A stretch of 64,000 nt of DNA from an uncultured Eubacteriales bacterium (lineage in GTDB: Bacteria; Bacillota; Clostridia; Lachnospirales; Lachnospiraceae), in assembly GCA_949286525.1 (NCBI GenBank), contig CASECT010000046.1, positions 1,255 to 65,254 of the forward strand. Reading direction: 5' to 3'. The translations under genes and the position numbers were made by a program. The notes beneath the pieces are model-generated. The model searched no databases. It was not told where the DNA came from and was given only the letters and a program-made list of their open reading frames with translations. The first letter of the stretch is position 1, and the number at the start of each line of letters is the position of its first letter. This document shows, one piece after another, positions 1 through 64,000 of this stretch.

Positions 1-1064
1 CCCTCCGTCACAAGAGCCTTCATGAGAGCCGCGTTCCTGTCGGCGTTCTCTCCGGCAATACGATAAATCAGACGCTCCAGATTACTGGAGATCAGAATAT
101 CCATCGACGGAGAATTGGTCAGGATGAACTCCCTGTTCCTGTCATATACGCCCGTGCGGAAAAAGTCAAAGAGCACCTTGTTCTCGTTGGAGGCACAGAT
201 CAGTTTTCCGATGGGAAGTCCCATATTCTTTGCGTAGAAAGCTGCCAGAATATTTCCGAAATTGCCGGTGGGAACCACCACATTGATCGTCTCTCCCTCG
301 GCGATCTCCCCCGCCTTCAGCAATCTTCCATAAGCATAGACATAATAAACAATCTGGGGCACCAGACGGCCGATATTGATAGAGTTTGCCGAGGAGAACT
401 GATAGCCCTCCGCCTCCATCTCCTTTGCCAGAGCCGGATCAGAGAACATCTGCTTCACACCGGTCTGGGCCTGGTCGAAATTCCCGTGGATGCCCACCAC
501 GCAGGTATTGTCTCCCTTCTGGGTTACCATCTGCCTCTCCTGAATGGCGCTGACACCATCCTTGGGATAGAACACAACAATCTTTGTGCCCTCCACGCCG
601 GCAAAACCGGCCAGAGCTGCCTTTCCGGTGTCCCCGGATGTGGCGGTCAGAATGACGATCTCGTTTTTGACCTGATTTTTTCTGGCCGAGGTAATCATCA
701 GATGGGGAAGGATGGAGAGAGCCATATCCTTGAAGGCAATGGTCGCGCCGTGGAATAGTTCCAGGAAATAGGCGTCATCCTTCTTTACCAGAGGCGCGAT
801 CTCCTCCGTGTCAAACTTGGCGTCGTAGGCCTTCGCAATACAACTCTTCAGTTCCTCCTCCGAAAAGTCTGTCAGATACAGTTTCATAACCTCGTAAGCG
901 GTCTGCTGATAGGTCATTTCGCCAAGCTTTGGCAGAGGCACATTCAGCGCCGGAATGCGCTCAGGCACAAAGAGTCCGCCGTCGTTTGCCAGGCCCTTTA
1001 AAATTGCCTGAGAAGCGGTAGCCCGCTCCTGTCCGTCCCGCGTACTTACATAAATCATTTCCAT
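1..1064 (-). CDS. thrC: Threonine synthase (3' end runs off window)
   Basis: Manual translation from ATG at 1064: MEMIYVSTRDG..ASQAILKGLANDGGLFVP; ELFHGATIAFKDMAL PLP-lysine motif; TATSGDTG; VPTGNFGN. Confidence 0.95.
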   Translation of the reverse strand, partial: MEMIYVSTRDGQERATASQAILKGLANDGGLFVPERIPALNVPLPKLGEMTYQQTAYEVMKLYLTDFSEEELKSCIAKAYDAKFDTEEIAPLVKKDDAYFLELFHGATIAFKDMALSILPHLMITSARKNQVKNEIVILTATSGDTGKAALAGFAGVEGTKIVVFYPKDGVSAIQERQMVTQKGDNTCVVGIHGNFDQAQTGVKQMFSDPALAKEMEAEGYQFSSANSINIGRLVPQIVYYVYAYGRLLKAGEIAEGETINVVVPTGNFGNILAAFYAKNMGLPIGKLICASNENKVLFDFFRTGVYDRNREFILTNSPSMDILISSNLERLIYRIAGENADRNAALMKALVTE

Positions 1065-1085
1065 AATTCTCCTCGTCATCTGTGT

Positions 1086-1574
1086 TTATTTCTGGTTGAT
1101 ATAGTTTACCAGGCCGCCGCAGTCGATAATCTGCTGCATGAAGGGCGGAAACGCCTGTCCCTGGTAGGTAATTCCCCTGGTCTTGTTGGTTATCTTACCG
1201 CTGTCGAAATCCACTTCCACTTCGTCCCCGTCAGCAATGTCTTTCGCCGCCTCCGGGCACTCAATGATGGGCAGTCCGATATTGATGGCGTTGCGGTAAA
1301 AAATCCGGGCAAAAGTCTCCGCGATCACGCAGCTTACCCCTGCCGCCTTGATGGCCAGCGGCGCGTGCTCTCTGGAGGAACCGCATCCGAAATTCTTCGT
1401 GGCCACGATCAGGTCTCCGGGGGATACTTTCCTCACGAAATCCGCGTCGATATCCTCCATACAATGCTCCGCCAGCTCCTTCGGATCCGATGAATTCAGA
1501 TACCGCGCCGGAATGATCACATCGGTGTCCACATTGTCGCCAAATTTAAAAACCTTTCCACATGCTGCTTTCAT
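1086..1574 (-). CDS. leuD: 3-isopropylmalate dehydratase small subunit
   Basis: [24 protein letters not shown] motifs. Confidence 0.95.
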
Positions 1575-1586
1575 GATCTTTTCCTC

Positions 1587-2849
1587 CTACATTACTTCTT
1601 CCGGTCCGGAAATCTTACCCGTGATGGCGCTGGCCGCAGCTACCGCCGGACTGGCCAGATAGATCTCGGAATCCACATGTCCCATACGTCCCACAAAATT
1701 CCGGTTCGTGGTGGACACGCACCGCTCGCCCTCTGCCAGGATCCCCATGTATCCTCCCAGACAGGGACCGCAGGTAGGTGTGGAAACCACCGCCCCCGCC
1801 TCGATGAAGGTGCGGATAAATCCGGCCTCCATAGCGTCCAGGTAAATCTGCTGGGTAGCCGGGATCACGATAACCCGGAGGCCCTTCTTTACCTTTCTGC
1901 CTTTTAAAATCTCTGCCGCAGTGGCAAGATCTTCGAATCTTCCGTTGGTGCAGGAACCGATAACCACCTGATCGATGGGAATATCGCCCACCTCGTCGAT
2001 GACCTTCGTATTCTCGGGCAAATGGGGGAATGCCACCGTGGATTTCAAGGTGCCAAGATCGATGGTATACTCCTCGTCGTATACCGCATCCTCATCCGCC
2101 TCATATACTTTATAGGGACGGCCGGAGTGCTCCTCCATGTATTTTCTGGTCAGATCATCTACCGGAAAAATGCCGTTCTTGGCGCCGGCCTCAATGGCCA
2201 TATTCGCGATGGTAAAACGGTCGTCCATGGACAGATAGGAAATCCCCTCCCCCACAAACTCCAGAGATTTGTACAGAGCGCCGTCCACGCCAATGGTGCC
2301 GATCAGATGCAAAATCACATCCTTACCGCTGATATACTTTTTCGGTTTTCCCACAATGTTGATTTTAATAGCCGCAGGAACCTTGAACCAGGCCTTGCCG
2401 GTGGCCATGCCTGCCGCCATGTCCGTGCTGCCGACACCTGTGGAGAAAGCGCCGAGAGCACCGTAGGTACAGGTGTGAGAGTCCGCTCCGATGATGGCGT
2501 CCCCCGCCACGGTCAGTCCCTTTTCCGGAAGAAGCGCATGCTCGATTCCCATCTCTCCCACGTCAAAATAATTGGTAATCTCATTCCTGCAGGCGAACTC
2601 CCGCACGCACTTGCAATTCTCCGCCGATTTGATATCCTTGTTGGGGACAAAATGATCCATCACAAGCGCGATCTTATCCTTGTGGAACACACCGTCCACC
2701 TTCATTTTCTCAATCTCATGGATGGCAACCGGAGACGTAATGTCATTTCCCAGCACCAGATCCAAATCCGCCTCGATCAGCTGTCCGGCCGTTACCGACG
2801 CAAGTCCGGCGTGGGCTGCCAGTATTTTCTGTGTCATTGTCATTCCCAT
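1587..2849 (-). CDS. leuC: 3-isopropylmalate dehydratase large subunit
   Basis: [32 protein letters not shown] aconitase-family motifs. Confidence 0.95.
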
Positions 2850-2933
2850 GACCCGTTTCCTCCTCTTCTTTTTTCTGATAGTATTCTAACACAGATCATG
2901 TTATAATAGAAATACATAATAAACATATTTCCC

Positions 2934-2948
2934 ATAACTCTGCATTAT
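2934..2948. promoter_or_regulatory. LysR-type binding site ATAA-N7-TTAT (T-N11-A)
   Basis: ATAActctgcaTTAT between divergent leuC and LysR gene. Confidence 0.55.
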
Positions 2949-2991
2949 ATCCATTGTCGGAACCATTCGTTTTTCATGAAAGGAGACCATC

Positions 2992-3876
2992 ATGAACGAT
3001 CTTCTGTCAAATTACCACAACTTTTATGAAGTTGCAAGATGCGGCAGTATCTCAAAGGCCGCGCAGCAGCTTTTTATCAGCCAGCCTGCCCTCAGCAAAT
3101 CTATCAAAAAGCTGGAGGAGGCCTTGAAAGTCCGGCTCTTTATCCGCAGTTCCAAGGGCGTGATCCTGACGCCGGAGGGAAAACTTCTGTGGGAGTATGT
3201 ACAGAAAGCCTTCTTCTCTCTGGATGCCGCTGAACATCAGCTTGCCCGCATGGCCTCCCCCGACGCGGGTTCCCTGCGCATCGGCGTCAGCGCCACCCTG
3301 TGCAGGTACATGCTCCTGCCCTATCTTTCCGGTTTCATCAACGCTCATCCGGGTATCCACATCAGCATCTCCTGTCAGTCCACCAATGAGACGCTGGAGC
3401 TGCTGGAATCCGATGCCATCGATATCGGCCTGGTGGGAAAGCCGGAGCATCTGCGGGATATAACCTACTACGATCTGGATGAGATCGAAGATATCTTTGT
3501 AGCAACAGATGCCTGCATCTCCCGTCTCATGTTACCGGATGCATCCACAAAATCCATTCTGGAATCTGCAACGCTGATGCTGTTGAACAAGAACAATATG
3601 ACCCGGCAGTACATCGACGATTACCTGAACGAAAACCGCATACAGCCCAAGGACTATATCGAAATCTCCAATATGGATCTTCTGATTGAATTTGCACGCA
3701 TCGGTCTCGGCGTCGCCTGCGTCATCAAAAATTTTGTAAAAGAAGATCTGGCCTCCGGCGCTCTGACCCAGATTGCCCTGGATATCCCCATTCACAAGCG
3801 CCATGTGGGCTTCGCCTACAAAAAACCCCATCTGCAGAACAGGGCCCTGGAATTGTTTTTGGCTTTCGTAAAATGA
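2992..3876 (+). CDS. LysR-family transcriptional regulator, divergent from leuCD-thrC
   Basis: N-terminal HTH FYEVARCGSISKAAQQLFISQPALSKSIKKLE..LFIR..LTPEG. Confidence 0.93.
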   Translation: MNDLLSNYHNFYEVARCGSISKAAQQLFISQPALSKSIKKLEEALKVRLFIRSSKGVILTPEGKLLWEYVQKAFFSLDAAEHQLARMASPDAGSLRIGVSATLCRYMLLPYLSGFINAHPGIHISISCQSTNETLELLESDAIDIGLVGKPEHLRDITYYDLDEIEDIFVATDACISRLMLPDASTKSILESATLMLLNKNNMTRQYIDDYLNENRIQPKDYIEISNMDLLIEFARIGLGVACVIKNFVKEDLASGALTQIALDIPIHKRHVGFAYKKPHLQNRALELFLAFVK

Positions 3877-3934
3877 AAAACTCCCGGAGAATCTGTGAAT
3901 GCCCTACACATACACAGAGCCGCCGGGAGTTTTT
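3876..3934. terminator. Bidirectional intrinsic terminator between convergent LysR and ilvC
   Basis: AAAAACTCCCGG...CCGGGAGTTTTT inverted repeat. Confidence 0.7.
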
Positions 3935-3975
3935 ATCCTCGTCAACCCTGACGCGATTTTTCGTCAATCCCCGAA

Positions 3976-5521
<1,546 letters not shown>

Positions 5522-5611
5522 AAGCAAATCTCTTCCTTTCCAAGAACGCTTCTGTGTCATATGTAGGCCGAATCGGACGATCCGTCGTCTGATAAACTCA
5601 CATTACAAATA

Positions 5612-5639
5612 ATTCTAGCACATTCCCCGGTGTTGTCAA
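5612..5639 (-). promoter_or_regulatory. Sigma-A promoter of ilvNC
   Basis: TTGACA-16-TAGAAT with TG extended -10. Confidence 0.6.
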
Positions 5640-5668
5640 TCATATTTTCCCGCTGGAAAACCCATGGC

Positions 5669-6307
5669 TCAAAGAAGAAGTTCCCCCGCCGTCAGCAGTT
5701 CTATGCAAGTTTCTTCCTCCCCGGACATCTCTCCCTTTTCCTCGCACAGAGTAATGATCCAATCCTCTATCTGCCAGGTATGCCGCCGGATATTCTCCGT
5801 CTCTGCCTCCGGCTGCCGCAGAACTTCAAGAAGGGGGATATCCATAAGCTTCGCCAGTGCCTCTTTTCCGGTCCATACCCGGTAGAAGGCGGCATCATCC
5901 CCCCGTGCGAGATCCGTTCTCTCCGCAGCAGGAAAATATCGCTCCGCTACCTTCACGGGATAAGGGCGGATCCGCTCCGCATCAACTCCCACCGGCATTT
6001 CTCCCACGGCCACAGCAGCCAGCCCTTTCGTGTGGGTAACGGAGAAATGTACCGCCAATCGTGTCTCTGCTCCCTTACCGTCCAGATAAGGCTTTCCCCG
6101 GGAACTTGCACGGTAGGAGAAAGGCTCCGGCACTCCCTGCTGCCGCAGCAGACTTTCCAGAAGCGCTCCCGCAGCGATGGATTCCCGATGTCGCTCCAAA
6201 GACCGGATCCCATCCGCCCTCCGCCGCCGAGTTTCACTCAACTGTTGATAGAGAAGCTCCCACTGCCTTACCGTGATATCCTCCGTTCGGATAGCTGCAA
6301 CTCTCAT
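5669..6307 (-). CDS. 4'-phosphopantetheinyl transferase, Sfp-like
   Basis: GKPYL, HFSVTH, VGVDAE, FYRVWTGKEALAK motifs. Confidence 0.85.
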   Translation of the reverse strand: MRVAAIRTEDITVRQWELLYQQLSETRRRRADGIRSLERHRESIAAGALLESLLRQQGVPEPFSYRASSRGKPYLDGKGAETRLAVHFSVTHTKGLAAVAVGEMPVGVDAERIRPYPVKVAERYFPAAERTDLARGDDAAFYRVWTGKEALAKLMDIPLLEVLRQPEAETENIRRHTWQIEDWIITLCEEKGEMSGEEETCIELLTAGELLL

Positions 6308-6789
6308 ACCCCCAGGTCCCTTTCCATCCGAATATGGGGGCAGCGCTCCTCCAGAATCTCATCGCCGACTTTCTGATATCCCAATTTCCCATAAAATCCA
6401 CTGGCTCTGACCTGGGCAAAGAGCGCCGCTCGACTGCCTCCCATATCAACGATTTTCTGCTCTGCCGCTCCCACCAGTTTCTCTCCGTAATGCAGGCCGC
6501 GAAACTTTCGCATTACCGCCACACGCCCGACCATAAAGTTTCCATCCACCTCATCAAAGAAGACCCGGCAGGTTCCCGCCGGCTCTCCCTTTGCATAAAG
6601 CACCAGATGTTTCGCCCGTCCGTCGAGCTCGTCAAACTCCTCTGCGAATCCCTGTTCTTCCATAAAAACTTCCCGCCGGATCCGGACAGCCTCCTCAGGC
6701 AAAGTATCATATGTTCTGATCTCTATCTCGCCCTCCGCCGCATTTTTTACACCAGTCTCCACGATACTCTTTCTCATATGTTCCATCAC
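6304..6789 (-). CDS. GNAT acetyltransferase (ElaA/YjcF-like)
   Basis: IRREVFMEEQG..DELD, GRVAV..FRG..YG, FYGKLGY, PHIRM. Confidence 0.85.
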   Translation of the reverse strand: MMEHMRKSIVETGVKNAAEGEIEIRTYDTLPEEAVRIRREVFMEEQGFAEEFDELDGRAKHLVLYAKGEPAGTCRVFFDEVDGNFMVGRVAVMRKFRGLHYGEKLVGAAEQKIVDMGGSRAALFAQVRASGFYGKLGYQKVGDEILEERCPHIRMERDLGV

Positions 6790-7382
6790 GCTTCCCCCGC
6801 AAGTGTTTCCATCTCCCGGGCAACACCCTCTTCACAGGAGCGCATGGCGAGAATGGTCCGCTCCAGAAGGACATCCAGTTCCCAGCCAAGGCGCTGGGCG
6901 CCTGTGGCGATGACATCCCTGGAACAGCCCGCCGCGAACCGCTTATCTTTATATTTTTTCTTCAGACTCTTCAACTCCATGTCCATTACGCTCTTTGAGG
7001 GGCGCATCTTCGCTGCGGCTCCGACGAGCCCGGTCAGTTCGTCACAGGCGAAGAGGATTTTTTCCATAAAGTGCTTCGGCTCGATGTCGCTGCAGAGGCC
7101 ATAGCCATGGCTGCAGATGGAGGCGATCATTTCCTCAGATACTCCTGCCGGCCGCAGCAATTCCGGCGCCTTTTTGCAGTGCTGATCCGGATACTGCTCA
7201 AAATCAATATCGTGAAGCAATCCCACAATTCCCCAGTATTCCTCCTCATTCTCATATCCGTCTTCCCGGGCAAAATAACGCATTACCCACTCCACCGTCA
7301 GCCCGTGAAGGATGTGAAAATACTCCTTGTTGTACTCCATCAGAAGTTTCAGTGCTTCCTCCCTCGAAATTGTGCTCTCCAT
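6786..7382 (-). CDS. HD-domain hydrolase
   Basis: H..GLLHDIDFE..H..SH..LFACDELTGL..F.AGCSR. Confidence 0.85.
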   Translation of the reverse strand: MESTISREEALKLLMEYNKEYFHILHGLTVEWVMRYFAREDGYENEEEYWGIVGLLHDIDFEQYPDQHCKKAPELLRPAGVSEEMIASICSHGYGLCSDIEPKHFMEKILFACDELTGLVGAAAKMRPSKSVMDMELKSLKKKYKDKRFAAGCSRDVIATGAQRLGWELDVLLERTILAMRSCEEGVAREMETLAGEA

Positions 7383-7400
7383 CGTCGTGCGCCCTCCTTC

Positions 7401-8162
7401 CTACATCAGTCCGTCCATAACAAGCTCCACCGGACAGTGATCCGATCCAAAGATATCCGTGTGGATGGCCGCGCTCTCCATATGCTCCTTCAGTTCATCC
7501 GACACCAGGAAATAATCAATCCGCCACCCGGCATTCTTCTCCCTGGCCTTAAACCTGTAGGACCACCAGCTGTAAATCCCCTCCGCGTCGGGATAAAAAT
7601 TTCGGAAACTGTCGATAAATCCGCTGTCCAGAAGCTCCGTCATCTTCTCCCGCTCCTGGTCCGTAAATCCGGCGTTGTTCCGGTTGGTCTTGGGATTTTT
7701 CAGATCGATCTCCTCGTGGGCTACATTCATATCTCCACACACGATAACTCCCTTCCTCTCCGCCAGTTTTCCGAGATAACCGCGGAAAGCGTCCTCCCAC
7801 TCCATCCGGTAGGAAAGACGCTTCAACTCATTCTGGGAGTTGGGTGTGTAGACTGTCACAAGATAAAAGCGGTCGTATTCCAGGGTAATCACGCGCCCCT
7901 CCTGGTCATGTTCCTCGATACCCATGCCATAGGCAACCGACAATGGCGTGTGCTTTGTGAAAATTGCCGTCCCGGAATACCCCTTTCTCTTCGCGTAATT
8001 CCAGTACTGCTCGTATCCCGGCAGCTCCAGATCAATCTGCCCCTCCTGCAGCTTTGTCTCCTGCAGACAGAAAAAATCCGCGTCCAGCTTCTGAAATTCC
8101 TCCATAAAATTTTTATTGACGCAGGCCCGCAGGCCGTTTACGTTCCATGAAACCAGTTTCAT
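7401..8162 (-). CDS. xth: Exodeoxyribonuclease III / AP endonuclease
   Basis: MKLVSWNVNGLRA, LQETK, GDMNVAH, GWRIDY, SDHCP. Confidence 0.95.
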   Translation of the reverse strand: MKLVSWNVNGLRACVNKNFMEEFQKLDADFFCLQETKLQEGQIDLELPGYEQYWNYAKRKGYSGTAIFTKHTPLSVAYGMGIEEHDQEGRVITLEYDRFYLVTVYTPNSQNELKRLSYRMEWEDAFRGYLGKLAERKGVIVCGDMNVAHEEIDLKNPKTNRNNAGFTDQEREKMTELLDSGFIDSFRNFYPDAEGIYSWWSYRFKAREKNAGWRIDYFLVSDELKEHMESAAIHTDIFGSDHCPVELVMDGLM

Positions 8163-8307
8163 CCGTCTCTCCTCCATCCCGTCTATTTTTCGACAGCCCT
8201 TTTGGGCCGCCGAAATACCTGATGACATTCTACCATATCCGCCGGCGGCAGGCAACGGACCTTCTGATTTCCTCCGATTATTGCCTTAGCTTTTATCGCC
8301 TTGATAC

Positions 8308-8495
8308 TTACCGCCGCTCCTCCATAATCAGGTAGAAGGGATAAGACATTGGATACAGAAACCAGTATTTTGTGTTGAGCATCAGCACGGAAGGGACAAT
8401 GGAGGCCAGCGCCGCGCCCACGGAAAATACGGGCGCCACAATACAGACCGCGAGCATCCAGAAGAAGGTCAGCATGGGAACCGATGTCAGATTAT
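8308..8495 (-). pseudogene. Fragment of an ABC-transporter permease resembling lantibiotic-immunity permeases
   Basis: Manual translation (not in ORF track): LTSVPMLTFFWMLAVCIVAPVFSVGAALASIVPSVLMLNTKYWFLYPMSYPFYLIMEERR*; hydrophobic helices plus W.LYP.SYP motif. Confidence 0.5.
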
Positions 8496-8550
8496 CAGCT
8501 GATCGCCAATTCCGTAGGTATTGGCTTTTCTGTGCTGGTCATCAACGGCC

Positions 8551-9058
8551 ATGGGCCACGCCGGTCAGCTGGAAAACGACGCCTCTCTTCCTGTATGTGC
8601 GCAAAAAAAAAGCTGCCGCCATTCTGCGGCAGAGTTCCCGGATTAAAAATCTGATCAACGATCTGAATCTTGCGTCCAAACTGGAATACAATATGCAGCC
8701 CCTCAAAAAAAGGGAAGAAAACGCCGTCGCCCTGGTCCGGCAGGCAGCCGTCAACTGTATCAACCACAACGAGGACGGATGCCGCATTTTCGTCTCCGTC
8801 CACCGCACATCCCTGGAATGCAGAATCTGTATCGCCGACGACGGCCGCGGCGTCTGTGAGGAAACTCTGGAAAAGATCCGCTTCACGCCCCACTATATGA
8901 TGTGCGATACCAACACCACCCAACAGCGGCATGGCCTGGGCCTTCTGATTGTCAAGCAGATCGCGGCCTCCCACAACGGATCTCTCTCCGTGGGCCACAG
9001 CATCTATGGAGGTTTTCAGGCAATTTTGACACTCCCACTTTCCCGAACGGATCCCTGA
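8551..9058 (+). pseudogene. Sensor histidine kinase remnant (partial HisKA + HATPase_c), frameshifted and internally deleted
   Basis: MGHAGQLEND in one frame joins AAAILRQSSRIKNLINDLNLASKLEY in another across A9 at 8603-8611; N, DDGRG and HGLGL boxes present; no H-box or TM sensor. Confidence 0.75.
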
Positions 9059-9076
9059 CATTTTCAGGCCCGGCAA

Positions 9077-10525
9077 CTATCTGATGTTCTGTTCATCATC
9101 TTCTCTGCTCTTCGCATCCCGGTACCGGTATCCGAGCACGAACTGATTCTTACCTTTTTTCTTCGCTTCATAGAGAAGATGATCCGCGTTCCTGTACAGT
9201 TCATCAATATTCATTCCGGCTTCCAGCGGAATCACGCCGATACTGCAAGTCACGGACTGCTCCTCAATCTGTATGGTTTCGATTCCAGTCCTCAGGCGGT
9301 TCATATATGTCTTTACCTGATCTCTTGTAAGAGGGACTCGAATCAGCGCCACAAACTCATCGCCGCCCAGCCGGCCGAGAATGCCCGCTTCGCCTATTGT
9401 CCCGCGCAAGCGCTCCGCCACTTCTCTCAGCACCCTGTCCCCTTCTGGGTGCCCGAATCTGTCGTTGATCTCCTTGAAATAGTCCACATCCAGTATCATA
9501 AAGCAGCCCGCCTTTTCCAACTGGTCAAATTTCATCTCACGCAGAATTTTCTGGCCGATTTGAAAAAACTGTTGTCTGCCCATCAGGCCGGTCAATCCAT
9601 CCAGTCTTGCCTCATAGTAACGGTAATTGAAATTTTTCTGATACATTAAAATAAAGATAATGACGATCAGGGCTAATGAGATCATACCAAACAGGAATTG
9701 AATCTGTAAATGCATAACATCGTAGGAAAGCCTTCCGGTAACACTGATTCCATAGCTGGAAAAAACAATTCCCATTCGATTGGTAAAATACAACGCGACG
9801 CTGACAGAGGCCAGCAGAACCAGAACCAGCATGGCAGTCATTCCCACTCTGCTTTTCGGAGAGATTTCATTTACCTGATCCACATTCTCAATACGTTTCA
9901 GAAATCCCCTCAGAAGACCAGATTGCGCAAACAGGTAACAGGATACAACAATCACATTGACAACCGCGATAAAGGGAATAAAATCCCATCTGCGGATATC
10001 ATCCAATGTATTCGCCACCGTAAATCCCGCTTCAGGAAACAGCAGCTGCATAAAACTGTATACAAGCACAGTGTGTATTGTTCTGCCCACAGAGGAGACC
10101 AGAATGATCCCTGCAAGAGGATACCGTCCGTTTCTGGCAGCCCGATATAAAAATCCTATGACAAAACCGAAAAGCGCTCTGGATCCGACGCTTAAAACAA
10201 TGCTTTCAAAAGGTTTTCCACTCATTGCAGGAGAGAAGATCGCATCTCCTGCCGCCACATAAAAGGCTGAGGCCTTCCACATGGAGGCGATTCCAAACAC
10301 AGCCCCCACGATCGTGGAATTCTTTGGGCCCAGAACACATCCTGCCACCATAACCGGAATATAGACAAAAGCAAGAGATATCGGCTCAATATGCACATAT
10401 CCCATAAAAGAAAAAGACATAAAAAACTCCACCGCAATCAGTATCCAAAGCAGATAATGATTATTCTCGATCCCCCTGTTCCTCTTCTTCCGGAAAAGCG
10501 CCATTGCCATCCCCCTTACCTTCAT
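9077..10525 (-). CDS. Membrane diguanylate cyclase with ECF S-component-like N-terminal domain
   Basis: C-terminal DGLTGL, LDVDYFKEINDRFGHPEGD, RLGGDEF; N-terminal GYVHIEPISLAFVYIPVMVAGCVLGPKNSTIVGAVFG resembles PanT-type S-components; exact start uncertain. Confidence 0.85.
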   Translation of the reverse strand: MKVRGMAMALFRKKRNRGIENNHYLLWILIAVEFFMSFSFMGYVHIEPISLAFVYIPVMVAGCVLGPKNSTIVGAVFGIASMWKASAFYVAAGDAIFSPAMSGKPFESIVLSVGSRALFGFVIGFLYRAARNGRYPLAGIILVSSVGRTIHTVLVYSFMQLLFPEAGFTVANTLDDIRRWDFIPFIAVVNVIVVSCYLFAQSGLLRGFLKRIENVDQVNEISPKSRVGMTAMLVLVLLASVSVALYFTNRMGIVFSSYGISVTGRLSYDVMHLQIQFLFGMISLALIVIIFILMYQKNFNYRYYEARLDGLTGLMGRQQFFQIGQKILREMKFDQLEKAGCFMILDVDYFKEINDRFGHPEGDRVLREVAERLRGTIGEAGILGRLGGDEFVALIRVPLTRDQVKTYMNRLRTGIETIQIEEQSVTCSIGVIPLEAGMNIDELYRNADHLLYEAKKKGKNQFVLGYRYRDAKSREDDEQNIR

Positions 10526-10599
10526 TCTCCATAGGATAAGTATACCATAGTACTATCAAATTGGCACTCTCTATTTTTCTGTGACATAACCCCTGACAT

Positions 10600-10642
10600 A
10601 AAAACGCACTGGCAACAAGTTACCTTGCCTGTTGCCAGTGCG
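10600..10642 (-). terminator. Intrinsic terminator after the GGGtGRT gene
   Basis: CGCACTGGCAACA stem followed by T-tract on minus strand. Confidence 0.75.
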
Positions 10643-10676
10643 GATCTTATTCTGTGAACGCCTCTGGGGCTTTCGG

Positions 10677-11687
10677 TCAAAACTTGCCAGCCTTTGCAGC
10701 TTCCTCTACGGAAACGGCTACGGCTACGGTCATACCTACCATCGGGTTATTTCCCGCGCCGATCAGGCCCATCATCTCAACGTGAGCCGGAACAGAGGAA
10801 GATCCCGCGAACTGTGCGTCGGAGTGCATTCTTCCCATGGTGTCGGTCATACCGTAGGAAGCCGGACCTGCGGCCATGTTATCGGGATGCAGCGTACGTC
10901 CGGTACCGCCGCCGGAAGCAACAGAGAAGTACTTCTTGCCCTGCTCGATACACTCTTTCTTGTATGTACCTGCAACCGGATGCTGGAAACGTGTCGGGTT
11001 GGTGGAGTTACCGGTAATGGAAACGCCTACGTTCTCATAGTGCATGATGGCAACGCCCTCCTGCACATCATCCGCTCCATAGCACTTTACAGTGGAGCGA
11101 AGTCCGGTGGAGTAAGGTTTCTCGTATACAATGTTCAGTTCGTTCTTCTTGTAGTCAAACTTGGTCTCCACATAGGTAAATCCGTTGATACGGGAGATGA
11201 TCTGGGCAGCGTCCTTTCCAAGACCATTCAGGATAACACGCAGCGGTTTCTGGCGAACCTTGTTCGCCTTCTCAGCGATACCGATGGCGCCCTCAGCGGC
11301 AGCGAAGGACTCATGACCTGCCAGGAAACAGAAGCACTCGGTCTCCTCCTCCAGAAGCATCTTGCCCAGGTTTCCATGTCCCAGACCTACTTTTCTGTGG
11401 TCCGCAACAGAACCCGGAATACAGAAGGACTGAAGTCCCTCTCCGATGGCAGCCGCAGCGTCCGCAGCTCTGCGGCAGTCCTTCTTGATGGCGATTGCAG
11501 CGCCTACGATATATGCCCAGCATGCATTCTCAAAGCAGATGGGCTGAATACCCTTGATCTGATTGTAAACGTCCAGACCGGCATCCTTTGTAATCTTCTC
11601 CGCCTCCTCGATGGAACTGATGCCATACTTGTTCAGAGCGGCGTTGATCTGGTCAATTCTTCTTTCATATGATTCAAATAAAGCCAT
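10677..11687 (-). CDS. GGGtGRT-family protein, function unknown
   Basis: Signature SVASGGGTGRTLHPDNM; FLAGHESFAAAEG. Confidence 0.9.
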   Translation of the reverse strand: MALFESYERRIDQINAALNKYGISSIEEAEKITKDAGLDVYNQIKGIQPICFENACWAYIVGAAIAIKKDCRRAADAAAAIGEGLQSFCIPGSVADHRKVGLGHGNLGKMLLEEETECFCFLAGHESFAAAEGAIGIAEKANKVRQKPLRVILNGLGKDAAQIISRINGFTYVETKFDYKKNELNIVYEKPYSTGLRSTVKCYGADDVQEGVAIMHYENVGVSITGNSTNPTRFQHPVAGTYKKECIEQGKKYFSVASGGGTGRTLHPDNMAAGPASYGMTDTMGRMHSDAQFAGSSSVPAHVEMMGLIGAGNNPMVGMTVAVAVSVEEAAKAGKF

Positions 11688-11706
11688 TTCTTTCGTCTCC
11701 TTTCAA

Positions 11707-12399
11707 TTACTCTACTCTCGGGTCGATAATCTTAACGGCGTCAGCCACACGGCCGTACTCGCCTTTTGCCTTTTCCCATGCAGTGTTGGGATCATCGCCC
11801 TTCTTGATGAAGTCTGTCATCTTTCCGAGGGAAACGAACTGATAACCGATCACTTCGTTGTCTGCGTCCAGCGCAATGCCGGTAACATAGCCTTCCGCCA
11901 TCTCCAGATAGCGAACGCCCTTTGCCTTGGTAGCGTACATGGTTCCCACCTGAGAACGGAGGCCCTTGCCCAGGTCTTCCAGGCCGGCGCCTACTGCCAG
12001 ACCGTCATCAGAGAACGCGCTCTGGGTACGGCCGTAAACGATCTGCAGGAACAGCTCTCTCATGGCTGTGTTGATGGCGTCGCATACCAGGTCCGTGTTC
12101 AGAGCCTCCAGAATGGTCTTACCCTGAAGAATCTCAGCCGCCATAGCTGCGGAATGGGTCATACCGGAGCAGCCGATGGTCTCTACCAGCGCTTCCTCGA
12201 TCACGCCGTTTTTTACATTCAGAGTCAGCTTGCAGGCACCCTGCTGGGGAGCACACCAGCCAACACCGTGGGTAAAGCCGGAGATATCTTCAATTTTTTT
12301 GGAATGCACCCATTTTCCTTCTTCCGGAATGGGAGCCGGTTCATGTTTTGCGCCCTTGGCAACCGGACACATGTTTTCAACTTCCTTTGTGTAGATCAT
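11707..12399 (-). CDS. NifU/IscU-N-like Fe-S scaffold-related protein, partner of GGGtGRT
   Basis: GWCAPQQGACKLTL..ETIGCSGMTHSA..GKTILEA..LVCDA cysteine pattern. Confidence 0.8.
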   Translation of the reverse strand: MIYTKEVENMCPVAKGAKHEPAPIPEEGKWVHSKKIEDISGFTHGVGWCAPQQGACKLTLNVKNGVIEEALVETIGCSGMTHSAAMAAEILQGKTILEALNTDLVCDAINTAMRELFLQIVYGRTQSAFSDDGLAVGAGLEDLGKGLRSQVGTMYATKAKGVRYLEMAEGYVTGIALDADNEVIGYQFVSLGKMTDFIKKGDDPNTAWEKAKGEYGRVADAVKIIDPRVE

Positions 12400-12432
12400 T
12401 TTAAGACTCCTTTCGTATACATAGAGAATGTT

Positions 12433-12450
12433 ATGTTAAAAACTTCACAT
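12433..12450. promoter_or_regulatory. Rex-like operator upstream of the NifU-like/GGGtGRT operon
   Basis: ATGTTAA-aaac-TTCACAT matches TTGTKAA-N4-TTMACAA; weaker site CCGTGAC-N4-TTCGCAT at 12458-12475. Confidence 0.55.
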
Positions 12451-12546
12451 TAACATACCGTGACTATTTTCGCATATTTACAGCGGTTCGTAAAGTGAAT
12501 TTTCACGGTTTTTCCGGGATTTTTTCGGCTTTTTTTCCAAAAAATA

Positions 12547-12978
12547 TCAATCTTTCAGCGGCCTTCCGTTCCCATCGGTCTTAATACTTCCCGCCAGTAT
12601 CATGATGCCTTCAACCAGCCCCCAGATGCCGATAGCCCAAACCAGAAGCGCGCCGATGCCGATGCAGGAAAGAATCAGGCCCAAAATCGTAAGCACCAGC
12701 TGAATCACGGCCTTGGAAGTATAGCCCAGATAAAAGTTGTGCACGCCGAAAGCTCCCAAAAAAATTCCCAGAAGCCCCGCGGCAATTTTCGACTTGGCGT
12801 TGGGACTCGGAATCGCCGATGTGCTGCAGCCGCAGTTAGTGCAGACGGCAGCGTTGGGATCTACCGGATGGCCGCAGTTATAGCAGAAATGATTACCCTC
12901 GCCCTTCGGAGCTCCACACTTGACACACATAACAGAATCCGGCGACGGATACTCTGCTCCACAATTCTTACAATACAT
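12547..12978 (-). CDS. Zinc-ribbon plus TM2-domain membrane protein
   Basis: Four CxxCG motifs; KSKIAAGLLGIFLGAFGVHNFYLG TM2 motif. Confidence 0.88.
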   Translation of the reverse strand: MYCKNCGAEYPSPDSVMCVKCGAPKGEGNHFCYNCGHPVDPNAAVCTNCGCSTSAIPSPNAKSKIAAGLLGIFLGAFGVHNFYLGYTSKAVIQLVLTILGLILSCIGIGALLVWAIGIWGLVEGIMILAGSIKTDGNGRPLKD

Positions 12979-13650
12979 TTACATCTCCTCCTTTTTTACA
13001 ATTTCGCTTTTGTTTTTATAGATGCAATCCCCGGGGATCACTCCCCTTACCATGGATACGGGGTACACGTTGGTGTGTGCGCCGATAACGGTTCCGGGAT
13101 TCAGCACGCTGTTGCAGCCCACCTCCACATAATCCCCCAGCATGGCGCCAAATTTTTTCAGTCCGGTGGCAATTTTTTCATCGCCGCTCTTCACTTCCAC
13201 CAACGTCTTGTCGGATTTTACGTTGGAGGTAATGCTCCCGGCTCCCATATGGGATTTATGTCCGAGGATCGAATCCCCCACATAGTTGTAATGGGGCACC
13301 TGAACGCCGTCGAAAAGCACTACATTTTTCAGCTCTGTGGAATTGCCGACCACGCAGTGTTTCCCGACGATGGCTTTCCCGCGGATAAAGGCGCAGTGGC
13401 GGATTTCCGCCTCCTCGTCGATGATCAGAGGCCCGTTGAGGCAGGCTGTAGGCGCCACCTTCGCGGACCTTGCCACCCAGACATCCTCGCCCATTCTGTC
13501 AAATTTCTCCGGATCCAGCTTTGCACCCAATCGCAGAATATACTCTCCGATGACCGGGAGCACCTCCCATGGATATTCCGCGTTTTCAAACAAACCGCGC
13601 GCAATGGTGTAATTCAGGTCGTACAGCTGACTGATTTTACATGCTTCCAT
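12979..13650 (-). CDS. Left-handed beta-helix acyltransferase, stand-alone GlmU C-terminal-like
   Basis: IRHCAFIRG, VGNSTELKN, PHYNYVGDSILG, hexapeptide repeats. Confidence 0.8.
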   Translation of the reverse strand: MEACKISQLYDLNYTIARGLFENAEYPWEVLPVIGEYILRLGAKLDPEKFDRMGEDVWVARSAKVAPTACLNGPLIIDEEAEIRHCAFIRGKAIVGKHCVVGNSTELKNVVLFDGVQVPHYNYVGDSILGHKSHMGAGSITSNVKSDKTLVEVKSGDEKIATGLKKFGAMLGDYVEVGCNSVLNPGTVIGAHTNVYPVSMVRGVIPGDCIYKNKSEIVKKEEM

Positions 13651-13661
13651 CTTCCGTCTCC

Positions 13662-15794
13662 TCACTTCTTCTTTTTTCGATAATAGGATTCCACCGCCCG
13701 ATAACGGTCCGCCAGCGCATACTGGTTGCGCAGGGAGAGCACCCGGTCAGTGCGCCTTCGGATGAAATCCTCCAGCTTTTGCATATACTCGTCGGAAGTA
13801 ATGGTTCCCTCCGCCACATAAGTCAATCCCTTCTCCCAGCTGGCTGTCAGTTCCGGGTTCAGCAGAGATGTGATGGACTGGTCCACAATATCGTAAATCA
13901 TCTCTCCCCGCAGCGTGGGGGTAATGACCTGTGTCTTCTTATTCAATGCCAGATATTTGTTGTTTACCAGTTTCTTCAGGATCTCAGCCCGGGTCGCCGA
14001 CGTACCGATGCCGCTGCCCTTGATCTGAGACCGCAGCTCCTCGTCCTCGATGAGCTGCCCGGCGTTTTCCATAGCCAGAATCATGGAACCGGAATTGTAG
14101 CGCTTCGGCGGGGATGTCTCTCCTTCCCGGATAGCGAGATGACGGAATAAAACCGGATCGCCCTTTTTGCACTTTGCCAGGATCTGCGCCGTATCCGTTC
14201 CGATCTCCTGTTCCTCTTCCTGGGAAAACTCCTCCTGAGCGACGGTGTTTTCCTGCTGCCGCTTCTTTCGGAAGGAGTACTCCATAACCTCCAGATACCC
14301 CGGTTCCTTTAAGTACTTCTCACTGGCGAAAAGGTACTCTCCCGTCAGGCAGACCGTCAGATTGATCTTCTCGTATACCGCCGGCGGATAAAAAATCGCC
14401 AGAAACCGGCGGACGATCGTCTCATACACATGGACTCCTCTGGAATTCATGCCCTTCAACGCGCCGAGGCCCTGTCCGGTAGGGATGATCGCGTAGTGAT
14501 CGGTAATCTGCTTGTCGTTGACATAGCGGGTTTTCGCGATATTTTTGTAGTTCTCCTTTTCAAGGATCTCCTCCGCGAAGGGCCGGACGCCGGGAATACC
14601 CGTAAGGCCGGAAATATTTTTTCGAATCTCCTTGGCCACCGCGGTGGACAGCACTCTCGCGTCAGTTCTCGGATAGGTTACCAACTTTTTTTCATAGAGT
14701 TCCTGAACCACCGCCAGAGTCTCATCGGGACTGATCTTAAAGAACCGGGAGCAGTCGTTCTGAAGCTCCGCCAGATTGTAGAGCAGGGGCGGATTTTTCT
14801 TCTCCTTCTTCCGCTCTGCCTTCGTGATGGTTCCCTCCCTGTCACAGGCAATCCGGTCTTCCATCTTCTCCTTCTGGGGATCCTTCGCCCCGAAGGCCTC
14901 CTTCGCGCCGGCATTCTGGGGAACCTTTTCAAAAGCCGCCGTGTCCCTCGGCAGTTCCAGAAGTTCCTCGATCAGGTGCACTGCGTCAATTTTTTCCTTA
15001 AACCCGTTCTCCTTATAGAGAAGTGGCGAATTTTCATACCGGGAACCGTGGACACTCTTCCACTCCACGGTCACGGCAGCCCCCGAAATTCCGGCATTTC
15101 CCACCACCCGGTAAAAGGGCGTTTTGACAAAGTCCCGGATCTCCCGCTCCCGGCGCACCACCATGCCAAGCACGCAGGTCATAACCCGGCCCACGGAGAT
15201 CACGCTGTATTTTTCGTTGAGGAATCCCGCCATAGTATTTCCGTATTTAATCGTAAGAAGCCGGGAAAAGTTGATACCCATCAGGTAATCTTCCTTGGCG
15301 CGCAGGTAGGCAGCGTCCGCCAGATGATCGTAAACCGACAGATCCTTCGCCTCCCGGATTCCCCGGAGGATCTCCTCCTCTGTCTGGGAATCGATCCATA
15401 CCCGGCGGCGTTCCTTTCCCTTTACCCGCGCCATCTGCTCCACCAGCCGGTAGATATACTCCCCCTCCCGCCCTGAGTCGGTGCAAACATAGATTACATC
15501 CACATCAGGACGGTTCAGAAGCCCCGCCACGATCTTGAACTGCTTCGCGGAGCTCTCGATGACCTCGTATTTGAACTCCTTTGGCAGAAAAGGCAGGGTG
15601 TCCAGCCGCCAGCGGCGGTACTTCTCATCGTAGACTTCCGGGTAACTCATGGTTACCAGATGCCCCACACACCAGGTCACGACGGCATGGTCACTCTCGG
15701 TGTAGCCGTCATGATTTTTCATATTTTCTTTTAACGCTTTCGCAAACTCTCTCGCCACACTGGGCTTCTCTGCTATGTATAAAGCTTTGCCCAT
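13662..15794 (-). CDS. topB: DNA topoisomerase III (type IA)
   Basis: IAEKPSVA, DSGREGE, SVGRVMT, TYPRTD catalytic Tyr, GIGTSATRA. Confidence 0.9.
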   Translation of the reverse strand: MGKALYIAEKPSVAREFAKALKENMKNHDGYTESDHAVVTWCVGHLVTMSYPEVYDEKYRRWRLDTLPFLPKEFKYEVIESSAKQFKIVAGLLNRPDVDVIYVCTDSGREGEYIYRLVEQMARVKGKERRRVWIDSQTEEEILRGIREAKDLSVYDHLADAAYLRAKEDYLMGINFSRLLTIKYGNTMAGFLNEKYSVISVGRVMTCVLGMVVRREREIRDFVKTPFYRVVGNAGISGAAVTVEWKSVHGSRYENSPLLYKENGFKEKIDAVHLIEELLELPRDTAAFEKVPQNAGAKEAFGAKDPQKEKMEDRIACDREGTITKAERKKEKKNPPLLYNLAELQNDCSRFFKISPDETLAVVQELYEKKLVTYPRTDARVLSTAVAKEIRKNISGLTGIPGVRPFAEEILEKENYKNIAKTRYVNDKQITDHYAIIPTGQGLGALKGMNSRGVHVYETIVRRFLAIFYPPAVYEKINLTVCLTGEYLFASEKYLKEPGYLEVMEYSFRKKRQQENTVAQEEFSQEEEQEIGTDTAQILAKCKKGDPVLFRHLAIREGETSPPKRYNSGSMILAMENAGQLIEDEELRSQIKGSGIGTSATRAEILKKLVNNKYLALNKKTQVITPTLRGEMIYDIVDQSITSLLNPELTASWEKGLTYVAEGTITSDEYMQKLEDFIRRRTDRVLSLRNQYALADRYRAVESYYRKKKK

Positions 15795-15804
15795 AAAAAT
15801 CCTT

Positions 15805-16896
15805 CTATTTCTTCGTGATGTATCCCTGAGCCTTCAGAAGTTCTGCGCAGAGCACCGCGCCGCCGGCCGCGCCGCGGACTGTGTTGTGGGAAAGTCCGAT
15901 GAATTTCCAGTCGTAGACCGTATCCTCGCGGAGACGTCCCACGCTAATTCCCATACCGTTCTCATAATCCACGTCCAGACGCACCTGGGGCCGGTCATCC
16001 TCCTCCATGTAGCGGATGAACTGCTTCGGAGCGCTGGGCAGTCCCAGTCTCTGGGGCTCGCCGGAATAGTTGGTAAGGGCATCGATCAGCTGCTCCTTCG
16101 TTGGCTGCTTGCGGAATTTCACAAAGACAGCCGCAGTGTGGCCGTTAAGCACCGGCACGCGGATACACTGACAGGTAATGACGGGAGACTCCGCCGGAAC
16201 AATCACGCCCTTCTCCTCATCGATATGTCCCCAGATCCGCAGGGGCTCCTTCTCGCTCTTTTCCTCCTCGCCGCCGATGTAGGGGATAATATTCCCCTCC
16301 ATTTCCGGCCAGTCCTTAAAGGTCTTGCCGGCTCCGGAGATCGCCTGGTAAGTGGTCGCCACCACCTCGTAGGGCTCAAACTCCTTCCAGGCGGTAAGCA
16401 CCGGCGCGTAGGACTGAATGGAGCAGTTGGGTTTTACCGCCACAAATCCTCTGGTGGTGCCCAAACGCTTCTTCTGGAAGTCGATGACTCTCATATGCTC
16501 CGGATTAATCTCCGGCACTACCATGGGAACATCCGGCGTCCAGCGATGAGCACTGTTGTTGGAAACCACCGGCGTCTCGGTCTTTGCGTAGGCCTCCTCG
16601 ATGGCCTTGATCTCCTCCTTCGTCATATCTACAGCGGAGAACACAAAATCCACCTCGGATGCCACATGTTCCACCTCGTTTACATTCTTTACCACAATAT
16701 CCTTGACAGCTTCCGGCATGGGCGTATCCATCTTCCAGCGTCCCCCCACCGCGTCCTCGTAACGCTTTCCGGCGCTCCTGGGGCTGGCGGCGATAGTTGT
16801 CACCTCAAACCAGGGATGGTTTTCCAGCAGAGAGATAAATCTCTGTCCTACCATACCGGTTCCTCCTAAGATACCTACCTTCAGTTTCTCACTCAT
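15805..16896 (-). CDS. asd: Aspartate-semialdehyde dehydrogenase
   Basis: GGTGMVGQRF, KPNCS, QAISGAG, RVPVLNGH, HNTVRGAAG. Confidence 0.95.
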   Translation of the reverse strand: MSEKLKVGILGGTGMVGQRFISLLENHPWFEVTTIAASPRSAGKRYEDAVGGRWKMDTPMPEAVKDIVVKNVNEVEHVASEVDFVFSAVDMTKEEIKAIEEAYAKTETPVVSNNSAHRWTPDVPMVVPEINPEHMRVIDFQKKRLGTTRGFVAVKPNCSIQSYAPVLTAWKEFEPYEVVATTYQAISGAGKTFKDWPEMEGNIIPYIGGEEEKSEKEPLRIWGHIDEEKGVIVPAESPVITCQCIRVPVLNGHTAAVFVKFRKQPTKEQLIDALTNYSGEPQRLGLPSAPKQFIRYMEEDDRPQVRLDVDYENGMGISVGRLREDTVYDWKFIGLSHNTVRGAAGGAVLCAELLKAQGYITKK

Positions 16897-16921
16897 GTCT
16901 CTTTCCTCTCTTCCAAATATT

Positions 16922-18310
16922 TTATTTTTCATCACTTCCAGACAGATAGTCCCGATAGATCGTGATAACCTTTTCCATAGCTTCCTTGCCCGGAGCTCCA
17001 ACAGTCAGACGTTTGTTCACGCAGGTGTCCATGGAGATGGCGTCATAGATATCCTCGTCAAAGGCGGGACAGATCTCCTGCAGCTCCTCCAGGGACAGAT
17101 CGTCGATAGCGCATCCTTTCTCGATGCAGCGAAGCACCACCTGACCGACGATCCCGTGGGCATCCCGGAAAGGAACCCCCTTGCCTACCAGATAGTCCGC
17201 CGCGTCGGTGGCGTTGGTAAAGCCATGTCGGGCGCTCTTTTCCATGACATCCTTCCGGAAAGTCATGGTGGCAAGCATACCGTCAAAGAGGCTGATGCAG
17301 TTCTGCACCGTCTCCATGGCGTCGAAGGACAGCTCCTTGTCCTCCTGCATATCTTTATTATAGGCCAGCGGAATACCTTTCATAGTGGTAAGCAGAGCCG
17401 TCAGCGCCCCGTACACCCTGCCGGTCTTTCCCCGCACCAGCTCCGCGATGTCGGGGTTCTTCTTCTGGGGCATGATGCTGCTCCCGGTACTGTAGGCGTC
17501 GTCAATCTCCACGAACTGGTACTCGTTGGAGTTCCAGAGGATAATCTCCTCGCAGAAGCGGCTCAGATGCATCATGATGGTGGAGAGCGCCGCCAGATAT
17601 TCCAGCAGATAATCCCGGTCGCTGACCCCGTCCATGCTGTTTAAGGTCGGACCGTAAAAGCCCAGAAGTTCCGCCGTGTACTCCCGGTCCAGCGGATAAG
17701 TGGTTCCCGCCAGCGCCCCGGATCCCAGGGGACAATAGTTCATCCGCTCGTAAATATCGGACAGACGCTGCCGATCCCGCTTAAACATCTCAAAATACGC
17801 TCCCATATGATGAGCCAGGGTAATGGGCTGAGCCTTCTGTAAATGGGTAAAGCCCGGCATGATCGTCTCCGCATTCTGCTCCATGACCGTAAGAATTGTC
17901 TCCAGCAGATGCTTTAACAGTTCGTTGGTCTGCTGTACCTGAGTTCTCGTATAGAGACGCATATCCAGAGCCACCTGGTCGTTTCTGCTTCTGCCGGTGT
18001 GCAGCTTCTTTCCCGGATCTCCTATCCGCTCGATCAAGTTCGCCTCCACAAAACTGTGCACATCCTCATATTCCTCCGTGATGGGAAGTTTTCCCTCCCT
18101 CACATCCGTCTCGATACTGTCAAGCCCCGAGAGAATAGCATCCCGGTCGCTGTCTGATATAATTCCCTGCTTTGCCAGCATCTTCACATGGGCGCGGCTC
18201 CCCTCCAGATCTTCCCTGAGAAGTTTCTGGTCAAAGCCGATGGACGCGTTAAAGGCATATACCTGCCGGTCCGTCTCCTTGGTAAATCTTCCGCCCCACA
18301 ATTGAGCCAT
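16922..18310 (-). CDS. argH: Argininosuccinate lyase
   Basis: LWGGRF, HTGRSRNDQ, GSSIMPQKKNPD. Confidence 0.97.
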   Translation of the reverse strand: MAQLWGGRFTKETDRQVYAFNASIGFDQKLLREDLEGSRAHVKMLAKQGIISDSDRDAILSGLDSIETDVREGKLPITEEYEDVHSFVEANLIERIGDPGKKLHTGRSRNDQVALDMRLYTRTQVQQTNELLKHLLETILTVMEQNAETIMPGFTHLQKAQPITLAHHMGAYFEMFKRDRQRLSDIYERMNYCPLGSGALAGTTYPLDREYTAELLGFYGPTLNSMDGVSDRDYLLEYLAALSTIMMHLSRFCEEIILWNSNEYQFVEIDDAYSTGSSIMPQKKNPDIAELVRGKTGRVYGALTALLTTMKGIPLAYNKDMQEDKELSFDAMETVQNCISLFDGMLATMTFRKDVMEKSARHGFTNATDAADYLVGKGVPFRDAHGIVGQVVLRCIEKGCAIDDLSLEELQEICPAFDEDIYDAISMDTCVNKRLTVGAPGKEAMEKVITIYRDYLSGSDEK

Positions 18311-18332
18311 CTGTCTGTCCTCCTTCGTCACT

Positions 18333-18971
18333 TCATTTCATAATTTCCTTGCTTCTCTCCCGCTCTCTTCTGGAGAAAACGCAGCCGCAGTAGTCCTGCC
18401 GGTACAGATCATACGCTCTTGACAGTTCCACCGATCTCTGATATCCGCCCCGCTTCTTGAAATCAGAAAAAAGATAGGGCACCTGGTAGCGCTCTGCCAA
18501 TTCCCCGCCGATGGCGTTCAGCAGTCCGGCGTTCTTTAACGGGCTGATGGAGAGGGTTGTAGTAAAATAATTCATCTTCCGTTCTGCCGCAAATTTTGCC
18601 GTCTCTTCCAGCCGCAGCCGGAAACACACCTCGCATCTGGCTCCGCCCTCAGGCTCCCGCTCCAGTCCCCGCACACTTTCATAATAGCGGTCCCTCTCAA
18701 AGCTGCCCTCCAGAAAGTCAATGGGATATCTGGCAGGGAAGCGCCGGATCAGTTCCTTCTGCTCCTCCACCCGCTTGCGATATTCCTCTTCCGGGTCAAT
18801 GTTGGGATTGTAATAAAAGACTGTTATCCTGAAAAAATCGGACAGATACTCCAGAACATAGCTGCTGCAGGGTGCGCAGCAACTATGCAGCAGCAGAGAG
18901 GGCACACGCCCGTCCCGCTGCAGTCCCGCAAGGGTCTCCTCGAGCACCTTTTGATAATTTATTGCGTTCAT
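18333..18971 (-). CDS. queH: Epoxyqueuosine reductase QueH (DUF208)
   Basis: LLHSCCAPCS, FYYNPNI, RCEVCF, YRQDYCGC. Confidence 0.88.
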   Translation of the reverse strand: MNAINYQKVLEETLAGLQRDGRVPSLLLHSCCAPCSSYVLEYLSDFFRITVFYYNPNIDPEEEYRKRVEEQKELIRRFPARYPIDFLEGSFERDRYYESVRGLEREPEGGARCEVCFRLRLEETAKFAAERKMNYFTTTLSISPLKNAGLLNAIGGELAERYQVPYLFSDFKKRGGYQRSVELSRAYDLYRQDYCGCVFSRRERERSKEIMK

Positions 18972-18983
18972 AGCCGCTGCCGC

Positions 18984-19322
18984 CTATGCCTCTTCTCTGG
19001 TCCAGAGATACAGAAGCACTACTGCCGCCACATATACCACCGCCATGCAGATCATCAGTTGGCCTCTTTCGAGGAAAAAGCCTGCCGCGATCTGAACAGC
19101 CACAACAAGCCCATGAATCCATATGGGGATCCGGTTCAGGCACACGCAGAGCACCGCCTCCAGAATAACCAGAGTGCACACCGGCACCAGCGGAATCCCC
19201 AGCGCAAAATAACTTACCAAAATCATGGCAGCCGCCAGAATGGCAAAGATAATCAACCCGATCATGGGAATATGCCGATGCAGCGACTCTCTATTTATGG
19301 CAATCTGCTTTGTCTCTCTCAT
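18984..19322 (-). CDS. Small hypothetical membrane protein (about 4 TM helices)
   Basis: Hydrophobic 112-aa ORF, AAAGGAG RBS, TTGTGT-17-TATAAT upstream. Confidence 0.7.
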   Translation of the reverse strand: MRETKQIAINRESLHRHIPMIGLIIFAILAAAMILVSYFALGIPLVPVCTLVILEAVLCVCLNRIPIWIHGLVVAVQIAAGFFLERGQLMICMAVVYVAAVVLLYLWTREEA

Positions 19323-19403
19323 GATAAACTCCTTTAACCCTTACGTTGTTTTTCACATTATAACAAGAATCGAAGATTTACACAACTTTTTTTAAAAAAA
19401 GGA

Positions 19404-19432
19404 TTGCCAAACCAAATGTTTTTTTATATAAT
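19404..19432 (+). promoter_or_regulatory. Sigma-A promoter of tRNA-Thr
   Basis: TTGCCA-17-TATAAT with A/T-tract UP element. Confidence 0.75.
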
Positions 19433-19441
19433 CTTAGTGTT

Positions 19442-19514
19442 GCTTCGATAGCTCAGTTGGTAGAGCACTTCACTCGTAATGAAGGGGTCGTCAGTTCGAG
19501 TCTGATTCGGAGCT
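19442..19514 (+). tRNA. tRNA-Thr(CGT), CCA not encoded
   Basis: Acceptor GCTTCGA/TCGGAGC; anticodon arm CTTCA-CTCGTAA-TGAAG; TTCGAGT T-loop. Confidence 0.95.
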
Positions 19515-19520
19515 TTTATC

Positions 19521-19567
19521 AAAAAACCGGGGAAATGCAAAAAACAGATTGCATTCCTCCGGTTTTT
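19521..19567 (+). terminator. Terminator after tRNA-Thr
   Basis: AAAAACCGG...CCGGTTTTT inverted repeat. Confidence 0.7.
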
Positions 19568-19659
19568 CTGTTACAGTATTTCCACGCGGCGGGTCTGCCG
19601 CATCTATATATTTTCTTTTTCACATCTTTTTACGCTCTGATGTCGGATTCGGAGCATCC

Positions 19660-20556
19660 ATGACATATCAGGAATTTTTAAATGAACTTACTGCTTATCT
19701 GAAAAAAGAACTGCCCGAGGATACCCGTCTGCACCTTTCTCAGGTCTTAAAGACCAACGGCCTGCGCCTGGACTGCATTACCTTTTCCGCTCCGGGCCTT
19801 TCCGTCTCTCCGGCCATTTATCCAAAAGACTATTTTCCGCGGCTTTCCACCTGTTCCCTGCCTTCTCTGGCAGAAGAGATTCTCTCCCTCTACCGGGATA
19901 TCGGCCGACACAGCCCGGATACGTCCTTCTTTACGGATCCCTCCCGTCTGCGGCCCTATGTGGTCTTCCGGCTGATTCAGCAGAAACAGAACCGGGAACT
20001 TTTGGAAGCCCTGCCTCATATTCCCTTTCTGGATCTGGCCATCGTCTTCTACCTTCTGCTCCCCTGTGGAAACCATGCGATGACGGGCAGCGCCCTGATT
20101 CGCCATGAACACCTCAAGGCCTGGAATATGACAGTCCGGGATCTAACGGAGCTGGCCAGAGAAAATACTCCGCGGCTTCTGGGACAGGAACTGCTTCCCA
20201 TGGAAGAAATGTTGCGGAAGCTTCTCCCCTCTGAAACAGCAAAAGACCTGTTTGCCGACAATCCAAAGGAGCGCTGTCCCCTGTATGTCCTGACCAATCG
20301 TCTGCAACTCTACGGCGCCGGCTGCATGCTCTATGACGGAGTTCTGGAAACCTTTGCCACGGCCCGCGGCTGCGATCTTTATATCCTCCCGAGCAGCGTC
20401 CACGAAGTCCTGCTCATGCCTGTCTCCGAAGATTTCTCCGTAGAAGAATTAAACCAAATGATCCTTCAGGTAAATCGGGACCATGTCTCCCGGGAAGAAA
20501 TTCTCTCCGACCATATCTACCGCTACTCTCTGAAGGACAGGAAACTACTCTGCTGA
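19660..20556 (+). CDS. DUF5688-like protein
   Basis: LKTNG..SPAIY, FLDLAIVFY, LYVLTN..YGA, YILPSSVHEV, LSDHIYRY; start MTYQEFL follows GGAG. Confidence 0.8.
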   Translation: MTYQEFLNELTAYLKKELPEDTRLHLSQVLKTNGLRLDCITFSAPGLSVSPAIYPKDYFPRLSTCSLPSLAEEILSLYRDIGRHSPDTSFFTDPSRLRPYVVFRLIQQKQNRELLEALPHIPFLDLAIVFYLLLPCGNHAMTGSALIRHEHLKAWNMTVRDLTELARENTPRLLGQELLPMEEMLRKLLPSETAKDLFADNPKERCPLYVLTNRLQLYGAGCMLYDGVLETFATARGCDLYILPSSVHEVLLMPVSEDFSVEELNQMILQVNRDHVSREEILSDHIYRYSLKDRKLLC

Positions 20557-20592
20557 CCTTTCCTATGTATGCATACATCCTGCCGCGCAGTT

Positions 20593-21378
20593 CTACCGCA
20601 GCTTATGATCCAATCTGATTTTATCTGTAATCAAAGCGATAAATTCTGAATTGGTAGGTTTTCCCTTCCCATGATTGATGGTATATCCGAACAATTCATC
20701 AATCGTATCCATCTTTCCTCTGCTCCAAGCCACTTCGATGGCATGGCGGATCGCCCGCTCCACTCGACTGGTTGTCGTATTGTACTTTTTGGCAATAGTA
20801 GGGTAAAGTACCTTGGTTATAGAATTGAGCATATCCATGTCCAGCACCGACATGATGATGGCATCTCGAAGATACTGATATCCCTTAATGTGGGCGGGAA
20901 CGCCGATCTCATGAATCATATTGGTAACATCCGCCTCCAGGGCCAGTTCATAGGGGATTTCTTTCTCCAGCGTCTGGCCCTTTTTTTCTCTGTCCGCTCG
21001 TCCCATACCGGTGCGTTTGATATAGCTGATAACCGCATTCCTGTCAAAGGGCTTCATGATATAATAATCCGCGCCCAGCGCAAAAGCATCCTCCGTTACC
21101 TGCTCCCCGCCCGCCGCGCTTACCATGATAAAGCATGGTGTCTTCTTGATGGCATTATCCTCCCTGACACGGTGCAGCACACCGAGGCCATCCACCTTCG
21201 GCATGATAACATCCAGAAGTACCACATCCGGCTGTTTATCCCTGATCAGCTCGTAGGCCTCCTCTCCATCCTTTGCCGTCCCGATCACGTTCAGATCCTC
21301 ATCCGACTCCACAATGTCATCCAGCATTTTCAGCATCATATCGTTGTCATCCGCAATCGCTACCTTGAGTTTTTCCAT
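20593..21378 (-). CDS. spo0A: Sporulation master regulator Spo0A
   Basis: Receiver LLDVIMP; [38 protein letters not shown]. Confidence 0.97.
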
Positions 21379-21547
21379 ATCTCCCTCCTCGAAACATTTT
21401 CCATCAGATTTTGAAACCTTGCACAATTGAATCACTTTTTCTCCCCTTCGGCAATGCCGCAAGGACGCAACTTGCGACATAGAAAAACTGATTTTTTCTT
21501 GTCGGGCTTTCTTTTGCCTATTCTAATGTAAATTATGCGAGAAAATG

Positions 21548-21563
21548 CTCGACAGCTGTCGAA
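21548..21563. promoter_or_regulatory. Inverted pair of Spo0A (0A) boxes upstream of spo0A
   Basis: CTCGACA-GC-TGTCGAA; perfect TGTCGAA at 21557-21563. Confidence 0.6.
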
Positions 21564-21574
21564 AAGACAGAACA

Positions 21575-21734
21575 TTTGAGACATGCTGCACCTCGATTCC
21601 GCTTCGCTTCATCTTCGTTTCGCCTGTCACTTCCTTTGAGACATGCTGCACCTCGATTCCGCTTCGCTTCATCTTCGTTTCGCCTGTCACTTCCTTTGAG
21701 ACATGCTGCACCTCGATTCCGCTTCGCTTCATCT
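21575..21734. repeat. Perfect 60-bp tandem repeat, 2.67 copies
   Basis: Unit TTTGAGACATGCTGCACCTCGATTCCGCTTCGCTTCATCTTCGTTTCGCCTGTCACTTCC at 21575 and 21635; 40-bp partial copy at 21695. Confidence 0.97.
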
Positions 21735-21758
21735 CGGTGTATGGCTTTCGCCATATAT

Positions 21759-21824
21759 CAGGAAGAGGGGATGGCCGTCAGCCGAAAAGCGAGCTTTTCT
21801 TCTGACGGCCATCCCCTCTTCCTG
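21759..21824. repeat. 23-bp perfect inverted repeat downstream of spoIVB
   Basis: CAGGAAGAGGGGATGGCCGTCAG / CTGACGGCCATCCCCTCTTCCTG enclosing GAAAAGC-GA-GCTTTTC. Confidence 0.9.
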
Positions 21825-21833
21825 CTGCATGTC

Positions 21834-23048
21834 TCAATGCTGAAGCATGTCTTCGATAAAAATTCCATAACCTCTGGAAGGATCGTTGACGAAGACGTGG
21901 GTTACCGCGCCGATGATTTTTCCGTTCTGAATAATTGGCGCACCGCTCATTCCCTGAACAATCCCGCCGGTGGCCTCCATCAGCTTCGGATCATCCACAT
22001 GAAAGACAAAGGATTTGTTCTTCTCCTTCGCGTGATAATCAATCTGGTCGATAGCGATATGATAAGCACGCACTTCCCCGTCCACGGCGAAGAGAATGAC
22101 CGCCTCATCCTTCTCAATCTCCTGCTTGTATCCCACCGGATATTCCCGGTAATACCATCGTTGAGAAGAAGGGATGTTCAGCATTCCATAGACTCCCACA
22201 TCCAAATTGCGCTCGATGACTCCGATCTGATTTTTCAGCCCGTAGGATATGGCTCCCGTTACCTCTCCCGGCTCGCCCACTGCGCTTTTGGATATTTCCA
22301 ACACGGTGGTGTGGTACAGATATCCCTGTCCCATGGCCAGCATCTGACCGGTATCCGAATCGCTGATTCCATGTCCCAGCGCTCCGAAGGAACCGTTTTC
22401 ATCAAAATAGGTCATAGTACCGACACCGGCCAGATCATCCTTTACCCAGATCCCCAGCTGATAGAGTCCGCTGGAAACTTCCACCGGCTGTACCGCAGCC
22501 TCGATGGTCTCCCCGTCCCGCTGCAGCAGCAGCTTTACCTTCTCGCCGCCGCTCTCCTGAACCAGCTCGCCGATCTGTTCTTTAGAGGTAATCTCTGTAT
22601 CATTGATGCTCAATATATAATCGCCCGGCTGCACTATGTTTTTTCCCGGCTCAGACCGGACTCCCTCCAGGTTAGACAGCTCCTTCGTTCCCACCACCAG
22701 GACATGATTCATCTTCATATAAATTCCCACCGGCATTCCCACTGCGTAAAGGCTCTGTTCTTCAGCCTGCACCACTTCCACCTTCTTGAGGGGTATCAGG
22801 CCAAGCAGTCTACACTGATAGGTCTGTCTTGCACCGGAAGCCTGCACTTCACTGGATACTTCCATATTCCCGGATCCCTTTACCGGCTTCAGTGTAGCCG
22901 GAATATCCAGTTCCGTTTCCTCTCCACTGCCTGTCACAGTAATCTCATCGGGAATATACGCATACAACAGCCCTGCCGCAAAGAAGAGGTATGCCGTAGC
23001 AGCAGCGGCGAACAGTTTTCTTCGATTTCTGACCAGACGATTTCTCAA
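21834..23048 (-). CDS. spoIVB: SpoIVB serine peptidase (S55) with PDZ domain
   Basis: GVGTMTY, FGALGHGISD, GGIVQGMSGAPIIQNGKIIGAVTHVF; probable TTG start after AAGGAGG. Confidence 0.93.
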   Translation of the reverse strand: MRNRLVRNRRKLFAAAATAYLFFAAGLLYAYIPDEITVTGSGEETELDIPATLKPVKGSGNMEVSSEVQASGARQTYQCRLLGLIPLKKVEVVQAEEQSLYAVGMPVGIYMKMNHVLVVGTKELSNLEGVRSEPGKNIVQPGDYILSINDTEITSKEQIGELVQESGGEKVKLLLQRDGETIEAAVQPVEVSSGLYQLGIWVKDDLAGVGTMTYFDENGSFGALGHGISDSDTGQMLAMGQGYLYHTTVLEISKSAVGEPGEVTGAISYGLKNQIGVIERNLDVGVYGMLNIPSSQRWYYREYPVGYKQEIEKDEAVILFAVDGEVRAYHIAIDQIDYHAKEKNKSFVFHVDDPKLMEATGGIVQGMSGAPIIQNGKIIGAVTHVFVNDPSRGYGIFIEDMLQH

Positions 23049-23122
23049 GATCTTTCCTCCTTCCCATACCGGGTGCCAAAACCGCGCCAATCCGCATTCC
23101 GATATCGCGGTCCCGACATTTG

Positions 23123-23155
23123 AAAAAAGAATCCCGCAGTGCAGGATTCTTTTTT
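23123..23155 (-). terminator. Terminator after recN
   Basis: AAAAAAGAATCC...GGATTCTTTTTT. Confidence 0.7.
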
Positions 23156-23183
23156 AGTATGGTTCTTTCGGGAAAAAATACTC

Positions 23184-24860
23184 TTATTTCTGTTTCTTAT
23201 GATCTGCTAAATTTTTCATCTCCTCCGCGTTTTCCAGAACTTTCTCGGTAATCTCGGTGCCGCCCAGCATACGTGCCAGTTCCCGGATACTTCCCTCCCT
23301 GGAAAGCCGGGAAATGCGGGATACGGTGGCGCCGTTCTCCACCTGCTTTTCAATGAGAAAATGCCGATCCGCCATAGCCGCGATCTGGGGAAGGTGCGTA
23401 ATACAAACCACCTGATGATCTCCGGCCACCACCGAAAGCTTCTCAGAGACAGCCTGCGCCGTCCGGCCACTGATCCCGCTGTCAATCTCATCAAAAATCA
23501 GCGTATCGATGGTATCGTTCTCGGCCAGTACCGTCTTCATCGCCAGCATAATACGGGACATCTCGCCACCGGAAGCAATACTCTTCAGTGGTTTTAAAGG
23601 TTCGCCCGGATTGGTGCTGATCATGAATTCCCCGTCGTCAGTACCGTTTGACGTATAGTGATCCGTCTGTTCAAACTGCATATCAAAAGATACATCCAGA
23701 AAATTCAGATCCCGCAGCGCAGTCTCCACCGTCTTTACCAGACGGGAGGCATACTTTTTTCTGACATCAGACAGCTGGCTGCAGGCTTCCCCAAGCTGCT
23801 CTTCCCGCCGTTCCGTCTCCGCCCTGAGATCTGCCACATAATCTTCATAGGAGGAGAGCTGTTCCATTCTCTGTCTCTTTGTCTCGCAGGCAACAAGAAT
23901 TTCCTCTATGGTATTGCCATATTTCTCCTTCAGCCGGTTGATCTCATCCAGCCGCGCCTCTGTCTCGGCAAAAGATCTCTCGTCGAAGGCCTCGCTCTCC
24001 TGATATTCGGAAAGTTCCCGGTTCAGGTCGTTCAACAGTCCGTCGATATCCGTCAGCATACTCATAAAGCCTCCCAGCCGCTCATCATAGCTTTCCGCTC
24101 CCGAGAGAGCGCGGATCGCGCGGCCGATCTGATCGGAAGCTCCATCCATTCCCCCGGTCTGCTGGTAGGCTCCGCTTACCGCTTCCAGAATCTTCTTTCC
24201 GTTACTCTGTCGCCGATACTCCCGCTCCAAAACCTCATCCTCTCCCGCCGACAGTCCCGCGGCCTCGATCTCCTCTGTCTCATGTTCCAGAAAGGACAGT
24301 TCTCTAGCTCTCTCCCGGTCGTCCATTCCGGCCTCATCCAGCTCCTTTTTCTTCTCCCGGTACGCCGTAAACGCCGCCCGCACCTGCTCCTTGATGGGAT
24401 CGATCTCGGCCTTCCCGTAAGTGTCCAGCAGCTCCATGTGCTTTTTCTTCTGGGTCAGAGACTGATGCTCCTGCTGCCCGTAAATATCCAGCAACACAGT
24501 TCCCGCCTGCTTCAGCTTTGCGGCTGGAACTGTCTCCCCGTTGATCCTGGCCACCGTCCGGGTCTCGGTAATACGTCGGGAGAGAATAACCTCATCCTCA
24601 TAGACCGGAAGATCCATCTCCTCCAGCAGTTTTCGCTGCCGCTCATCCCGGATGGAAAATACCGCTTCCACCACTGCGTCTTCGGACTCATCCCGGAGCA
24701 TCTCCTTTGCCACCCTGCCGCCCAGGGCCAGATGCAGCGCCCCGAGCAGGATGGATTTCCCGGCTCCGGTCTCTCCGGACAAAATATTCAGCCCCTTACC
24801 AAAGACAATCTCTGTCTCGTCGATCAAGGCAAGGTTTTTTACATGCAGGTTCTCTAACAT
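23184..24860 (-). CDS. recN: DNA repair protein RecN
   Basis: GETGAGKS, ASGGEMSR, IFDEIDSG, ITHLPQIAA. Confidence 0.96.
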   Translation of the reverse strand: MLENLHVKNLALIDETEIVFGKGLNILSGETGAGKSILLGALHLALGGRVAKEMLRDESEDAVVEAVFSIRDERQRKLLEEMDLPVYEDEVILSRRITETRTVARINGETVPAAKLKQAGTVLLDIYGQQEHQSLTQKKKHMELLDTYGKAEIDPIKEQVRAAFTAYREKKKELDEAGMDDRERARELSFLEHETEEIEAAGLSAGEDEVLEREYRRQSNGKKILEAVSGAYQQTGGMDGASDQIGRAIRALSGAESYDERLGGFMSMLTDIDGLLNDLNRELSEYQESEAFDERSFAETEARLDEINRLKEKYGNTIEEILVACETKRQRMEQLSSYEDYVADLRAETERREEQLGEACSQLSDVRKKYASRLVKTVETALRDLNFLDVSFDMQFEQTDHYTSNGTDDGEFMISTNPGEPLKPLKSIASGGEMSRIMLAMKTVLAENDTIDTLIFDEIDSGISGRTAQAVSEKLSVVAGDHQVVCITHLPQIAAMADRHFLIEKQVENGATVSRISRLSREGSIRELARMLGGTEITEKVLENAEEMKNLADHKKQK

Positions 24861-24885
24861 AGCAACTCCTCTTCCGCAGTCTGTA

Positions 24886-25347
24886 TCAATCGTCCCCAGC
24901 AATCATTCTCCGGAGACGTTCCATGATTTTTACCGTATCCTCCACACTGCGCACCGCGCACATGATGGTATCGTCCCCGGCGATACTCCCCACAATCTCC
25001 TGAAATTCCATGTGGTCCAGCGCCGCTGCCACGGCCATCGCCATGCCGGACACGGTCTTGATGACCAGGATATTCTGGGCGTTATCCATAGACAGGAAAC
25101 CGTCCCGGAAAATCCGGATATATTTTTCCGACAGATTCTGAGGTGTCTCCCGGTAGGCCACATAGCGCTGTTTTCCGTCGGACATGGCCACTTTTGTCAG
25201 CTTCATCTCACGGATATCTCGGGATACCGTCGCCTGAGTAGCCACAAATCCGGCCCGCTCCAGCTCCTCTGTCAACTCCTCCTGTGTCCCAATCTGTCTG
25301 GTCGAGATCAGTTCCAATATTTTTTCCTGACGCTCTCTTTTCATCAA
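24886..25347 (-). CDS. argR: Arginine repressor
   Basis: TQEEL, ATQATVSRD, GSIAGDDT. Confidence 0.95.
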   Translation of the reverse strand: MMKRERQEKILELISTRQIGTQEELTEELERAGFVATQATVSRDIREMKLTKVAMSDGKQRYVAYRETPQNLSEKYIRIFRDGFLSMDNAQNILVIKTVSGMAMAVAAALDHMEFQEIVGSIAGDDTIMCAVRSVEDTVKIMERLRRMIAGDD

Positions 25348-25363
25348 ACTGTCCTTCTTTCTA

Positions 25364-26209
25364 TCAATTCTCTCTCATCCGGATCCTGATTCTCTCAAGA
25401 AAACTGATGTTGCTGAACTGGATCATCCGGGTCTTCTGCTTCGCCTTTCGCACTGTCAGCCGCTCCCCGGGCCGCAACATCATCTTATGGCTGCCGTCAA
25501 AACGCACCTCCGCCGTCTCTATGATATCCTTCCTCCTGGGCGTGATCTCCACAACAACCTCATCGGAGGAATCCAACACAATGCTTCTTGAATTCAGAGT
25601 ATGGGGATTAATCGGCGTAAGTAGAATCAGATTTGTCTTTGGATTCACGATCGGACCGTTGGCAGAAAGATTGTAGGCGGTGGAACCTGTCGGGGTGGAA
25701 AAAATCATACCGTCACAGTTGTAAGAGTAGAGATGTTCTCCGTTTACATAGACGGTCAGCTGCATAATCTGAAGCCCGGCGCTGCAGGAGAGCACTACAT
25801 CGTTGAGGGCCTGGGTTTCGGCGCTCCTTTCCCCCGGACCGGCAATGCTGCCCGAAAGCATCATCCGCTCCTCCACCTGATAACGGTCGGCAAAGAGATC
25901 GTCCACCGCGTCAAATACATTATCCCGGTCCAGCTCACACAGATACCCCAGATGTCCGCAGTTTACGCCAAGCAGCGGAATATTGCTGCCGAAAGTATTC
26001 TGAGCCGCCCGTATCAGCGTGCCGTCGCCGCCCACCGTGAGAATACACTGGGTTCCCTCCGGCACCGCGATCTCCGCCGGCTGGCCATCCTCGGGGTTGT
26101 GGGCGTAGCTGCAGACGCCTCCTTTCCGCTGAATGTACTGTGTCAGACGCCGAATCAGTTCCCTGCGGCTCTCATCTTCATTTCTGGAAATAATAAAAAA
26201 ATGCTTCAC
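25364..26209 (-). CDS. nadK: NAD kinase
   Basis: GGDGT, GHLGYL, LNDVV, STPTGSTAYNLSANGP. Confidence 0.93.
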   Translation of the reverse strand: MKHFFIISRNEDESRRELIRRLTQYIQRKGGVCSYAHNPEDGQPAEIAVPEGTQCILTVGGDGTLIRAAQNTFGSNIPLLGVNCGHLGYLCELDRDNVFDAVDDLFADRYQVEERMMLSGSIAGPGERSAETQALNDVVLSCSAGLQIMQLTVYVNGEHLYSYNCDGMIFSTPTGSTAYNLSANGPIVNPKTNLILLTPINPHTLNSRSIVLDSSDEVVVEITPRRKDIIETAEVRFDGSHKMMLRPGERLTVRKAKQKTRMIQFSNISFLERIRIRMREN

Positions 26210-26210
26210 A

Positions 26211-27014
26211 CTACTTATCCAGCGCCTCGTGTGCTGCGCTTACCACAGCCGCCACGTCCGCCGTCTCCTCACTTTCCGGTAATTTGTCGTTGGCAAGATG
26301 CACGAGATACTCTATATTCCCCTCGGGGCCCTTGACCGGAGAATAGGTAAGATGCAGCACCCGAAAGTCCAGTCCCCTGGCGTAATCGATAACCTTCCCG
26401 ATCACTTCCCGGTGCGTGCTCTGCTCCCGAACGACCCCCTTCTTTCCCACTTTATCCTTTCCCGCCTCAAACTGAGGCTTGATCAGGCATACCATCTCAG
26501 CCCCATCCTTCAGCAGAGCCTTCGCCGGCTCTAAAACCTTTGTCAGGGAAATAAAGGACACATCCACAGAGGCAAAATCCAGCGGTTCGCCGATCTGATC
26601 CGGCGTCACATACCGGATATTCGTCTTCTCCATACAGACCACCCGGGGATCCTGCCGCAGCTTCCAGGCAAACTGCCCGTATCCCACATCCACCGCGTAC
26701 ACCTTTATCGCGCCATTTTGCAGCATACAGTCCGTAAAACCTCCGGTGGAAGCTCCGATATCCATGCAGACGCATCCGGCGAGATTCAGGCCGAAGGCCT
26801 CCATGGCCTTCTCCAGCTTCAGACCGCCCCGGCTCACATACCGAAGGGTATTTCCCCGAACCTCAATCTTCGCCTCCACGTCAAAAAAGCTTCCGGCTTT
26901 GTCCTCCCGCTGCTGATCCACGAATACATTTCCTTCCATAATCATGGTCTTCGCTTTCTCTCTGGAGGGCGCCAGCCCCCGCTGTACCAGCAGCACATCC
27001 AGTCTCTCTTTCAT
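26211..27014 (-). CDS. tlyA: TlyA-family rRNA 2'-O-methyltransferase
   Basis: S4 domain, YVSRGGLKL, DIGASTGGFTD, LIKPQFE, GPEGNIEY. Confidence 0.93.
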   Translation of the reverse strand: MKERLDVLLVQRGLAPSREKAKTMIMEGNVFVDQQREDKAGSFFDVEAKIEVRGNTLRYVSRGGLKLEKAMEAFGLNLAGCVCMDIGASTGGFTDCMLQNGAIKVYAVDVGYGQFAWKLRQDPRVVCMEKTNIRYVTPDQIGEPLDFASVDVSFISLTKVLEPAKALLKDGAEMVCLIKPQFEAGKDKVGKKGVVREQSTHREVIGKVIDYARGLDFRVLHLTYSPVKGPEGNIEYLVHLANDKLPESEETADVAAVVSAAHEALDK

Positions 27015-28888
27015 ACTCTGTCTCCCTGTATATCCTGCCATATCCCGGCAATGCGCCCGGCGATGGATTCCGCGTCTATTCCGAGTTTTCTCTTGAGAAT
27101 ATCAATGCTTCCCTGGGGAACAAAGGCATCCGGGATGGCAATCCGAAGGATCTTTCCTCCATATCCCAGGTCCGACAGATAACCGGTAACCTGCTCGCCC
27201 AGGCCTCCGATCTCCACGTTCTCCTCCAGCGTGACAATACAGCCATACCGGTCAGCGGCAGCTTTCAGATATTCCATGTCAAAGGGTTTCGCGAATCTGG
27301 CGTTGACCAGTCCCGCGGAGATTCCCTGCTCTTTCAGTATTTTTCTGACTTCCACCGCTTCGGCCACCATACTTCCCAGAGCAAAGAGCAGAACATCCTT
27401 ACCCTCCGCAATAACCTCACAGCGCCCCAGGGAGATGGAATCTCTGTACTCTTCCAAGCCTGTCCAAGCCTCTCCCTTGGGATAGCGCATGGCGATGGGG
27501 CCGTCAAAGTGAACAGCGAACTTCAGCATATCCGAAAGTTCCCACTTATTTTTCGGTGCCATAATCGTCATGTTGGGTATGGTGGACAGGTAGGAAATGT
27601 CAAACACGCCCTGATGGGTCTCCCCGTCGCTTCCCACCAGTCCCGCCCGGTCAATGGAAAAGACCACCGGCAGTTTCTGAATACAGACATCGTGCAATAC
27701 CTGATCGTACGCCCGCTGCAGGAAGGAGGAGTAGACCGCCACCACCGGGCGTCTCCCTCCTGCCGCCAGAGCCGCCGCAAAGGTAACCGCGTGTTCCTCT
27801 GCGATACCCACGTCGAAAAAACGCTCCGGAAACATATTGTGAAAACGCTTCAGACCGGTTCCCGTCTCCATGGCGGCCGTGACCGCCACCACCTTCTCCT
27901 CCCGGTCTCCCATTTTCCGCATAACAGTAGAAAAAATATCCGTATAAGTAGGTTTCCCGTTTTTGACCGGCAGGCCGCTTTTGATCTCAAAAGGCGCCGT
28001 CCCATGAAACCGGGCCGGATGCCGCTCCGCCGGCGGATAGCCGTATCCCTTCTTCGTCATCACATGGACCAGCACCGGTCCCTGCACCTGCATGGCCTCC
28101 CGCAGTACGCGAACCAGCGCTCCGATGTCATGGCCGTCCACAGGTCCCAGATACATAATTCCCATGTCCTCGAAAATCATGCCGGGAATGACCAGCTGCT
28201 TGATGCCGCTCTTGGTTTTTCGGATATTGTCCACAATCCGCTGTCCATATACCGGAATACGCTCCAGCGACTGGGTAACCCCCTCCTTCAGTCCGGTATA
28301 GTTGTCGCTGGTGCGCAATTTGGACAATGCCCGGGACAATCCTCCCACATTCTCCGAAATGGACATGTTGTTATCGTTCAGCACAATGATAAAATTCTTT
28401 TTCAGCCGGGACGCATTATTCATCGCTTCATAAGCCATCCCTCCCGTGAGGGCTCCGTCGCCGATGACTGAAATCACATGATAATCCTCCCCGGACAGTT
28501 CCCTGGCCCAGGCGTACCCAAGCCCCGCTGAAATAGACGTAGAACTGTGGCCGGTATCAAAGGAATCACAGGGACTCTCTGCGCGTTTTGGAAATCCGCT
28601 CATCCCGCCGTAAGTGCGCAGCGTATCAAAGCCGTCTTTTCGGCCCGTTAGAATCTTATGGGTGTAGGACTGATGCCCCACATCCCAGATCAGCTTGTCC
28701 TGGGGAAAATCACAGACCAAATGGAGCGCCATAGTCAGCTCCACAACACCCAGATTGGATGCCAGATGCCCCCCTGTAACCGAAAGTTTTTCGATCAAGA
28801 AGCGCCGTATCTCTCTGCGGAGTGTCTGCAGTTCTTCCGGTGTCAGTTTCTTTATATCATTCCACTGTTGTATCTTATCCAATACCAT
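27011..28888 (-). CDS. dxs: 1-deoxy-D-xylulose-5-phosphate synthase
   Basis: GGHLASNLG, WDVGHQ, GDGALTGG, DVGIAEEHAV, IDRAG. Confidence 0.97.
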   Translation of the reverse strand: MVLDKIQQWNDIKKLTPEELQTLRREIRRFLIEKLSVTGGHLASNLGVVELTMALHLVCDFPQDKLIWDVGHQSYTHKILTGRKDGFDTLRTYGGMSGFPKRAESPCDSFDTGHSSTSISAGLGYAWARELSGEDYHVISVIGDGALTGGMAYEAMNNASRLKKNFIIVLNDNNMSISENVGGLSRALSKLRTSDNYTGLKEGVTQSLERIPVYGQRIVDNIRKTKSGIKQLVIPGMIFEDMGIMYLGPVDGHDIGALVRVLREAMQVQGPVLVHVMTKKGYGYPPAERHPARFHGTAPFEIKSGLPVKNGKPTYTDIFSTVMRKMGDREEKVVAVTAAMETGTGLKRFHNMFPERFFDVGIAEEHAVTFAAALAAGGRRPVVAVYSSFLQRAYDQVLHDVCIQKLPVVFSIDRAGLVGSDGETHQGVFDISYLSTIPNMTIMAPKNKWELSDMLKFAVHFDGPIAMRYPKGEAWTGLEEYRDSISLGRCEVIAEGKDVLLFALGSMVAEAVEVRKILKEQGISAGLVNARFAKPFDMEYLKAAADRYGCIVTLEENVEIGGLGEQVTGYLSDLGYGGKILRIAIPDAFVPQGSIDILKRKLGIDAESIAGRIAGIWQDIQGDRV

Positions 28889-28899
28889 AGTATCTTCCC

Positions 28900-29790
28900 C
28901 TATCTGTCCCGATGAATCAGCCAGCCCAAAAGCCCCTCCAAAAACCGGCTGTCGCCCGGAAGATTTTTCAGCTGTTCAATCGCTTCCTCGGAAAGCCTCT
29001 GCACATCCTCCCGGGACTTCTCCAATCCCTCGAAAACCACATAGGTGGCCTTCTGATTCTTCTCGTCACTCCCCACCGGCTTGCCAAGCACCGCCTCATC
29101 TCCGGCCACATCCAGAATGTCATCCTGGATCTGGAACGCCAGCCCCACTTTCCCGGCAATGTTCTCCACAGCCGCCGTCTCCTCCTCTGAGGCGCCTGCC
29201 AGCACCGCCCCGATCATCATGGAAGCTTCGATCAATGCCCCGGTTTTGAGCTCATAGATGAAATCCAGCCGCTCCCGGGAGATATCCTCCATCTGCTCGG
29301 ACTCCACGTCCACAACCTGGCCGCCCAGCATACCGTAAACACCGGACTTGCCGGTCAGAAGTTTCAGCGCCCTCGGGATCCCGGGATTGCCCGGCTCCAG
29401 ATCAAAGGCCGTCAGGGCCGTCTCAAAAGCATAATTCTGAAGAGCGTCCCCCGCCAGAATTCCCATGGCCTCCCCGTACACCGCGTGGGTGGTGGGTTTG
29501 CCCCGGCGCAGCATGTCATTGTCCATGGCCGGCAGATCGTCGTGTACCAGCGAATAGGTATGGATCATCTCGATGGCCGCCATAAAGGGTTCCACCAGCG
29601 TCCCCTCGCCCCCGAACAGGCGGTAGGTCTCCTGCATCAGCATAGGGCGCAGGCGCTTGCCTCCCGCCCGGACACTGTAATTCATCGCCTCAAAGATGGT
29701 TGCCTGATAGCCCTCCTCCCGGGGCAGATACTGCTCCAGGATTTTGTCAATTTCCTGCGCTTTTCGATTGATCTCTTCCTTCAGATTCAT
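28900..29790 (-). CDS. ispA: Polyprenyl (farnesyl) diphosphate synthase
   Basis: GGKRLRP, HDDLPAMDND, FQIQDDILD. Confidence 0.93.
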   Translation of the reverse strand: MNLKEEINRKAQEIDKILEQYLPREEGYQATIFEAMNYSVRAGGKRLRPMLMQETYRLFGGEGTLVEPFMAAIEMIHTYSLVHDDLPAMDNDMLRRGKPTTHAVYGEAMGILAGDALQNYAFETALTAFDLEPGNPGIPRALKLLTGKSGVYGMLGGQVVDVESEQMEDISRERLDFIYELKTGALIEASMMIGAVLAGASEEETAAVENIAGKVGLAFQIQDDILDVAGDEAVLGKPVGSDEKNQKATYVVFEGLEKSREDVQRLSEEAIEQLKNLPGDSRFLEGLLGWLIHRDR

Positions 29791-29793
29791 AGC

Positions 29794-30096
29794 TCACTCC
29801 TCATCCAGCGGTTTCAGCTGACCGTCCTCGTCCAGCTTCATTACTTTTTTCTCCACCCTTGAAATCCTCTCGTTGCAGAATTTCAGCAGCTTCATCCCTT
29901 CCTCATACAGCCCAAAGGACTCCTCCAACGGAATATCTCTGGATTCCATCTTCCGGAGGATCTCCTCGATTTTCTCAAAGCCCTCTTCCACTGTCATCTG
30001 ATCCATTGCCGCCTGATCCATTGCTGTCAGATCCTCTGATGTCTGATCTGTTGTTGTATGATCCGCAGTCATCGGTTTCTCATTCTTCTCTTCCAT
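29794..30096 (-). CDS. xseB: Exodeoxyribonuclease VII small subunit with repetitive N-terminal extension
   Basis: EEGFEKIEEILRKMES..LEESF.LYEEGMKL..C. Confidence 0.9.
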   Translation of the reverse strand: MEEKNEKPMTADHTTTDQTSEDLTAMDQAAMDQMTVEEGFEKIEEILRKMESRDIPLEESFGLYEEGMKLLKFCNERISRVEKKVMKLDEDGQLKPLDEE

Positions 30097-31306
30097 AGGT
30101 CAGTCCCTCGATTCTCTCCTTCACTTCCGCTTTCACGCCGCCTTTTCTGAAATAGATCCGCAGCAGATCTCCCGCCTGCAGGCTGCTGTCATCAAAGACG
30201 CGTCTTCCTTCCTCATCCGTCACACAGGCATACCCCTGGCTGAGTTTCTTTGCCGGGGAAACGCCCTCCAGCCGTCCCGCCAGAAGCCCCATCTGGTTTC
30301 TCTTATCTTTTATCGCCGCCTGCATCCGGTCCTCAAGCCGCTGTTCCAGCACGCCGCAGCGATTCAATTTTTCGTTGATACGACTGGTGGGGCTGTAGGC
30401 CCGCATCTGCTGCCGCAGATGCTCCTCCCGCCTTTTGGCATCCCTGACACAGTAAAACATAGCGCTCTTCATGCGAGCCCCGGCGCTGTCCAGGTCCAGC
30501 AAAAACTGCTGAAAATCAAATACCGCGCGCTCAGCTGCTTCCGATGGCGTAGCCGCCCGCAGATCAGCCACAAAGTCCGCGATGGTAAAATCCGTCTCAT
30601 GGCCCACCGCCGATATGACCGGCGTATCGCAGGCAAAAATCTCTCTAGCCACTTCCTCCTCGTTGAAGGCCCATAGTTCCTCGATGGATCCACCGCCTCT
30701 TCCCACAATCAGAACATCCAGACCCATGGCATCCAGGGCCCGAATACCGGAGATCACACTGACCACAGCCCCTTCTCCCTGCACAAGAGCCGGATAGAGG
30801 ATCAGTTCCACATAAGGGTTCCTGCGCCTGGCGATCTGAATAATATCTCTTACCGCCGCTCCGGTAGGAGAAGTCACGATGCCAATTCTGGAGGCATATC
30901 TGGGAATAGGCTTTTTGTACTCCGGGGCAAACATGCCCATCTCCTCCAGTCTGGCCTTGATCCGTTCAAATTCCAGATACAGATCCCCGGCTCCATCCAG
31001 GGTAATCTGTCTGGCATAAATCTGGTATTTTCCCTCCCGCTCGTAAACTTCCACCGACCCGGCGACGATGACCTGATCGCCGTTTTTCATGGAAAATTTC
31101 AGGCCCTGCCGGCGGTTTCCCGCGAACATGACGGCAGGTATGGCTGCTTTCTCATCCTTTAAGGTAAAATAAATATGGCCGGAGGAATGATATTTGCAGT
31201 TGGAGACTTCGCCCTGAATCAGGATCTTTTTCAGAAGAAAATCCTCCTCGAACATCCGACTCACATAGGCGTTGACCTGGCTGACAGAATAGATATTCTG
31301 TTTCAT
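30080..31306 (-). CDS. xseA: Exodeoxyribonuclease VII large subunit
   Basis: GEVSN, SGHIYFTLKD, RGGGSIEELWAFN, VGHETD. Confidence 0.96.
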   Translation of the reverse strand: MKQNIYSVSQVNAYVSRMFEEDFLLKKILIQGEVSNCKYHSSGHIYFTLKDEKAAIPAVMFAGNRRQGLKFSMKNGDQVIVAGSVEVYEREGKYQIYARQITLDGAGDLYLEFERIKARLEEMGMFAPEYKKPIPRYASRIGIVTSPTGAAVRDIIQIARRRNPYVELILYPALVQGEGAVVSVISGIRALDAMGLDVLIVGRGGGSIEELWAFNEEEVAREIFACDTPVISAVGHETDFTIADFVADLRAATPSEAAERAVFDFQQFLLDLDSAGARMKSAMFYCVRDAKRREEHLRQQMRAYSPTSRINEKLNRCGVLEQRLEDRMQAAIKDKRNQMGLLAGRLEGVSPAKKLSQGYACVTDEEGRRVFDDSSLQAGDLLRIYFRKGGVKAEVKERIEGLTYGREE

Positions 31307-31692
31307 GCAATCCTGGCCAGAACGCCGTTGACAAAGGACGCCGCCTGTTCTCCGCTGTATTTTTTCGCGATCTCCACCGCCTCGTTGATGGCGATGGCGG
31401 GGTCAATTTTCTCATATCGGATCTCGTAAACCGCCAGCCGGATAATGGACAGATCCACCTTGGACATACGGCTGGTTTTCCAGCCGGTCACATTCTCGTT
31501 GATGCAGGCGTCAATCTCCTGCACCTTGTCCATCAGATCCCGGCATTTATCCTCCACATACACCTGCTGCTCTCCCAGATCCGTCTCCTCCTCCAGTGAG
31601 AGACGCAGCTGCTGGGGCAGCTCTTCTGTATCGTGAAACTCTATCTGAAAGATCAGTTTGAAAATCTCTTCTCTGATTTGTCTTCTCGTCAT
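31303..31692 (-). CDS. nusB: Transcription antitermination factor NusB
   Basis: MTRRQIRE, IIRLAVYEI, AINEAVEIAKKY, FVNGVL. Confidence 0.94.
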   Translation of the reverse strand: MTRRQIREEIFKLIFQIEFHDTEELPQQLRLSLEEETDLGEQQVYVEDKCRDLMDKVQEIDACINENVTGWKTSRMSKVDLSIIRLAVYEIRYEKIDPAIAINEAVEIAKKYSGEQAASFVNGVLARIA

Positions 31693-31768
31693 GTTCCGTC
31701 CTTTCCGGCAGACCGATCTCTGCCATGTCCCACGGGCCATCTGCCCGGAGACAATGATTTCGCATGGT

Positions 31769-31798
31769 AAAAAAAGGATGTCTATACAGACACCCTTT
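31769..31798 (-). terminator. Terminator-like hairpin between asp23 and nusB
   Basis: AAAGGGTGTCT-GTAT-AGACATCCTTTTTTT on minus strand. Confidence 0.6.
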
Positions 31799-31834
31799 AT
31801 TATACTCCAAATTACAGGGAAACAGAAGAAAAAA

Positions 31835-32212
31835 TTACTGGTTTGACACATTTACCGCGGCGATGCGGATATCCACACCTGTCACGGAAAGTCCCGTCAT
31901 ATTCTCCACCGTCGTCTTGACCTTCTCCTGCACCGCTTCACACACCTTCGGAATCTCGTATCCGTATTTCATGTTCAGGGAAAGACGCACGCTCACAGTG
32001 CCGTCCTCCTCCGCGAAAGTACGGACACCCTTTGAAAGCTTGTTGATTCCCACCTTGCTGATGATGTCCGATGTGAGATTTCCGGAAAGGGAATCTACCC
32101 CCTCCACCTCAGCAGCCGCCAGTCCGGCAATGCCTGCCAGAACCTCGTCGGTAATGTGTACCCCGCCGTTCTCGTCTTCTTTTATCGTAAAACTTCTTCT
32201 CTCCTCTGCCAT
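31835..32212 (-). CDS. Asp23/Gls24 (YqhY-like) protein
   Basis: ITDEVLAGIAGLAAAEVEGV, VQEKVK..ENMTGL.V..VDI; usual position upstream of nusB. Confidence 0.9.
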   Translation of the reverse strand: MAEERRSFTIKEDENGGVHITDEVLAGIAGLAAAEVEGVDSLSGNLTSDIISKVGINKLSKGVRTFAEEDGTVSVRLSLNMKYGYEIPKVCEAVQEKVKTTVENMTGLSVTGVDIRIAAVNVSNQ

Positions 32213-32273
32213 TGTACCTGCCTCCTACAATATGATACCGCTATTATAGCAGAATTACCCTTCCAGGAAAAGC

Positions 32274-35990
<3,717 letters not shown>

Positions 35991-36012
35991 CTGTCTGCCT
36001 CTTTTTAGAAAA

Positions 36013-36039
36013 TAACGGAGACTGAAGCAGTCTCCGTTA
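36013..36039. terminator. 12-bp stem hairpin after the SH3 gene
   Basis: TAACGGAGACTG-AAG-CAGTCTCCGTTA. Confidence 0.55.
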
Positions 36040-36047
36040 AGGAAATC

Positions 36048-37208
36048 TTATTGTACTTGTGCCTGTAGGATATCCGTTCGGACGTATCCTTCCTGACCAT
36101 TGTAGGTAACTCTCGTCCACCCCTCCGCATAACTCATCTGCACAGTCACATACTCTCCGGCATACGCCAAAGCCAGTCTCGGCGCCGTCTCACTCATGGA
36201 CGTCCGGATATTGGTGGATTCAATAAGCCGAATCTGCTGTCCAGCCGCAAGACCCGTGGCCTGCTGCTGTTGCTGTTGCTGCTGTTGTTGCGCCGCCTGC
36301 TGCTCTGCCGCTGCCTGGGCCGCCGCCGCTTCCGCTGCTGCCTGCTGTTCCGCCGCTGCCTGGGCCGCCGCCGCTTCCGCTGCTGCCTGCTGTTCCGCCG
36401 CTGCCTGAGCCGCCGCCGCCTCCTCGGCCGCCTGTTGTTCCGCCGCTGCCTGAGCCGCCGCCGCTTCCTCAGCCGCCACCTGGGCCCGATAATCCGTTGC
36501 CCACTTGGTAATAGCGTCCTGCAGAGTCACATTGACAAAGGTATTCAGCGATTCATCCTCCACCATGGCTTCATTGCATTCCTGCTGCACCTCGTCCTGG
36601 AGCGCCGTCACATCCGATTGCTGTTCAAAGGCCGCTATCAGCGACGCAATATTGTCATCCAGTTCATACTCGCCGTTGGCCTGATTGAAAGAGCTGTAAA
36701 TATTGTTAATATAGAGCTTGCCCTCTTCGTTAGTCTGCACATAGAAGAAATCCAGTCCGGCCGCCGTGGTCTCAATGTCATTGAACTTCATATGCAGATA
36801 TACGGACACCAAATAGGACGAATCGTCCGCTCCCCGTTTGGAATACACCTTCAGATTCTGGTATTCCTCCACATACTGGCTGAAAAACTGAATGTAGCTC
36901 TTCTCCGCGTCGGAAATCGGTGTGGCGATGGTCTGGAGATCCTCCACATTTCCCTCTGCGTAATCCTTATAATACTGCTGAATCAGCGTATTCAGCTCCT
37001 CGTTGGAGTCCTCGGAAAACTCCTGATAAACGCCTGACATGGGATTTTCATCCGCGGAAGTGCCTTCCGTACATCGGGAAAGGATCAACGCCATTGCAGC
37101 AAGAATCAACACAGCCAGCACATAACGATAATATTTCTTCATCCATAAGGTCCATCTATCGCGGTCAAAAATCATCGAAAGTCGATCTTTCAGATTTAAG
37201 CTGTTCAT
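36048..37208 (-). CDS. Membrane-anchored protein with Ala/Glu/Gln repeat linker and C-terminal SH3b domain
   Basis: N-terminal hydrophobic helix; NIRTS..GEYVTV..EGWTRVTYNGQEGYV SH3b-like. Confidence 0.85.
   Translation of the reverse strand: MNSLNLKDRLSMIFDRDRWTLWMKKYYRYVLAVLILAAMALILSRCTEGTSADENPMSGVYQEFSEDSNEELNTLIQQYYKDYAEGNVEDLQTIATPISDAEKSYIQFFSQYVEEYQNLKVYSKRGADDSSYLVSVYLHMKFNDIETTAAGLDFFYVQTNEEGKLYINNIYSSFNQANGEYELDDNIASLIAAFEQQSDVTALQDEVQQECNEAMVEDESLNTFVNVTLQDAITKWATDYRAQVAAEEAAAAQAAAEQQAAEEAAAAQAAAEQQAAAEAAAAQAAAEQQAAAEAAAAQAAAEQQAAQQQQQQQQQQATGLAAGQQIRLIESTNIRTSMSETAPRLALAYAGEYVTVQMSYAEGWTRVTYNGQEGYVRTDILQAQVQ
36260..36477 (-). repeat. Intragenic 45-bp tandem repeat (about 4 copies, AAEQQAAAEAAAAQA) followed by poly-Gln
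   Basis: Visible in both DNA and translation. Confidence 0.9.
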
Positions 37209-37246
37209 ACGTCTGCCTCCGTTTTGAAACAGGTCCTTTAGGTTTG

Positions 37247-37276
37247 AAAAGCAGGATTAAAAAATCCTGCTTTTTT
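37247..37276 (-). terminator. Terminator after tRNA-Arg
   Basis: AAAAGCAGGATT...AATCCTGCTTTT. Confidence 0.7.
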
Positions 37277-37278
37277 CG

Positions 37279-37352
37279 TGTAGACGACTGGATTCGAACC
37301 AGCGATCTTCGGAGTCGGAGTCCGATGCGTTATCCAGCTACGCTACGCCTAC
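37279..37352 (-). tRNA. tRNA-Arg(CCG), CCA not encoded
   Basis: GTAGGCG/CGTCTAC acceptor; GCGT/ACGC D-stem; TCGGA-CTCCGAC-TCCGA anticodon arm; TTCGAAT T-loop. Confidence 0.93.
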
Positions 37353-37371
37353 AAAATCTATCGACCCATCT

Positions 37372-37400
37372 ATATTATCAGAAGCATTTCCCGATGTCAA
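37372..37400 (-). promoter_or_regulatory. Sigma-A promoter of tRNA-Arg
   Basis: TTGACA-17-TAATAT with TG extended -10. Confidence 0.7.
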
Positions 37401-37431
37401 CTTTTTTTGCAGGCAAAAATGAACTTCCAAA

Positions 37432-37507
37432 GCTGCGAAGCAGTCACTCCACCCACATAAGCAGTCTTAGCTCCGCAAGGAGCGAAACGGGAGCCTCTCA
37501 GAGGCGA
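37432..37507. repeat. Dispersed structured repeat, copy A (overlaps ldh 3' end)
   Basis: Ungapped 64/76 identity to 58169-58244; three hairpins with identical stems. Confidence 0.85.
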
Positions 37508-38456
37508 AATCCAGTTTTCCCGCAATCTCCTTCAGCGCCCGGGCAGATTCCTTCAGTTTCTCCTGCTCCTCCCGGTCCAGATCGATGGGCACCGTAGTCT
37601 CCACCCCGTCGCTTCCCACGATGGCCGGCATACTCAAAACCACATCCTCTATCCCATATTGTCCGTGAAGCATCGTTGAAACCGGAAGAATCGACTTCTC
37701 ATTCCGCACAATCGCCTCGCAGATTCTCTTTACCGACATGGCAATCCCGTAATAGGTAGCCTTCTTCTTGGCGATGATCTCATAGGCGCTGTTTTTTACC
37801 GTCTCAGCGATCTCCTTCATGGCATCCTCATGATTGTAAAATCCCCGCATCTCACAGATGTCATGAATGGGAATACCGGAAACATTGGCACTGCTCCAGG
37901 CGGCAATCTCACTGTCCCCATGTTCTCCTATAATAAATGCGTGAATACTCCTCGGATCCACCTGAAGGTGCTCTCCCAACTGATATTTGAACCGGGCGGT
38001 ATCCAGCACTGTCCCGGATCCGATCACGCGATGCTCCGGCAGGCCGCTGAGTTTCATGGCCGTGTAGGTAAGGATGTCCACCGGATTCGACACGATGAGC
38101 AGAATCCCGGCGAAATTCCGTTTCGCAATCTCCGGAACGATACTGCGGAAAATTCCGACATTTTTCTGCACCAGATCCAGTCTCGTCTCCCCGGGCTTCT
38201 GGTTTGCCCCGGCAGTAACGATGATGACCGCCGCATCGACGATATCGTCATAATCTCCGGCATAAATTTTCATTGGACGCGCAAATGGGATTCCATGGGC
38301 CACATCCAGCGCCTCCCCTTCCGCCTTCTCCCTGTCGGCGTCCAGCAGCACCAGCTCCGAAAACAGCCCGCTTTGCATGAGACAGAAGGCGGAGGCGGAT
38401 CCCACAAATCCGCAGCCGATGATCGCCGCTTTCCGATGATTGATCTCTCTTTCCAT
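37467..38456 (-). CDS. ldh: L-lactate dehydrogenase
   Basis: IIGCGFVG, AGANQKPGETRLDL, NPVD, GTVLDTAR, GEHGD, KKATYYGI. Confidence 0.96.
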   Translation of the reverse strand: MEREINHRKAAIIGCGFVGSASAFCLMQSGLFSELVLLDADREKAEGEALDVAHGIPFARPMKIYAGDYDDIVDAAVIIVTAGANQKPGETRLDLVQKNVGIFRSIVPEIAKRNFAGILLIVSNPVDILTYTAMKLSGLPEHRVIGSGTVLDTARFKYQLGEHLQVDPRSIHAFIIGEHGDSEIAAWSSANVSGIPIHDICEMRGFYNHEDAMKEIAETVKNSAYEIIAKKKATYYGIAMSVKRICEAIVRNEKSILPVSTMLHGQYGIEDVVLSMPAIVGSDGVETTVPIDLDREEQEKLKESARALKEIAGKLDFASERLPFRSLRS

Positions 38457-38570
38457 ATGCTTCTCCTTTCCTGCCTTAACGTCGGTGTAAAGGGAGCACT
38501 CCACTTCGCACGCCGACTCTGCTTGCCGTCTCTGTTGCCTTCGCAGAGGAAGCAAAGACGGTGGAATGTC

Positions 38571-38599
38571 ATTATAAACTATATATTGTCCTTTTTCAA
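38571..38599 (-). promoter_or_regulatory. Sigma-A promoter of ldh, giving a leader of about 105-110 nt
   Basis: TTGAAA-17-TATAAT. Confidence 0.7.
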
Positions 38600-38720
38600 G
38601 CGAGATATACAAAATATAGTTTTCATTTTTGTAATGGCGCATCTCATCGGTCTCCACAATCCCGGGGATGTGGAGACACTGATGGATACCGCAAGGAACA
38701 TGCTGTATACAAAAGACTGA

Positions 38721-39236
38721 TCAGAGAACTGGCGGAACATACCCTGCAATCTCCTCCGCGATCTCTGCAGGTGTGCGCCCGTCCACCGAAACATGCAGAT
38801 TCGCCGCCGCCTCGTAGGCAGGACGTCTCGCCTCCATCATGGCGGCAATGTCTGACACATTTTTCTTTCCCTCAAGCAGAGGACGGTTGTCGTCTTTCTT
38901 TACCCGCTTCAGAATTGTCTCCGGGGAAGCTTCCAGAAGGATCGTGACGCCGTGTCTCGCCATGATGTCCCGGTTTTCCTTTCGCATGGCGATGCCCCCA
39001 CCGCAGGAGATGATCTTCGCCCCGCTCTCCGACAGCTCCAGCAGCATCTCCGTCTCCTTTCTTCGGAAGCTTTCCTCCCCCTCCCGCTCAAAAATCTCCG
39101 GGATTGATCTGCCTTCCCCCTTCACAATCGCCTCGTCGGTATCCACCACAGGCAGATGCAGGCGGCCGCTCAGCTCCTTTGCCACCGTCGACTTGCCGAC
39201 GCCCATGAATCCCACCAGATAAACGCATGTTTCCAT
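38721..39236 (-). CDS. aroK: Shikimate kinase
   Basis: GFMGVGKST, DTD, GEESFR..E, SCGGG, RPLL. Confidence 0.94.
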   Translation of the reverse strand: METCVYLVGFMGVGKSTVAKELSGRLHLPVVDTDEAIVKGEGRSIPEIFEREGEESFRRKETEMLLELSESGAKIISCGGGIAMRKENRDIMARHGVTILLEASPETILKRVKKDDNRPLLEGKKNVSDIAAMMEARRPAYEAAANLHVSVDGRTPAEIAEEIAGYVPPVL

Positions 39237-39238
39237 CT

Positions 39239-40000
39239 CTAACGCCCCTCTCCGAAGAAATCCAAAACCTTTTCCAGTTCCTCCGCCACAGGCTGGCCGG
39301 GAGCGCTGCTGCCCTCCATGGCCGCGAAGGTCACGCAGGAGCCGAAAATCTCTCCCACCGCCCGGCTGACAAGCCCAAGATGCCCCATGGACATGGAGAT
39401 AATCGGCGTCTCCTCATGCTCTTCAGAAAAATCGACGGTTACCCTGAGCAGTTCCAGCACGTCCGATACCGCTTGTGGCATAACCGCCAGTTTTACCAGA
39501 TCCGCGCCGCCCCGCTCCATCTGTTCCAGCAGCGCCATCATCACGCCGTAATCCGGCGTCTCCCCGAAATCGTGATGGGAGGTAACTACCAAAACATCCT
39601 GCTGCTGTATCTGCCGGATGACCTTCGCCGGCTGGGACAGCTCGAAAAATTCCACATCCACCAGATCCACAATCCCGCTCTCAGCCAGGAGTTCATAGGT
39701 GCGGATCAGCTCCTGCTCTGTCAGAAGCGCGTTCCCGCCCTGATGCCGGGTGCGAACAGTGGTTAAGAGCAGTGTTTTTTCACAGAGCGGCTCCAGAGTT
39801 TTCAAAACCTTTCGGATTCGTTCCGCTTCGCGGATTCCCTCAAAAAAATCCAGCCGCCACTCCAGCATTTTGGCGCCCCGCCCGATAAACGCCTTCGCCT
39901 GACGCAGGATCTCCTCTTCCCTCTCCGCCATGACCGGCACACAGACGATCGGCCTGCCCCCATTGATTTTCTGCCCTTTTCTCTCAATGATACATCTCAT
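39239..40000 (-). CDS. aroD: Type I 3-dehydroquinate dehydratase
   Basis: EWRLD, TVRT..QGG, SHHDF, VKLAVMP, SAPGQ. Confidence 0.93.
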   Translation of the reverse strand: MRCIIERKGQKINGGRPIVCVPVMAEREEEILRQAKAFIGRGAKMLEWRLDFFEGIREAERIRKVLKTLEPLCEKTLLLTTVRTRHQGGNALLTEQELIRTYELLAESGIVDLVDVEFFELSQPAKVIRQIQQQDVLVVTSHHDFGETPDYGVMMALLEQMERGGADLVKLAVMPQAVSDVLELLRVTVDFSEEHEETPIISMSMGHLGLVSRAVGEIFGSCVTFAAMEGSSAPGQPVAEELEKVLDFFGEGR

Positions 40001-40112
40001 GTATGTGCTCTCCTATTCTTCCGCGGCTTCCCTGGCACGGATCTTTTTGTTGCCCTGTACGCCGTCCCCGGGACATATTCTCCCGGAAACCTCTCGGAAA
40101 ATTTCTTACCAC

Positions 40113-40174
40113 AGTATAATCCACCCGCAAATCCCCCGCAAGTGTTTGACACATTTTTTATTTTCTTATATGAT
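40113..40174. promoter_or_regulatory. Back-to-back sigma-A promoters for aroDK (minus) and aroEF (plus)
   Basis: TTGCGG-17-TATACT on minus (40113-40141); TTGACA-17-TATGAT on plus (40146-40174). Confidence 0.65.
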
Positions 40175-40217
40175 AGGACGTAGCGAATTTACATTATATA
40201 TAGAAAGGATCTTTGCT

Positions 40218-41096
40218 ATGAATCATCCGATTTCCGGCAGCACCGGCTTCGCCTGTCTGTTGGGCCATCCGGTCAGTCACAGCATTTCCCCGGCCATGCA
40301 CAGCGCAGCCTTCGATCTGCTGGATCTGGACTATGTATATCTGGCCTTCGACGTCACGGAGGATCGTCTGGAAGAGACGGTAAATGGCCTTAAGGCCATG
40401 AACTGTCTGGGCTGGAATCTTACCATGCCCTTGAAGGCCGCCATCATCCCCCATCTGGACGAGCTCTCGGAGGCGTCAGTCCTCTCCCACTCGGTCAACA
40501 CCGTTGTCAGCGACGGCGGGCGGCTGATCGGTCACACCACCGACGGCGTCGGCTACATGGATTCCCTGAAAGACGCGGGATTTTCCATCGACGGCGGGCG
40601 CATGGTGCTGCTGGGAGCAGGCGGCGCGGCAACATCCATCTGTACTCAGGCGGCTCTGGACGGTGTGAAGGAAATTTTCCTGTTCAAGCGGAAAAACGCC
40701 ACCTTCGCCGAAACCGGTAACTTCGCGGAAAAAATTTCAAAGAACACATCCTGCCGTGTGACACTCTGCGATCTTGCCGACCGGGATCTTCTGCAAAAGG
40801 CCATCGCCTCCAGCGACCTTCTGGTCAACGCCACCAATGTGGGGATGGACGTCCAACCCTTCTCGCTGGTTCCGAAGGAATTTCTGCGGCCGGATCTGAT
40901 CGTATCGGACATCATCTACTACCCGGCTATGACGCCGCTTCTTGCGGACGCCGCGGAGGTTGGCTGTCCTTACTTTAACGGGAAATACATGCTGCTCTAC
41001 CAGGGCGCCCAGTCCTTCTTCCTTTGGACCGGGAAAAAGATGCCCACAGAAAAAATAAAAGAAATGTACTTTACACAGGAGGATCAACAGAAATGA
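40218..41096 (+). CDS. aroE: Shikimate (possibly quinate/shikimate, YdiB-like) dehydrogenase
   Basis: HSISPAMH, NLTMPLK, VNT, TDG, LGAGGAA, MLLYQGA. Confidence 0.9.
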   Translation: MNHPISGSTGFACLLGHPVSHSISPAMHSAAFDLLDLDYVYLAFDVTEDRLEETVNGLKAMNCLGWNLTMPLKAAIIPHLDELSEASVLSHSVNTVVSDGGRLIGHTTDGVGYMDSLKDAGFSIDGGRMVLLGAGGAATSICTQAALDGVKEIFLFKRKNATFAETGNFAEKISKNTSCRVTLCDLADRDLLQKAIASSDLLVNATNVGMDVQPFSLVPKEFLRPDLIVSDIIYYPAMTPLLADAAEVGCPYFNGKYMLLYQGAQSFFLWTGKKMPTEKIKEMYFTQEDQQK

Positions 41097-42127
41097 GTTT
41101 CAAATATTTAAAACAGATGCCCACTCCCGAGGAGGTCAAAAGAGAACTTCCCCTCCCCGAAAAATATCAGAAGTTGAAAAAAGAGCGGGACACTGTCATC
41201 AGCGACATTATTACCGGAAAGGACGACCGTTTTCTCGTCATCATCGGACCCTGCTCCGCGGACAACGAGGACGCGGTGTGCGACTATGTGAATCGTCTGA
41301 CTGCCGTTCAGGAAAAGGTGGCCGACCGGGTTTACATTGTCCCGAGAATCTACACCACCAAGCCCCGCACCACCGGTTCCGGCTACAAGGGCATCGCCTC
41401 CCAGCCGGATCCCACAAAAGCCCCGGATATGGTGGAGGGTCTGATCGCCATGCGTAAGATGCACATCCGGGCCATCGAGGAGAGCGGTTTTACCTGCGCT
41501 GACGAGATGCTCTACCCGGAGAACTGGGGTTATGTGGAAGATCTTCTCTCCTATGTGGCCATCGGCGCCCGCTCTGTGGAAGATCAGCACCACCGGCTGA
41601 CTGTCAGCGGTTTCGACGTGGCTTCCGGCATGAAAAATCCCACCAGCGGCGATTTCTCCGTGATGCTCAACTCCGTGTACGCGGCTCAGCATCCCCACCA
41701 CTTTACCTTTGCCGGCTACGAGGTGCTGACCACCGGAAATCCCCTGGCCCACACGATCCTGCGGGGCGCTGTCAGCAAGCACGGCAACAGTGTACAGAAC
41801 TACCACTACGAAGACCTGATGAGACTGTCACGGATGTACCATGAGATGGATCTGGTCAATCCCGCCTGCGTCGTGGACGCCAACCACTCCAACTCCAACA
41901 AACAGTTCAAACAGCAGATCCGCATTGTCCGGGAAGTCATGGCCAGCCGCCAGTTCTCCCCGGAGATCAAAAAACTGGTCAAAGGCGTCATGATCGAGAG
42001 CTACATCGAGGAGGGCTGCCAGCCCATCTCCGACCACCAGACCTACGGCAAGTCCATCACGGATCCCTGCCTCGGCTGGGCGGACAGCGAACGTCTGATC
42101 CTGACCATTGCGGAGATGAATAAATAA
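41093..42127 (+). CDS. aroF: DAHP synthase, class I
   Basis: IIGPCS, KPRT, IGARS, GMKNPTSG, DANHSNS, MIES, SITDPCLGW. Confidence 0.92.
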   Translation: MSFKYLKQMPTPEEVKRELPLPEKYQKLKKERDTVISDIITGKDDRFLVIIGPCSADNEDAVCDYVNRLTAVQEKVADRVYIVPRIYTTKPRTTGSGYKGIASQPDPTKAPDMVEGLIAMRKMHIRAIEESGFTCADEMLYPENWGYVEDLLSYVAIGARSVEDQHHRLTVSGFDVASGMKNPTSGDFSVMLNSVYAAQHPHHFTFAGYEVLTTGNPLAHTILRGAVSKHGNSVQNYHYEDLMRLSRMYHEMDLVNPACVVDANHSNSNKQFKQQIRIVREVMASRQFSPEIKKLVKGVMIESYIEEGCQPISDHQTYGKSITDPCLGWADSERLILTIAEMNK

Positions 42128-42130
42128 GCC

Positions 42131-42209
42131 GGCAAAAACCCCCTCTTTCGGACACGCTTTCGCTTAGTGCCGGCGATTTCTACAGTCCGGAAAGAGGGGG
42201 TTTTTTGCC
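42131..42209 (+). terminator. Long-stem terminator after aroF
   Basis: GGCAAAAACCCCCTCTTTCGGAC...GTCCGGAAAGAGGGGGTTTTTTGCC. Confidence 0.65.
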
Positions 42210-42545
42210 AGTGAATATGTAGCGCTGCAGTCTGCATCGACAATGTTTTTTCTATCTAAATACACCTCTTCTAGTTCTCTCTTTTTTATAGATAAAGGAA
42301 AAATAATTGGATCAATAGTCCCGCCGAAAATCCTTCCAAACCGCCTGGAAAAAATTCCCCATAAATAGTTTTTGTCCAAATAATGAACCGTTTTGGGGCA
42401 TACAAACGAGACCGCAACCTGAAGTTGACAAAATGCATTCTCAAAGCGATAGATGAAAACACTTTGATTTGATACGATATCATCAAAAATCAAATAAAAG
42501 AAGGATTACCATGACTTTACATGAAAAAACTTTCGCGAAGAAAAC

Positions 42546-42580
42546 AAGCGGGCAAGAAATTTTTACATCTTACCCGCTTT
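42546..42580 (-). terminator. Terminator after gltD
   Basis: AAGCGGGCAAGA...TCTTACCCGCTT. Confidence 0.6.
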
Positions 42581-42598
42581 TCCCCGCTTTCATTCCTC

Positions 42599-44083
42599 TT
42601 ACAGGTTTGAGTATCCCATCAGGAACTCGTCCACATCCCGGGCGCAGTCCCGGCCCTGGCGCATGGCCTTGACCACCAGAGACTGTCCGGTGTGCATATC
42701 GCCGGCCACAAAGATGCCTGGCTTTGAGGTCATGAAACTTCCCTCTTTTGTCGCCACATTGGTGCGTCCGTCCACCTCGACGCCGAAAGCGTCCGTGACA
42801 TACTTCTCGCTTCCCAGGAAGCCCGCAGCGATCAGCACCAGCTGGCAGGGCACTTCCTTCTCGCTTCCCTCCACGGGAACCATCATCCGTCTTCCGGTCT
42901 TCTCATCCACCTGAGACTCCAGGGATGTCAGTACCACCTTGGTCAGATTTCCCTTCTTGTCCTTGATGAACTCCCTGACCGTCGTAGTGTAGATTCTCGG
43001 ATCATGACCGAACACCGCGATGGCCTCCTCCTGGCCGTAATCGGTCTTGCAGACCAGGGGCCACTGAGGCCAGGGATTGTTCTCCGCCCTCTCATCGGGA
43101 GCCTTCGGCATCATCTCCAGCTGCGTGATGGACTTGCAACCGTGGCGGATGCAGGTGCCCACACAGTCGTTTCCGGTATCGCCGCCGCCGATGACGATCA
43201 CGTCCTTGCCCTTGGCGGAGATGAAGGTTCCCTCCTTCAGACCGTTGTCCAGAAGGCTCTTCGTGGTGGAAGTAAGAAAGTCCACCGCGAAGTAAATCCC
43301 CGCCGCGTCTCTTCCCGGTGCCTGGATATCCCTGGGATGGGAAGCGCCGCAGGCCAGAACCACCGCGTCAAATCCCTCCAGCAGCTTTTTGCTCTTGGCA
43401 TCCTTTCCGATATCGGCGTTTGTCACGAAGGTAACGCCTTCCGCCTCCATAACCGCAAGTTTCCGGTCGATGATCTGCTTCTCCAGCTTCATGTTGGGGA
43501 TGCCGTACCGCAGCAGGCCTCCGATTCGGTCGTGCCGCTCAAACACCGTTACCAGATGGCCACGCATATTCAGCTGATCCGCCGCAGCCAGTCCCGCCGG
43601 GCCGGATCCGATGACTGCCACCTTTTTGCCGGTTCTGGTCTTCGGCGGTTTGGGGCCCGCCAGACCGTTGGCGTATGCGTATTCGATGATAGCCATCTCG
43701 TTGGCCTTGGTTGAAACCGGTTCCCCGTTCAGGCCGCAGGTGCAGGCCTTCTCGCAGAGGGCCGGGCACACCCGGCAGGTAAACTCCGGAAAATTGCTGG
43801 TCTTATGCAGCCGCAGATACGCCTGCTTCCAGTTGCCGTGATACACCAGATCATTCCACTCGGGCACCAGATTGTTCAGGGGACACCCGGAGGTCATTCC
43901 CTTGATGTTCATGCCGAACTGGCAGAAGGGAACGCCGCAGTCCATGCAGCGGGCGCCCTGCCTCTGCTGTTCCTCCCTGGTCAGAGGGGTGTGAAACTCG
44001 TCAAAATTCTTTATTCTCTCCAGCGGCGCAACGGCAGCCGCGTCTTTTCTCTCGTACTCCAAAAATCCTGTTGGTTTTCCCAT
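42599..44083 (-). CDS. gltD: Glutamate synthase small subunit
   Basis: MGKPTGF, RCMDCGVPFC, GSGPAG, GGGDTGNDC. Confidence 0.96.
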   Translation of the reverse strand: MGKPTGFLEYERKDAAAVAPLERIKNFDEFHTPLTREEQQRQGARCMDCGVPFCQFGMNIKGMTSGCPLNNLVPEWNDLVYHGNWKQAYLRLHKTSNFPEFTCRVCPALCEKACTCGLNGEPVSTKANEMAIIEYAYANGLAGPKPPKTRTGKKVAVIGSGPAGLAAADQLNMRGHLVTVFERHDRIGGLLRYGIPNMKLEKQIIDRKLAVMEAEGVTFVTNADIGKDAKSKKLLEGFDAVVLACGASHPRDIQAPGRDAAGIYFAVDFLTSTTKSLLDNGLKEGTFISAKGKDVIVIGGGDTGNDCVGTCIRHGCKSITQLEMMPKAPDERAENNPWPQWPLVCKTDYGQEEAIAVFGHDPRIYTTTVREFIKDKKGNLTKVVLTSLESQVDEKTGRRMMVPVEGSEKEVPCQLVLIAAGFLGSEKYVTDAFGVEVDGRTNVATKEGSFMTSKPGIFVAGDMHTGQSLVVKAMRQGRDCARDVDEFLMGYSNL

Positions 44084-44101
44084 CGGTATCTCCTTTCTGT
44101 C

Positions 44102-47100
44102 CTACCTGGTCAGAGCATTAAAGGCCTCAATCTGTGCCTGCTCGCTGCTCAGTCCTTTTTCTTCCATCTGGACAATCGTCATCATCATCTTCTTATAGTC
44201 GTGCGGTACAATCTTCTTGAATTTCGGAAGGTACTCGCTGAAGTGATCAAAAATCTTCTTGCCCTTTTTGGAGTTTGTATAGGCGACGTGCTCCGCGATG
44301 ATTTCCTTCAGCTCCAGCACATCGTATTTGTCGGTCACAGGTTCCAGAGACACCATGGTCTTGTTGACTTTACGGTACAATGTGGCGTCCTCATCCAGCA
44401 CATAGGCGATACCGCCGCTCATGCCGGCCGCGAAATTCTTTCCTGTTCCGCCGAGAACTACTACCCGTCCGCCGGTCATATATTCACATCCGTGATCGCC
44501 GCAGCCTTCCACCACCGCGGTCGCTCCGGAATTGCGGACGCAGAATCGCTCCCCGGCGACACCGTTGATGAAAGCCTTGCCGCTGGTTGCCCCGTAGAGG
44601 GCCACGTTTCCGATGATGATGTTCTCATCCTCAGGATAGGCTGCTCCCGTCGGCGGATAGACAATCAGCTTTCCACCGGAAAGGCCCTTCCCGAAGTAAT
44701 CATTGCTGTCGCCCACCAGCTCCAGCGTAAGCCCCTGGGGAATGAACGCGCCGAAACTCTGTCCGCCGGAACCGTTGCATTTGACGGTAAAGGTATCCTC
44801 TGCCAAATGCTCTCCGTATTTTCTCGTGATCTGCGCGCCGAACAGCGTTCCCACCGCCCGGTCCGTATTGGTCACATCGATCTCAATACTCTTTCTCGCT
44901 CCCTTTTCCAGTGCATCGGCAAAATGTTTTGAGAGAATCTTCTCATCTACCGTATTTTGGAGCTGGAAATCATAAACATCCTTTTTATCATAGGAAATCT
45001 TGACTTTTCCTCCCGCATAGGGATTGTTCAGGATGGCGCCAAGATCCACCTTACCGCTTCTTCCCTCTCTCACAGATTCCTTTACCTGAAGCAGATCGGT
45101 TCTTCCCACCAGCTCATCTACCGTACGAATGCCCAGACGCGCCATATATTCCCGCAGTTCCTGGGCGATAAAGCGCATGAAGTTGACCACATACTCCGGT
45201 TTTCCGGTAAAGCGCTTCCGAAGGTCCGGGTTCTGTGTAGCGACGCCCACCGGGCAGGTGTCCAGGTTGCAGACACGCATCATCACACAGCCCATGGTTA
45301 CCAGGGGCGCTGTCGCGAATCCGAACTCCTCGGCCCCGAGCATAGCAGCGATGGCCACATCACGCCCCGTCATCAGTTTTCCGTCCGTCTCGATAATAAC
45401 TTTTCCGCGCAGACCGTTCATGGTCAGCGTCTGATGGGCCTCCGCCAACCCCAACTCCCAGGGCAGGCCCGCGTTGTGAATGGAACTCCTGGGCGCCGCG
45501 CCTGTGCCGCCGTCATAACCGGAAATCAGGATAACCTGGGCGCCGGCTTTCGCCACGCCGGAAGCCACCGTTCCGACGCCCGCCTCGGAAACCAGTTTTA
45601 CCGAAATTCTCGCATCCCGGTTAGCGTTCTTCAGATCATAGATCAACTCCGCCAGATCCTCGATGGAGTAAATATCATGGTGCGGCGGCGGCGAAATCAG
45701 GGACACGCCCGGCGTGGACAGCCTGGTTTTGGCGATCCATGGGTACACTTTCTTTCCGGGCAGATGTCCACCCTCTCCGGGTTTCGCCCCCTGGGCCATC
45801 TTAATCTGAATCTCCTGGGCGCTGACCAGATAGCGGCTGGTCACGCCAAAACGTCCGGAAGCTACCTGCTTGATGGCGGAGCAGCGATTGAGGCCGTCCT
45901 TGCCGACAGTAAGACGCTCTTCCTCCTCGCCGCCCTCCCCACTGTTGGACTTGCCGTGAAGCATATTCATGGCAATGGCCATGGTCTCGTGGGCTTCCTT
46001 GGAAATGGAGCCGTAGCTCATGGCGCCGGTCTTAAACCGGCGGACAATGGAGTCCACGCTCTCCACCTGATCAATATCGATTCCTTTCTTCGGATATTTG
46101 AAGTCCATCAGTCCCCGTAAGTTTTTGATGGACTCTTCATCGTTGATCAGGGCACTGTACTCTTTGAAGGTATTGTAATCTCCGGTCCTGGTGGACAGCT
46201 GCAGCAGATGGATGGTCTGAGGATTGTAAAGGTGCTCCTCCTGGCCGCTGCGCATCTTGTGAGCGCCCTTGCTGTCCAGAGTGGTATCCATCCCCAACTC
46301 CAGGGGATCAAAGGCTTTCGTGTGGAGCATCTCCACATCCTCCTGGATATCCTTCAGGTCAATGCCGCCCACACGGCTGACCGTGCCGGCAAAATATTTG
46401 TCAATCACACTGGAGCTGATGCCCAGCGCCTCGAAGATCTTTGCGCCCTGGTAGGACTGGATGGTGGAAATTCCCATCTTGGACGCGATCTTGATGATTC
46501 CGCTCAGGATCGCGTTATTGTAATCTTCCACCGCCGCGTAGTAATCCTTGTCCAGCATGTGCAGATCGATCAGCTCCTGAATGCTCTCCTGAGCCAAGTA
46601 GGGATTGATGGCGGAAGCGCCGTATCCCAGCAGCGTCGCGAAATGGTGTACATCCCTGGGCTCCCCGCTCTCCAGAATCACAGAGAGAGAGGTACGCTTC
46701 TTGGTCTGCACCAGATACTGCTGCAGAGCGGAAACCGCCAGCAGCGACGGGATAGCCACATGATTTTCATCCACGCCCCGGTCGGAGAGGATGATGATGT
46801 TGGCGCCCTCCCGGAATACCCGGTCCGCCTCCACATACAGATGATCGATGGCCTTCTCCAGAGAGGTGTTCTTGTAATAAATGATCGGAATGACCTCCAC
46901 CTTGAAGCCGTCCACCTTCATATTTTTAATCTTCATCAGATCCGTGTTGGTCAGGATCGGATGATTAATGCGCAGAGCTTTGCAGTTGTCCTCATTCTCC
47001 TCCAGCACATTTCCGGCCTTGCCGAGATAGATGGTCGTGGAGGTAACCACTTCCTCACGGATGGAATCGATGGGTGGATTCGTTACCTGGGCAAACAGCT

Positions 47101-48640
47101 GCTTGAAATAGTTGAACAGCGGCTGATGCTGCTTGGAGAGAACCGCCAGAGGCGTATCGATTCCCATGGCTCCAATCTGCTCCCCGCCGTTTAAGGCCAT
47201 GGGCAGGATGGATGTCTTCAGATCCTCATAGGTATAGCCGAAAGCCTTCTGCAGTCTCTGGCGCTCCTCTTTGGCGTGCATCGGCACCCTCTCATTGGGA
47301 ATTTTCAGATCGTGCAGGGAAATCAGATTCTTATCCAGCCATTCGCCGTAGGGCTGTCTTGTGGCATAGTAATTTTTCAACTTCTCATCGTCGATGAGCC
47401 TTCCCTCTACCGTATCCACCAGAAGCATCTTGCCGGGCTTGATGCGATCCTTGGATTTGATACGGCTCTCCTCGATGGGAAGCACCCCCACCTCGGAGGA
47501 GAGAATCAGATAATCGTCGTTGGTCACATAATATCTGGAGGGACGCAGACCATTGCGGTCCAGCACTGCCCCCATAATCTCTCCATCGGAAAACAGAATC
47601 GACGCCGGGCCGTCCCAGGGTTCCATCATAGTTGCATAGTACTGATAGAAATCTTTCCGGTTCTGATCCATGGCCTTGTTGTTAATCCAGGGCTCCGGAA
47701 TGGTAATCATGACAGCCAGGGGAAGCGGCATGCCGTTCATCACAAAAAACTCCAGCGTATTGTCCAGCATGGCGGAGTCAGAACCCGCGGCGTTGACCAC
47801 CGGCGTAATCTTGGACATCTCCTCCTCCAGAAACTCGGAGTACATGGTCTCCTCCCGGGCAAGCATACGGTCCGCATTACCCTTGATCGTGTTGATCTCT
47901 CCGTTATGTACGATAAAACGGTTGGGGTGTGCACGTTCCCAGCTCGGATTCGTATTAGTAGAGAATCTGGAATGGACGATGGCGATAGCCGACTCGTAGT
48001 CCGCATCCTGCAGATCCTCAAAGAAAGTCCGCAGCTGTCCCACAAGAAACATTCCCTTGTAGACGATCGTTCTGCTGGACAAGGAAACCACATAGGTATC
48101 CTCACAGGTCTGCTCAAAAACCCGACGGGCCACATAGAGTTTCCGGTCAAAGGACAGCCCCTTTCCCACATCCTCCGGCTTCTTCACAAAGGCCTGCATA
48201 ATATGGGGCATACAGTCCACTGCCTTTTTCCCCAGCACTTCCGGTCTGGTGGGAACAGTTCTCCATCCCAGGAATTCCATTCCCTCCTTTTCCACAATGA
48301 TCTCAAACATCTTCTTCGACTGGTTACGCCGCAGCTCATCCTGGGGGAAGAAAAACATACCGACGCCGTAGGCGCGCTCCTCTCCCAAATCAATACCAAG
48401 ATTAGAAGCTGCCTTCGTGAAAAAGCGATGGGAAATCTGAAGAAGAATCCCCACACCGTCGCCGGTCTTTCCCTCGGCATCCTTCCCGGCGCGATGCTCC
48501 AGATTCTCTACAATCTTGAGCGCATCGGACACGGTCTGGTGTGTCTTTACCCCTTTCATGCTGACAACAGCGCCGATACCGCAGTTGTCATGCTCAAATT
48601 CGGAACGGTACAGTCCCATGTTCTTTTCTTCTCTGTTCAT
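44102..48640 (-). CDS. gltB: Glutamate synthase large subunit
   Basis: EHDNCGIG, HSRFSTNT, QGAKPGEGG, C-x5-C-x4-C 3Fe-4S motif. Confidence 0.97.
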   Translation of the reverse strand: MNREEKNMGLYRSEFEHDNCGIGAVVSMKGVKTHQTVSDALKIVENLEHRAGKDAEGKTGDGVGILLQISHRFFTKAASNLGIDLGEERAYGVGMFFFPQDELRRNQSKKMFEIIVEKEGMEFLGWRTVPTRPEVLGKKAVDCMPHIMQAFVKKPEDVGKGLSFDRKLYVARRVFEQTCEDTYVVSLSSRTIVYKGMFLVGQLRTFFEDLQDADYESAIAIVHSRFSTNTNPSWERAHPNRFIVHNGEINTIKGNADRMLAREETMYSEFLEEEMSKITPVVNAAGSDSAMLDNTLEFFVMNGMPLPLAVMITIPEPWINNKAMDQNRKDFYQYYATMMEPWDGPASILFSDGEIMGAVLDRNGLRPSRYYVTNDDYLILSSEVGVLPIEESRIKSKDRIKPGKMLLVDTVEGRLIDDEKLKNYYATRQPYGEWLDKNLISLHDLKIPNERVPMHAKEERQRLQKAFGYTYEDLKTSILPMALNGGEQIGAMGIDTPLAVLSKQHQPLFNYFKQLFAQVTNPPIDSIREEVVTSTTIYLGKAGNVLEENEDNCKALRINHPILTNTDLMKIKNMKVDGFKVEVIPIIYYKNTSLEKAIDHLYVEADRVFREGANIIILSDRGVDENHVAIPSLLAVSALQQYLVQTKKRTSLSVILESGEPRDVHHFATLLGYGASAINPYLAQESIQELIDLHMLDKDYYAAVEDYNNAILSGIIKIASKMGISTIQSYQGAKIFEALGISSSVIDKYFAGTVSRVGGIDLKDIQEDVEMLHTKAFDPLELGMDTTLDSKGAHKMRSGQEEHLYNPQTIHLLQLSTRTGDYNTFKEYSALINDEESIKNLRGLMDFKYPKKGIDIDQVESVDSIVRRFKTGAMSYGSISKEAHETMAIAMNMLHGKSNSGEGGEEEERLTVGKDGLNRCSAIKQVASGRFGVTSRYLVSAQEIQIKMAQGAKPGEGGHLPGKKVYPWIAKTRLSTPGVSLISPPPHHDIYSIEDLAELIYDLKNANRDARISVKLVSEAGVGTVASGVAKAGAQVILISGYDGGTGAAPRSSIHNAGLPWELGLAEAHQTLTMNGLRGKVIIETDGKLMTGRDVAIAAMLGAEEFGFATAPLVTMGCVMMRVCNLDTCPVGVATQNPDLRKRFTGKPEYVVNFMRFIAQELREYMARLGIRTVDELVGRTDLLQVKESVREGRSGKVDLGAILNNPYAGGKVKISYDKKDVYDFQLQNTVDEKILSKHFADALEKGARKSIEIDVTNTDRAVGTLFGAQITRKYGEHLAEDTFTVKCNGSGGQSFGAFIPQGLTLELVGDSNDYFGKGLSGGKLIVYPPTGAAYPEDENIIIGNVALYGATSGKAFINGVAGERFCVRNSGATAVVEGCGDHGCEYMTGGRVVVLGGTGKNFAAGMSGGIAYVLDEDATLYRKVNKTMVSLEPVTDKYDVLELKEIIAEHVAYTNSKKGKKIFDHFSEYLPKFKKIVPHDYKKMMMTIVQMEEKGLSSEQAQIEAFNALTR

Positions 48641-48737
48641 CTTTTTTTCCTTTCGTCTGTCTCGTCGCACTCTCTTGCGAATGGCATAGCTCAACTATAC
48701 AACTGCTTCATCTGTTTGTAAAGTACTTTTTCTTTCC

Positions 48738-48752
48738 AATTTTCTGATAATT
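48738..48752. promoter_or_regulatory. CodY box upstream of gltB
   Basis: AATTTTCTGATAATT, one mismatch to AATTTTCWGAAAATT. Confidence 0.6.
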
Positions 48753-48805
48753 TGATAATTTATTATTTTATAGTAAATTTTGTATTATATTTATTCTGTT
48801 TTTCT

Positions 48806-49459
48806 TTAATTTAATACAATTTCACTGACTTTTTCAAGAATTATAGGGTTGACATAAGCCTCCGAAAGAACGCCAAGAAGTGCCAGAAGCAGGAGAAAAA
48901 CAAGGGCAGAAAGCAGAACAGCTTTTTCTCTTCCGGAAAATCCTCCTGCTCCGTGTTCCTTCAGACGCCCCCAGGCCTCCGAAGCTTTCAACAGAAAGAA
49001 GTAGACCGGGAGATAGAAAAGTACCTGGGGAAAGAAAGAACAGGCAAACAGAACCGTCCCCATCGCGCCGAAGACCAGCAGAAAGGAAGCGAAAATTACC
49101 CCTGCCGCAAAACCCGCATATGTGACAAAAAGGCCATGAAAAATCTTACCATACTTTCCCATGCCAAAAAAAAGCAAAACAAGAAAAAGTATCCCCCGTT
49201 CCTTCAAAAGAAATACAAAAAGATCCGCCGGAGCTGCCCCTATTCCACTCCCGTCCCATTGAAAAAACTGCTGCAACGCGATGACTAACGACGTTTGCTG
49301 TCCCCTCCAAAGATTCATGCACCACACGCCGAGAAAAAAAGACGCGAGAAAGAACATGTAGAGCGGATGCTTCTTTACCGCATCCCCCAGAGCACGCCTC
49401 TGTCGCGTCAAATGACTTTTACCCGGACTGTGATATTTTCTAGCGTATCTTCTCTTCAT
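48806..49459 (-). CDS. spoIIM: Stage II sporulation protein M-like membrane protein
   Basis: Multi-TM; FPQVLFY.P and SEAYVNP motifs; downstream of nudF as in other Firmicutes. Confidence 0.7.
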   Translation of the reverse strand: MKRRYARKYHSPGKSHLTRQRRALGDAVKKHPLYMFFLASFFLGVWCMNLWRGQQTSLVIALQQFFQWDGSGIGAAPADLFVFLLKERGILFLVLLFFGMGKYGKIFHGLFVTYAGFAAGVIFASFLLVFGAMGTVLFACSFFPQVLFYLPVYFFLLKASEAWGRLKEHGAGGFSGREKAVLLSALVFLLLLALLGVLSEAYVNPIILEKVSEIVLN

Positions 49460-49487
49460 AAACTCGTCCCTCTCAGGTCCTTTCTAC

Positions 49488-49515
49488 AGTCTATGAAAAA
49501 AATGGAAATTTATTC
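49488..49515 (-). promoter_or_regulatory. Putative sigma-E-type promoter of spoIIM
   Basis: GAATAAA-13-CATAGACT. Confidence 0.45.
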
Positions 49516-50064
49516 CGCCCGCTGTTCCTCCCGGCTCTTCGCATAGTAAGCCAGAATCCCCGATACTGTCTTTCCGTCCTGGATCTTTCCGGCAAAAATC
49601 CGATCCATCAGATCAGTGAGCTCGTAAGCTCCTATCTCGATGCTTTCCGCCTCGTCCAGATGCTGATGTCCTTTCGTCAGTTCCCTGGCCAGATACACAT
49701 CGATCATTTCATTGCAAAAGGCTACTGTCGTACGCAGAGATAGCAGTCTCTCCAAACATCCGGCTCTATATCCGGTCTCCTCCTCCAGCTCTCTTGCCGC
49801 ACAAACTGACGTATCCTCCTCTATACTGTCCCGGGAACCCGCCGGTATCTCCAGCGTCATGCGCCCCAACGCCGGACGGTACTGAGTTACCATCAGAATC
49901 CGCCCGTCCGGCAGCACCGGCACAACCGCGGCAGCTCCTTTACGATGTTCCACATAATCCCACAACTCCGTGCCGCCATCCGGCAGCTGCACCTCATCCT
50001 GATAAACATCCACAATCGAGCCTCTGTGCACCAGAGTTCTCTTCTTCACTTCCACATGATCCAT
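49510..50064 (-). CDS. nudF: NUDIX hydrolase (ADP-ribose pyrophosphatase-like)
   Basis: QYR, EIPAG..CAARELEEETGY, DGKT. Confidence 0.85.
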   Translation of the reverse strand: MDHVEVKKRTLVHRGSIVDVYQDEVQLPDGGTELWDYVEHRKGAAAVVPVLPDGRILMVTQYRPALGRMTLEIPAGSRDSIEEDTSVCAARELEEETGYRAGCLERLLSLRTTVAFCNEMIDVYLARELTKGHQHLDEAESIEIGAYELTDLMDRIFAGKIQDGKTVSGILAYYAKSREEQRAE

Positions 50065-50132
50065 CCTGTTTTTCTCCTCCTCTTTGTGTAATAAAAAGGA
50101 CAGCCGGATTTCCCGTCTGTCCCGTTTTTTCT

Positions 50133-51680
50133 TTACTTCGCATAATCCGTAACACGCGACTCGCGTATCACATTGACCTTGATCTGGCCCGGATATTCCA
50201 GTTCAGATTCAATCTGTTTGGAAATATCTCTCGCCAGCAACACCATTTCGGCATCGTTGACTTGATCAGGAACTACCATTACTCGAATCTCTCTGCCTGC
50301 CTGAACGGCAAAAGATTTTTCTACACCTTTGAAACTGTTTGTGATATCTTCTAACTGTTTTAATCTGTTGGAATACGCTTCCAAAGTCTCACGCCTTGCA
50401 CCCGGTCTCGCGGCGCTGATCGTATCAGCGGCCTGGACAATACACGCAATCAGAGATTCCGGTTCCACATCCCCATGATGAGCCTCCACGGCGTTGACAA
50501 CAACCGCCGACTCCTTGTACTTCCTGCACAGACTGGCTCCCAGCTGGATATGAGATCCCTCCATATCGTGATCTACCGCCTTGCCAATATCATGCAGCAA
50601 ACCGGCCCTTTTTGCCATCCGCACATCCACGCCCACTTCCGCAGCCAGAAGCCCCGCAAGCTGCGCGACCTCTATAGAATGCTTCAGGGCATTCTGTCCG
50701 TAACTGGTGCGATAACGCATCCGTCCCAACAGCTTTACAAGCTCCGGATGAATACCGTGGACACCCACTTCCAGAGTAGCCGCCTCTCCTTCTTCCCGAA
50801 TCAGCGTCTCCACTTCTTTCTGGGCCTTTTCCACCATCTCCTCGATTCTGGCCGGGTGGATTCTTCCATCGACGATCAGCTTCTCCAACGCAATACGGGC
50901 AATCTCCCGGCGCACCGGATCAAAGGCGGAAAGAATGACCGCCTCCGGCGTATCATCAATAATCAGTTCCACACCTGTCAGCGTTTCCAACGTGCGGATA
51001 TTCCGACCTTCCCGGCCGATAATACGCCCTTTCATCTCGTCATTCGGAAGCTGCACGACAGAGATTGTAGTCTCCGCCACATGATCTGCGGCGCATTTCT
51101 GAATCGCGGTCACAACAATGTCCCGCGCTTTCTTATTCGCCTCTTCCTTTGCCTGAGCAACGGATTCCTTGACCAGTTTCGCAGCATCCAGTTTCACATC
51201 TTCTTCAACAGTTTTCAAAAGAAAATCTTTTGCTTGTTCGGAGGTCAAACCAGAAATTCTCTCCAGTTCCTGCACCCTCTGCTGGTTCAGCTTCGCAACT
51301 TCAGCCCTCTGCTTATTGATCTCCTCTTCCCTTGCAGCAAATCCAGCTTCTTTTTTCTCCACCGCTTCCAACTTCTTGTCCAGATTCTCTTCCTTCTGCA
51401 TAATACGGTGTTCGTTTCGCTGAATTTCTGCTCTGCGCTCACGGATTTCCTTTTCGAGATCATTCTTTGTCCGCAAGGATTCCTCCTTAGCTTCCAACAA
51501 AGCCTCCCTCTTCTTGGTCTCCGCGTTTTTTACCGCTTCATCAATAATGGCCCGCGCACGGTCTTCCGCATTACCCACCTTCTGGTCAGACACCTTCTTA
51601 TGGTACGCGTTCGCTATAGCCATTGTTACCGGAACAGCAACGATCAACGTCACAATCACTGCGATAACGATCTGTAGCAC
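50133..51680 (-). CDS. rny: Ribonuclease Y
   Basis: N-terminal TM, coiled coil, [23 protein letters not shown]. Confidence 0.97.
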
Positions 51681-51759
51681 AGGAGCACCTCCTTTATTAA
51701 GTTTTTATTGTAAATATAACATAAAAAGATGAAATTCTGTCATAAACTACAACATATAA

Positions 51760-51788
51760 ATTTTATCCTTTTCGCCCAAATCTGTCAA
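51760..51788 (-). promoter_or_regulatory. Sigma-A promoter of rny
   Basis: TTGACA-17-TAAAAT. Confidence 0.7.
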
Positions 51789-51797
51789 GGGTAAACC

Positions 51798-52403
51798 TCA
51801 GACCTCTTCCTGCCAGAGCGTCCTGCGGATATCCTCCGACCGATACCCTCTCTGCATCAGAAAACGGTACATCTTCTCCTGCTGTTTCCTATCCCGTTCT
51901 CCCTCGCGATAGCCCTTTTTCCGCAAAAGTTCCCGAATCTGATCCGTCTCGGAAACATCATAATCTTCCTCCAGACATCGGTCGATCAGATCCCGGTCAA
52001 TCCCCTTCCCCTGAAGATCTCTGCTGATGCGCAGCCGGCTTCGGCTGTGCTGATACGCCCGTATAAAGTTTCTGACATACCGTTCATCATCAATATAGTG
52101 GAAGGAAGCCACATAGGCAATGGCATCCTCCACCACCTGCTGAGGATAATGAGCCCTCTGCAGTTTCTCCCGAAGCTGAGCCGTGGTCTGATCCATCTTT
52201 TCTAAAATATGCATCGCCCTCTTTCTGGCTCTCGGGGTCAGTACTTCTGTGAGAATCCGCTGGTACTGTTCCGGTAAAAGCTCTGCTCCCTCCGCTATGC
52301 CAAATTGCTTCAGTTCCTTTCCATAGAGCACAAGGTCTGCCTCTCCCTGGAGGCAGACCCTGTAACGTCCTTTCGTTTCCGATATCAACGCTGTAATCAT
52401 CAT
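51798..52403 (-). CDS. recX: RecA regulator RecX
   Basis: RAMHIL..T..LREKL, YIDDERY, L..KGI, FLMQRGY; directly after recA. Confidence 0.9.
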   Translation of the reverse strand: MMITALISETKGRYRVCLQGEADLVLYGKELKQFGIAEGAELLPEQYQRILTEVLTPRARKRAMHILEKMDQTTAQLREKLQRAHYPQQVVEDAIAYVASFHYIDDERYVRNFIRAYQHSRSRLRISRDLQGKGIDRDLIDRCLEEDYDVSETDQIRELLRKKGYREGERDRKQQEKMYRFLMQRGYRSEDIRRTLWQEEV

Positions 52404-52407
52404 CGCT

Positions 52408-53481
52408 CTATTTCTCTTTTCCCTTGGACACCTTGGACACTTTCTCCTCAGCGGATGCCGCCGCAGGCTCAGCCGCCTCTGCCGGGCCATCCATCTCATA
52501 GTGCGCCCGTACCTTCGTCTCAATCTCCTGACAGATCTCCGGATGCTCTCTCAGAAACTGTTTGGCATTCTCACGTCCCTGACCGATCTTCTCGCCCTCG
52601 TAAGCATACCAGGCGCCCGACTTATTGACAATGCCGAGATTTGCCGCGTTATCAAGAATATCTCCCTCTTTGGAAATACCCTTGCCGAACATGATGTCAA
52701 ACTCTGCCTCCTTAAAAGGCGGCGCGATCTTATTTTTTACCACCTTGATCCTGGTACGGTTGCCGACCACTTCCCCCCCCTGCTTGATAGCCTCGATCCG
52801 ACGCACATCCATGCGGACAGAAGCGTAAAATTTCAACGCGCGGCCACCGGTAGTAGTCTCAGGATTGCCAAACATCACACCGATCTTCTCACGGAGCTGG
52901 TTGATGAAGATGACGATACAGTTGGACTTGCTGATGGCCGCCGTCAGTTTTCGCAAAGCCTGAGACATCAGCCGGGCCTGCAGGCCCACATGAGAATCGC
53001 CCATATCTCCGTCAATCTCCGCCTTGGGCACCAGCGCCGCCACAGAGTCCACAATCACGATATCAATCGCCCCGGAGCGCACCATAGTCTCCGTAATCTC
53101 CATCGCCTGCTCTCCATTATCTGGCTGAGAAATGTACAGATTGTCGATGTCAACGCCGATATTCCTCGCGTACACCGGATCCAGCGCATGCTCCGCGTCG
53201 ATAAAACCGGCAATCCCGCCGGCCTTCTGCACCTCGGCAACCGCGTGGAGCGCCACTGTGGTCTTACCGCTGGACTCCGGTCCGTAGATTTCAATAATTC
53301 TGCCCTTTGGAAGACCGCCCTGTCCCAAAGCGATATCCAGGCTGATGGAACCGGTGGGAACTGTCTCCACCTTCATCTGGCCGGAAGTATCTCCCAGCTT
53401 CATAACCGATCCCTTGCCATACTGTCTCTCTATCTGCGAAATCGCAGCATCCAATGCTTTCAGTTTTTCTTCCTGTGCCAT
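52408..53481 (-). CDS. recA: Recombinase A
   Basis: [27 protein letters not shown]. Confidence 0.98.
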
Positions 53482-53496
53482 ATTTTCCTCCATTTT

Positions 53497-53510
53497 CGAA
53501 CGCACGTTCG
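53497..53510. promoter_or_regulatory. LexA (Cheo) box upstream of recA
   Basis: CGAAC-GCAC-GTTCG, perfect GAAC-N4-GTTC; TTGACT-17-TATTAT promoter just upstream. Confidence 0.85.
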
Positions 53511-53728
53511 CTCCATATGTATTATAATAAATTACTGTGCTGTAAAAGTCAATAAAAAAATGGGATATTTACGGAATCTCAAAGATAAAAAGAACGCGGC
53601 TCCCCGCAGCAATATTATAGATTCTTTTGACGCGCCCCGTCAAGGACTTTTTGCCCGGCAGCGGCGGCGAGTGCGCATATGGGCGGAGTGGGTAGCCAAG
53701 AATCGTAATCCGTTAGAGAGCATAGCGC

Positions 53729-53762
53729 AAAAAAGGCGTCCGGAATTTCTTCCGGCACGCCT
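53729..53762 (-). terminator. Terminator after glnA
   Basis: AGGCGTGCCGGAA-GAAA-TTCCGGACGCCTTTTTT on minus strand. Confidence 0.7.
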
Positions 53763-53818
53763 CTCCACAAATTTTCTGTAATCTTTTCCCTCGTAATCTT
53801 TTTTTCTTTTCCGGCTTT

Positions 53819-55918
53819 CTAACGCACACTGTAGAGGATTTCTCCGTAGGTAGGATAAGGCCAGATCCTTCCGGGCACGAGGGTCTCGAGCTCATCCACA
53901 ACCTCACGCAGCTTACCCATATCCTCGAAGATCACATCGCGATTGTACTTCGCCAGATCGTAGACATCCGCATAAACGCTCTCTTTTTCCACATCTTCCT
54001 CCAGCTTTTTCAGGCTCGAAGCCAGAGCGGAGGTCAGATCGGACGCCTTTACCAGCATCGCCTCCTCTGTCTCGCTGCTGATGGAGGTAAGCGCCGCCTT
54101 CTTGGCACTGATGGTTTCAGCCAGGGAACGCTGATAGCTGCAGGCAGCCCCCATGATATCATTCTTTACCATGGAAATCATGGTCAGCGCCTCGATATTC
54201 AGAGTCTTGTAGTAATTCTCCAGCAGGATATCGTAGCGAGCCATCATCTCGGACTCGGTGTAGACTCCGTTTGCAGTAAACAGATCGACAGATTTCTTCG
54301 ACACGAATACCGGCAGCGCGTCCACAGTGGAGCTCAGGTTGGACAGACCGCGGCGCTTTGCCTCCTCGATCCACTCCTCGCCGTAGCCGTTTCCGTTGAA
54401 GATGATCCGCTTATGGGCCTTGATCTCCCGGCGCAGAAGTTCTGTCAGCGCCTGATCAAAGTCCTCCACGCCCTCCAGTTCATCCGCAAACTGGCGCAGA
54501 CTTTCCGCCACAATCGTATTGAGTACCACATTTGGTCCGGAAATGGAAGCTGCGGAACCCAGGGAACGGAACTCGAATTTGTTTCCGGTAAAGGCGAAGG
54601 GCGATGTCCGGTTCCGGTCGGTGGTATCCTTGGGAATATGGGGCAGGACAATCGCTCCGATGGACATCAGAGTCTTCTCCTTATCGTGGTAATCCAGTCC
54701 CTTCTCGATGGACTCCAGAACCTCCGTCATCTCGTCTCCCAGGAAAATGGAGATGATCGCAGGCGGCGCCTCATTGGCTCCCAGACGATGATCGTTTCCG
54801 GCGCTGGCCACAGATACGCGCAGCAGCTCCTGATAATCGTCCACCGCCTTGATAACCGCCGTCATAAACAGCAGGAACTGAGCGTTCTGGGAGGGTGTCG
54901 CCCCCGGCTCCAGCAGGTTGACGCCGGTGTCGGTGGAGATGGACCAGTTGTTGTGTTTACCGGATCCGTTGATACCTTCAAAGGGCTTCTCGTGAAGCAG
55001 GCAGGTCATTCCGTGCCTCTTTGCCACGGTCTTCATCATCTCCATGGTAAGCTGGTTGTGATCGGTCGCAATATTCGTAGTGGTAAATACCGGTGCCAAC
55101 TCGTGCTGGGCAGGCGCCACCTCATTGTGCTTGGTCTTGGCGTAGACGCCCAGTTTCCAGAGCTCCTCGTCCAGATCCTTCATATAGGCAGAAACCCTCG
55201 GATTGATGGTTCCGAAATAGTGATCCTCCAGCTCCTGCCCCTTTGGCGGTTTCGCGCCAAAGAGAGTTCTGCCTGTGTAGATCAGATCCGGGCGTTTCTC
55301 ATACATCTTCTCGTCGATCAGGAAATATTCCTGCTCCGGTCCCACAGTAGTGTTGACCCGTTTCACATCCTCGTTTCCGAACAAGCGCAGCACGCGCATG
55401 GCCTGTTTATCCAGAGCCTGCATGGAACGCAGCAGCGGCGTTTTCTTATCCAGCGCTTCCCCGCTGTAGGAACAGAAAGCTGTGGGGATACACAGGGTAT
55501 CATCCTTGATAAAAGCGTAAGCTGTGGGATCCCATGCCGTGTAGCCTCTGGCCTCAAAGGTGGCGCGCAGGCCGCCGGAGGGGAAACTGGAAGCGTCCGG
55601 CTCGCCCTTTACCAGTTCTTTCCCGGAAAATTCCATAATAACCTTTCCGCCGGGCTCAGGGGAAATGAAACTGTCATGTTTTTCCGCTGTAACGCCCGTC
55701 ATCGGCTGGAACCAGTGGGTGTAATGGGTTGCCCCCTTCTCCACCGCCCAGTCCTTCATGGCGGCCGCCACCACATTTGCCAGATCCAGCTGCAAATGCA
55801 GCCCCTCGTCCATGGTCTTGTGCAGCGCCTTGTAGATATCCTTCGGCAGGCGTTCCTTCATTACTTCATCATTGAAGACCATACTGCCAAACAGTTCCGG
55901 TACCTTCATTGTCATCAT
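53819..55918 (-). CDS. glnA: Glutamine synthetase type III
   Basis: 699 aa; [58 protein letters not shown]. Confidence 0.95.
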
Positions 55919-55969
55919 CTTTTCCTCCTTTTTTCCCGCCCCGGAAATTTCCGGGGACTTTTTCCTATA

Positions 55970-57553
55970 TCAACAACCGCTCTGGCCGTAGTTCTTCAGA
56001 ACTCTGGCCGACGGGTCGTCAACATCGCAGTTCTCCCAGTTCCTGTTGGGCATCCAGAAATCTTTGATCATTTCTGCCTGGCCGGGATAATATTTTTCAA
56101 AGAGCTCCCGATACAGGAGAGACTCCTTGGTAAAGGGCTTCGCGCAGGTATATTTCGCCGCCTTCTCCTCAAACTCCTGATCCGTGTAAAGCCCCTCGGC
56201 GTATTCCTTGATGTAATCCACCATGGAATGGCCAACCGCGTCGGAGAACGCCGCCTTCTCCCGAAAGAGAATGTCGTGGGGAAGGTAATCTCCCTCCTCA
56301 AAGGCATGACGCAGCAGATATTTTCCCTTGTTGTATCGGTTCATCTTCAGTTCCGGATTCACGCTCATTACATAGGAAACAAAATCCAGATCCCCGAAGG
56401 GCACCCGGGCCTCCATGGAGTTTACCGAGATACAGCGGTCCGCCCGCAGCACATCGTACATATGCAGCTCACGCAGCCGCTTTTCCGCTTCCTGCTGAAA
56501 CTCTTCCGCGTTCGGGGCGAAGTCCGTATATTTGTATCCGAAGAGCTCGTCGGAGATCTCTCCCGTCAGAAGCACCCGGATATCTGTCTGCTCGTGGATG
56601 GCCTTGCAGACCAGATACATGCCCACGCTGGCGCGGATGGTGGTAATATCGTAGGTTCCCAGGATGCTGATCACGCGCTCCAGACTGTCCAGAACAATAT
56701 CCTTGTTGATGATGACTTCCTGATGATCGCTGTGCAGGTACTCCGCCACCTCCCGGGCGTACTTCAGATCGATGGCGTCCTCGCTCATGCCGATGGCGAA
56801 GGTACGGATCGGTTTTTTCAGAATTTTGCTGGAAATTGCGCACACCAGGGAACTGTCCAGCCCGCCGCTTAAGAGAAATCCCAGAGGCGCGTCCGCGTCC
56901 AGACGCTTCTCCACTCCGGCCACCAGCTTGTCATGAATTTTTCTGCATACCGTCTCCAGATCATCCTTCACATACTCCTGACGTGCCGCCAGATCCCGGT
57001 AGCAGACAAACTTTCCATCCGCATAATAATGTCCCGGCGGGAAGGGCATGATCTTGTCGCACAGACCGACCAGGTTTTTGGCCTCGCTGGCAAAGACGAT
57101 GGATCCCTTGCTGTCATATCCGTAGTGCAGCGGGCGGATTCCGATGGGATCTCGGGCCGCCACCAGATCGCCTCTTGCGCTGTCGTAGATGATACAGGCA
57201 AATTCCGCGTCCAGACGCCCGAACAGATCCAGTCCGTACTTCTCATACATGGGAAGAATGATTTCGCAGTCACTGTCACTGACAAAAGTATATCCCTCTC
57301 GCTCCAGATCCTCCTTCTCCCTGCGGAATCCATACAGTTCGCCGTTACAGATCACATAGTTTCCGTTTCTCTCAAAGGGCTGCATGCCGCTCTCCGTCAG
57401 TCCCATGATGGCCAGTCTCTGAAATCCCAGAACACAGTCCCCAACCTCGATTACTCTGCACATATCCGGTCCTCTGGAAGTGGTCGCCGCAAAATACTCC
57501 TCAAACTCCTCCATGGAAATATGTCGTTTTGAAAGACCCATTATTGAACACAT
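55970..57553 (-). CDS. asnB: Asparagine synthetase B (glutamine-hydrolysing)
   Basis: N-terminal Ntn Cys (MCSIMG), NGELY, LSGGLDSS, DELFGY, EARVPF. Confidence 0.95.
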   Translation of the reverse strand: MCSIMGLSKRHISMEEFEEYFAATTSRGPDMCRVIEVGDCVLGFQRLAIMGLTESGMQPFERNGNYVICNGELYGFRREKEDLEREGYTFVSDSDCEIILPMYEKYGLDLFGRLDAEFACIIYDSARGDLVAARDPIGIRPLHYGYDSKGSIVFASEAKNLVGLCDKIMPFPPGHYYADGKFVCYRDLAARQEYVKDDLETVCRKIHDKLVAGVEKRLDADAPLGFLLSGGLDSSLVCAISSKILKKPIRTFAIGMSEDAIDLKYAREVAEYLHSDHQEVIINKDIVLDSLERVISILGTYDITTIRASVGMYLVCKAIHEQTDIRVLLTGEISDELFGYKYTDFAPNAEEFQQEAEKRLRELHMYDVLRADRCISVNSMEARVPFGDLDFVSYVMSVNPELKMNRYNKGKYLLRHAFEEGDYLPHDILFREKAAFSDAVGHSMVDYIKEYAEGLYTDQEFEEKAAKYTCAKPFTKESLLYRELFEKYYPGQAEMIKDFWMPNRNWENCDVDDPSARVLKNYGQSGC

Positions 57554-57577
57554 GACACAATCACCTTTCTTTGTAAC

Positions 57578-57626
57578 AAAAAAGGCAAAGGCACCACAGA
57601 TATATCTTCTCTGTGGCGCCTTTGCC
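57578..57626 (-). promoter_or_regulatory. Leader attenuator: ANTAR-type hairpin overlapping an intrinsic terminator
   Basis: GGC-AAAGGC-GCC hexaloop hairpin is the 5' arm of GGCAAAGGCGCCACAGA...TCTGTGGTGCCTTTGCC-TTTTTT. Confidence 0.7.
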
Positions 57627-57641
57627 ATTAAAATTGAAATT

Positions 57642-57670
57642 ATCATATGACTTTTTCCGGAAAATGTCAA
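57642..57670 (-). promoter_or_regulatory. Sigma-A promoter of asnB-glnA
   Basis: TTGACA-17-TATGAT; spacer contains palindrome TTTTCCGGAAAA. Confidence 0.7.
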
Positions 57671-57674
57671 TCCC

Positions 57675-58025
57675 CTATTTTCCGTCTTTTTTATTTTCTT
57701 TCTCTTTCTCCTTCTTGCTCTCCACTGCGTCCTCGGGTTTCTCTACCGCCTGAATCGCAGCTTTCTGCATCGGGATACGACAATTTCTGTTGCTGCCGAA
57801 CTCAACAATTACGGTATCCTCCTGAATGTCGATAATGACACCGTAAAATCCGCTGGTAGTCATGATGGTATCTCCCACTGCCAGAGATGACATCATGGCA
57901 TTCTTCTTCTTCGTCTCCTTCTGCTGGGGACGGATCATGAAAAAGTACATAAAAGCAAACAATACAACGATCCACACGATCATCATGATCGAACCGCCCG
58001 ACTGTGCCGCAACTGCTCCTAACAT
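57675..58025 (-). CDS. yajC: Preprotein translocase subunit YajC
   Basis: TM then YFFMIRPQ, VGDTIMTTSGFYG; downstream of tgt. Confidence 0.92.
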   Translation of the reverse strand: MLGAVAAQSGGSIMMIVWIVVLFAFMYFFMIRPQQKETKKKNAMMSSLAVGDTIMTTSGFYGVIIDIQEDTVIVEFGSNRNCRIPMQKAAIQAVEKPEDAVESKKEKEKENKKDGK

Positions 58026-58150
58026 GTTATATTCCTCCTAAAATATACGTTTGCCGCTGGACAGCTTTGTCCGACAGCATCTTTTCTTATTTTACATAAA
58101 ATACCTGTCCCATGCAAGCCTTTTTAACAATCTTTTTCCGCATTATTACT

Positions 58151-58276
58151 ATTCACAGCCGATTCAGGGCTGCGGAGCAGTTACCCCACCCACATGAGCA
58201 GCCTTAGCTCCGTAAGGAGCGGGACTGAAGCCTCGAAGAGGCGACGGGTGCGAATGCGAGTGGGATGACTGTGAAT
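58151..58276. repeat. Dispersed structured repeat, copy B (full-length, REP/MITE-like)
   Basis: Terminal IR ATTCACAG/CTGTGAAT; imperfect inner IR CAGTTACCCCACCCACAT/ATGCGAGTGGGATGACTG; core homologous to 37432-37507. Confidence 0.8.
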
Positions 58277-58279
58277 GGC

Positions 58280-59434
58280 TTACTCCACGTTTCCTGCCGC
58301 CTCTTCTCCGGCTGCCATAGAGTCCAGCATCTCCCGCTTGAAAGCGGCAAACCTGCCCGCATCCAGCGCATCCCGGATACCCTCCATCAGATGATTGTAG
58401 AAATACAGGTTGTGCAGCACGCAAAGGCGCATACCCAGCATCTCCTTCGCCTTCAGCAAATGACGGATATAGGCCCTGGAATAAGTCCGGCAGGCAGGAC
58501 ACTGACACTCCTCCTCGATAGGGCGCATATCTCTCTCGAACTTCCGATTGAAAAGATTCAGCTTGCCATAGCGGGTATAGACATGGCCGTGGCGGCCGTT
58601 ACGGCTGGGGTAAACGCAGTCGAAGAAATCCACGCCCCGCTCCACACCCTCGAGAATATTCGCCGGTGTCCCCACTCCCATCAGATAGGTGGGCTTGTCC
58701 TTCGGCAGACAGGGAACGGTCTCGTCCAGAATATGATACATCTGCTCGTGAGTCTCCCCCACCGCCAGACCACCGATGGCATAGCCGTCCAGATCCATCT
58801 CCGTGATCCGCTTCGCGTGATCCTTTCGGATGTCCTCAAAGATCGCTCCCTGATTGATGGCGAACAGCAGCTGATGAGGATTGACGGTATCCTCCCTGCC
58901 GTTCAGTTCCCGTATCTTCGCCTTACACCGCGCCAGCCAGCGGGTAGTCCGTGCGACGGAATCCTCCACATAGCTGCGCTCCGCCACGCTGCTGGGACAC
59001 TCGTCAAAAGCCATGGCAATGGTGGATCCCAGATTGGACTGAATCTGTATACTCTCCTCCGGACCCATGAAAATTTTTCTACCGTCGATATGGGAGTGAA
59101 AGGTTACCCCCTCCTCCCGGATCCGCCTCAGTCCCGCCAGGGAAAACACCTGGAATCCTCCGGAGTCCGTCAGAATCGGCCGATCCCAGACCATGAACCG
59201 GTGCAGTCCGCCCAGCTCTTTGATCAGCTCGTCCCCGGTGCGCACGTGCAGATGATACGTGTTGGACAGCTCAATCTGTGTCCCGATCTCATGGAGATCA
59301 TCGGTGGAAACCGCTCCCTTGATAGCGCCCACCGTTCCCACATTCATAAAAACAGGCGTTTCCACCACGCCGTGAACCGAAGTAAAGCGGGCTCTCTTGG
59401 CCCGCCCCTCCGTCTTCAGTATCTCATATCCCAT
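58280..59434 (-). CDS. tgt: tRNA-guanine transglycosylase
   Basis: TPVFMNVGT, LTDSGGFQVFSL, DECP, GGLAVGE, DCVYP, CxCxxC Zn site. Confidence 0.97.
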   Translation of the reverse strand: MGYEILKTEGRAKRARFTSVHGVVETPVFMNVGTVGAIKGAVSTDDLHEIGTQIELSNTYHLHVRTGDELIKELGGLHRFMVWDRPILTDSGGFQVFSLAGLRRIREEGVTFHSHIDGRKIFMGPEESIQIQSNLGSTIAMAFDECPSSVAERSYVEDSVARTTRWLARCKAKIRELNGREDTVNPHQLLFAINQGAIFEDIRKDHAKRITEMDLDGYAIGGLAVGETHEQMYHILDETVPCLPKDKPTYLMGVGTPANILEGVERGVDFFDCVYPSRNGRHGHVYTRYGKLNLFNRKFERDMRPIEEECQCPACRTYSRAYIRHLLKAKEMLGMRLCVLHNLYFYNHLMEGIRDALDAGRFAAFKREMLDSMAAGEEAAGNVE

Positions 59435-59516
59435 TCCTGTGATATCTCCTTTTTATATTCCGGACCGATATTAGCGTCGGTGTACAACCGCCCCATATCC
59501 CCTGCGAAAGCTCTCC

Positions 59517-60614
59517 TCAGCATCCGACATACTTTCGGCGCAGATCCTCCATCCGGCATCCCAGATCCGTCAGCACACCGTCCAATATCGTGATAGCAGC
59601 CATGCTCTCCACCACTACCACCGCCCGGGGTACAATGACCGGATCGTGCCTCCCGTGAATTTCAATCTCCCGCTCCTGCCCATAAATATCCACCGTATGC
59701 TGAGGCTGACTGATGGATGGCGTCGGCTTGACGGCCGCCCGGAAAATGATCCGGCTGCCGTCGCTGATACCGCCCAGAATACCTCCCGCATGGTTGGTTT
59801 CCTTGGCCACCCGACCGTCTCTCACGACGAAGGGATCATTATTTCTGCTGCCGTTGCTCTTTGCCGCAGCAAATCCTTCTCCGATCTCAAAGCCCTTGAC
59901 AGCGCCAATGGAAAAGACGGCGCCGGCCAGGCGGGCGTCCAGTTTGTCGAACACCGGATCTCCGATCCCTGCGGGTACGCCGTCAATCCAGCACTCGACG
60001 ACGCCTCCTGCAGAGTCCTTATGTTTCATACACTCCTCCAGATAAGCCGCCGCCTCCGCCGCAGCACTGTTATCCGGCATATAAAGAGCATTTTCAAAGA
60101 TTTCCTCCACATTTGCCGACGCAGCTTCCACCGGTCCGATACTTCTGGTAAAGGTGGTAAAGGTAATTCCCAGCTCTCCCAGCGCCTTCGCCGCCACAGC
60201 CCCAGCCGCCACACGGCCGATGGTCTCCCTGCCGGAGGAACGTCCGCCGCCCCGGTAATCCCGGATACCGTATTTCTCCCGGTAGCTGAAATCCGCGTGT
60301 CCCGGCCGGAAAATCTCCGCAATGTTGGAATAGTCTCCGGATCTCTGGTCCTGGTTGCGCACCATCAGAGAGATCGGCGTCCCTGTGGTAACGCCCTCAA
60401 ACACGCCGGAAAGAATCTCCACCGTATCCCCCTCCCGCCTGGCCGTCGTATATTTTGACTGTCCGGGTTTTCTGCGGTTCATATACTTCTGGATATCCTC
60501 CTCTGTCAGCGCCACCCCGGCAGGGCAGCCGTCCACCACAACGCCCAGTCCCTTCCCGTGGGACTCGCCCCAGGTCGCTATGCGAAAATTGTTTCCAAAT
60601 GACGATCCGGCCAT
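59517..60614 (-). CDS. aroC: Chorismate synthase
   Basis: WGESHG, RPGHAD, GGGRSSGRET, KPTPSI, GRHDP. Confidence 0.97.
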   Translation of the reverse strand: MAGSSFGNNFRIATWGESHGKGLGVVVDGCPAGVALTEEDIQKYMNRRKPGQSKYTTARREGDTVEILSGVFEGVTTGTPISLMVRNQDQRSGDYSNIAEIFRPGHADFSYREKYGIRDYRGGGRSSGRETIGRVAAGAVAAKALGELGITFTTFTRSIGPVEAASANVEEIFENALYMPDNSAAAEAAAYLEECMKHKDSAGGVVECWIDGVPAGIGDPVFDKLDARLAGAVFSIGAVKGFEIGEGFAAAKSNGSRNNDPFVVRDGRVAKETNHAGGILGGISDGSRIIFRAAVKPTPSISQPQHTVDIYGQEREIEIHGRHDPVIVPRAVVVVESMAAITILDGVLTDLGCRMEDLRRKYVGC

Positions 60615-60645
60615 ATACTCCTCCTGTCTGTCTCTTCTGTTGCAC

Positions 60646-61695
60646 TCAGATCAACTTGTGAATCCGTATGCTGTTGGGTTTATCCACCTTGATGGGCGGA
60701 TTCTTCATCAGGCAGCATTTCTTTTCATGATCCACGCTGAAAGTGCGGATTTCGTTGGAATCGTGATTCAGAGATACCAGCGTCGTATCATCCGGCAGGA
60801 TGGCAATGCTCTTGGGATAATCGCCGCTGATTCTCGTGTTGCTCTCCAGTTCTACCGTGCCGTCCTCATTGACCTTAATGCAGGCCACCTCATTGAGACC
60901 GTCGATGGAAGCATAAAGATATTTGCCGGCATAGTCAAACTCCAGCGCGGAGCTTGACGCAATGGCATCATGGGTCTGCAGCACGCAGAGCTCCTGAAAT
61001 TTCTCGAATTCCGGGCCATCCTCCTTCAGCGCGTAAGTGTAAGCAGCCAGAACATTGTTGGCCTCCTCCAGCACATAGGCGAACCGTCCATCCTTTGAAA
61101 AACGGATTCTCCTGGGACAGGAATTGAAGGGACAGCGGAGAATGTCGTTGAGGATCAGTTTTCCCCGCTCATAGTCCACCTCATAGATCTTGATCTGGTG
61201 GAGCCCCCAATCCACCGCGCACAGATACTTTTCATCCGGCGTCAGTTCCGTGCAGGTAACCCGCGGGTCCAGCCGTTTTTCCACCGAACTCTTTCCGATG
61301 CCCTGATGAAAAATCCCGTCCGCGATGCTGCCGACGCTGCCGTCTTCATTGACGTTCATCATCGTTACCCTGCCGTCATGAAACCCGGCAAGAAACAGAT
61401 ACCGATCCTGGCTGTCAATGGAAACATAACAGGCGCGCATTCCGCCGATCCATTCCCGATTGATCTTTGTCAAATCCCCGTTTTCATCAATGGAGAAAGC
61501 AGAGACGCCTTCGTCCTCGATCGAATACAGAAACTTCCCGCTGTGAGCCACCACCACGTTGGAGGGATTGTTTATGGGCGCCACACTGCGTTCCGTCAAA
61601 TTTCCCTTCTCCATGTCGATGTCGTACACATGTATCCCCACGCTGTTCTCATGGGTGTAGGTTCCGACATACGCTACGTATCTCTCCTTTGCCAT
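60646..61695 (-). CDS. Lactonase-family beta-propeller (6-phosphogluconolactonase/cycloisomerase-like)
   Basis: YVGTYT, NPS, TPDEKYL..D.G, PRRI.FS.DG, YP.SI; the usual HxH motif is not evident. Confidence 0.8.
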   Translation of the reverse strand: MAKERYVAYVGTYTHENSVGIHVYDIDMEKGNLTERSVAPINNPSNVVVAHSGKFLYSIEDEGVSAFSIDENGDLTKINREWIGGMRACYVSIDSQDRYLFLAGFHDGRVTMMNVNEDGSVGSIADGIFHQGIGKSSVEKRLDPRVTCTELTPDEKYLCAVDWGLHQIKIYEVDYERGKLILNDILRCPFNSCPRRIRFSKDGRFAYVLEEANNVLAAYTYALKEDGPEFEKFQELCVLQTHDAIASSSALEFDYAGKYLYASIDGLNEVACIKVNEDGTVELESNTRISGDYPKSIAILPDDTTLVSLNHDSNEIRTFSVDHEKKCCLMKNPPIKVDKPNSIRIHKLI

Positions 61696-61698
61696 GAT

Positions 61699-62937
61699 CT
61701 ATTCCTCCTCTTTTCTTCTTAATATATCAAATGCGTCCAGCTCACAGCCCAGATCGATCCACAGCCTCTGTTTCGGATGGGGCGCCGCCTCCATCTCCTC
61801 CCCCGCGTCGTTTACGATCCTTTGCACTGTAACCGGAACATTCTCTCCCGAAGGTTTCATCACTTCAATCCGCTCTCCCACGGAAAACTTGTTTCTCTGC
61901 TCCGTCTCATACAACCCTCTCTCATCCCGGGATCCCACAATCCCCAGATATGTATATCCGCGGATATATGTGCTCTCTCCGTAAGTCTGAGCCTCAGCGG
62001 AAGGTTTGCCGAAGAAAAATCCGGTGGAGAACTGCCGGTAAGTACACCCCGCGATCTGCTCCCGATACCAGGGCATATTTCTGCGGTACAACTCCTCTGA
62101 CTGCAGACAGTCATCGATGGCTTTCCGGTAGGTTCTTGCCACCGTAGCCACATAGAGCGCCGTCTTCATTCTCCCCTCTATCTTAAAACTGTCAATCCCG
62201 GCGGACAAAAGTTCCGGGATGTGCTCAATCATGCACAGATCCTTTGAGTTAAACAGAAACGTCCCTCTCTCATTTTCATAAACCGGAAAATATTCTCCCG
62301 GTCTGGTCTCCTCCACCACCGCGTATTTCCAGCGGCAGGGATGGGTACAGGCTCCCTGGTTAGCGTCCTGACCTGTGAGGAAATTGCTCAGAAGACATCT
62401 CCCGGAATAGGCCATGCACATGGAACCGTGAATAAAAGTCTCGATCTCCATCTCCTCCGGTATATACTCACGGATCTGTCGGATTTCCTCCAGGGAAAGT
62501 TCCCTGGCGCTGACCACCCGTCTGGCTCCCTGTCCGTACCAGAATCGATAGGTCTCGTAATTGGTATTGTTAGCCTGGGTACTGATATGTATCTCCATAC
62601 CCGGGCACACTTCCCTTGCGATCATAAACACACCGGGGTCAGAAATAATCAGAGCGTCCGGCGCATCCGGCGCCATATCCTTCAACTGCGCAAAATATTC
62701 CCGCACTCCGGAAAGATCCCGGTTGTGTGCGAAAATATTTGCCGTCACATAGACCTTCACGCCTCGCTGATGAGCAAACGCGATACCCTCCCTCATCTGC
62801 TCCGGAGAAAAATTTTTCGCCTTTGCCCGCAGGCCAAAGGCTTCCCCTCCGATATACACCGCATCCGCGCCAAAGATAACCGCCACTTTCAAGACTTCCA
62901 GGCTGCTGGCCGGGACCAGCAATTCCACTTTTCTCAT
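61699..62937 (-). CDS. Peptidase U32-family protein (TrhP-like, tRNA U34 hydroxylation)
   Basis: ELLVPA, GADAVY, HISTQ, HGSMCMAYSGRCLLS, GACTHPCR, KIEGR. Confidence 0.9.
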   Translation of the reverse strand: MRKVELLVPASSLEVLKVAVIFGADAVYIGGEAFGLRAKAKNFSPEQMREGIAFAHQRGVKVYVTANIFAHNRDLSGVREYFAQLKDMAPDAPDALIISDPGVFMIAREVCPGMEIHISTQANNTNYETYRFWYGQGARRVVSARELSLEEIRQIREYIPEEMEIETFIHGSMCMAYSGRCLLSNFLTGQDANQGACTHPCRWKYAVVEETRPGEYFPVYENERGTFLFNSKDLCMIEHIPELLSAGIDSFKIEGRMKTALYVATVARTYRKAIDDCLQSEELYRRNMPWYREQIAGCTYRQFSTGFFFGKPSAEAQTYGESTYIRGYTYLGIVGSRDERGLYETEQRNKFSVGERIEVMKPSGENVPVTVQRIVNDAGEEMEAAPHPKQRLWIDLGCELDAFDILRRKEEE

Positions 62938-62938
62938 G

Positions 62939-63592
62939 CTATCCATCCTTCCCTTTGGCTGTACAGACCGCAAGACCGTCTCCCACCGGCAGCACCGTGC
63001 AGACCAGTTCTTCATCGTGGGCAAGGGTATACAAGTATTCCCGCATCCGCTTATGAATGGTACGATCCCTGCGTCTTACCGCGAACCTGGACTCCAGGAT
63101 ATCCCCTTCCTGCAGTACATTGTCTGTAATCAGAATGCCCCCTTCAGCCAGCAGCCGCTTGGCCTGGGGAAGCAATGAGGGGTACTGTCCCTTGGCCGCA
63201 TCCATAAAAATCATATCAAAAGGACCGGTAAGTTCCGGTAAAATTTCTGCGGCATCCCCCTCCAGCAGGGTAATCTGCTCTTGCCGGCCGGCCGCCGCAA
63301 AATTCTTTCTGGCCTCCGCGATTCTTCGCGCATTCTGCTCCACCGTCACAATACGGACAGGCGCGGGAGAACACCAGGCCATAAACAACGCGGAAAAGCC
63401 CACAGCGGTTCCAATCTCCAGAATCCGCCCGGGTCTTCTCTCAGCGAGAAGCCATCGGAGAAAGCTTCTGGTTCCCCGCCGGATGATGGGCACATGATCC
63501 GCCAGGGCTCTCTGTTCCAGCAAAAAGAGTTCTTCCGGAAGTTCCGGATCCATGCTGTTCAAAAAAGTCTCAAGCCGCTCGTCGCCAATCAT
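62939..63592 (-). CDS. O-methyltransferase (TrmR/YrrM-like)
   Basis: ILEIGTAVGFS, FDMIFMDAAKGQY, DNVL, VGDG; adjacent to U32 as in the B. subtilis yrrM-yrrNO locus. Confidence 0.85.
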   Translation of the reverse strand: MIGDERLETFLNSMDPELPEELFLLEQRALADHVPIIRRGTRSFLRWLLAERRPGRILEIGTAVGFSALFMAWCSPAPVRIVTVEQNARRIAEARKNFAAAGRQEQITLLEGDAAEILPELTGPFDMIFMDAAKGQYPSLLPQAKRLLAEGGILITDNVLQEGDILESRFAVRRRDRTIHKRMREYLYTLAHDEELVCTVLPVGDGLAVCTAKGKDG

Positions 63593-63593
63593 G

Positions 63594-64000
63594 CTACACT
63601 TCCATAATAATCGGCATGATCATGGGGCGCCGCTGGGTCTCCTTCCAGACGAAATCGCCCAATGAGTCCTTGATCTCGTTCTTGATCTTTGTCCAGTCCG
63701 TAATATTTTTGTCCATACAGCGATCCATAGTATCGATCAGCACCGCACGGGCGCTCTCCATCAGATCCTCCGATCCGCGCACATAGACAAAGCCCCTGGA
63801 AACGATATCCGGTCCCGCAAGAACCTGCCCGGTTCCTGACTGCAGTGTGAGAACCACAATAATAATTCCATCCTCCGCCAGATGCTGACGGTCTCTCAAA
63901 ACGATATTTCCCACATCGCCAACGCCCAGACCATCCACCATAATAGCTCCGGTGTGCACTTTTCCGGTTACTTTGGCACTGTCCTCGCTTACCTCCAGCA
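63594..64000 (-). CDS. rnj: Ribonuclease J, C-terminal part (5' end outside window)
   Basis: VDGLGVGDVGNIVLRDRQHLAEDG, GPDIVSRGFVY, RRPMIMP. Confidence 0.93.
   Translation of the reverse strand, partial: LEVSEDSAKVTGKVHTGAIMVDGLGVGDVGNIVLRDRQHLAEDGIIIVVLTLQSGTGQVLAGPDIVSRGFVYVRGSEDLMESARAVLIDTMDRCMDKNITDWTKIKNEIKDSLGDFVWKETQRRPMIMPIIMEV

Follow-up and report, generated by a model that had tools for sequence, protein, structure and literature searches.

A PanT-type S-component joined to two helices and a GGDEF domain: a probable receptor-cyclase with pantothenate-like candidate ligands in gut Clostridia

We find that a gene in the window, the whole 64,000-nucleotide stretch of DNA analysed here, encodes a protein in which a PanT-type S-component is followed by two further membrane helices and a GGDEF domain. 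Comparative sequence analysis points to a real and conserved sensor module that derives from PanT-type S-components and is apparently undescribed. Judged from sequence and model, the protein is quite probably a receptor-cyclase; granted this, we lean towards a ligand in the pantothenate/pantetheine group, and pantothenate is the best single guess at about even chances, although the pocket is altered (Asn131 replaced by His, NGxxE lost). The full reading, in which the protein would be a membrane receptor for a small extracellular metabolite, pantothenate or a related precursor of CoA such as pantetheine being the most likely, is in our judgement equally apt to be right or wrong.

The 482-residue open reading frame that prompted the analysis is real, and the GYVHIEP... 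stretch quoted from it in the preliminary description sits at residues 42-82. The likelier start is Met8 rather than the start of the 482-residue frame, since Met8 is the invariant first column of the 31-member alignment and a purine-rich stretch precedes it. The terminator-like hairpin of the upstream GGGtGRT gene suggests that the cyclase gene is transcribed on its own; promoter-type matches occur near chance level (5 found, 2.9 expected). An Rfam scan around the gene gave no match, and a riboswitch search in 20 related loci found none. Coordinates of the gene and its features are collected in Table 1.

Table 1. Features of the fusion gene and its upstream region (positions in the window).
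Feature	Position	Strand	Basis or remark
S-component/2TM/GGDEF protein gene	9077..10525	-	482 aa; 475 aa from the likelier start, 10504
Sigma-70-like promoter match with TG extension	10539..10567	-	9/12 positions
15-bp terminator-like hairpin of upstream GGGtGRT gene	10605..10642	-	strong; cyclase gene lies behind it
PanT-type S-component domain, aa 22-203, six helices, without extra N-terminal membrane helix	9917..10462	-	PF12822; 4RFS_S
Helix 1: W27-x-x-x-A31 where docking AxxxA expected, and Glu33	10427..10447	-	Glu33 in 49/50 fusion rows
Arg116, aligned to L. brevis PanT Arg95	10178..10180	-	49/50 fusions, 53/53 stand-alone
His151, where PanT has Asn131; common to nearest stand-alone relatives	10073..10075	-	alignment
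Two further membrane helices, aa 224-297, short outer loop, Gln276 (73/74)	9635..9856	-	model, alignment
Signalling helix, helix 8 into DxLT motif	9602..9634	-	Q276-D309 spacing 33 aa in 72/74 cyclases
GGDEF domain, aa 307-461	9143..9607	-	Pfam E 2.7e-33
GGDEF motif, aa 387-391	9353-9367	-	sequence
GEAG at I-site (RxxD) position, aa 378-381	9383-9394	-	sequence; five residues before motif

The first ~200 residues had been described as closely resembling PanT-type S-components, and both sequence and structural comparison bear this out. The Pfam ECF S-component family PF12822 matches residues 28-188 (E 1.1e-6; 29.3 bits, slightly short of the curated cut-off of 30.7) and is matched by 56 of 64 relatives at E<=0.001, many of them above the cut-off. 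A phmmer search with residues 1-210 returned a sole significant PDB chain, 4RFS_S (E 4e-7), identified as PanT from the title of its entry, and a nine-sequence profile matched 4RFS_S and, weakly, 6ZG3_C. We built an AlphaFold model on a 31-sequence alignment, with a mean pLDDT of 81.8; modelled from a single sequence, the S-domain reached only 42. Residues 15-203 of this model superpose on PanT 4RFS_S with Z 16.5 (rmsd 3.3, 174 aligned residues) and on the second PanT, 6ZG3_H, with Z 15.9, against 12.9, 12.3 and 12.1 for the S-components 4HUQ_S, 4HZU_S and 5D0Y_A, which makes PanT the closest of those tried. Foldseek with the full model returned GGDEF structures alone, and a search of the ESM Atlas gave no usable match.

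An N-terminal match to MASE or 5TMR-LYT sensors had been named as evidence that would count against this assignment. At E<=1, Pfam detected neither 5TMR-LYT (PF07694) nor MASE in the 482-residue protein and nothing notable besides GGDEF and PF12822; the 64 relatives scanned contain no PF07694, and no MASE at E<=0.001, and a genome-wide search with PF07694 does not match this gene. The H0 membrane helix is likewise absent, residues 8-22 being polar and basic and the first hydrophobic segment being H1, and the NxR motif was not found in loop 1. The lack of a PF07694 match thus stands, but the opposition of 5TMR-LYT to the S-component fold does not hold as framed, since 5TMR-LYT receptors themselves have that fold (PMC11109136). 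Similarly, it is correct that no ecfA/A'/T genes were seen nearby, in that no EcfT (PF02361) is encoded on the contig, but this says little about function: the genome carries ECF modules and a stand-alone PanT-like gene elsewhere, with three EcfT matches on other contigs (C28, C81 and C156), and group II S-components share unlinked ECF modules (PMC7755397).

After the S-domain, the model contains two long helices, residues 224-257 and 265-308, the second of which runs straight into the GGDEF domain. We compared this output region across 74 cyclase members (30 close, 44 distant), leaving out the irregular P0133, P0140 and P0236. In the two members that depart from the 33-residue spacing between Gln276 and the Asp of DxLT, it amounts to 34 and 54 residues, the latter being 33 plus three heptads; such a fixed register fits signal transfer along the helix. 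The GGDEF motif is intact in 71 of the 74, and D346, D348, K351, N354, D355, D389 and E390 are present in all of them. The window protein itself retains the GGDEF motif, DxLT and the residues to which we assign metal- and GTP-binding roles, features that 71-74 of the 74 relatives share, so that the proposed order of two more helices and an intact GGDEF domain is upheld.

The reported replacement of the RxxD inhibitory site by GEAG is confirmed. The accompanying proposal that product feedback is missing holds for the primary RxxD site of this protein and fails as a family trait, as 7 of the 74 relatives keep RxxD. RxxD is also not required for membership among diguanylate cyclases, because DgcW is a diguanylate cyclase without it (PMC5422440). 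Elsewhere in the genome, which is 86% complete, we detected one EAL phosphodiesterase domain and a few other GGDEF matches, all partial or weak; PilZ and HD-GYP-type domains were not found there, and the c-di-GMP-I riboswitch gave no match, in a search that was also blank in every control genome. Some fusion genes in other loci adjoin other membrane GGDEF or signalling genes (L217 1564-4089, L219 335-4252, L264 311-2814).

The S-fold and its two additional helices form a module of ~285 residues, which is found at the head of GGDEF cyclases and of hybrid histidine kinases. A search with residues 15-300 returned 266 proteins, and an exhaustive search with residues 16-300 returned 625 representatives at 50% identity (E<=0.001), including fragments and stand-alone S-components. 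Domain scanning of 64 of the best 150 relatives, selected by length, revealed GGDEF outputs in 47 and HisKA-type kinases in 13, 12 of these with a receiver domain, while four consist of the S-domain only. A quick tree built from 50 module sequences requires at least five switches of output type, several of the nodes concerned being weak. The occurrence of the same membrane module in front of two kinds of output is the strongest sign that it acts as a sensor. In one further locus (L098/L265, genome G323) a frame of 1079 codons places a PAS domain and a histidine kinase after the module.

The module is conserved but sparsely distributed. Among 30 close relatives, conservation is 0.86 over residues 24-104 versus 0.70 over the GGDEF domain. 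Within the window's family, 10 of 401 genomes carry the full module, one copy being broken; it occurs in 15 of 399 genomes of the class, spread over nine family codes, and in none of 400 other genomes drawn across the phylum. Named relatives, whose annotations say no more than diguanylate cyclase or ECF S component, come from Candidatus Mediterraneibacter, Candidatus Onthocola and an Oscillospiraceae MAG, all of which we take to be Clostridia, and several metagenome contigs with relatives are labelled human gut. A profile search of the genome contigs with the full-length alignment found generic GGDEF genes alone. The G+C content of the fusion gene is 46.4%, compared with 52.9% for the window and 52-55% for the neighbouring genes; together with the patchy range, this may indicate horizontal transfer.

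In a sister lineage (L092 in G062, a genome of the same genus, 236-1552; P0009-P0121) the helix 7-8 hairpin is removed by an in-frame deletion of 49 residues, which lies between two ATGCTG repeats. The deletion would leave one helix and a GGDEF domain on the wrong side of the membrane. The variant accounts for 86 of the 120 close matches listed, the G062 copy additionally has a stop codon in loop 1, and the gene appears to be decaying in this lineage. What looked like a second lineage with a 49-residue deletion (423-residue members, P0068 cluster) was rejected as an unrelated protein filed in that cluster.

Mapping of residues onto L. brevis PanT through the 4RFS alignment, with counts over 50 fusion and 53 stand-alone rows, reveals what the fusion has kept and what it has changed. 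PanT residues W64, R95 and N131, cited as needed for pantothenate binding on the basis of mutagenesis (PMC7755397), correspond to F77, R116 and H151. Phe77 is invariant in both sets (50/50 and 53/53). Position 151 is occupied by His in 44 of 50 fusions and by either His or Tyr in 49 of them; it is also His in 7/7 of the stand-alone proteins that we call His-type; Asn occupies it in 44 of the 46 other stand-alone proteins. The AxxxA motif of helix 1, which is needed for docking on EcfT and is absent from 5TMR kinases (PMC11109136), is found in a single fusion out of 50 versus 36/53 stand-alone proteins. If Gly and Ser are allowed (small-x3-small), these counts become 13/50 and 52/53. The first motif position is a large hydrophobic residue in 28/50 fusions, Trp in the window protein, versus none of the 53 stand-alone proteins, and the second Ala is retained in 35/50. 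Glu33, near-invariant in the fusions, occurs in 2/7 His-type stand-alone proteins, and the helix-6 motif NGxxE is absent from all 50 fusions and present in all 53 stand-alone proteins as well as in both solved PanTs. Taken together, the counts for AxxxA, Arg116, position 151, Glu33 and NGxxE suggest a transport face that is eroded and a pocket that is part kept and part rebuilt.

Gene context supplies a clue to the ligand through the stand-alone relatives. In 40 of the 51 stand-alone loci, coaX, coaBC or a gene for an S58 peptidase (PF03576) lies within ~1.5 kb. The peptidase is similar to ThnT (E 2.5e-43), termed a pantetheine hydrolase (PMC13725253), and has better PDB matches among nylon hydrolases and an aminopeptidase; its substrate here may be of the pantetheine type. 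L274, the stand-alone gene nearest the fusions, lies directly behind coaX (type III pantothenate kinase), three of six His-type stand-alone genes, all in one genus, lie beside an S58 peptidase gene, and the His-type gene L275 directly precedes such a gene near ECF ATPases. These neighbours of His-type genes make pantothenate or pantetheine the probable cargo of the ancestor, in spite of a His at position 151. The fusion genes themselves have no CoA-pathway or S58 neighbours in 88 loci of 6.9 kb on average, grouped into 43 clusters at 85% identity, and none in 13 additional loci, and their neighbourhoods are not conserved, with no neighbour family in more than 6 of the 43 clusters. Loss of panC is not enriched among carriers (panC in 1/10, versus 46/151 family genomes; p 0.28). 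Pairs of a PanT-like gene with an S58 (ThnT/DmpA-like) peptidase gene occur at L171 5787-7349, L173 324-2089 and L275 2213-3775 and again at L103, L105, L106, L108, L109 and L119, and the pairing suggests a pantetheine salvage unit.

Profile comparison places the fusion closest to the His-type proteins. Median scores on the 50 fusion domains are 112 bits for the His-type stand-alone PanT-like profile, 83 and 76 for two other PanT-like groups, 6 for RibU-like and 4 for 5TMR-LYT, the last profile having been built from four sequences only; with that profile, hhalign gives a weak match (probability 87%, E 4.5e-6). Stand-alone rows for the mixture-model trees were chosen because they resemble either the fusion or the His-type proteins. 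In these trees a single branch (100/99) sets the fusions apart from the other rows. Fusions and His-type stand-alone proteins split from the Asn-type at 98/93 with 49 rows and at 99/92 with 48 rows (three long branches dropped, two rows added), and in the 48-row tree L274 joins all fusions at 98/94. Rooting with 5TMR-LYT as outgroup was abandoned: a clade of fusions and 5TMR-LYT was not rejected by the AU test (p-AU 0.73), the tree constrained to it was 19.7 lnL higher than the free quick search, and the trees do not fix the direction of descent. From the similarity, the graded stand-alone series and a distribution that is narrow and patchy for the fusion but broad for PanT, we infer that the fusion descends from a PanT transporter.

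The preliminary description proposed that a transporter binding unit is reused as a receptor, and this is supported by the occurrence of the same module on histidine kinases, the loss of the docking motif and the fixed linker length. As a possible mechanism, the ligand would enter a pocket that is open to the outside and bounded by helices 4-6 and by loops 1 and 3, and its binding would close the outer loops. With the domain no longer docking on EcfT and helix 6 tied to further structure, toppling could not be completed, and helices 7-8, which probably make up the core of a dimer, would instead receive the motion through membrane contacts and the cytoplasmic linker. Helix 8, in fixed register into DxLT, would then bring two GGDEF domains together or apart and thereby switch c-di-GMP synthesis.

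Among other explanations, a receptor-cyclase whose pocket has changed specificity and that senses another small acid or metabolite is rather unlikely. The universal loss of NGxxE, the absence of CoA genes near the fusions and a set of newly conserved residues, namely Glu33 (49/50), Trp83 (40), Lys84 (43) and Asp94 (48), joined in the subfamily of the window protein by Tyr55 and Arg148, all fit a new ligand. They have to be set against the retention of Arg116 and the fact that stand-alone relatives encoded beside coaX or S58 peptidase genes already have His151, Asp94 and the loop-3 motif. We regard as improbable that the membrane part is an anchor or partner-binding scaffold, with a GGDEF domain that is constitutive or acts without making c-di-GMP. 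GdpS is a precedent for an S-fold-GGDEF protein with intact motifs and no cyclase activity (PMC11962490), no c-di-GMP effector was found in the 86%-complete genome, and copies are decayed in the sister lineage. A mere scaffold accords poorly with an outer pocket region more conserved than the catalytic domain, with the exchange of the module between cyclases and kinases, with the fixed linker register and with the EAL domain in the genome.

Somewhat more doubtful again is that the S-domain still docks on a shared ECF module, the cyclase or kinase reporting transport flux or ECF occupancy rather than free ligand. ECF modules are indeed present in the genome, and the second Ala and the small-x3-small pattern persist in part of the fusions (35/50 and 13/50), but the bulky first position, Trp in this protein and never large and hydrophobic in the stand-alone set, argues against docking. 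With two more helices and a cytoplasmic enzyme attached to helix 6, toppling would presumably also be impeded, as has been argued for 5TMR kinases (PMC11109136). That the protein is a divergent 5TMR-LYT cyclase of the DgcK type, and hence of a known kind, was already disfavoured and seems very improbable. The fold is the same (PMC11109136), the weak hhalign match exists and the AU test allows a shared clade; against these stand the lack of PF07694 in the protein and 64 relatives, of the H0 membrane helix and of the NxR motif, the far higher scores of PanT-like profiles, and the two extra C-terminal helices.

The preferred reading, a pantothenate-type receptor derived from PanT, can be set beside three known systems. 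The fusion resembles PanT (4RFS, 6ZG3), the pantothenate S-component of group II ECF transporters, in the fold of residues 15-203, in sequence, in the pocket Arg and in the aromatic position. It differs in the absence of AxxxA and NGxxE, in His for Asn131, in a conserved Glu in helix 1 and in its lack of CoA-gene context; moreover, the PanT chain ends after helix 6, whereas the fusion continues into two helices and a signalling domain. With 5TMR-LYT (PF07694; the BtsS/YpdA kinases, B. subtilis DgcK and S. aureus GdpS) it shares an S-fold input for kinase or GGDEF output and the replacement of AxxxA by bulky residues (PMC11109136, PMC5422440). Within that group, DgcK is a cyclase (PMC5422440), GdpS has a DgcK-like build with no cyclase activity detected (PMC11962490), and GGDEF fusions of PF07694 have been catalogued (PMC11109136). 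The H0 helix and NxR motif belong to 5TMR-LYT and are absent from the PanT-derived fusion, which has two additional helices beyond H6 and whose sequence clearly resembles that of a single transporter family, PanT. For 5TMR-LYT, no sequence similarity resolves the origin, and Partipilo and Slotboom treat S-component transporters and 5TMR receptors as related while leaving the order of origin open (PMC11109136). A third parallel is offered by Sd-Amt1 (Amt-HAMP-cyclase) and Ks-Amt5 (Amt-kinase), transporter-derived ammonium receptors (PMC11152129), in which a transporter module likewise serves as the sensor, of a diguanylate cyclase in the one and of a histidine kinase in the other. Their fold and ligand are different, and the Amt proteins are trimeric, have HAMP and are shown by experiment, whereas the PanT fusion is known from sequence and model.

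The remark in the preliminary description that no characterised example was known, though one might exist, therefore needs dividing: an S-fold joined to GGDEF has a precedent in DgcK, and a transporter-derived cyclase in Sd-Amt1, while the PanT-derived lineage appears to be undescribed. A literature search, with most subscription journals outside its coverage, found no description of a PanT-derived fusion family, the available part of PMC11109136 makes no mention of PF12822 proteins fused to signalling domains, and the S-component/GGDEF domain pair is already visible in precomputed Pfam annotation. What would be new is thus the PanT-derived lineage, S-fold receptors and transporter-derived cyclases being already in print. 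We tentatively propose, with chances a little short of even, an undescribed family of vitamin B5 (pantothenate/pantetheine) receptors in gut Clostridia. On this view a His-type PanT would have given up the face that docks on the motor, acquired two helices and then been passed back and forth between diguanylate cyclases and hybrid histidine kinases; this would be a second traceable transition from S-fold transporter to receptor, independent of 5TMR-LYT. The putative receptor is still ~30% identical to a specific transporter subfamily, and what it has lost and gained can be named position by position; swapping a few of these positions could therefore put the transition from transporter to sensor to the test. 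In addition, a membrane cyclase and a group of kinases now have a small set of candidate ligands, unlike most sensors of this kind, and, if the proposal is true, a precursor of CoA is perceived directly at the surface of some gut anaerobes.

The surroundings of the gene differ between related genomes. In the window, a lone HATPase_c fragment of a histidine kinase (8372-9058, plus strand) and the cyclase gene converge; in G062 an exonuclease III gene comes directly after the cyclase gene, and ~0.8 kb differs from the window genome. Upstream of the cyclase gene, the region 10677-12399 on the minus strand encodes the GGGtGRT protein (PF14057) and a partner that we take to be IscU-like. The GGGtGRT neighbour also lies beside the fusion gene in two other loci, L097 and L191.

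Follow-up and report, generated by a model that had tools for sequence, protein, structure and literature searches.

With good confidence, the repeats at the 3′ ends of ldh and tgt in the DNA analysed here (a 64,000-nucleotide stretch from an uncultured Eubacteriales bacterium of the Lachnospiraceae, hereafter the window) can be regarded as decayed copies of a ~196-bp MITE that was likely moved in trans by an ISBst12-like IS66 DDE transposase and likely placed directly upstream of sigma-A promoters. The element class itself is ordinary; what stands out is an IS66 clade with likely fixed-distance promoter targeting and a two-register geometry.

Two decayed copies at ldh and tgt

The two-locus repeat described in an earlier note on this DNA is real: 37432-37507 (copy A) and 58169-58244 (part of copy B) align without gaps at 64 of 76 nucleotides. 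The 18-bp enclosing inverted repeat reported for copy B was recovered as the outer stem of module Y (58178-58195 paired with 58254-58271), with the internal-loop motif ATGAGCA...TGCGAAT at 58194-58200 and 58249-58255. Copy B itself is larger than had been noted, its bounds being degenerate 16-bp TIRs and a 6/8 target duplication (Table 1). Alignment to full-length copies shows that it arose from the ~196-bp element by deletion and lacks the first long hairpin (module X). Module X would have been lost by deletion between short near-repeats, and the GATTCAG junction recurs in a copy of the sister species G001 (G001:C135) and in the 39-bp minimal copies L370 and L377. At the place where 97-bp copies end in ...GACTGTGAATAGTAAC, 196-bp copies read ...GACTG(T/C)GAAGCAGTCAC; because stem 1 of copy B occupies the position of the right TIR of the stand-alone 97-bp form, it is likely a remodelled inner TIR. 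Copy A no longer has either TIR, nor the outer stem's right arm.

Table 1. Features of the two loci, in window coordinates.
Feature	Position	Strand	Basis or remark
tRNA gene downstream of copy A-side promoter	37279..37352	-	Rfam RF00005, 67.5 bits
Promoter-like motif TTGACA-17-TAATAT	37372..37400	-	Upstream of tRNA gene; 31 bp from copy A edge
Copy A	37432..37507	+	76-bp module Y remnant; alignment, site empty in G001
ldh (L-lactate dehydrogenase ORF, host gene)	37467..38657	-	TIGR01771 above cut-off
yajC (host gene lying downstream of the promoter-facing end of copy B)	57675..58025	-	TIGR00739 above cut-off
yajC promoter-like motif TTGCAT-17-TAAAAT	58089..58117	-	Starts 27 bp from copy B left end
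Left target-duplication copy TCCGCATT	58137..58144	+	6/8 match to 58284-58291
Copy B	58145..58283	+	139-bp MITE; alignment with full-length copies, empty sites
Left TIR ATTACTATTCACAGCC	58145..58160	+	15/16 match to IS end GTTACTATTCACAGCC
Subterminal GATTCAG	58161..58167	+	Putative module X deletion junction, between short near-repeats
Stem 1, CTGC-GGA-GCAG	58170..58180	+	In place of right TIR of stand-alone 97-bp form
Module Y	58178..58271	+	Long outer stem, internal-loop motif, two inner hairpins
Inner hairpin GCTCC-GTAA-GGAGC	58207..58220	+	One pair differs between subfamilies by a compensatory T-A/G-C change
Inner hairpin GCCTC-GAA-GAGGC	58230..58242	+	CGAAG loop in 17/23 full-length copies
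Degenerate right TIR GACTGTGAATGGCTTAC	58267..58283	+	Contains tgt stop codon
tgt (tRNA-guanine transglycosylase, host gene)	58280..59434	-	TIGR00430 above cut-off
Right target-duplication copy TCCACGTT	58284..58291	+	Pairs with 58137..58144

Both copies stand in the same orientation at gene 3′ ends, as had been noted, and they also overlap the genes. The ldh stop codon (37467-37469, minus strand) is supplied by copy A, and the Ldh C-terminus carries 13 residues in place of 2 in the G001 orthologue; the tgt stop codon (58280-58282, minus strand) lies inside the right TIR of copy B, and Tgt exceeds its G001 counterpart by 7 residues. This placement is better read as directly upstream of the next promoter.

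The view of a dispersed, non-autonomous, structured element held up. A genome-wide count found 7 loci in the genome of the window (G000, 86% complete); the ldh and tgt sites are both empty in G001, the tgt site is also empty in G002, and two G001 insertion sites are empty in G000. One contig of sequencing run X5 skips 58138-58283 (copy B), and a contig of run X3 skips 58185-58292, a loss of the copy B arm by deletion. A run X6 joint at tgt with only 30 letters on one side was left out, and four sequencing runs, whose cover of the ldh site is patchy, showed no joint there.

Element ends, target duplications and the probable partner IS66 clade

The ~196-bp family unit has GTTACTATTCACAGCC ends and 8-bp target duplications, and the 97/196-bp relatives of copy B bear TIRs of 14-16 bp. 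At length 8, 15 of 29 end pairs agree at 7/8 or better (shuffled pairings, maximum 1), against zero to two duplications at lengths 5-7 and 9-12; the duplication is perfect (8/8) at G000:C28. An IS630-type TA duplication was rejected, with no signal at length 2. In 32 of 401 genomes of the family, ends of the GTTACTATTCACAGCC type number 30 or more (maximum 379); G323 has 379 TIR matches and G068 has 141. Viral contigs gave 0 matches to the 21-mer, and their 14-mer matches included no duplicated end pair among 80 loci examined; plasmids searched for element ends yielded nothing.

The same ends border an IS66 transposase clade, with both ends found at 32 of 49 loci, one end at 10 and neither at 7. 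A perfect 8-bp duplication flanks 15 of the 25 measurable partner IS copies (shuffled pairings, maximum 2); there is one 7-bp and one 9-bp case. Because its TIRs and 8-bp duplications match those of this clade, the MITE points to an IS66-type mobiliser. The partner transposase belongs to the IS66 family (PF03050, E 1e-13 to 3e-18, above cut-off in 3/3; NF033517, 183, 175 and 139 bits for a cut-off of 180) and has the invariant residues D265/D266, D318 and E446. The GTTACTATTCAC group comes out as a single supported branch (97/99), 22 of its 29 rows having been chosen by a search with this clade. MITE and partner IS are both present in G068 and G090 and have sequence in common only in the terminal 14-32 nt; it is these ends that mark the clade transposase as the putative mobiliser of the window's exact MITE subfamily.

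The window holds no transposase family among 60 ORFs scanned (50 with Pfam at E<=1e-6, 10 with NCBIfam; the remaining listed ORFs are mostly antisense), in agreement with the earlier note. The cognate transposase was also absent from G000, G001, G002 and G337 (77-95% complete), and a related transposase fragment was matched in only 8 of 45 mostly TIR-rich genomes. The window's lineage has likely lost the transposase, its copies now eroding by deletion.

The end hallmark of the IS66 family is GTAA. The partner IS ends begin GTTA, and their nearest relatives carry GTAACTATTCAG or GTTACTGTTCAG; the clade lacks the GTAA start, which can count as variation of the end, ISDge4 too having a different start (GTGA) on one side. 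Transposase is the only ORF in 8 of 22 listed elements (split in one), and in the other 14 it is preceded by a further ORF, mostly of 100-135 aa, with no Pfam family above cut-off in 4/4 scanned. ISDge4, of the ISBst12 group of the IS66 family, is described with TIRs GTAACTGCTCAGCA / GTGACTACTCAGCA, an 8-bp direct repeat and an observed insertion inside a gene (PMC12898284). The partner clade likewise combines an IS66-type DDE transposase, apparently without tnpA/tnpB, and an 8-bp direct repeat, and its GTTACTATTCACAG ends are similar in pattern to the ISDge4 TIRs (PMC12898284). It differs from the group in its GTTAC ends, in the upstream ORF of many members and in favouring a fixed spacing upstream of promoters, whereas ISDge4 went into a gene; the window copies are non-coding derivatives.

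Other candidate partners were rejected: three-gene IS66 elements end in GTAAGC, ISLre2/p-MULT3 misfits in terminal letter and spacing (a PF06782 search of 5 genomes, lacking a positive control, found no match), and TIR pairs 1.6-2.4 kb apart (G007, G019) enclose host genes and no transposase. Prokaryotic MITEs have been defined as intergenic elements of 50-800 bp with TIRs of at least 10-15 bp, duplications of 2-10 bp and no transposase (PMC11602168). The present MITE family is alike in all these respects, except that its interior is made of modular covarying hairpins instead of being an internal deletion of a parent IS; neither IS66 nor Lachnospiraceae appears in the main text of that source (PMC11602168).

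Spacing from promoters

Promoter spacing was surveyed at 115 intact insertions (MITEs and full IS), promoters being consensus matches rather than mapped starts and all sites being natural survivors. Counted from the element end, most −35 boxes start at 29-30 or 38-40 bp: 26 of 35 TTGAC[AT] matches fall inside spacing windows of 27-31 and 37-41 bp, one lies between 31 and 37 bp and few lie past 41, the peaks being 2-3 bp wide. A match at the peaks was found for 39 of the 115 elements, vs. 0-5 in six shifted windows. In a held-out set of 63 elements, 14 of 19 TTGAC[AT] matches (p=6e-9) and 17 of 22 full promoter patterns were in the windows. Neither end is preferred toward the promoter (left 8/28, right 6/28).

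The spacing is lacking in the controls, GTAACTRTTCAG-ended elements (1 of 9 matches in the windows, 90 flanks) and three-gene IS66 of G418 (0/10 right flanks, left ends lying beyond the loci). Two results speak against the reading: GTAAC-type ends had the full pattern in-window in 4 of 15, and at Clostridiales-1 ends (42 flanks) the only two full-pattern matches lie at 39 and 41. The GTTAC IS of G418 placed 5 of 6 matches in the windows (11 flanks). Taken on sequence evidence, the presence of about a third of intact copies, across gut bacteria, at one of two fixed distances upstream of promoter motifs indicates that the transposase is likely promoter-guided. At the window's own loci, the yajC motif, kept in G001, has a weak −35 at 27 bp and is absent from the promoter scanner's listing, and the 31 bp of copy A are inexact with its TIR lost.

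In the proposed mechanism, the IS66 DDE transposase acting in trans would bind the 14-16 bp MITE ends and make a staggered 8-bp cut, positioned by promoter-bound RNA polymerase or by adjoining DNA shape. The two distances, 9-10 bp apart, could then represent two helical registers on one DNA face. Insertion would spare the promoter; where the intergenic gap is short, as at ldh and tgt, the element would come to lie at, or inside, the 3′ end of the gene before it.

Alternatively, the MITE could insert with little preference, the spacing arising from survival beyond the RNA polymerase footprint. This is unlikely. All sites are indeed natural survivors, 76 of the 115 elements have no strict promoter match at the peaks, and a strand bias hints at post-insertion selection, the loop strand being antisense to genes at 20 vs. 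6 of 26 co-directional loci (p=0.009, gene strands from a rough codon model). However, selection predicts a threshold, not two narrow peaks; GTAAC-ended relatives of the same family persist with promoters at 8-28 bp; and young identical IS copies in G418 already have both peaks.

Within the literature searched, promoter targeting at a fixed distance was found only for Mutator-like transposases. TnGBS, the ISLre2 family and the ISKra4 group are described as inserting upstream of the −35 of sigma-A promoters in Firmicutes, mostly oriented, with one spacing peak at 15-17 bp, a terminal C and direct repeats of 8-9 bp (PMC3942029). The partner clade resembles them in its fixed distance upstream of the −35 and its 8-bp repeats, and differs in having an unrelated transposase, peaks at 29-30 and 38-40 bp, use of either end and a terminal G.

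The hairpin interior

Conservation of structure, as the earlier note had argued, is borne out, paired positions being both more conserved than others and covarying. The 12 differences between the two copies all lie outside the 28 stem positions (hypergeometric P=0.002 with stems picked post hoc); the stems are nevertheless not invariant among 19 copies, in which unpaired cells number 4 in one inner hairpin and 3 in the other. Because RNAalifold did not recover the outer stem from alignment A2, in which some rows are truncated and one gap is shifted, pairs were counted on hand-set structures, where 24 of 77 interior pairs covary. The fold of copy B beats shuffles (RNA z -4.5/-5.1; DNA z -1.9/-2.2), and across genera the interior consists of differing modular hairpins, up to a 744-bp fold-back. 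The GNA/GNRA loops to which RNA or DNA stability had been ascribed lie on the plus strand, antisense to both mRNAs. CTTG, GAA and GYAA loops, all on one strand, are DNA-stable. There is no RNA-strand signature, because G·T pair types number 21 on the plus and 16 on the minus strand, with 22 other mismatches.

The arms of the MITE weakly resemble Rfam Clostridiales-1 (RF01699). As described for that family, module X has a like long hairpin with a GC-TT-GC tip and the module Y stem a like ATGAGCA...TGCGAAT internal loop (PMC2864571), the latter motif being common to 17 of 21 Clostridiales-1 copies; both repeats are multi-copy in the same genomes. Module X of G001:C79 scores 25.1 bits against RF01699 (gathering score 48), and the MITE shows neither a score at that threshold nor the four-stem junction. 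RF01699 matched neither the window nor G000 nor the full-length copy L264 of G337; with gathering as well as E-value thresholds, Rfam found only tRNAs in the window and nothing on either copy; and nhmmer comparison of the two sequence profiles in both directions gave no match. Clostridiales-1 differs further in its absence from G000 and its lack of IS66 ends (0 of 21 copies inspected), and in G337 its copies are without TIRs, often with partial tandem re-duplications. The hairpin interior is not IS-derived; its likely source is a Clostridiales-1-like repeat, and copying from arm to arm, together with selection on propagating copies, likely maintains its pairing.

A repeated structured ncRNA or 3′-UTR regulator kept for host function, as also proposed earlier, is very unlikely. 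The strong covarying fold, the weak module X match and the 20:6 antisense bias speak for it; sites that are species- or strain-specific, loss of arms by deletion (copy A and the run X3 contig), balanced G·T types, the lack of an Rfam match on the window copies and no terminator-like site found at either locus speak against it.

REP/REPIN sequences are short intergenic palindromes with DNA-stable loops and many copies, and RAYTs are Y1 transposases; the MITE differs in lacking a flanking Y1 gene or tetranucleotide tag and in having 8-bp duplications and IS-type TIRs. A REP-like origin is possible for the interior only. Mobilisation of a REP-like element through single-stranded DNA by an HUH (Y1/RAYT) enzyme, the mobiliser first suggested, is extremely unlikely: the DNA-stable loops on one strand, the TIR-less and partly re-duplicated G337 Clostridiales-1 copies with their module Y motif, and a TIR-like end within about 1.5 kb of 3 of 6 Y1 loci are in its favour, whereas to our knowledge HUH enzymes make no target duplication, the 8-bp duplications and IS66-identical ends indicate a DDE transposase, Y1 is absent in G001 and G337 and represented in G000 by one 40-residue fragment with no element nearby (5 genomes searched), and the three Y1 loci near a TIR lie in G323 and G068, where chance proximity is expected because of their 379 and 141 TIR matches.

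A bolder extension of the IS66 reading, possible and rather doubtful, is that the clade is tethered by promoter-bound RNA polymerase and inserts in two helical registers immediately past the upstream edge of the polymerase, that its MITEs captured arms of the orphan Clostridiales-1 repeat because one strand folds in transposition, and that Clostridiales-1 is mobile DNA, not an RNA gene. If true, the transposition of IS66 elements would involve an intermediate that is single-stranded or cruciform. Promoter spacing at ~30 and ~39 bp makes the IS66 mechanism, which is poorly characterised, directly assayable, and the clade might serve in gut Lachnospiraceae as an integration tool that spares genes. 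Ends of the GTTACTATTCACAGCC type lie next to promoters and, as ldh and tgt illustrate, are able to change the C-termini of proteins; such MITEs, which go unannotated, give rise to regulatory variation and to false ‘ncRNA’ predictions.

Architecture and spread of the full element

The earlier note had described a repeat at two loci with invariant stems, and the alignment of copy A (at ldh) with part of copy B (at tgt) reproduces it without gaps at 64 of 76 positions, with all 12 differences outside the 28 positions that form stems (P = 0.002, for stems chosen post hoc). The host genes are those named then, with yajC also flanking. Also as described, no transposase family was recognized among the 60 ORFs scanned in the window. 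Rfam returned two tRNAs only over the window, with no described family at either copy and no match to copy B even at E ≤ 10. Further copies do exist, with seven related loci (E ≤ 0.01) in the window's genome, G000 (1.9 Mb, 173 contigs, 86% complete). The stems themselves are not invariant, as pairing is broken in single copies once more copies are compared.

The full element is a gene-less MITE of about 196 bp, in which a left terminal inverted repeat (TIR) is followed by module X (a conserved core between 22-bp arms), a small stem, module Y (a long stem enclosing two inner hairpins) and a right TIR. Full ends GTTACTATTCACAGCC...GGCTGTGAATAGTAA are seen in the G000 copy on contig C1, and a perfect 8-bp duplication flanks that on C28. 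Copy A keeps part of module Y and nothing else; copy B lacks module X, with a junction that recurs in the relative G001 (contig C135) and in 39-bp minimal copies. Module X by itself also forms a 97-bp element, and the right TIR of this shorter form occupies the position of the first stem of the earlier note in the composite element, so that this stem is likely a remodelled TIR. The stop codons of the LDH and Tgt genes now come from copies A and B: the LDH C-terminus has 13 residues at copy A vs. 2 in G001, and Tgt has seven more than in G001.

Positions of the features discussed (window coordinates unless a locus is named)
Feature	Position	Strand	Basis
Copy A	37432-37507		
Copy B	58145-58283		
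Part of copy B aligned with copy A	58169-58244		
Skipped by a contig of run X5	58138-58283		
Skipped by a contig of run X3	58185-58292		
Shikimate dehydrogenase region	39930-41096; 39239-40000	+; -	Pfam
LysR gene	2992-3876	+	Pfam
DUF5688	19549-20556	+	Pfam
744-bp elements (G279)	L187:482-1225; L188:519-1262		
Module-X-like core (G019)	L056:2030-2185		
Interrupted MITE (G019)	L044:1500-1800		

A 23-nt left-end pattern (one mismatch) was found in four of 401 family genomes (G000, 3; G001, 4; G337, 17; G220, 1), a full-copy query gave 55 matches in G337, and 16 of 25 metagenome loci carry both modules. The shorter end motif GTWACNRTTCAC occurs at least 30 times in 32 of the 401 genomes (counted from the table), vs. 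27 at most for the reversed pattern; the interiors behind it are unrelated, yet hairpin-rich as well. Two 744-bp elements with the same ends fold back almost completely, far beyond the usual hairpin length of MITEs. A module-X-like core with 22-bp arms lies behind a GTAACAGTTCAG-type end, and this hairpin module is therefore common to MITEs of differing end types. Another MITE is apparently interrupted by an element whose ORF, starting MRLGWTKTKY, looks like an IS1634-type transposase. Many contigs of G323 start or stop 70-90 bp within one of these elements; the repeats thus break assemblies, and draft copy numbers are underestimates.

The window also encodes Spo0A. Sequencing runs that cover portions of the locus bear the labels metagenome, gut or chicken gut. 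Shikimate dehydrogenase, surrounded by minus-strand aro genes, is with the LysR and DUF5688 genes among the few plus-strand genes with a Pfam match.

Mobility and a probable IS66 partner

The empty-site comparison proposed earlier found the ldh site unoccupied in G001 (protein identity 93%) and the tgt site unoccupied in G001 and in a second relative, G002. Conversely, of six G001 loci, G000 has an empty site at two and shares two more in a partly lost form; one is a remnant missing from G000 and one has no flank match. One low-depth contig in run X5 skips copy B, with two other letters instead, and a single low-depth contig in run X3 skips most of it. The MITE sample of 29 end pairs includes two spurious ones (inner or crossed); at least seven of the eight flanking bases are identical in 15 pairs and all eight in five, vs. 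at most one for shuffled pairings and at most two for lengths of 5-7 and 9-12.

An ISBst12-type fragment query matched 8 of 45 genomes (mostly TIR-rich), and ORFs of 514-580 aa adjoin GTTAC(T/C)ATTCACAG ends at three loci. All three belong to the IS66 family (PF03050 above cut-off; NF033517, 183, 175 and 139 bits for a cut-off of 180), with D265/D266, D318 and E446 invariant. Scanning with their alignment gave 49 loci, the three queries included, with TIRs at both ends in 32, at one end in 10 and at neither in seven by our count, the last being mostly fragments or contig ends. A perfect 8-bp duplication borders 15 of the 25 partner IS with both flanks. Similarity between the MITEs and 23 partner IS is confined to the terminal 14-32 nt. 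In a tree that represents each distinct element once and omits fragments and repeat copies, the GTTAC clade forms a single supported branch, separate from GTAAC-ended and three-gene IS66. IS and MITEs coexist in G068 and G090. The commonest named family among IS carriers is Lachnospiraceae, which, together with Spo0A in the window, makes a host from that family likely. Searches of G000, G001, G002, G337 and G220 found no partner-type transposase. We consider it highly likely that the window copies belong to a MITE family of IS66. According to the accessible part of the source, ISDge4, of the ISBst12 group, has an 8-bp repeat and ends similar to those of the clade (PMC12898284). The clade may already be catalogued, because ISfinder and subscription reviews lay outside the literature search.

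Many GTTAC-clade IS (L231, L232, L234, L237 and others) carry an extra ORF of 100-135 aa upstream of the transposase, with a coiled coil, a YxYES..WDKEKKQSR-like motif and no Pfam family above cut-off, which presumably resembles IS1634 N-termini. Promoter-spaced insertion sites occur both with and without it.

The HUH mobilizer suggested earlier finds little footing: in G323 and G068, both TIR-dense, three of the five Y1 loci have an end within about 1.5 kb, but no Y1 was found in G001 or G337, and the sole Y1 match of G000, a broken 40-residue IS200-type fragment (C77), has no element nearby.

Fold and interior of the element

The structure, on which selection was also proposed earlier, is real, but single stems do break. 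Of 77 pairs, 24 vary at both positions among the 23 full-length copies (shuffles, 10.1; slid structures, 2-8), for a structure hand-set from the same sequences and with kinship uncorrected. Paired columns change less than unpaired ones, both in G337 (17/788 vs. 19/336) and in the window's genus (37/412 vs. 29/189). The same private change often appears in both TIRs or both arms of one copy (L005, L013, L023, L271), which points to arm-to-arm copying alongside selection. As to a structured ncRNA, the stable-type loops CTTG, GAA and GYAA lie on a single strand, which runs antisense to the genes at 20 of the 26 co-directional loci (strand calls rough); pair types carry no RNA-strand signature (G·T, 21 on plus, 16 on minus, 22 other).

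Some building blocks are probably common to the element's interior and the Clostridiales-1 repeat (RF01699), of which the interior is not a member. In one copy, module X scores 25.1 bits against a cut-off of 48, with the hairpin tip aligned, and an internal-loop motif, defined once both sets had been seen, occurs in 17 of 21 Clostridiales-1 copies, 13 of 19 module Y rows and 0.03% of shuffles; none of the 21 copies inspected has IS66 ends, and sequence profiles show no similarity. RF01699 matches number 52 in G337, 17 in G323 and two in G001, with none in G000 or G019. Clostridiales-1 is listed as likely RNA, not cis-regulatory, in the accessible part of PMC2864571. Several of its G337 copies (L324, L328, L332, L338, L342, L344, L346) begin after a TACTAT/TACTCT-like flank and then partially re-duplicate their own 5′ part, and resemble mobile DNA that has a mechanism of its own.

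Promoter spacing and a proposed mechanism

The first MITE and IS flanks had -35 boxes about 29-30 and 38-40 bp away from the element end, duplication counted. Distance intervals of 27-31 and 37-41 bp (10 of 72 positions) were set before new loci were fetched. Across 115 de-duplicated elements with duplications of at least 7/8 (full IS numbering 16 before one duplicate was dropped), 26 of 35 TTGAC[AT] matches and 31 of 40 full promoter-pattern matches fall inside these intervals; in the 63 held-out elements, 14 of 19 (p = 6e-9) and 17 of 22 (p = 3e-11) do so. An in-interval match is found for 39 of the 115 elements, vs. 0-5 for six shifted sets. Among controls, GTAACTRTTCAG-ended elements (90 flanks) gave 1/9 and 4/15 for the two patterns, Clostridiales-1 ends (42 flanks) 1/2 and 2/2, and the three-gene IS66 of G418 had no match in 10 right flanks, vs. 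5/6 over 11 flanks for the GTTAC IS in the same genome. The promoter may lie at either end (left 8/28, right 6/28). Distances in G000 are 27 (copy B, whose weak -35 the promoter scanner missed), 28, 28 and 31, plus 31 from the broken edge of copy A. The GTAACTRTTCAG-ended elements form a parallel MITE superfamily (G162, G351, G059, G318, G284; up to 160 matches per genome) without the 29-30/38-40 spacing.

This spacing is very probably promoter-guided rather than shaped by survival, and we give direct protein tethering an even chance. The accessible part of PMC3942029 places the insertions of TnGBS, ISLre2 and ISKra4, which have Mutator-like enzymes, at 15-17 bp upstream of the -35 box. No description of the MITE family or of IS66 promoter targeting was found in the literature searched, including the accessible parts of PMC11602168, PMC9208149 and PMC8369957. 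In the mechanism we propose, an IS66 DDE enzyme would transpose the MITE, its interior captured, in trans; RNA polymerase sitting on the promoter, or the shape of the DNA next to it, would position the insertion, the two spacing peaks lying about one helical turn apart; and the enzyme would later be lost, leaving the copies to decay.
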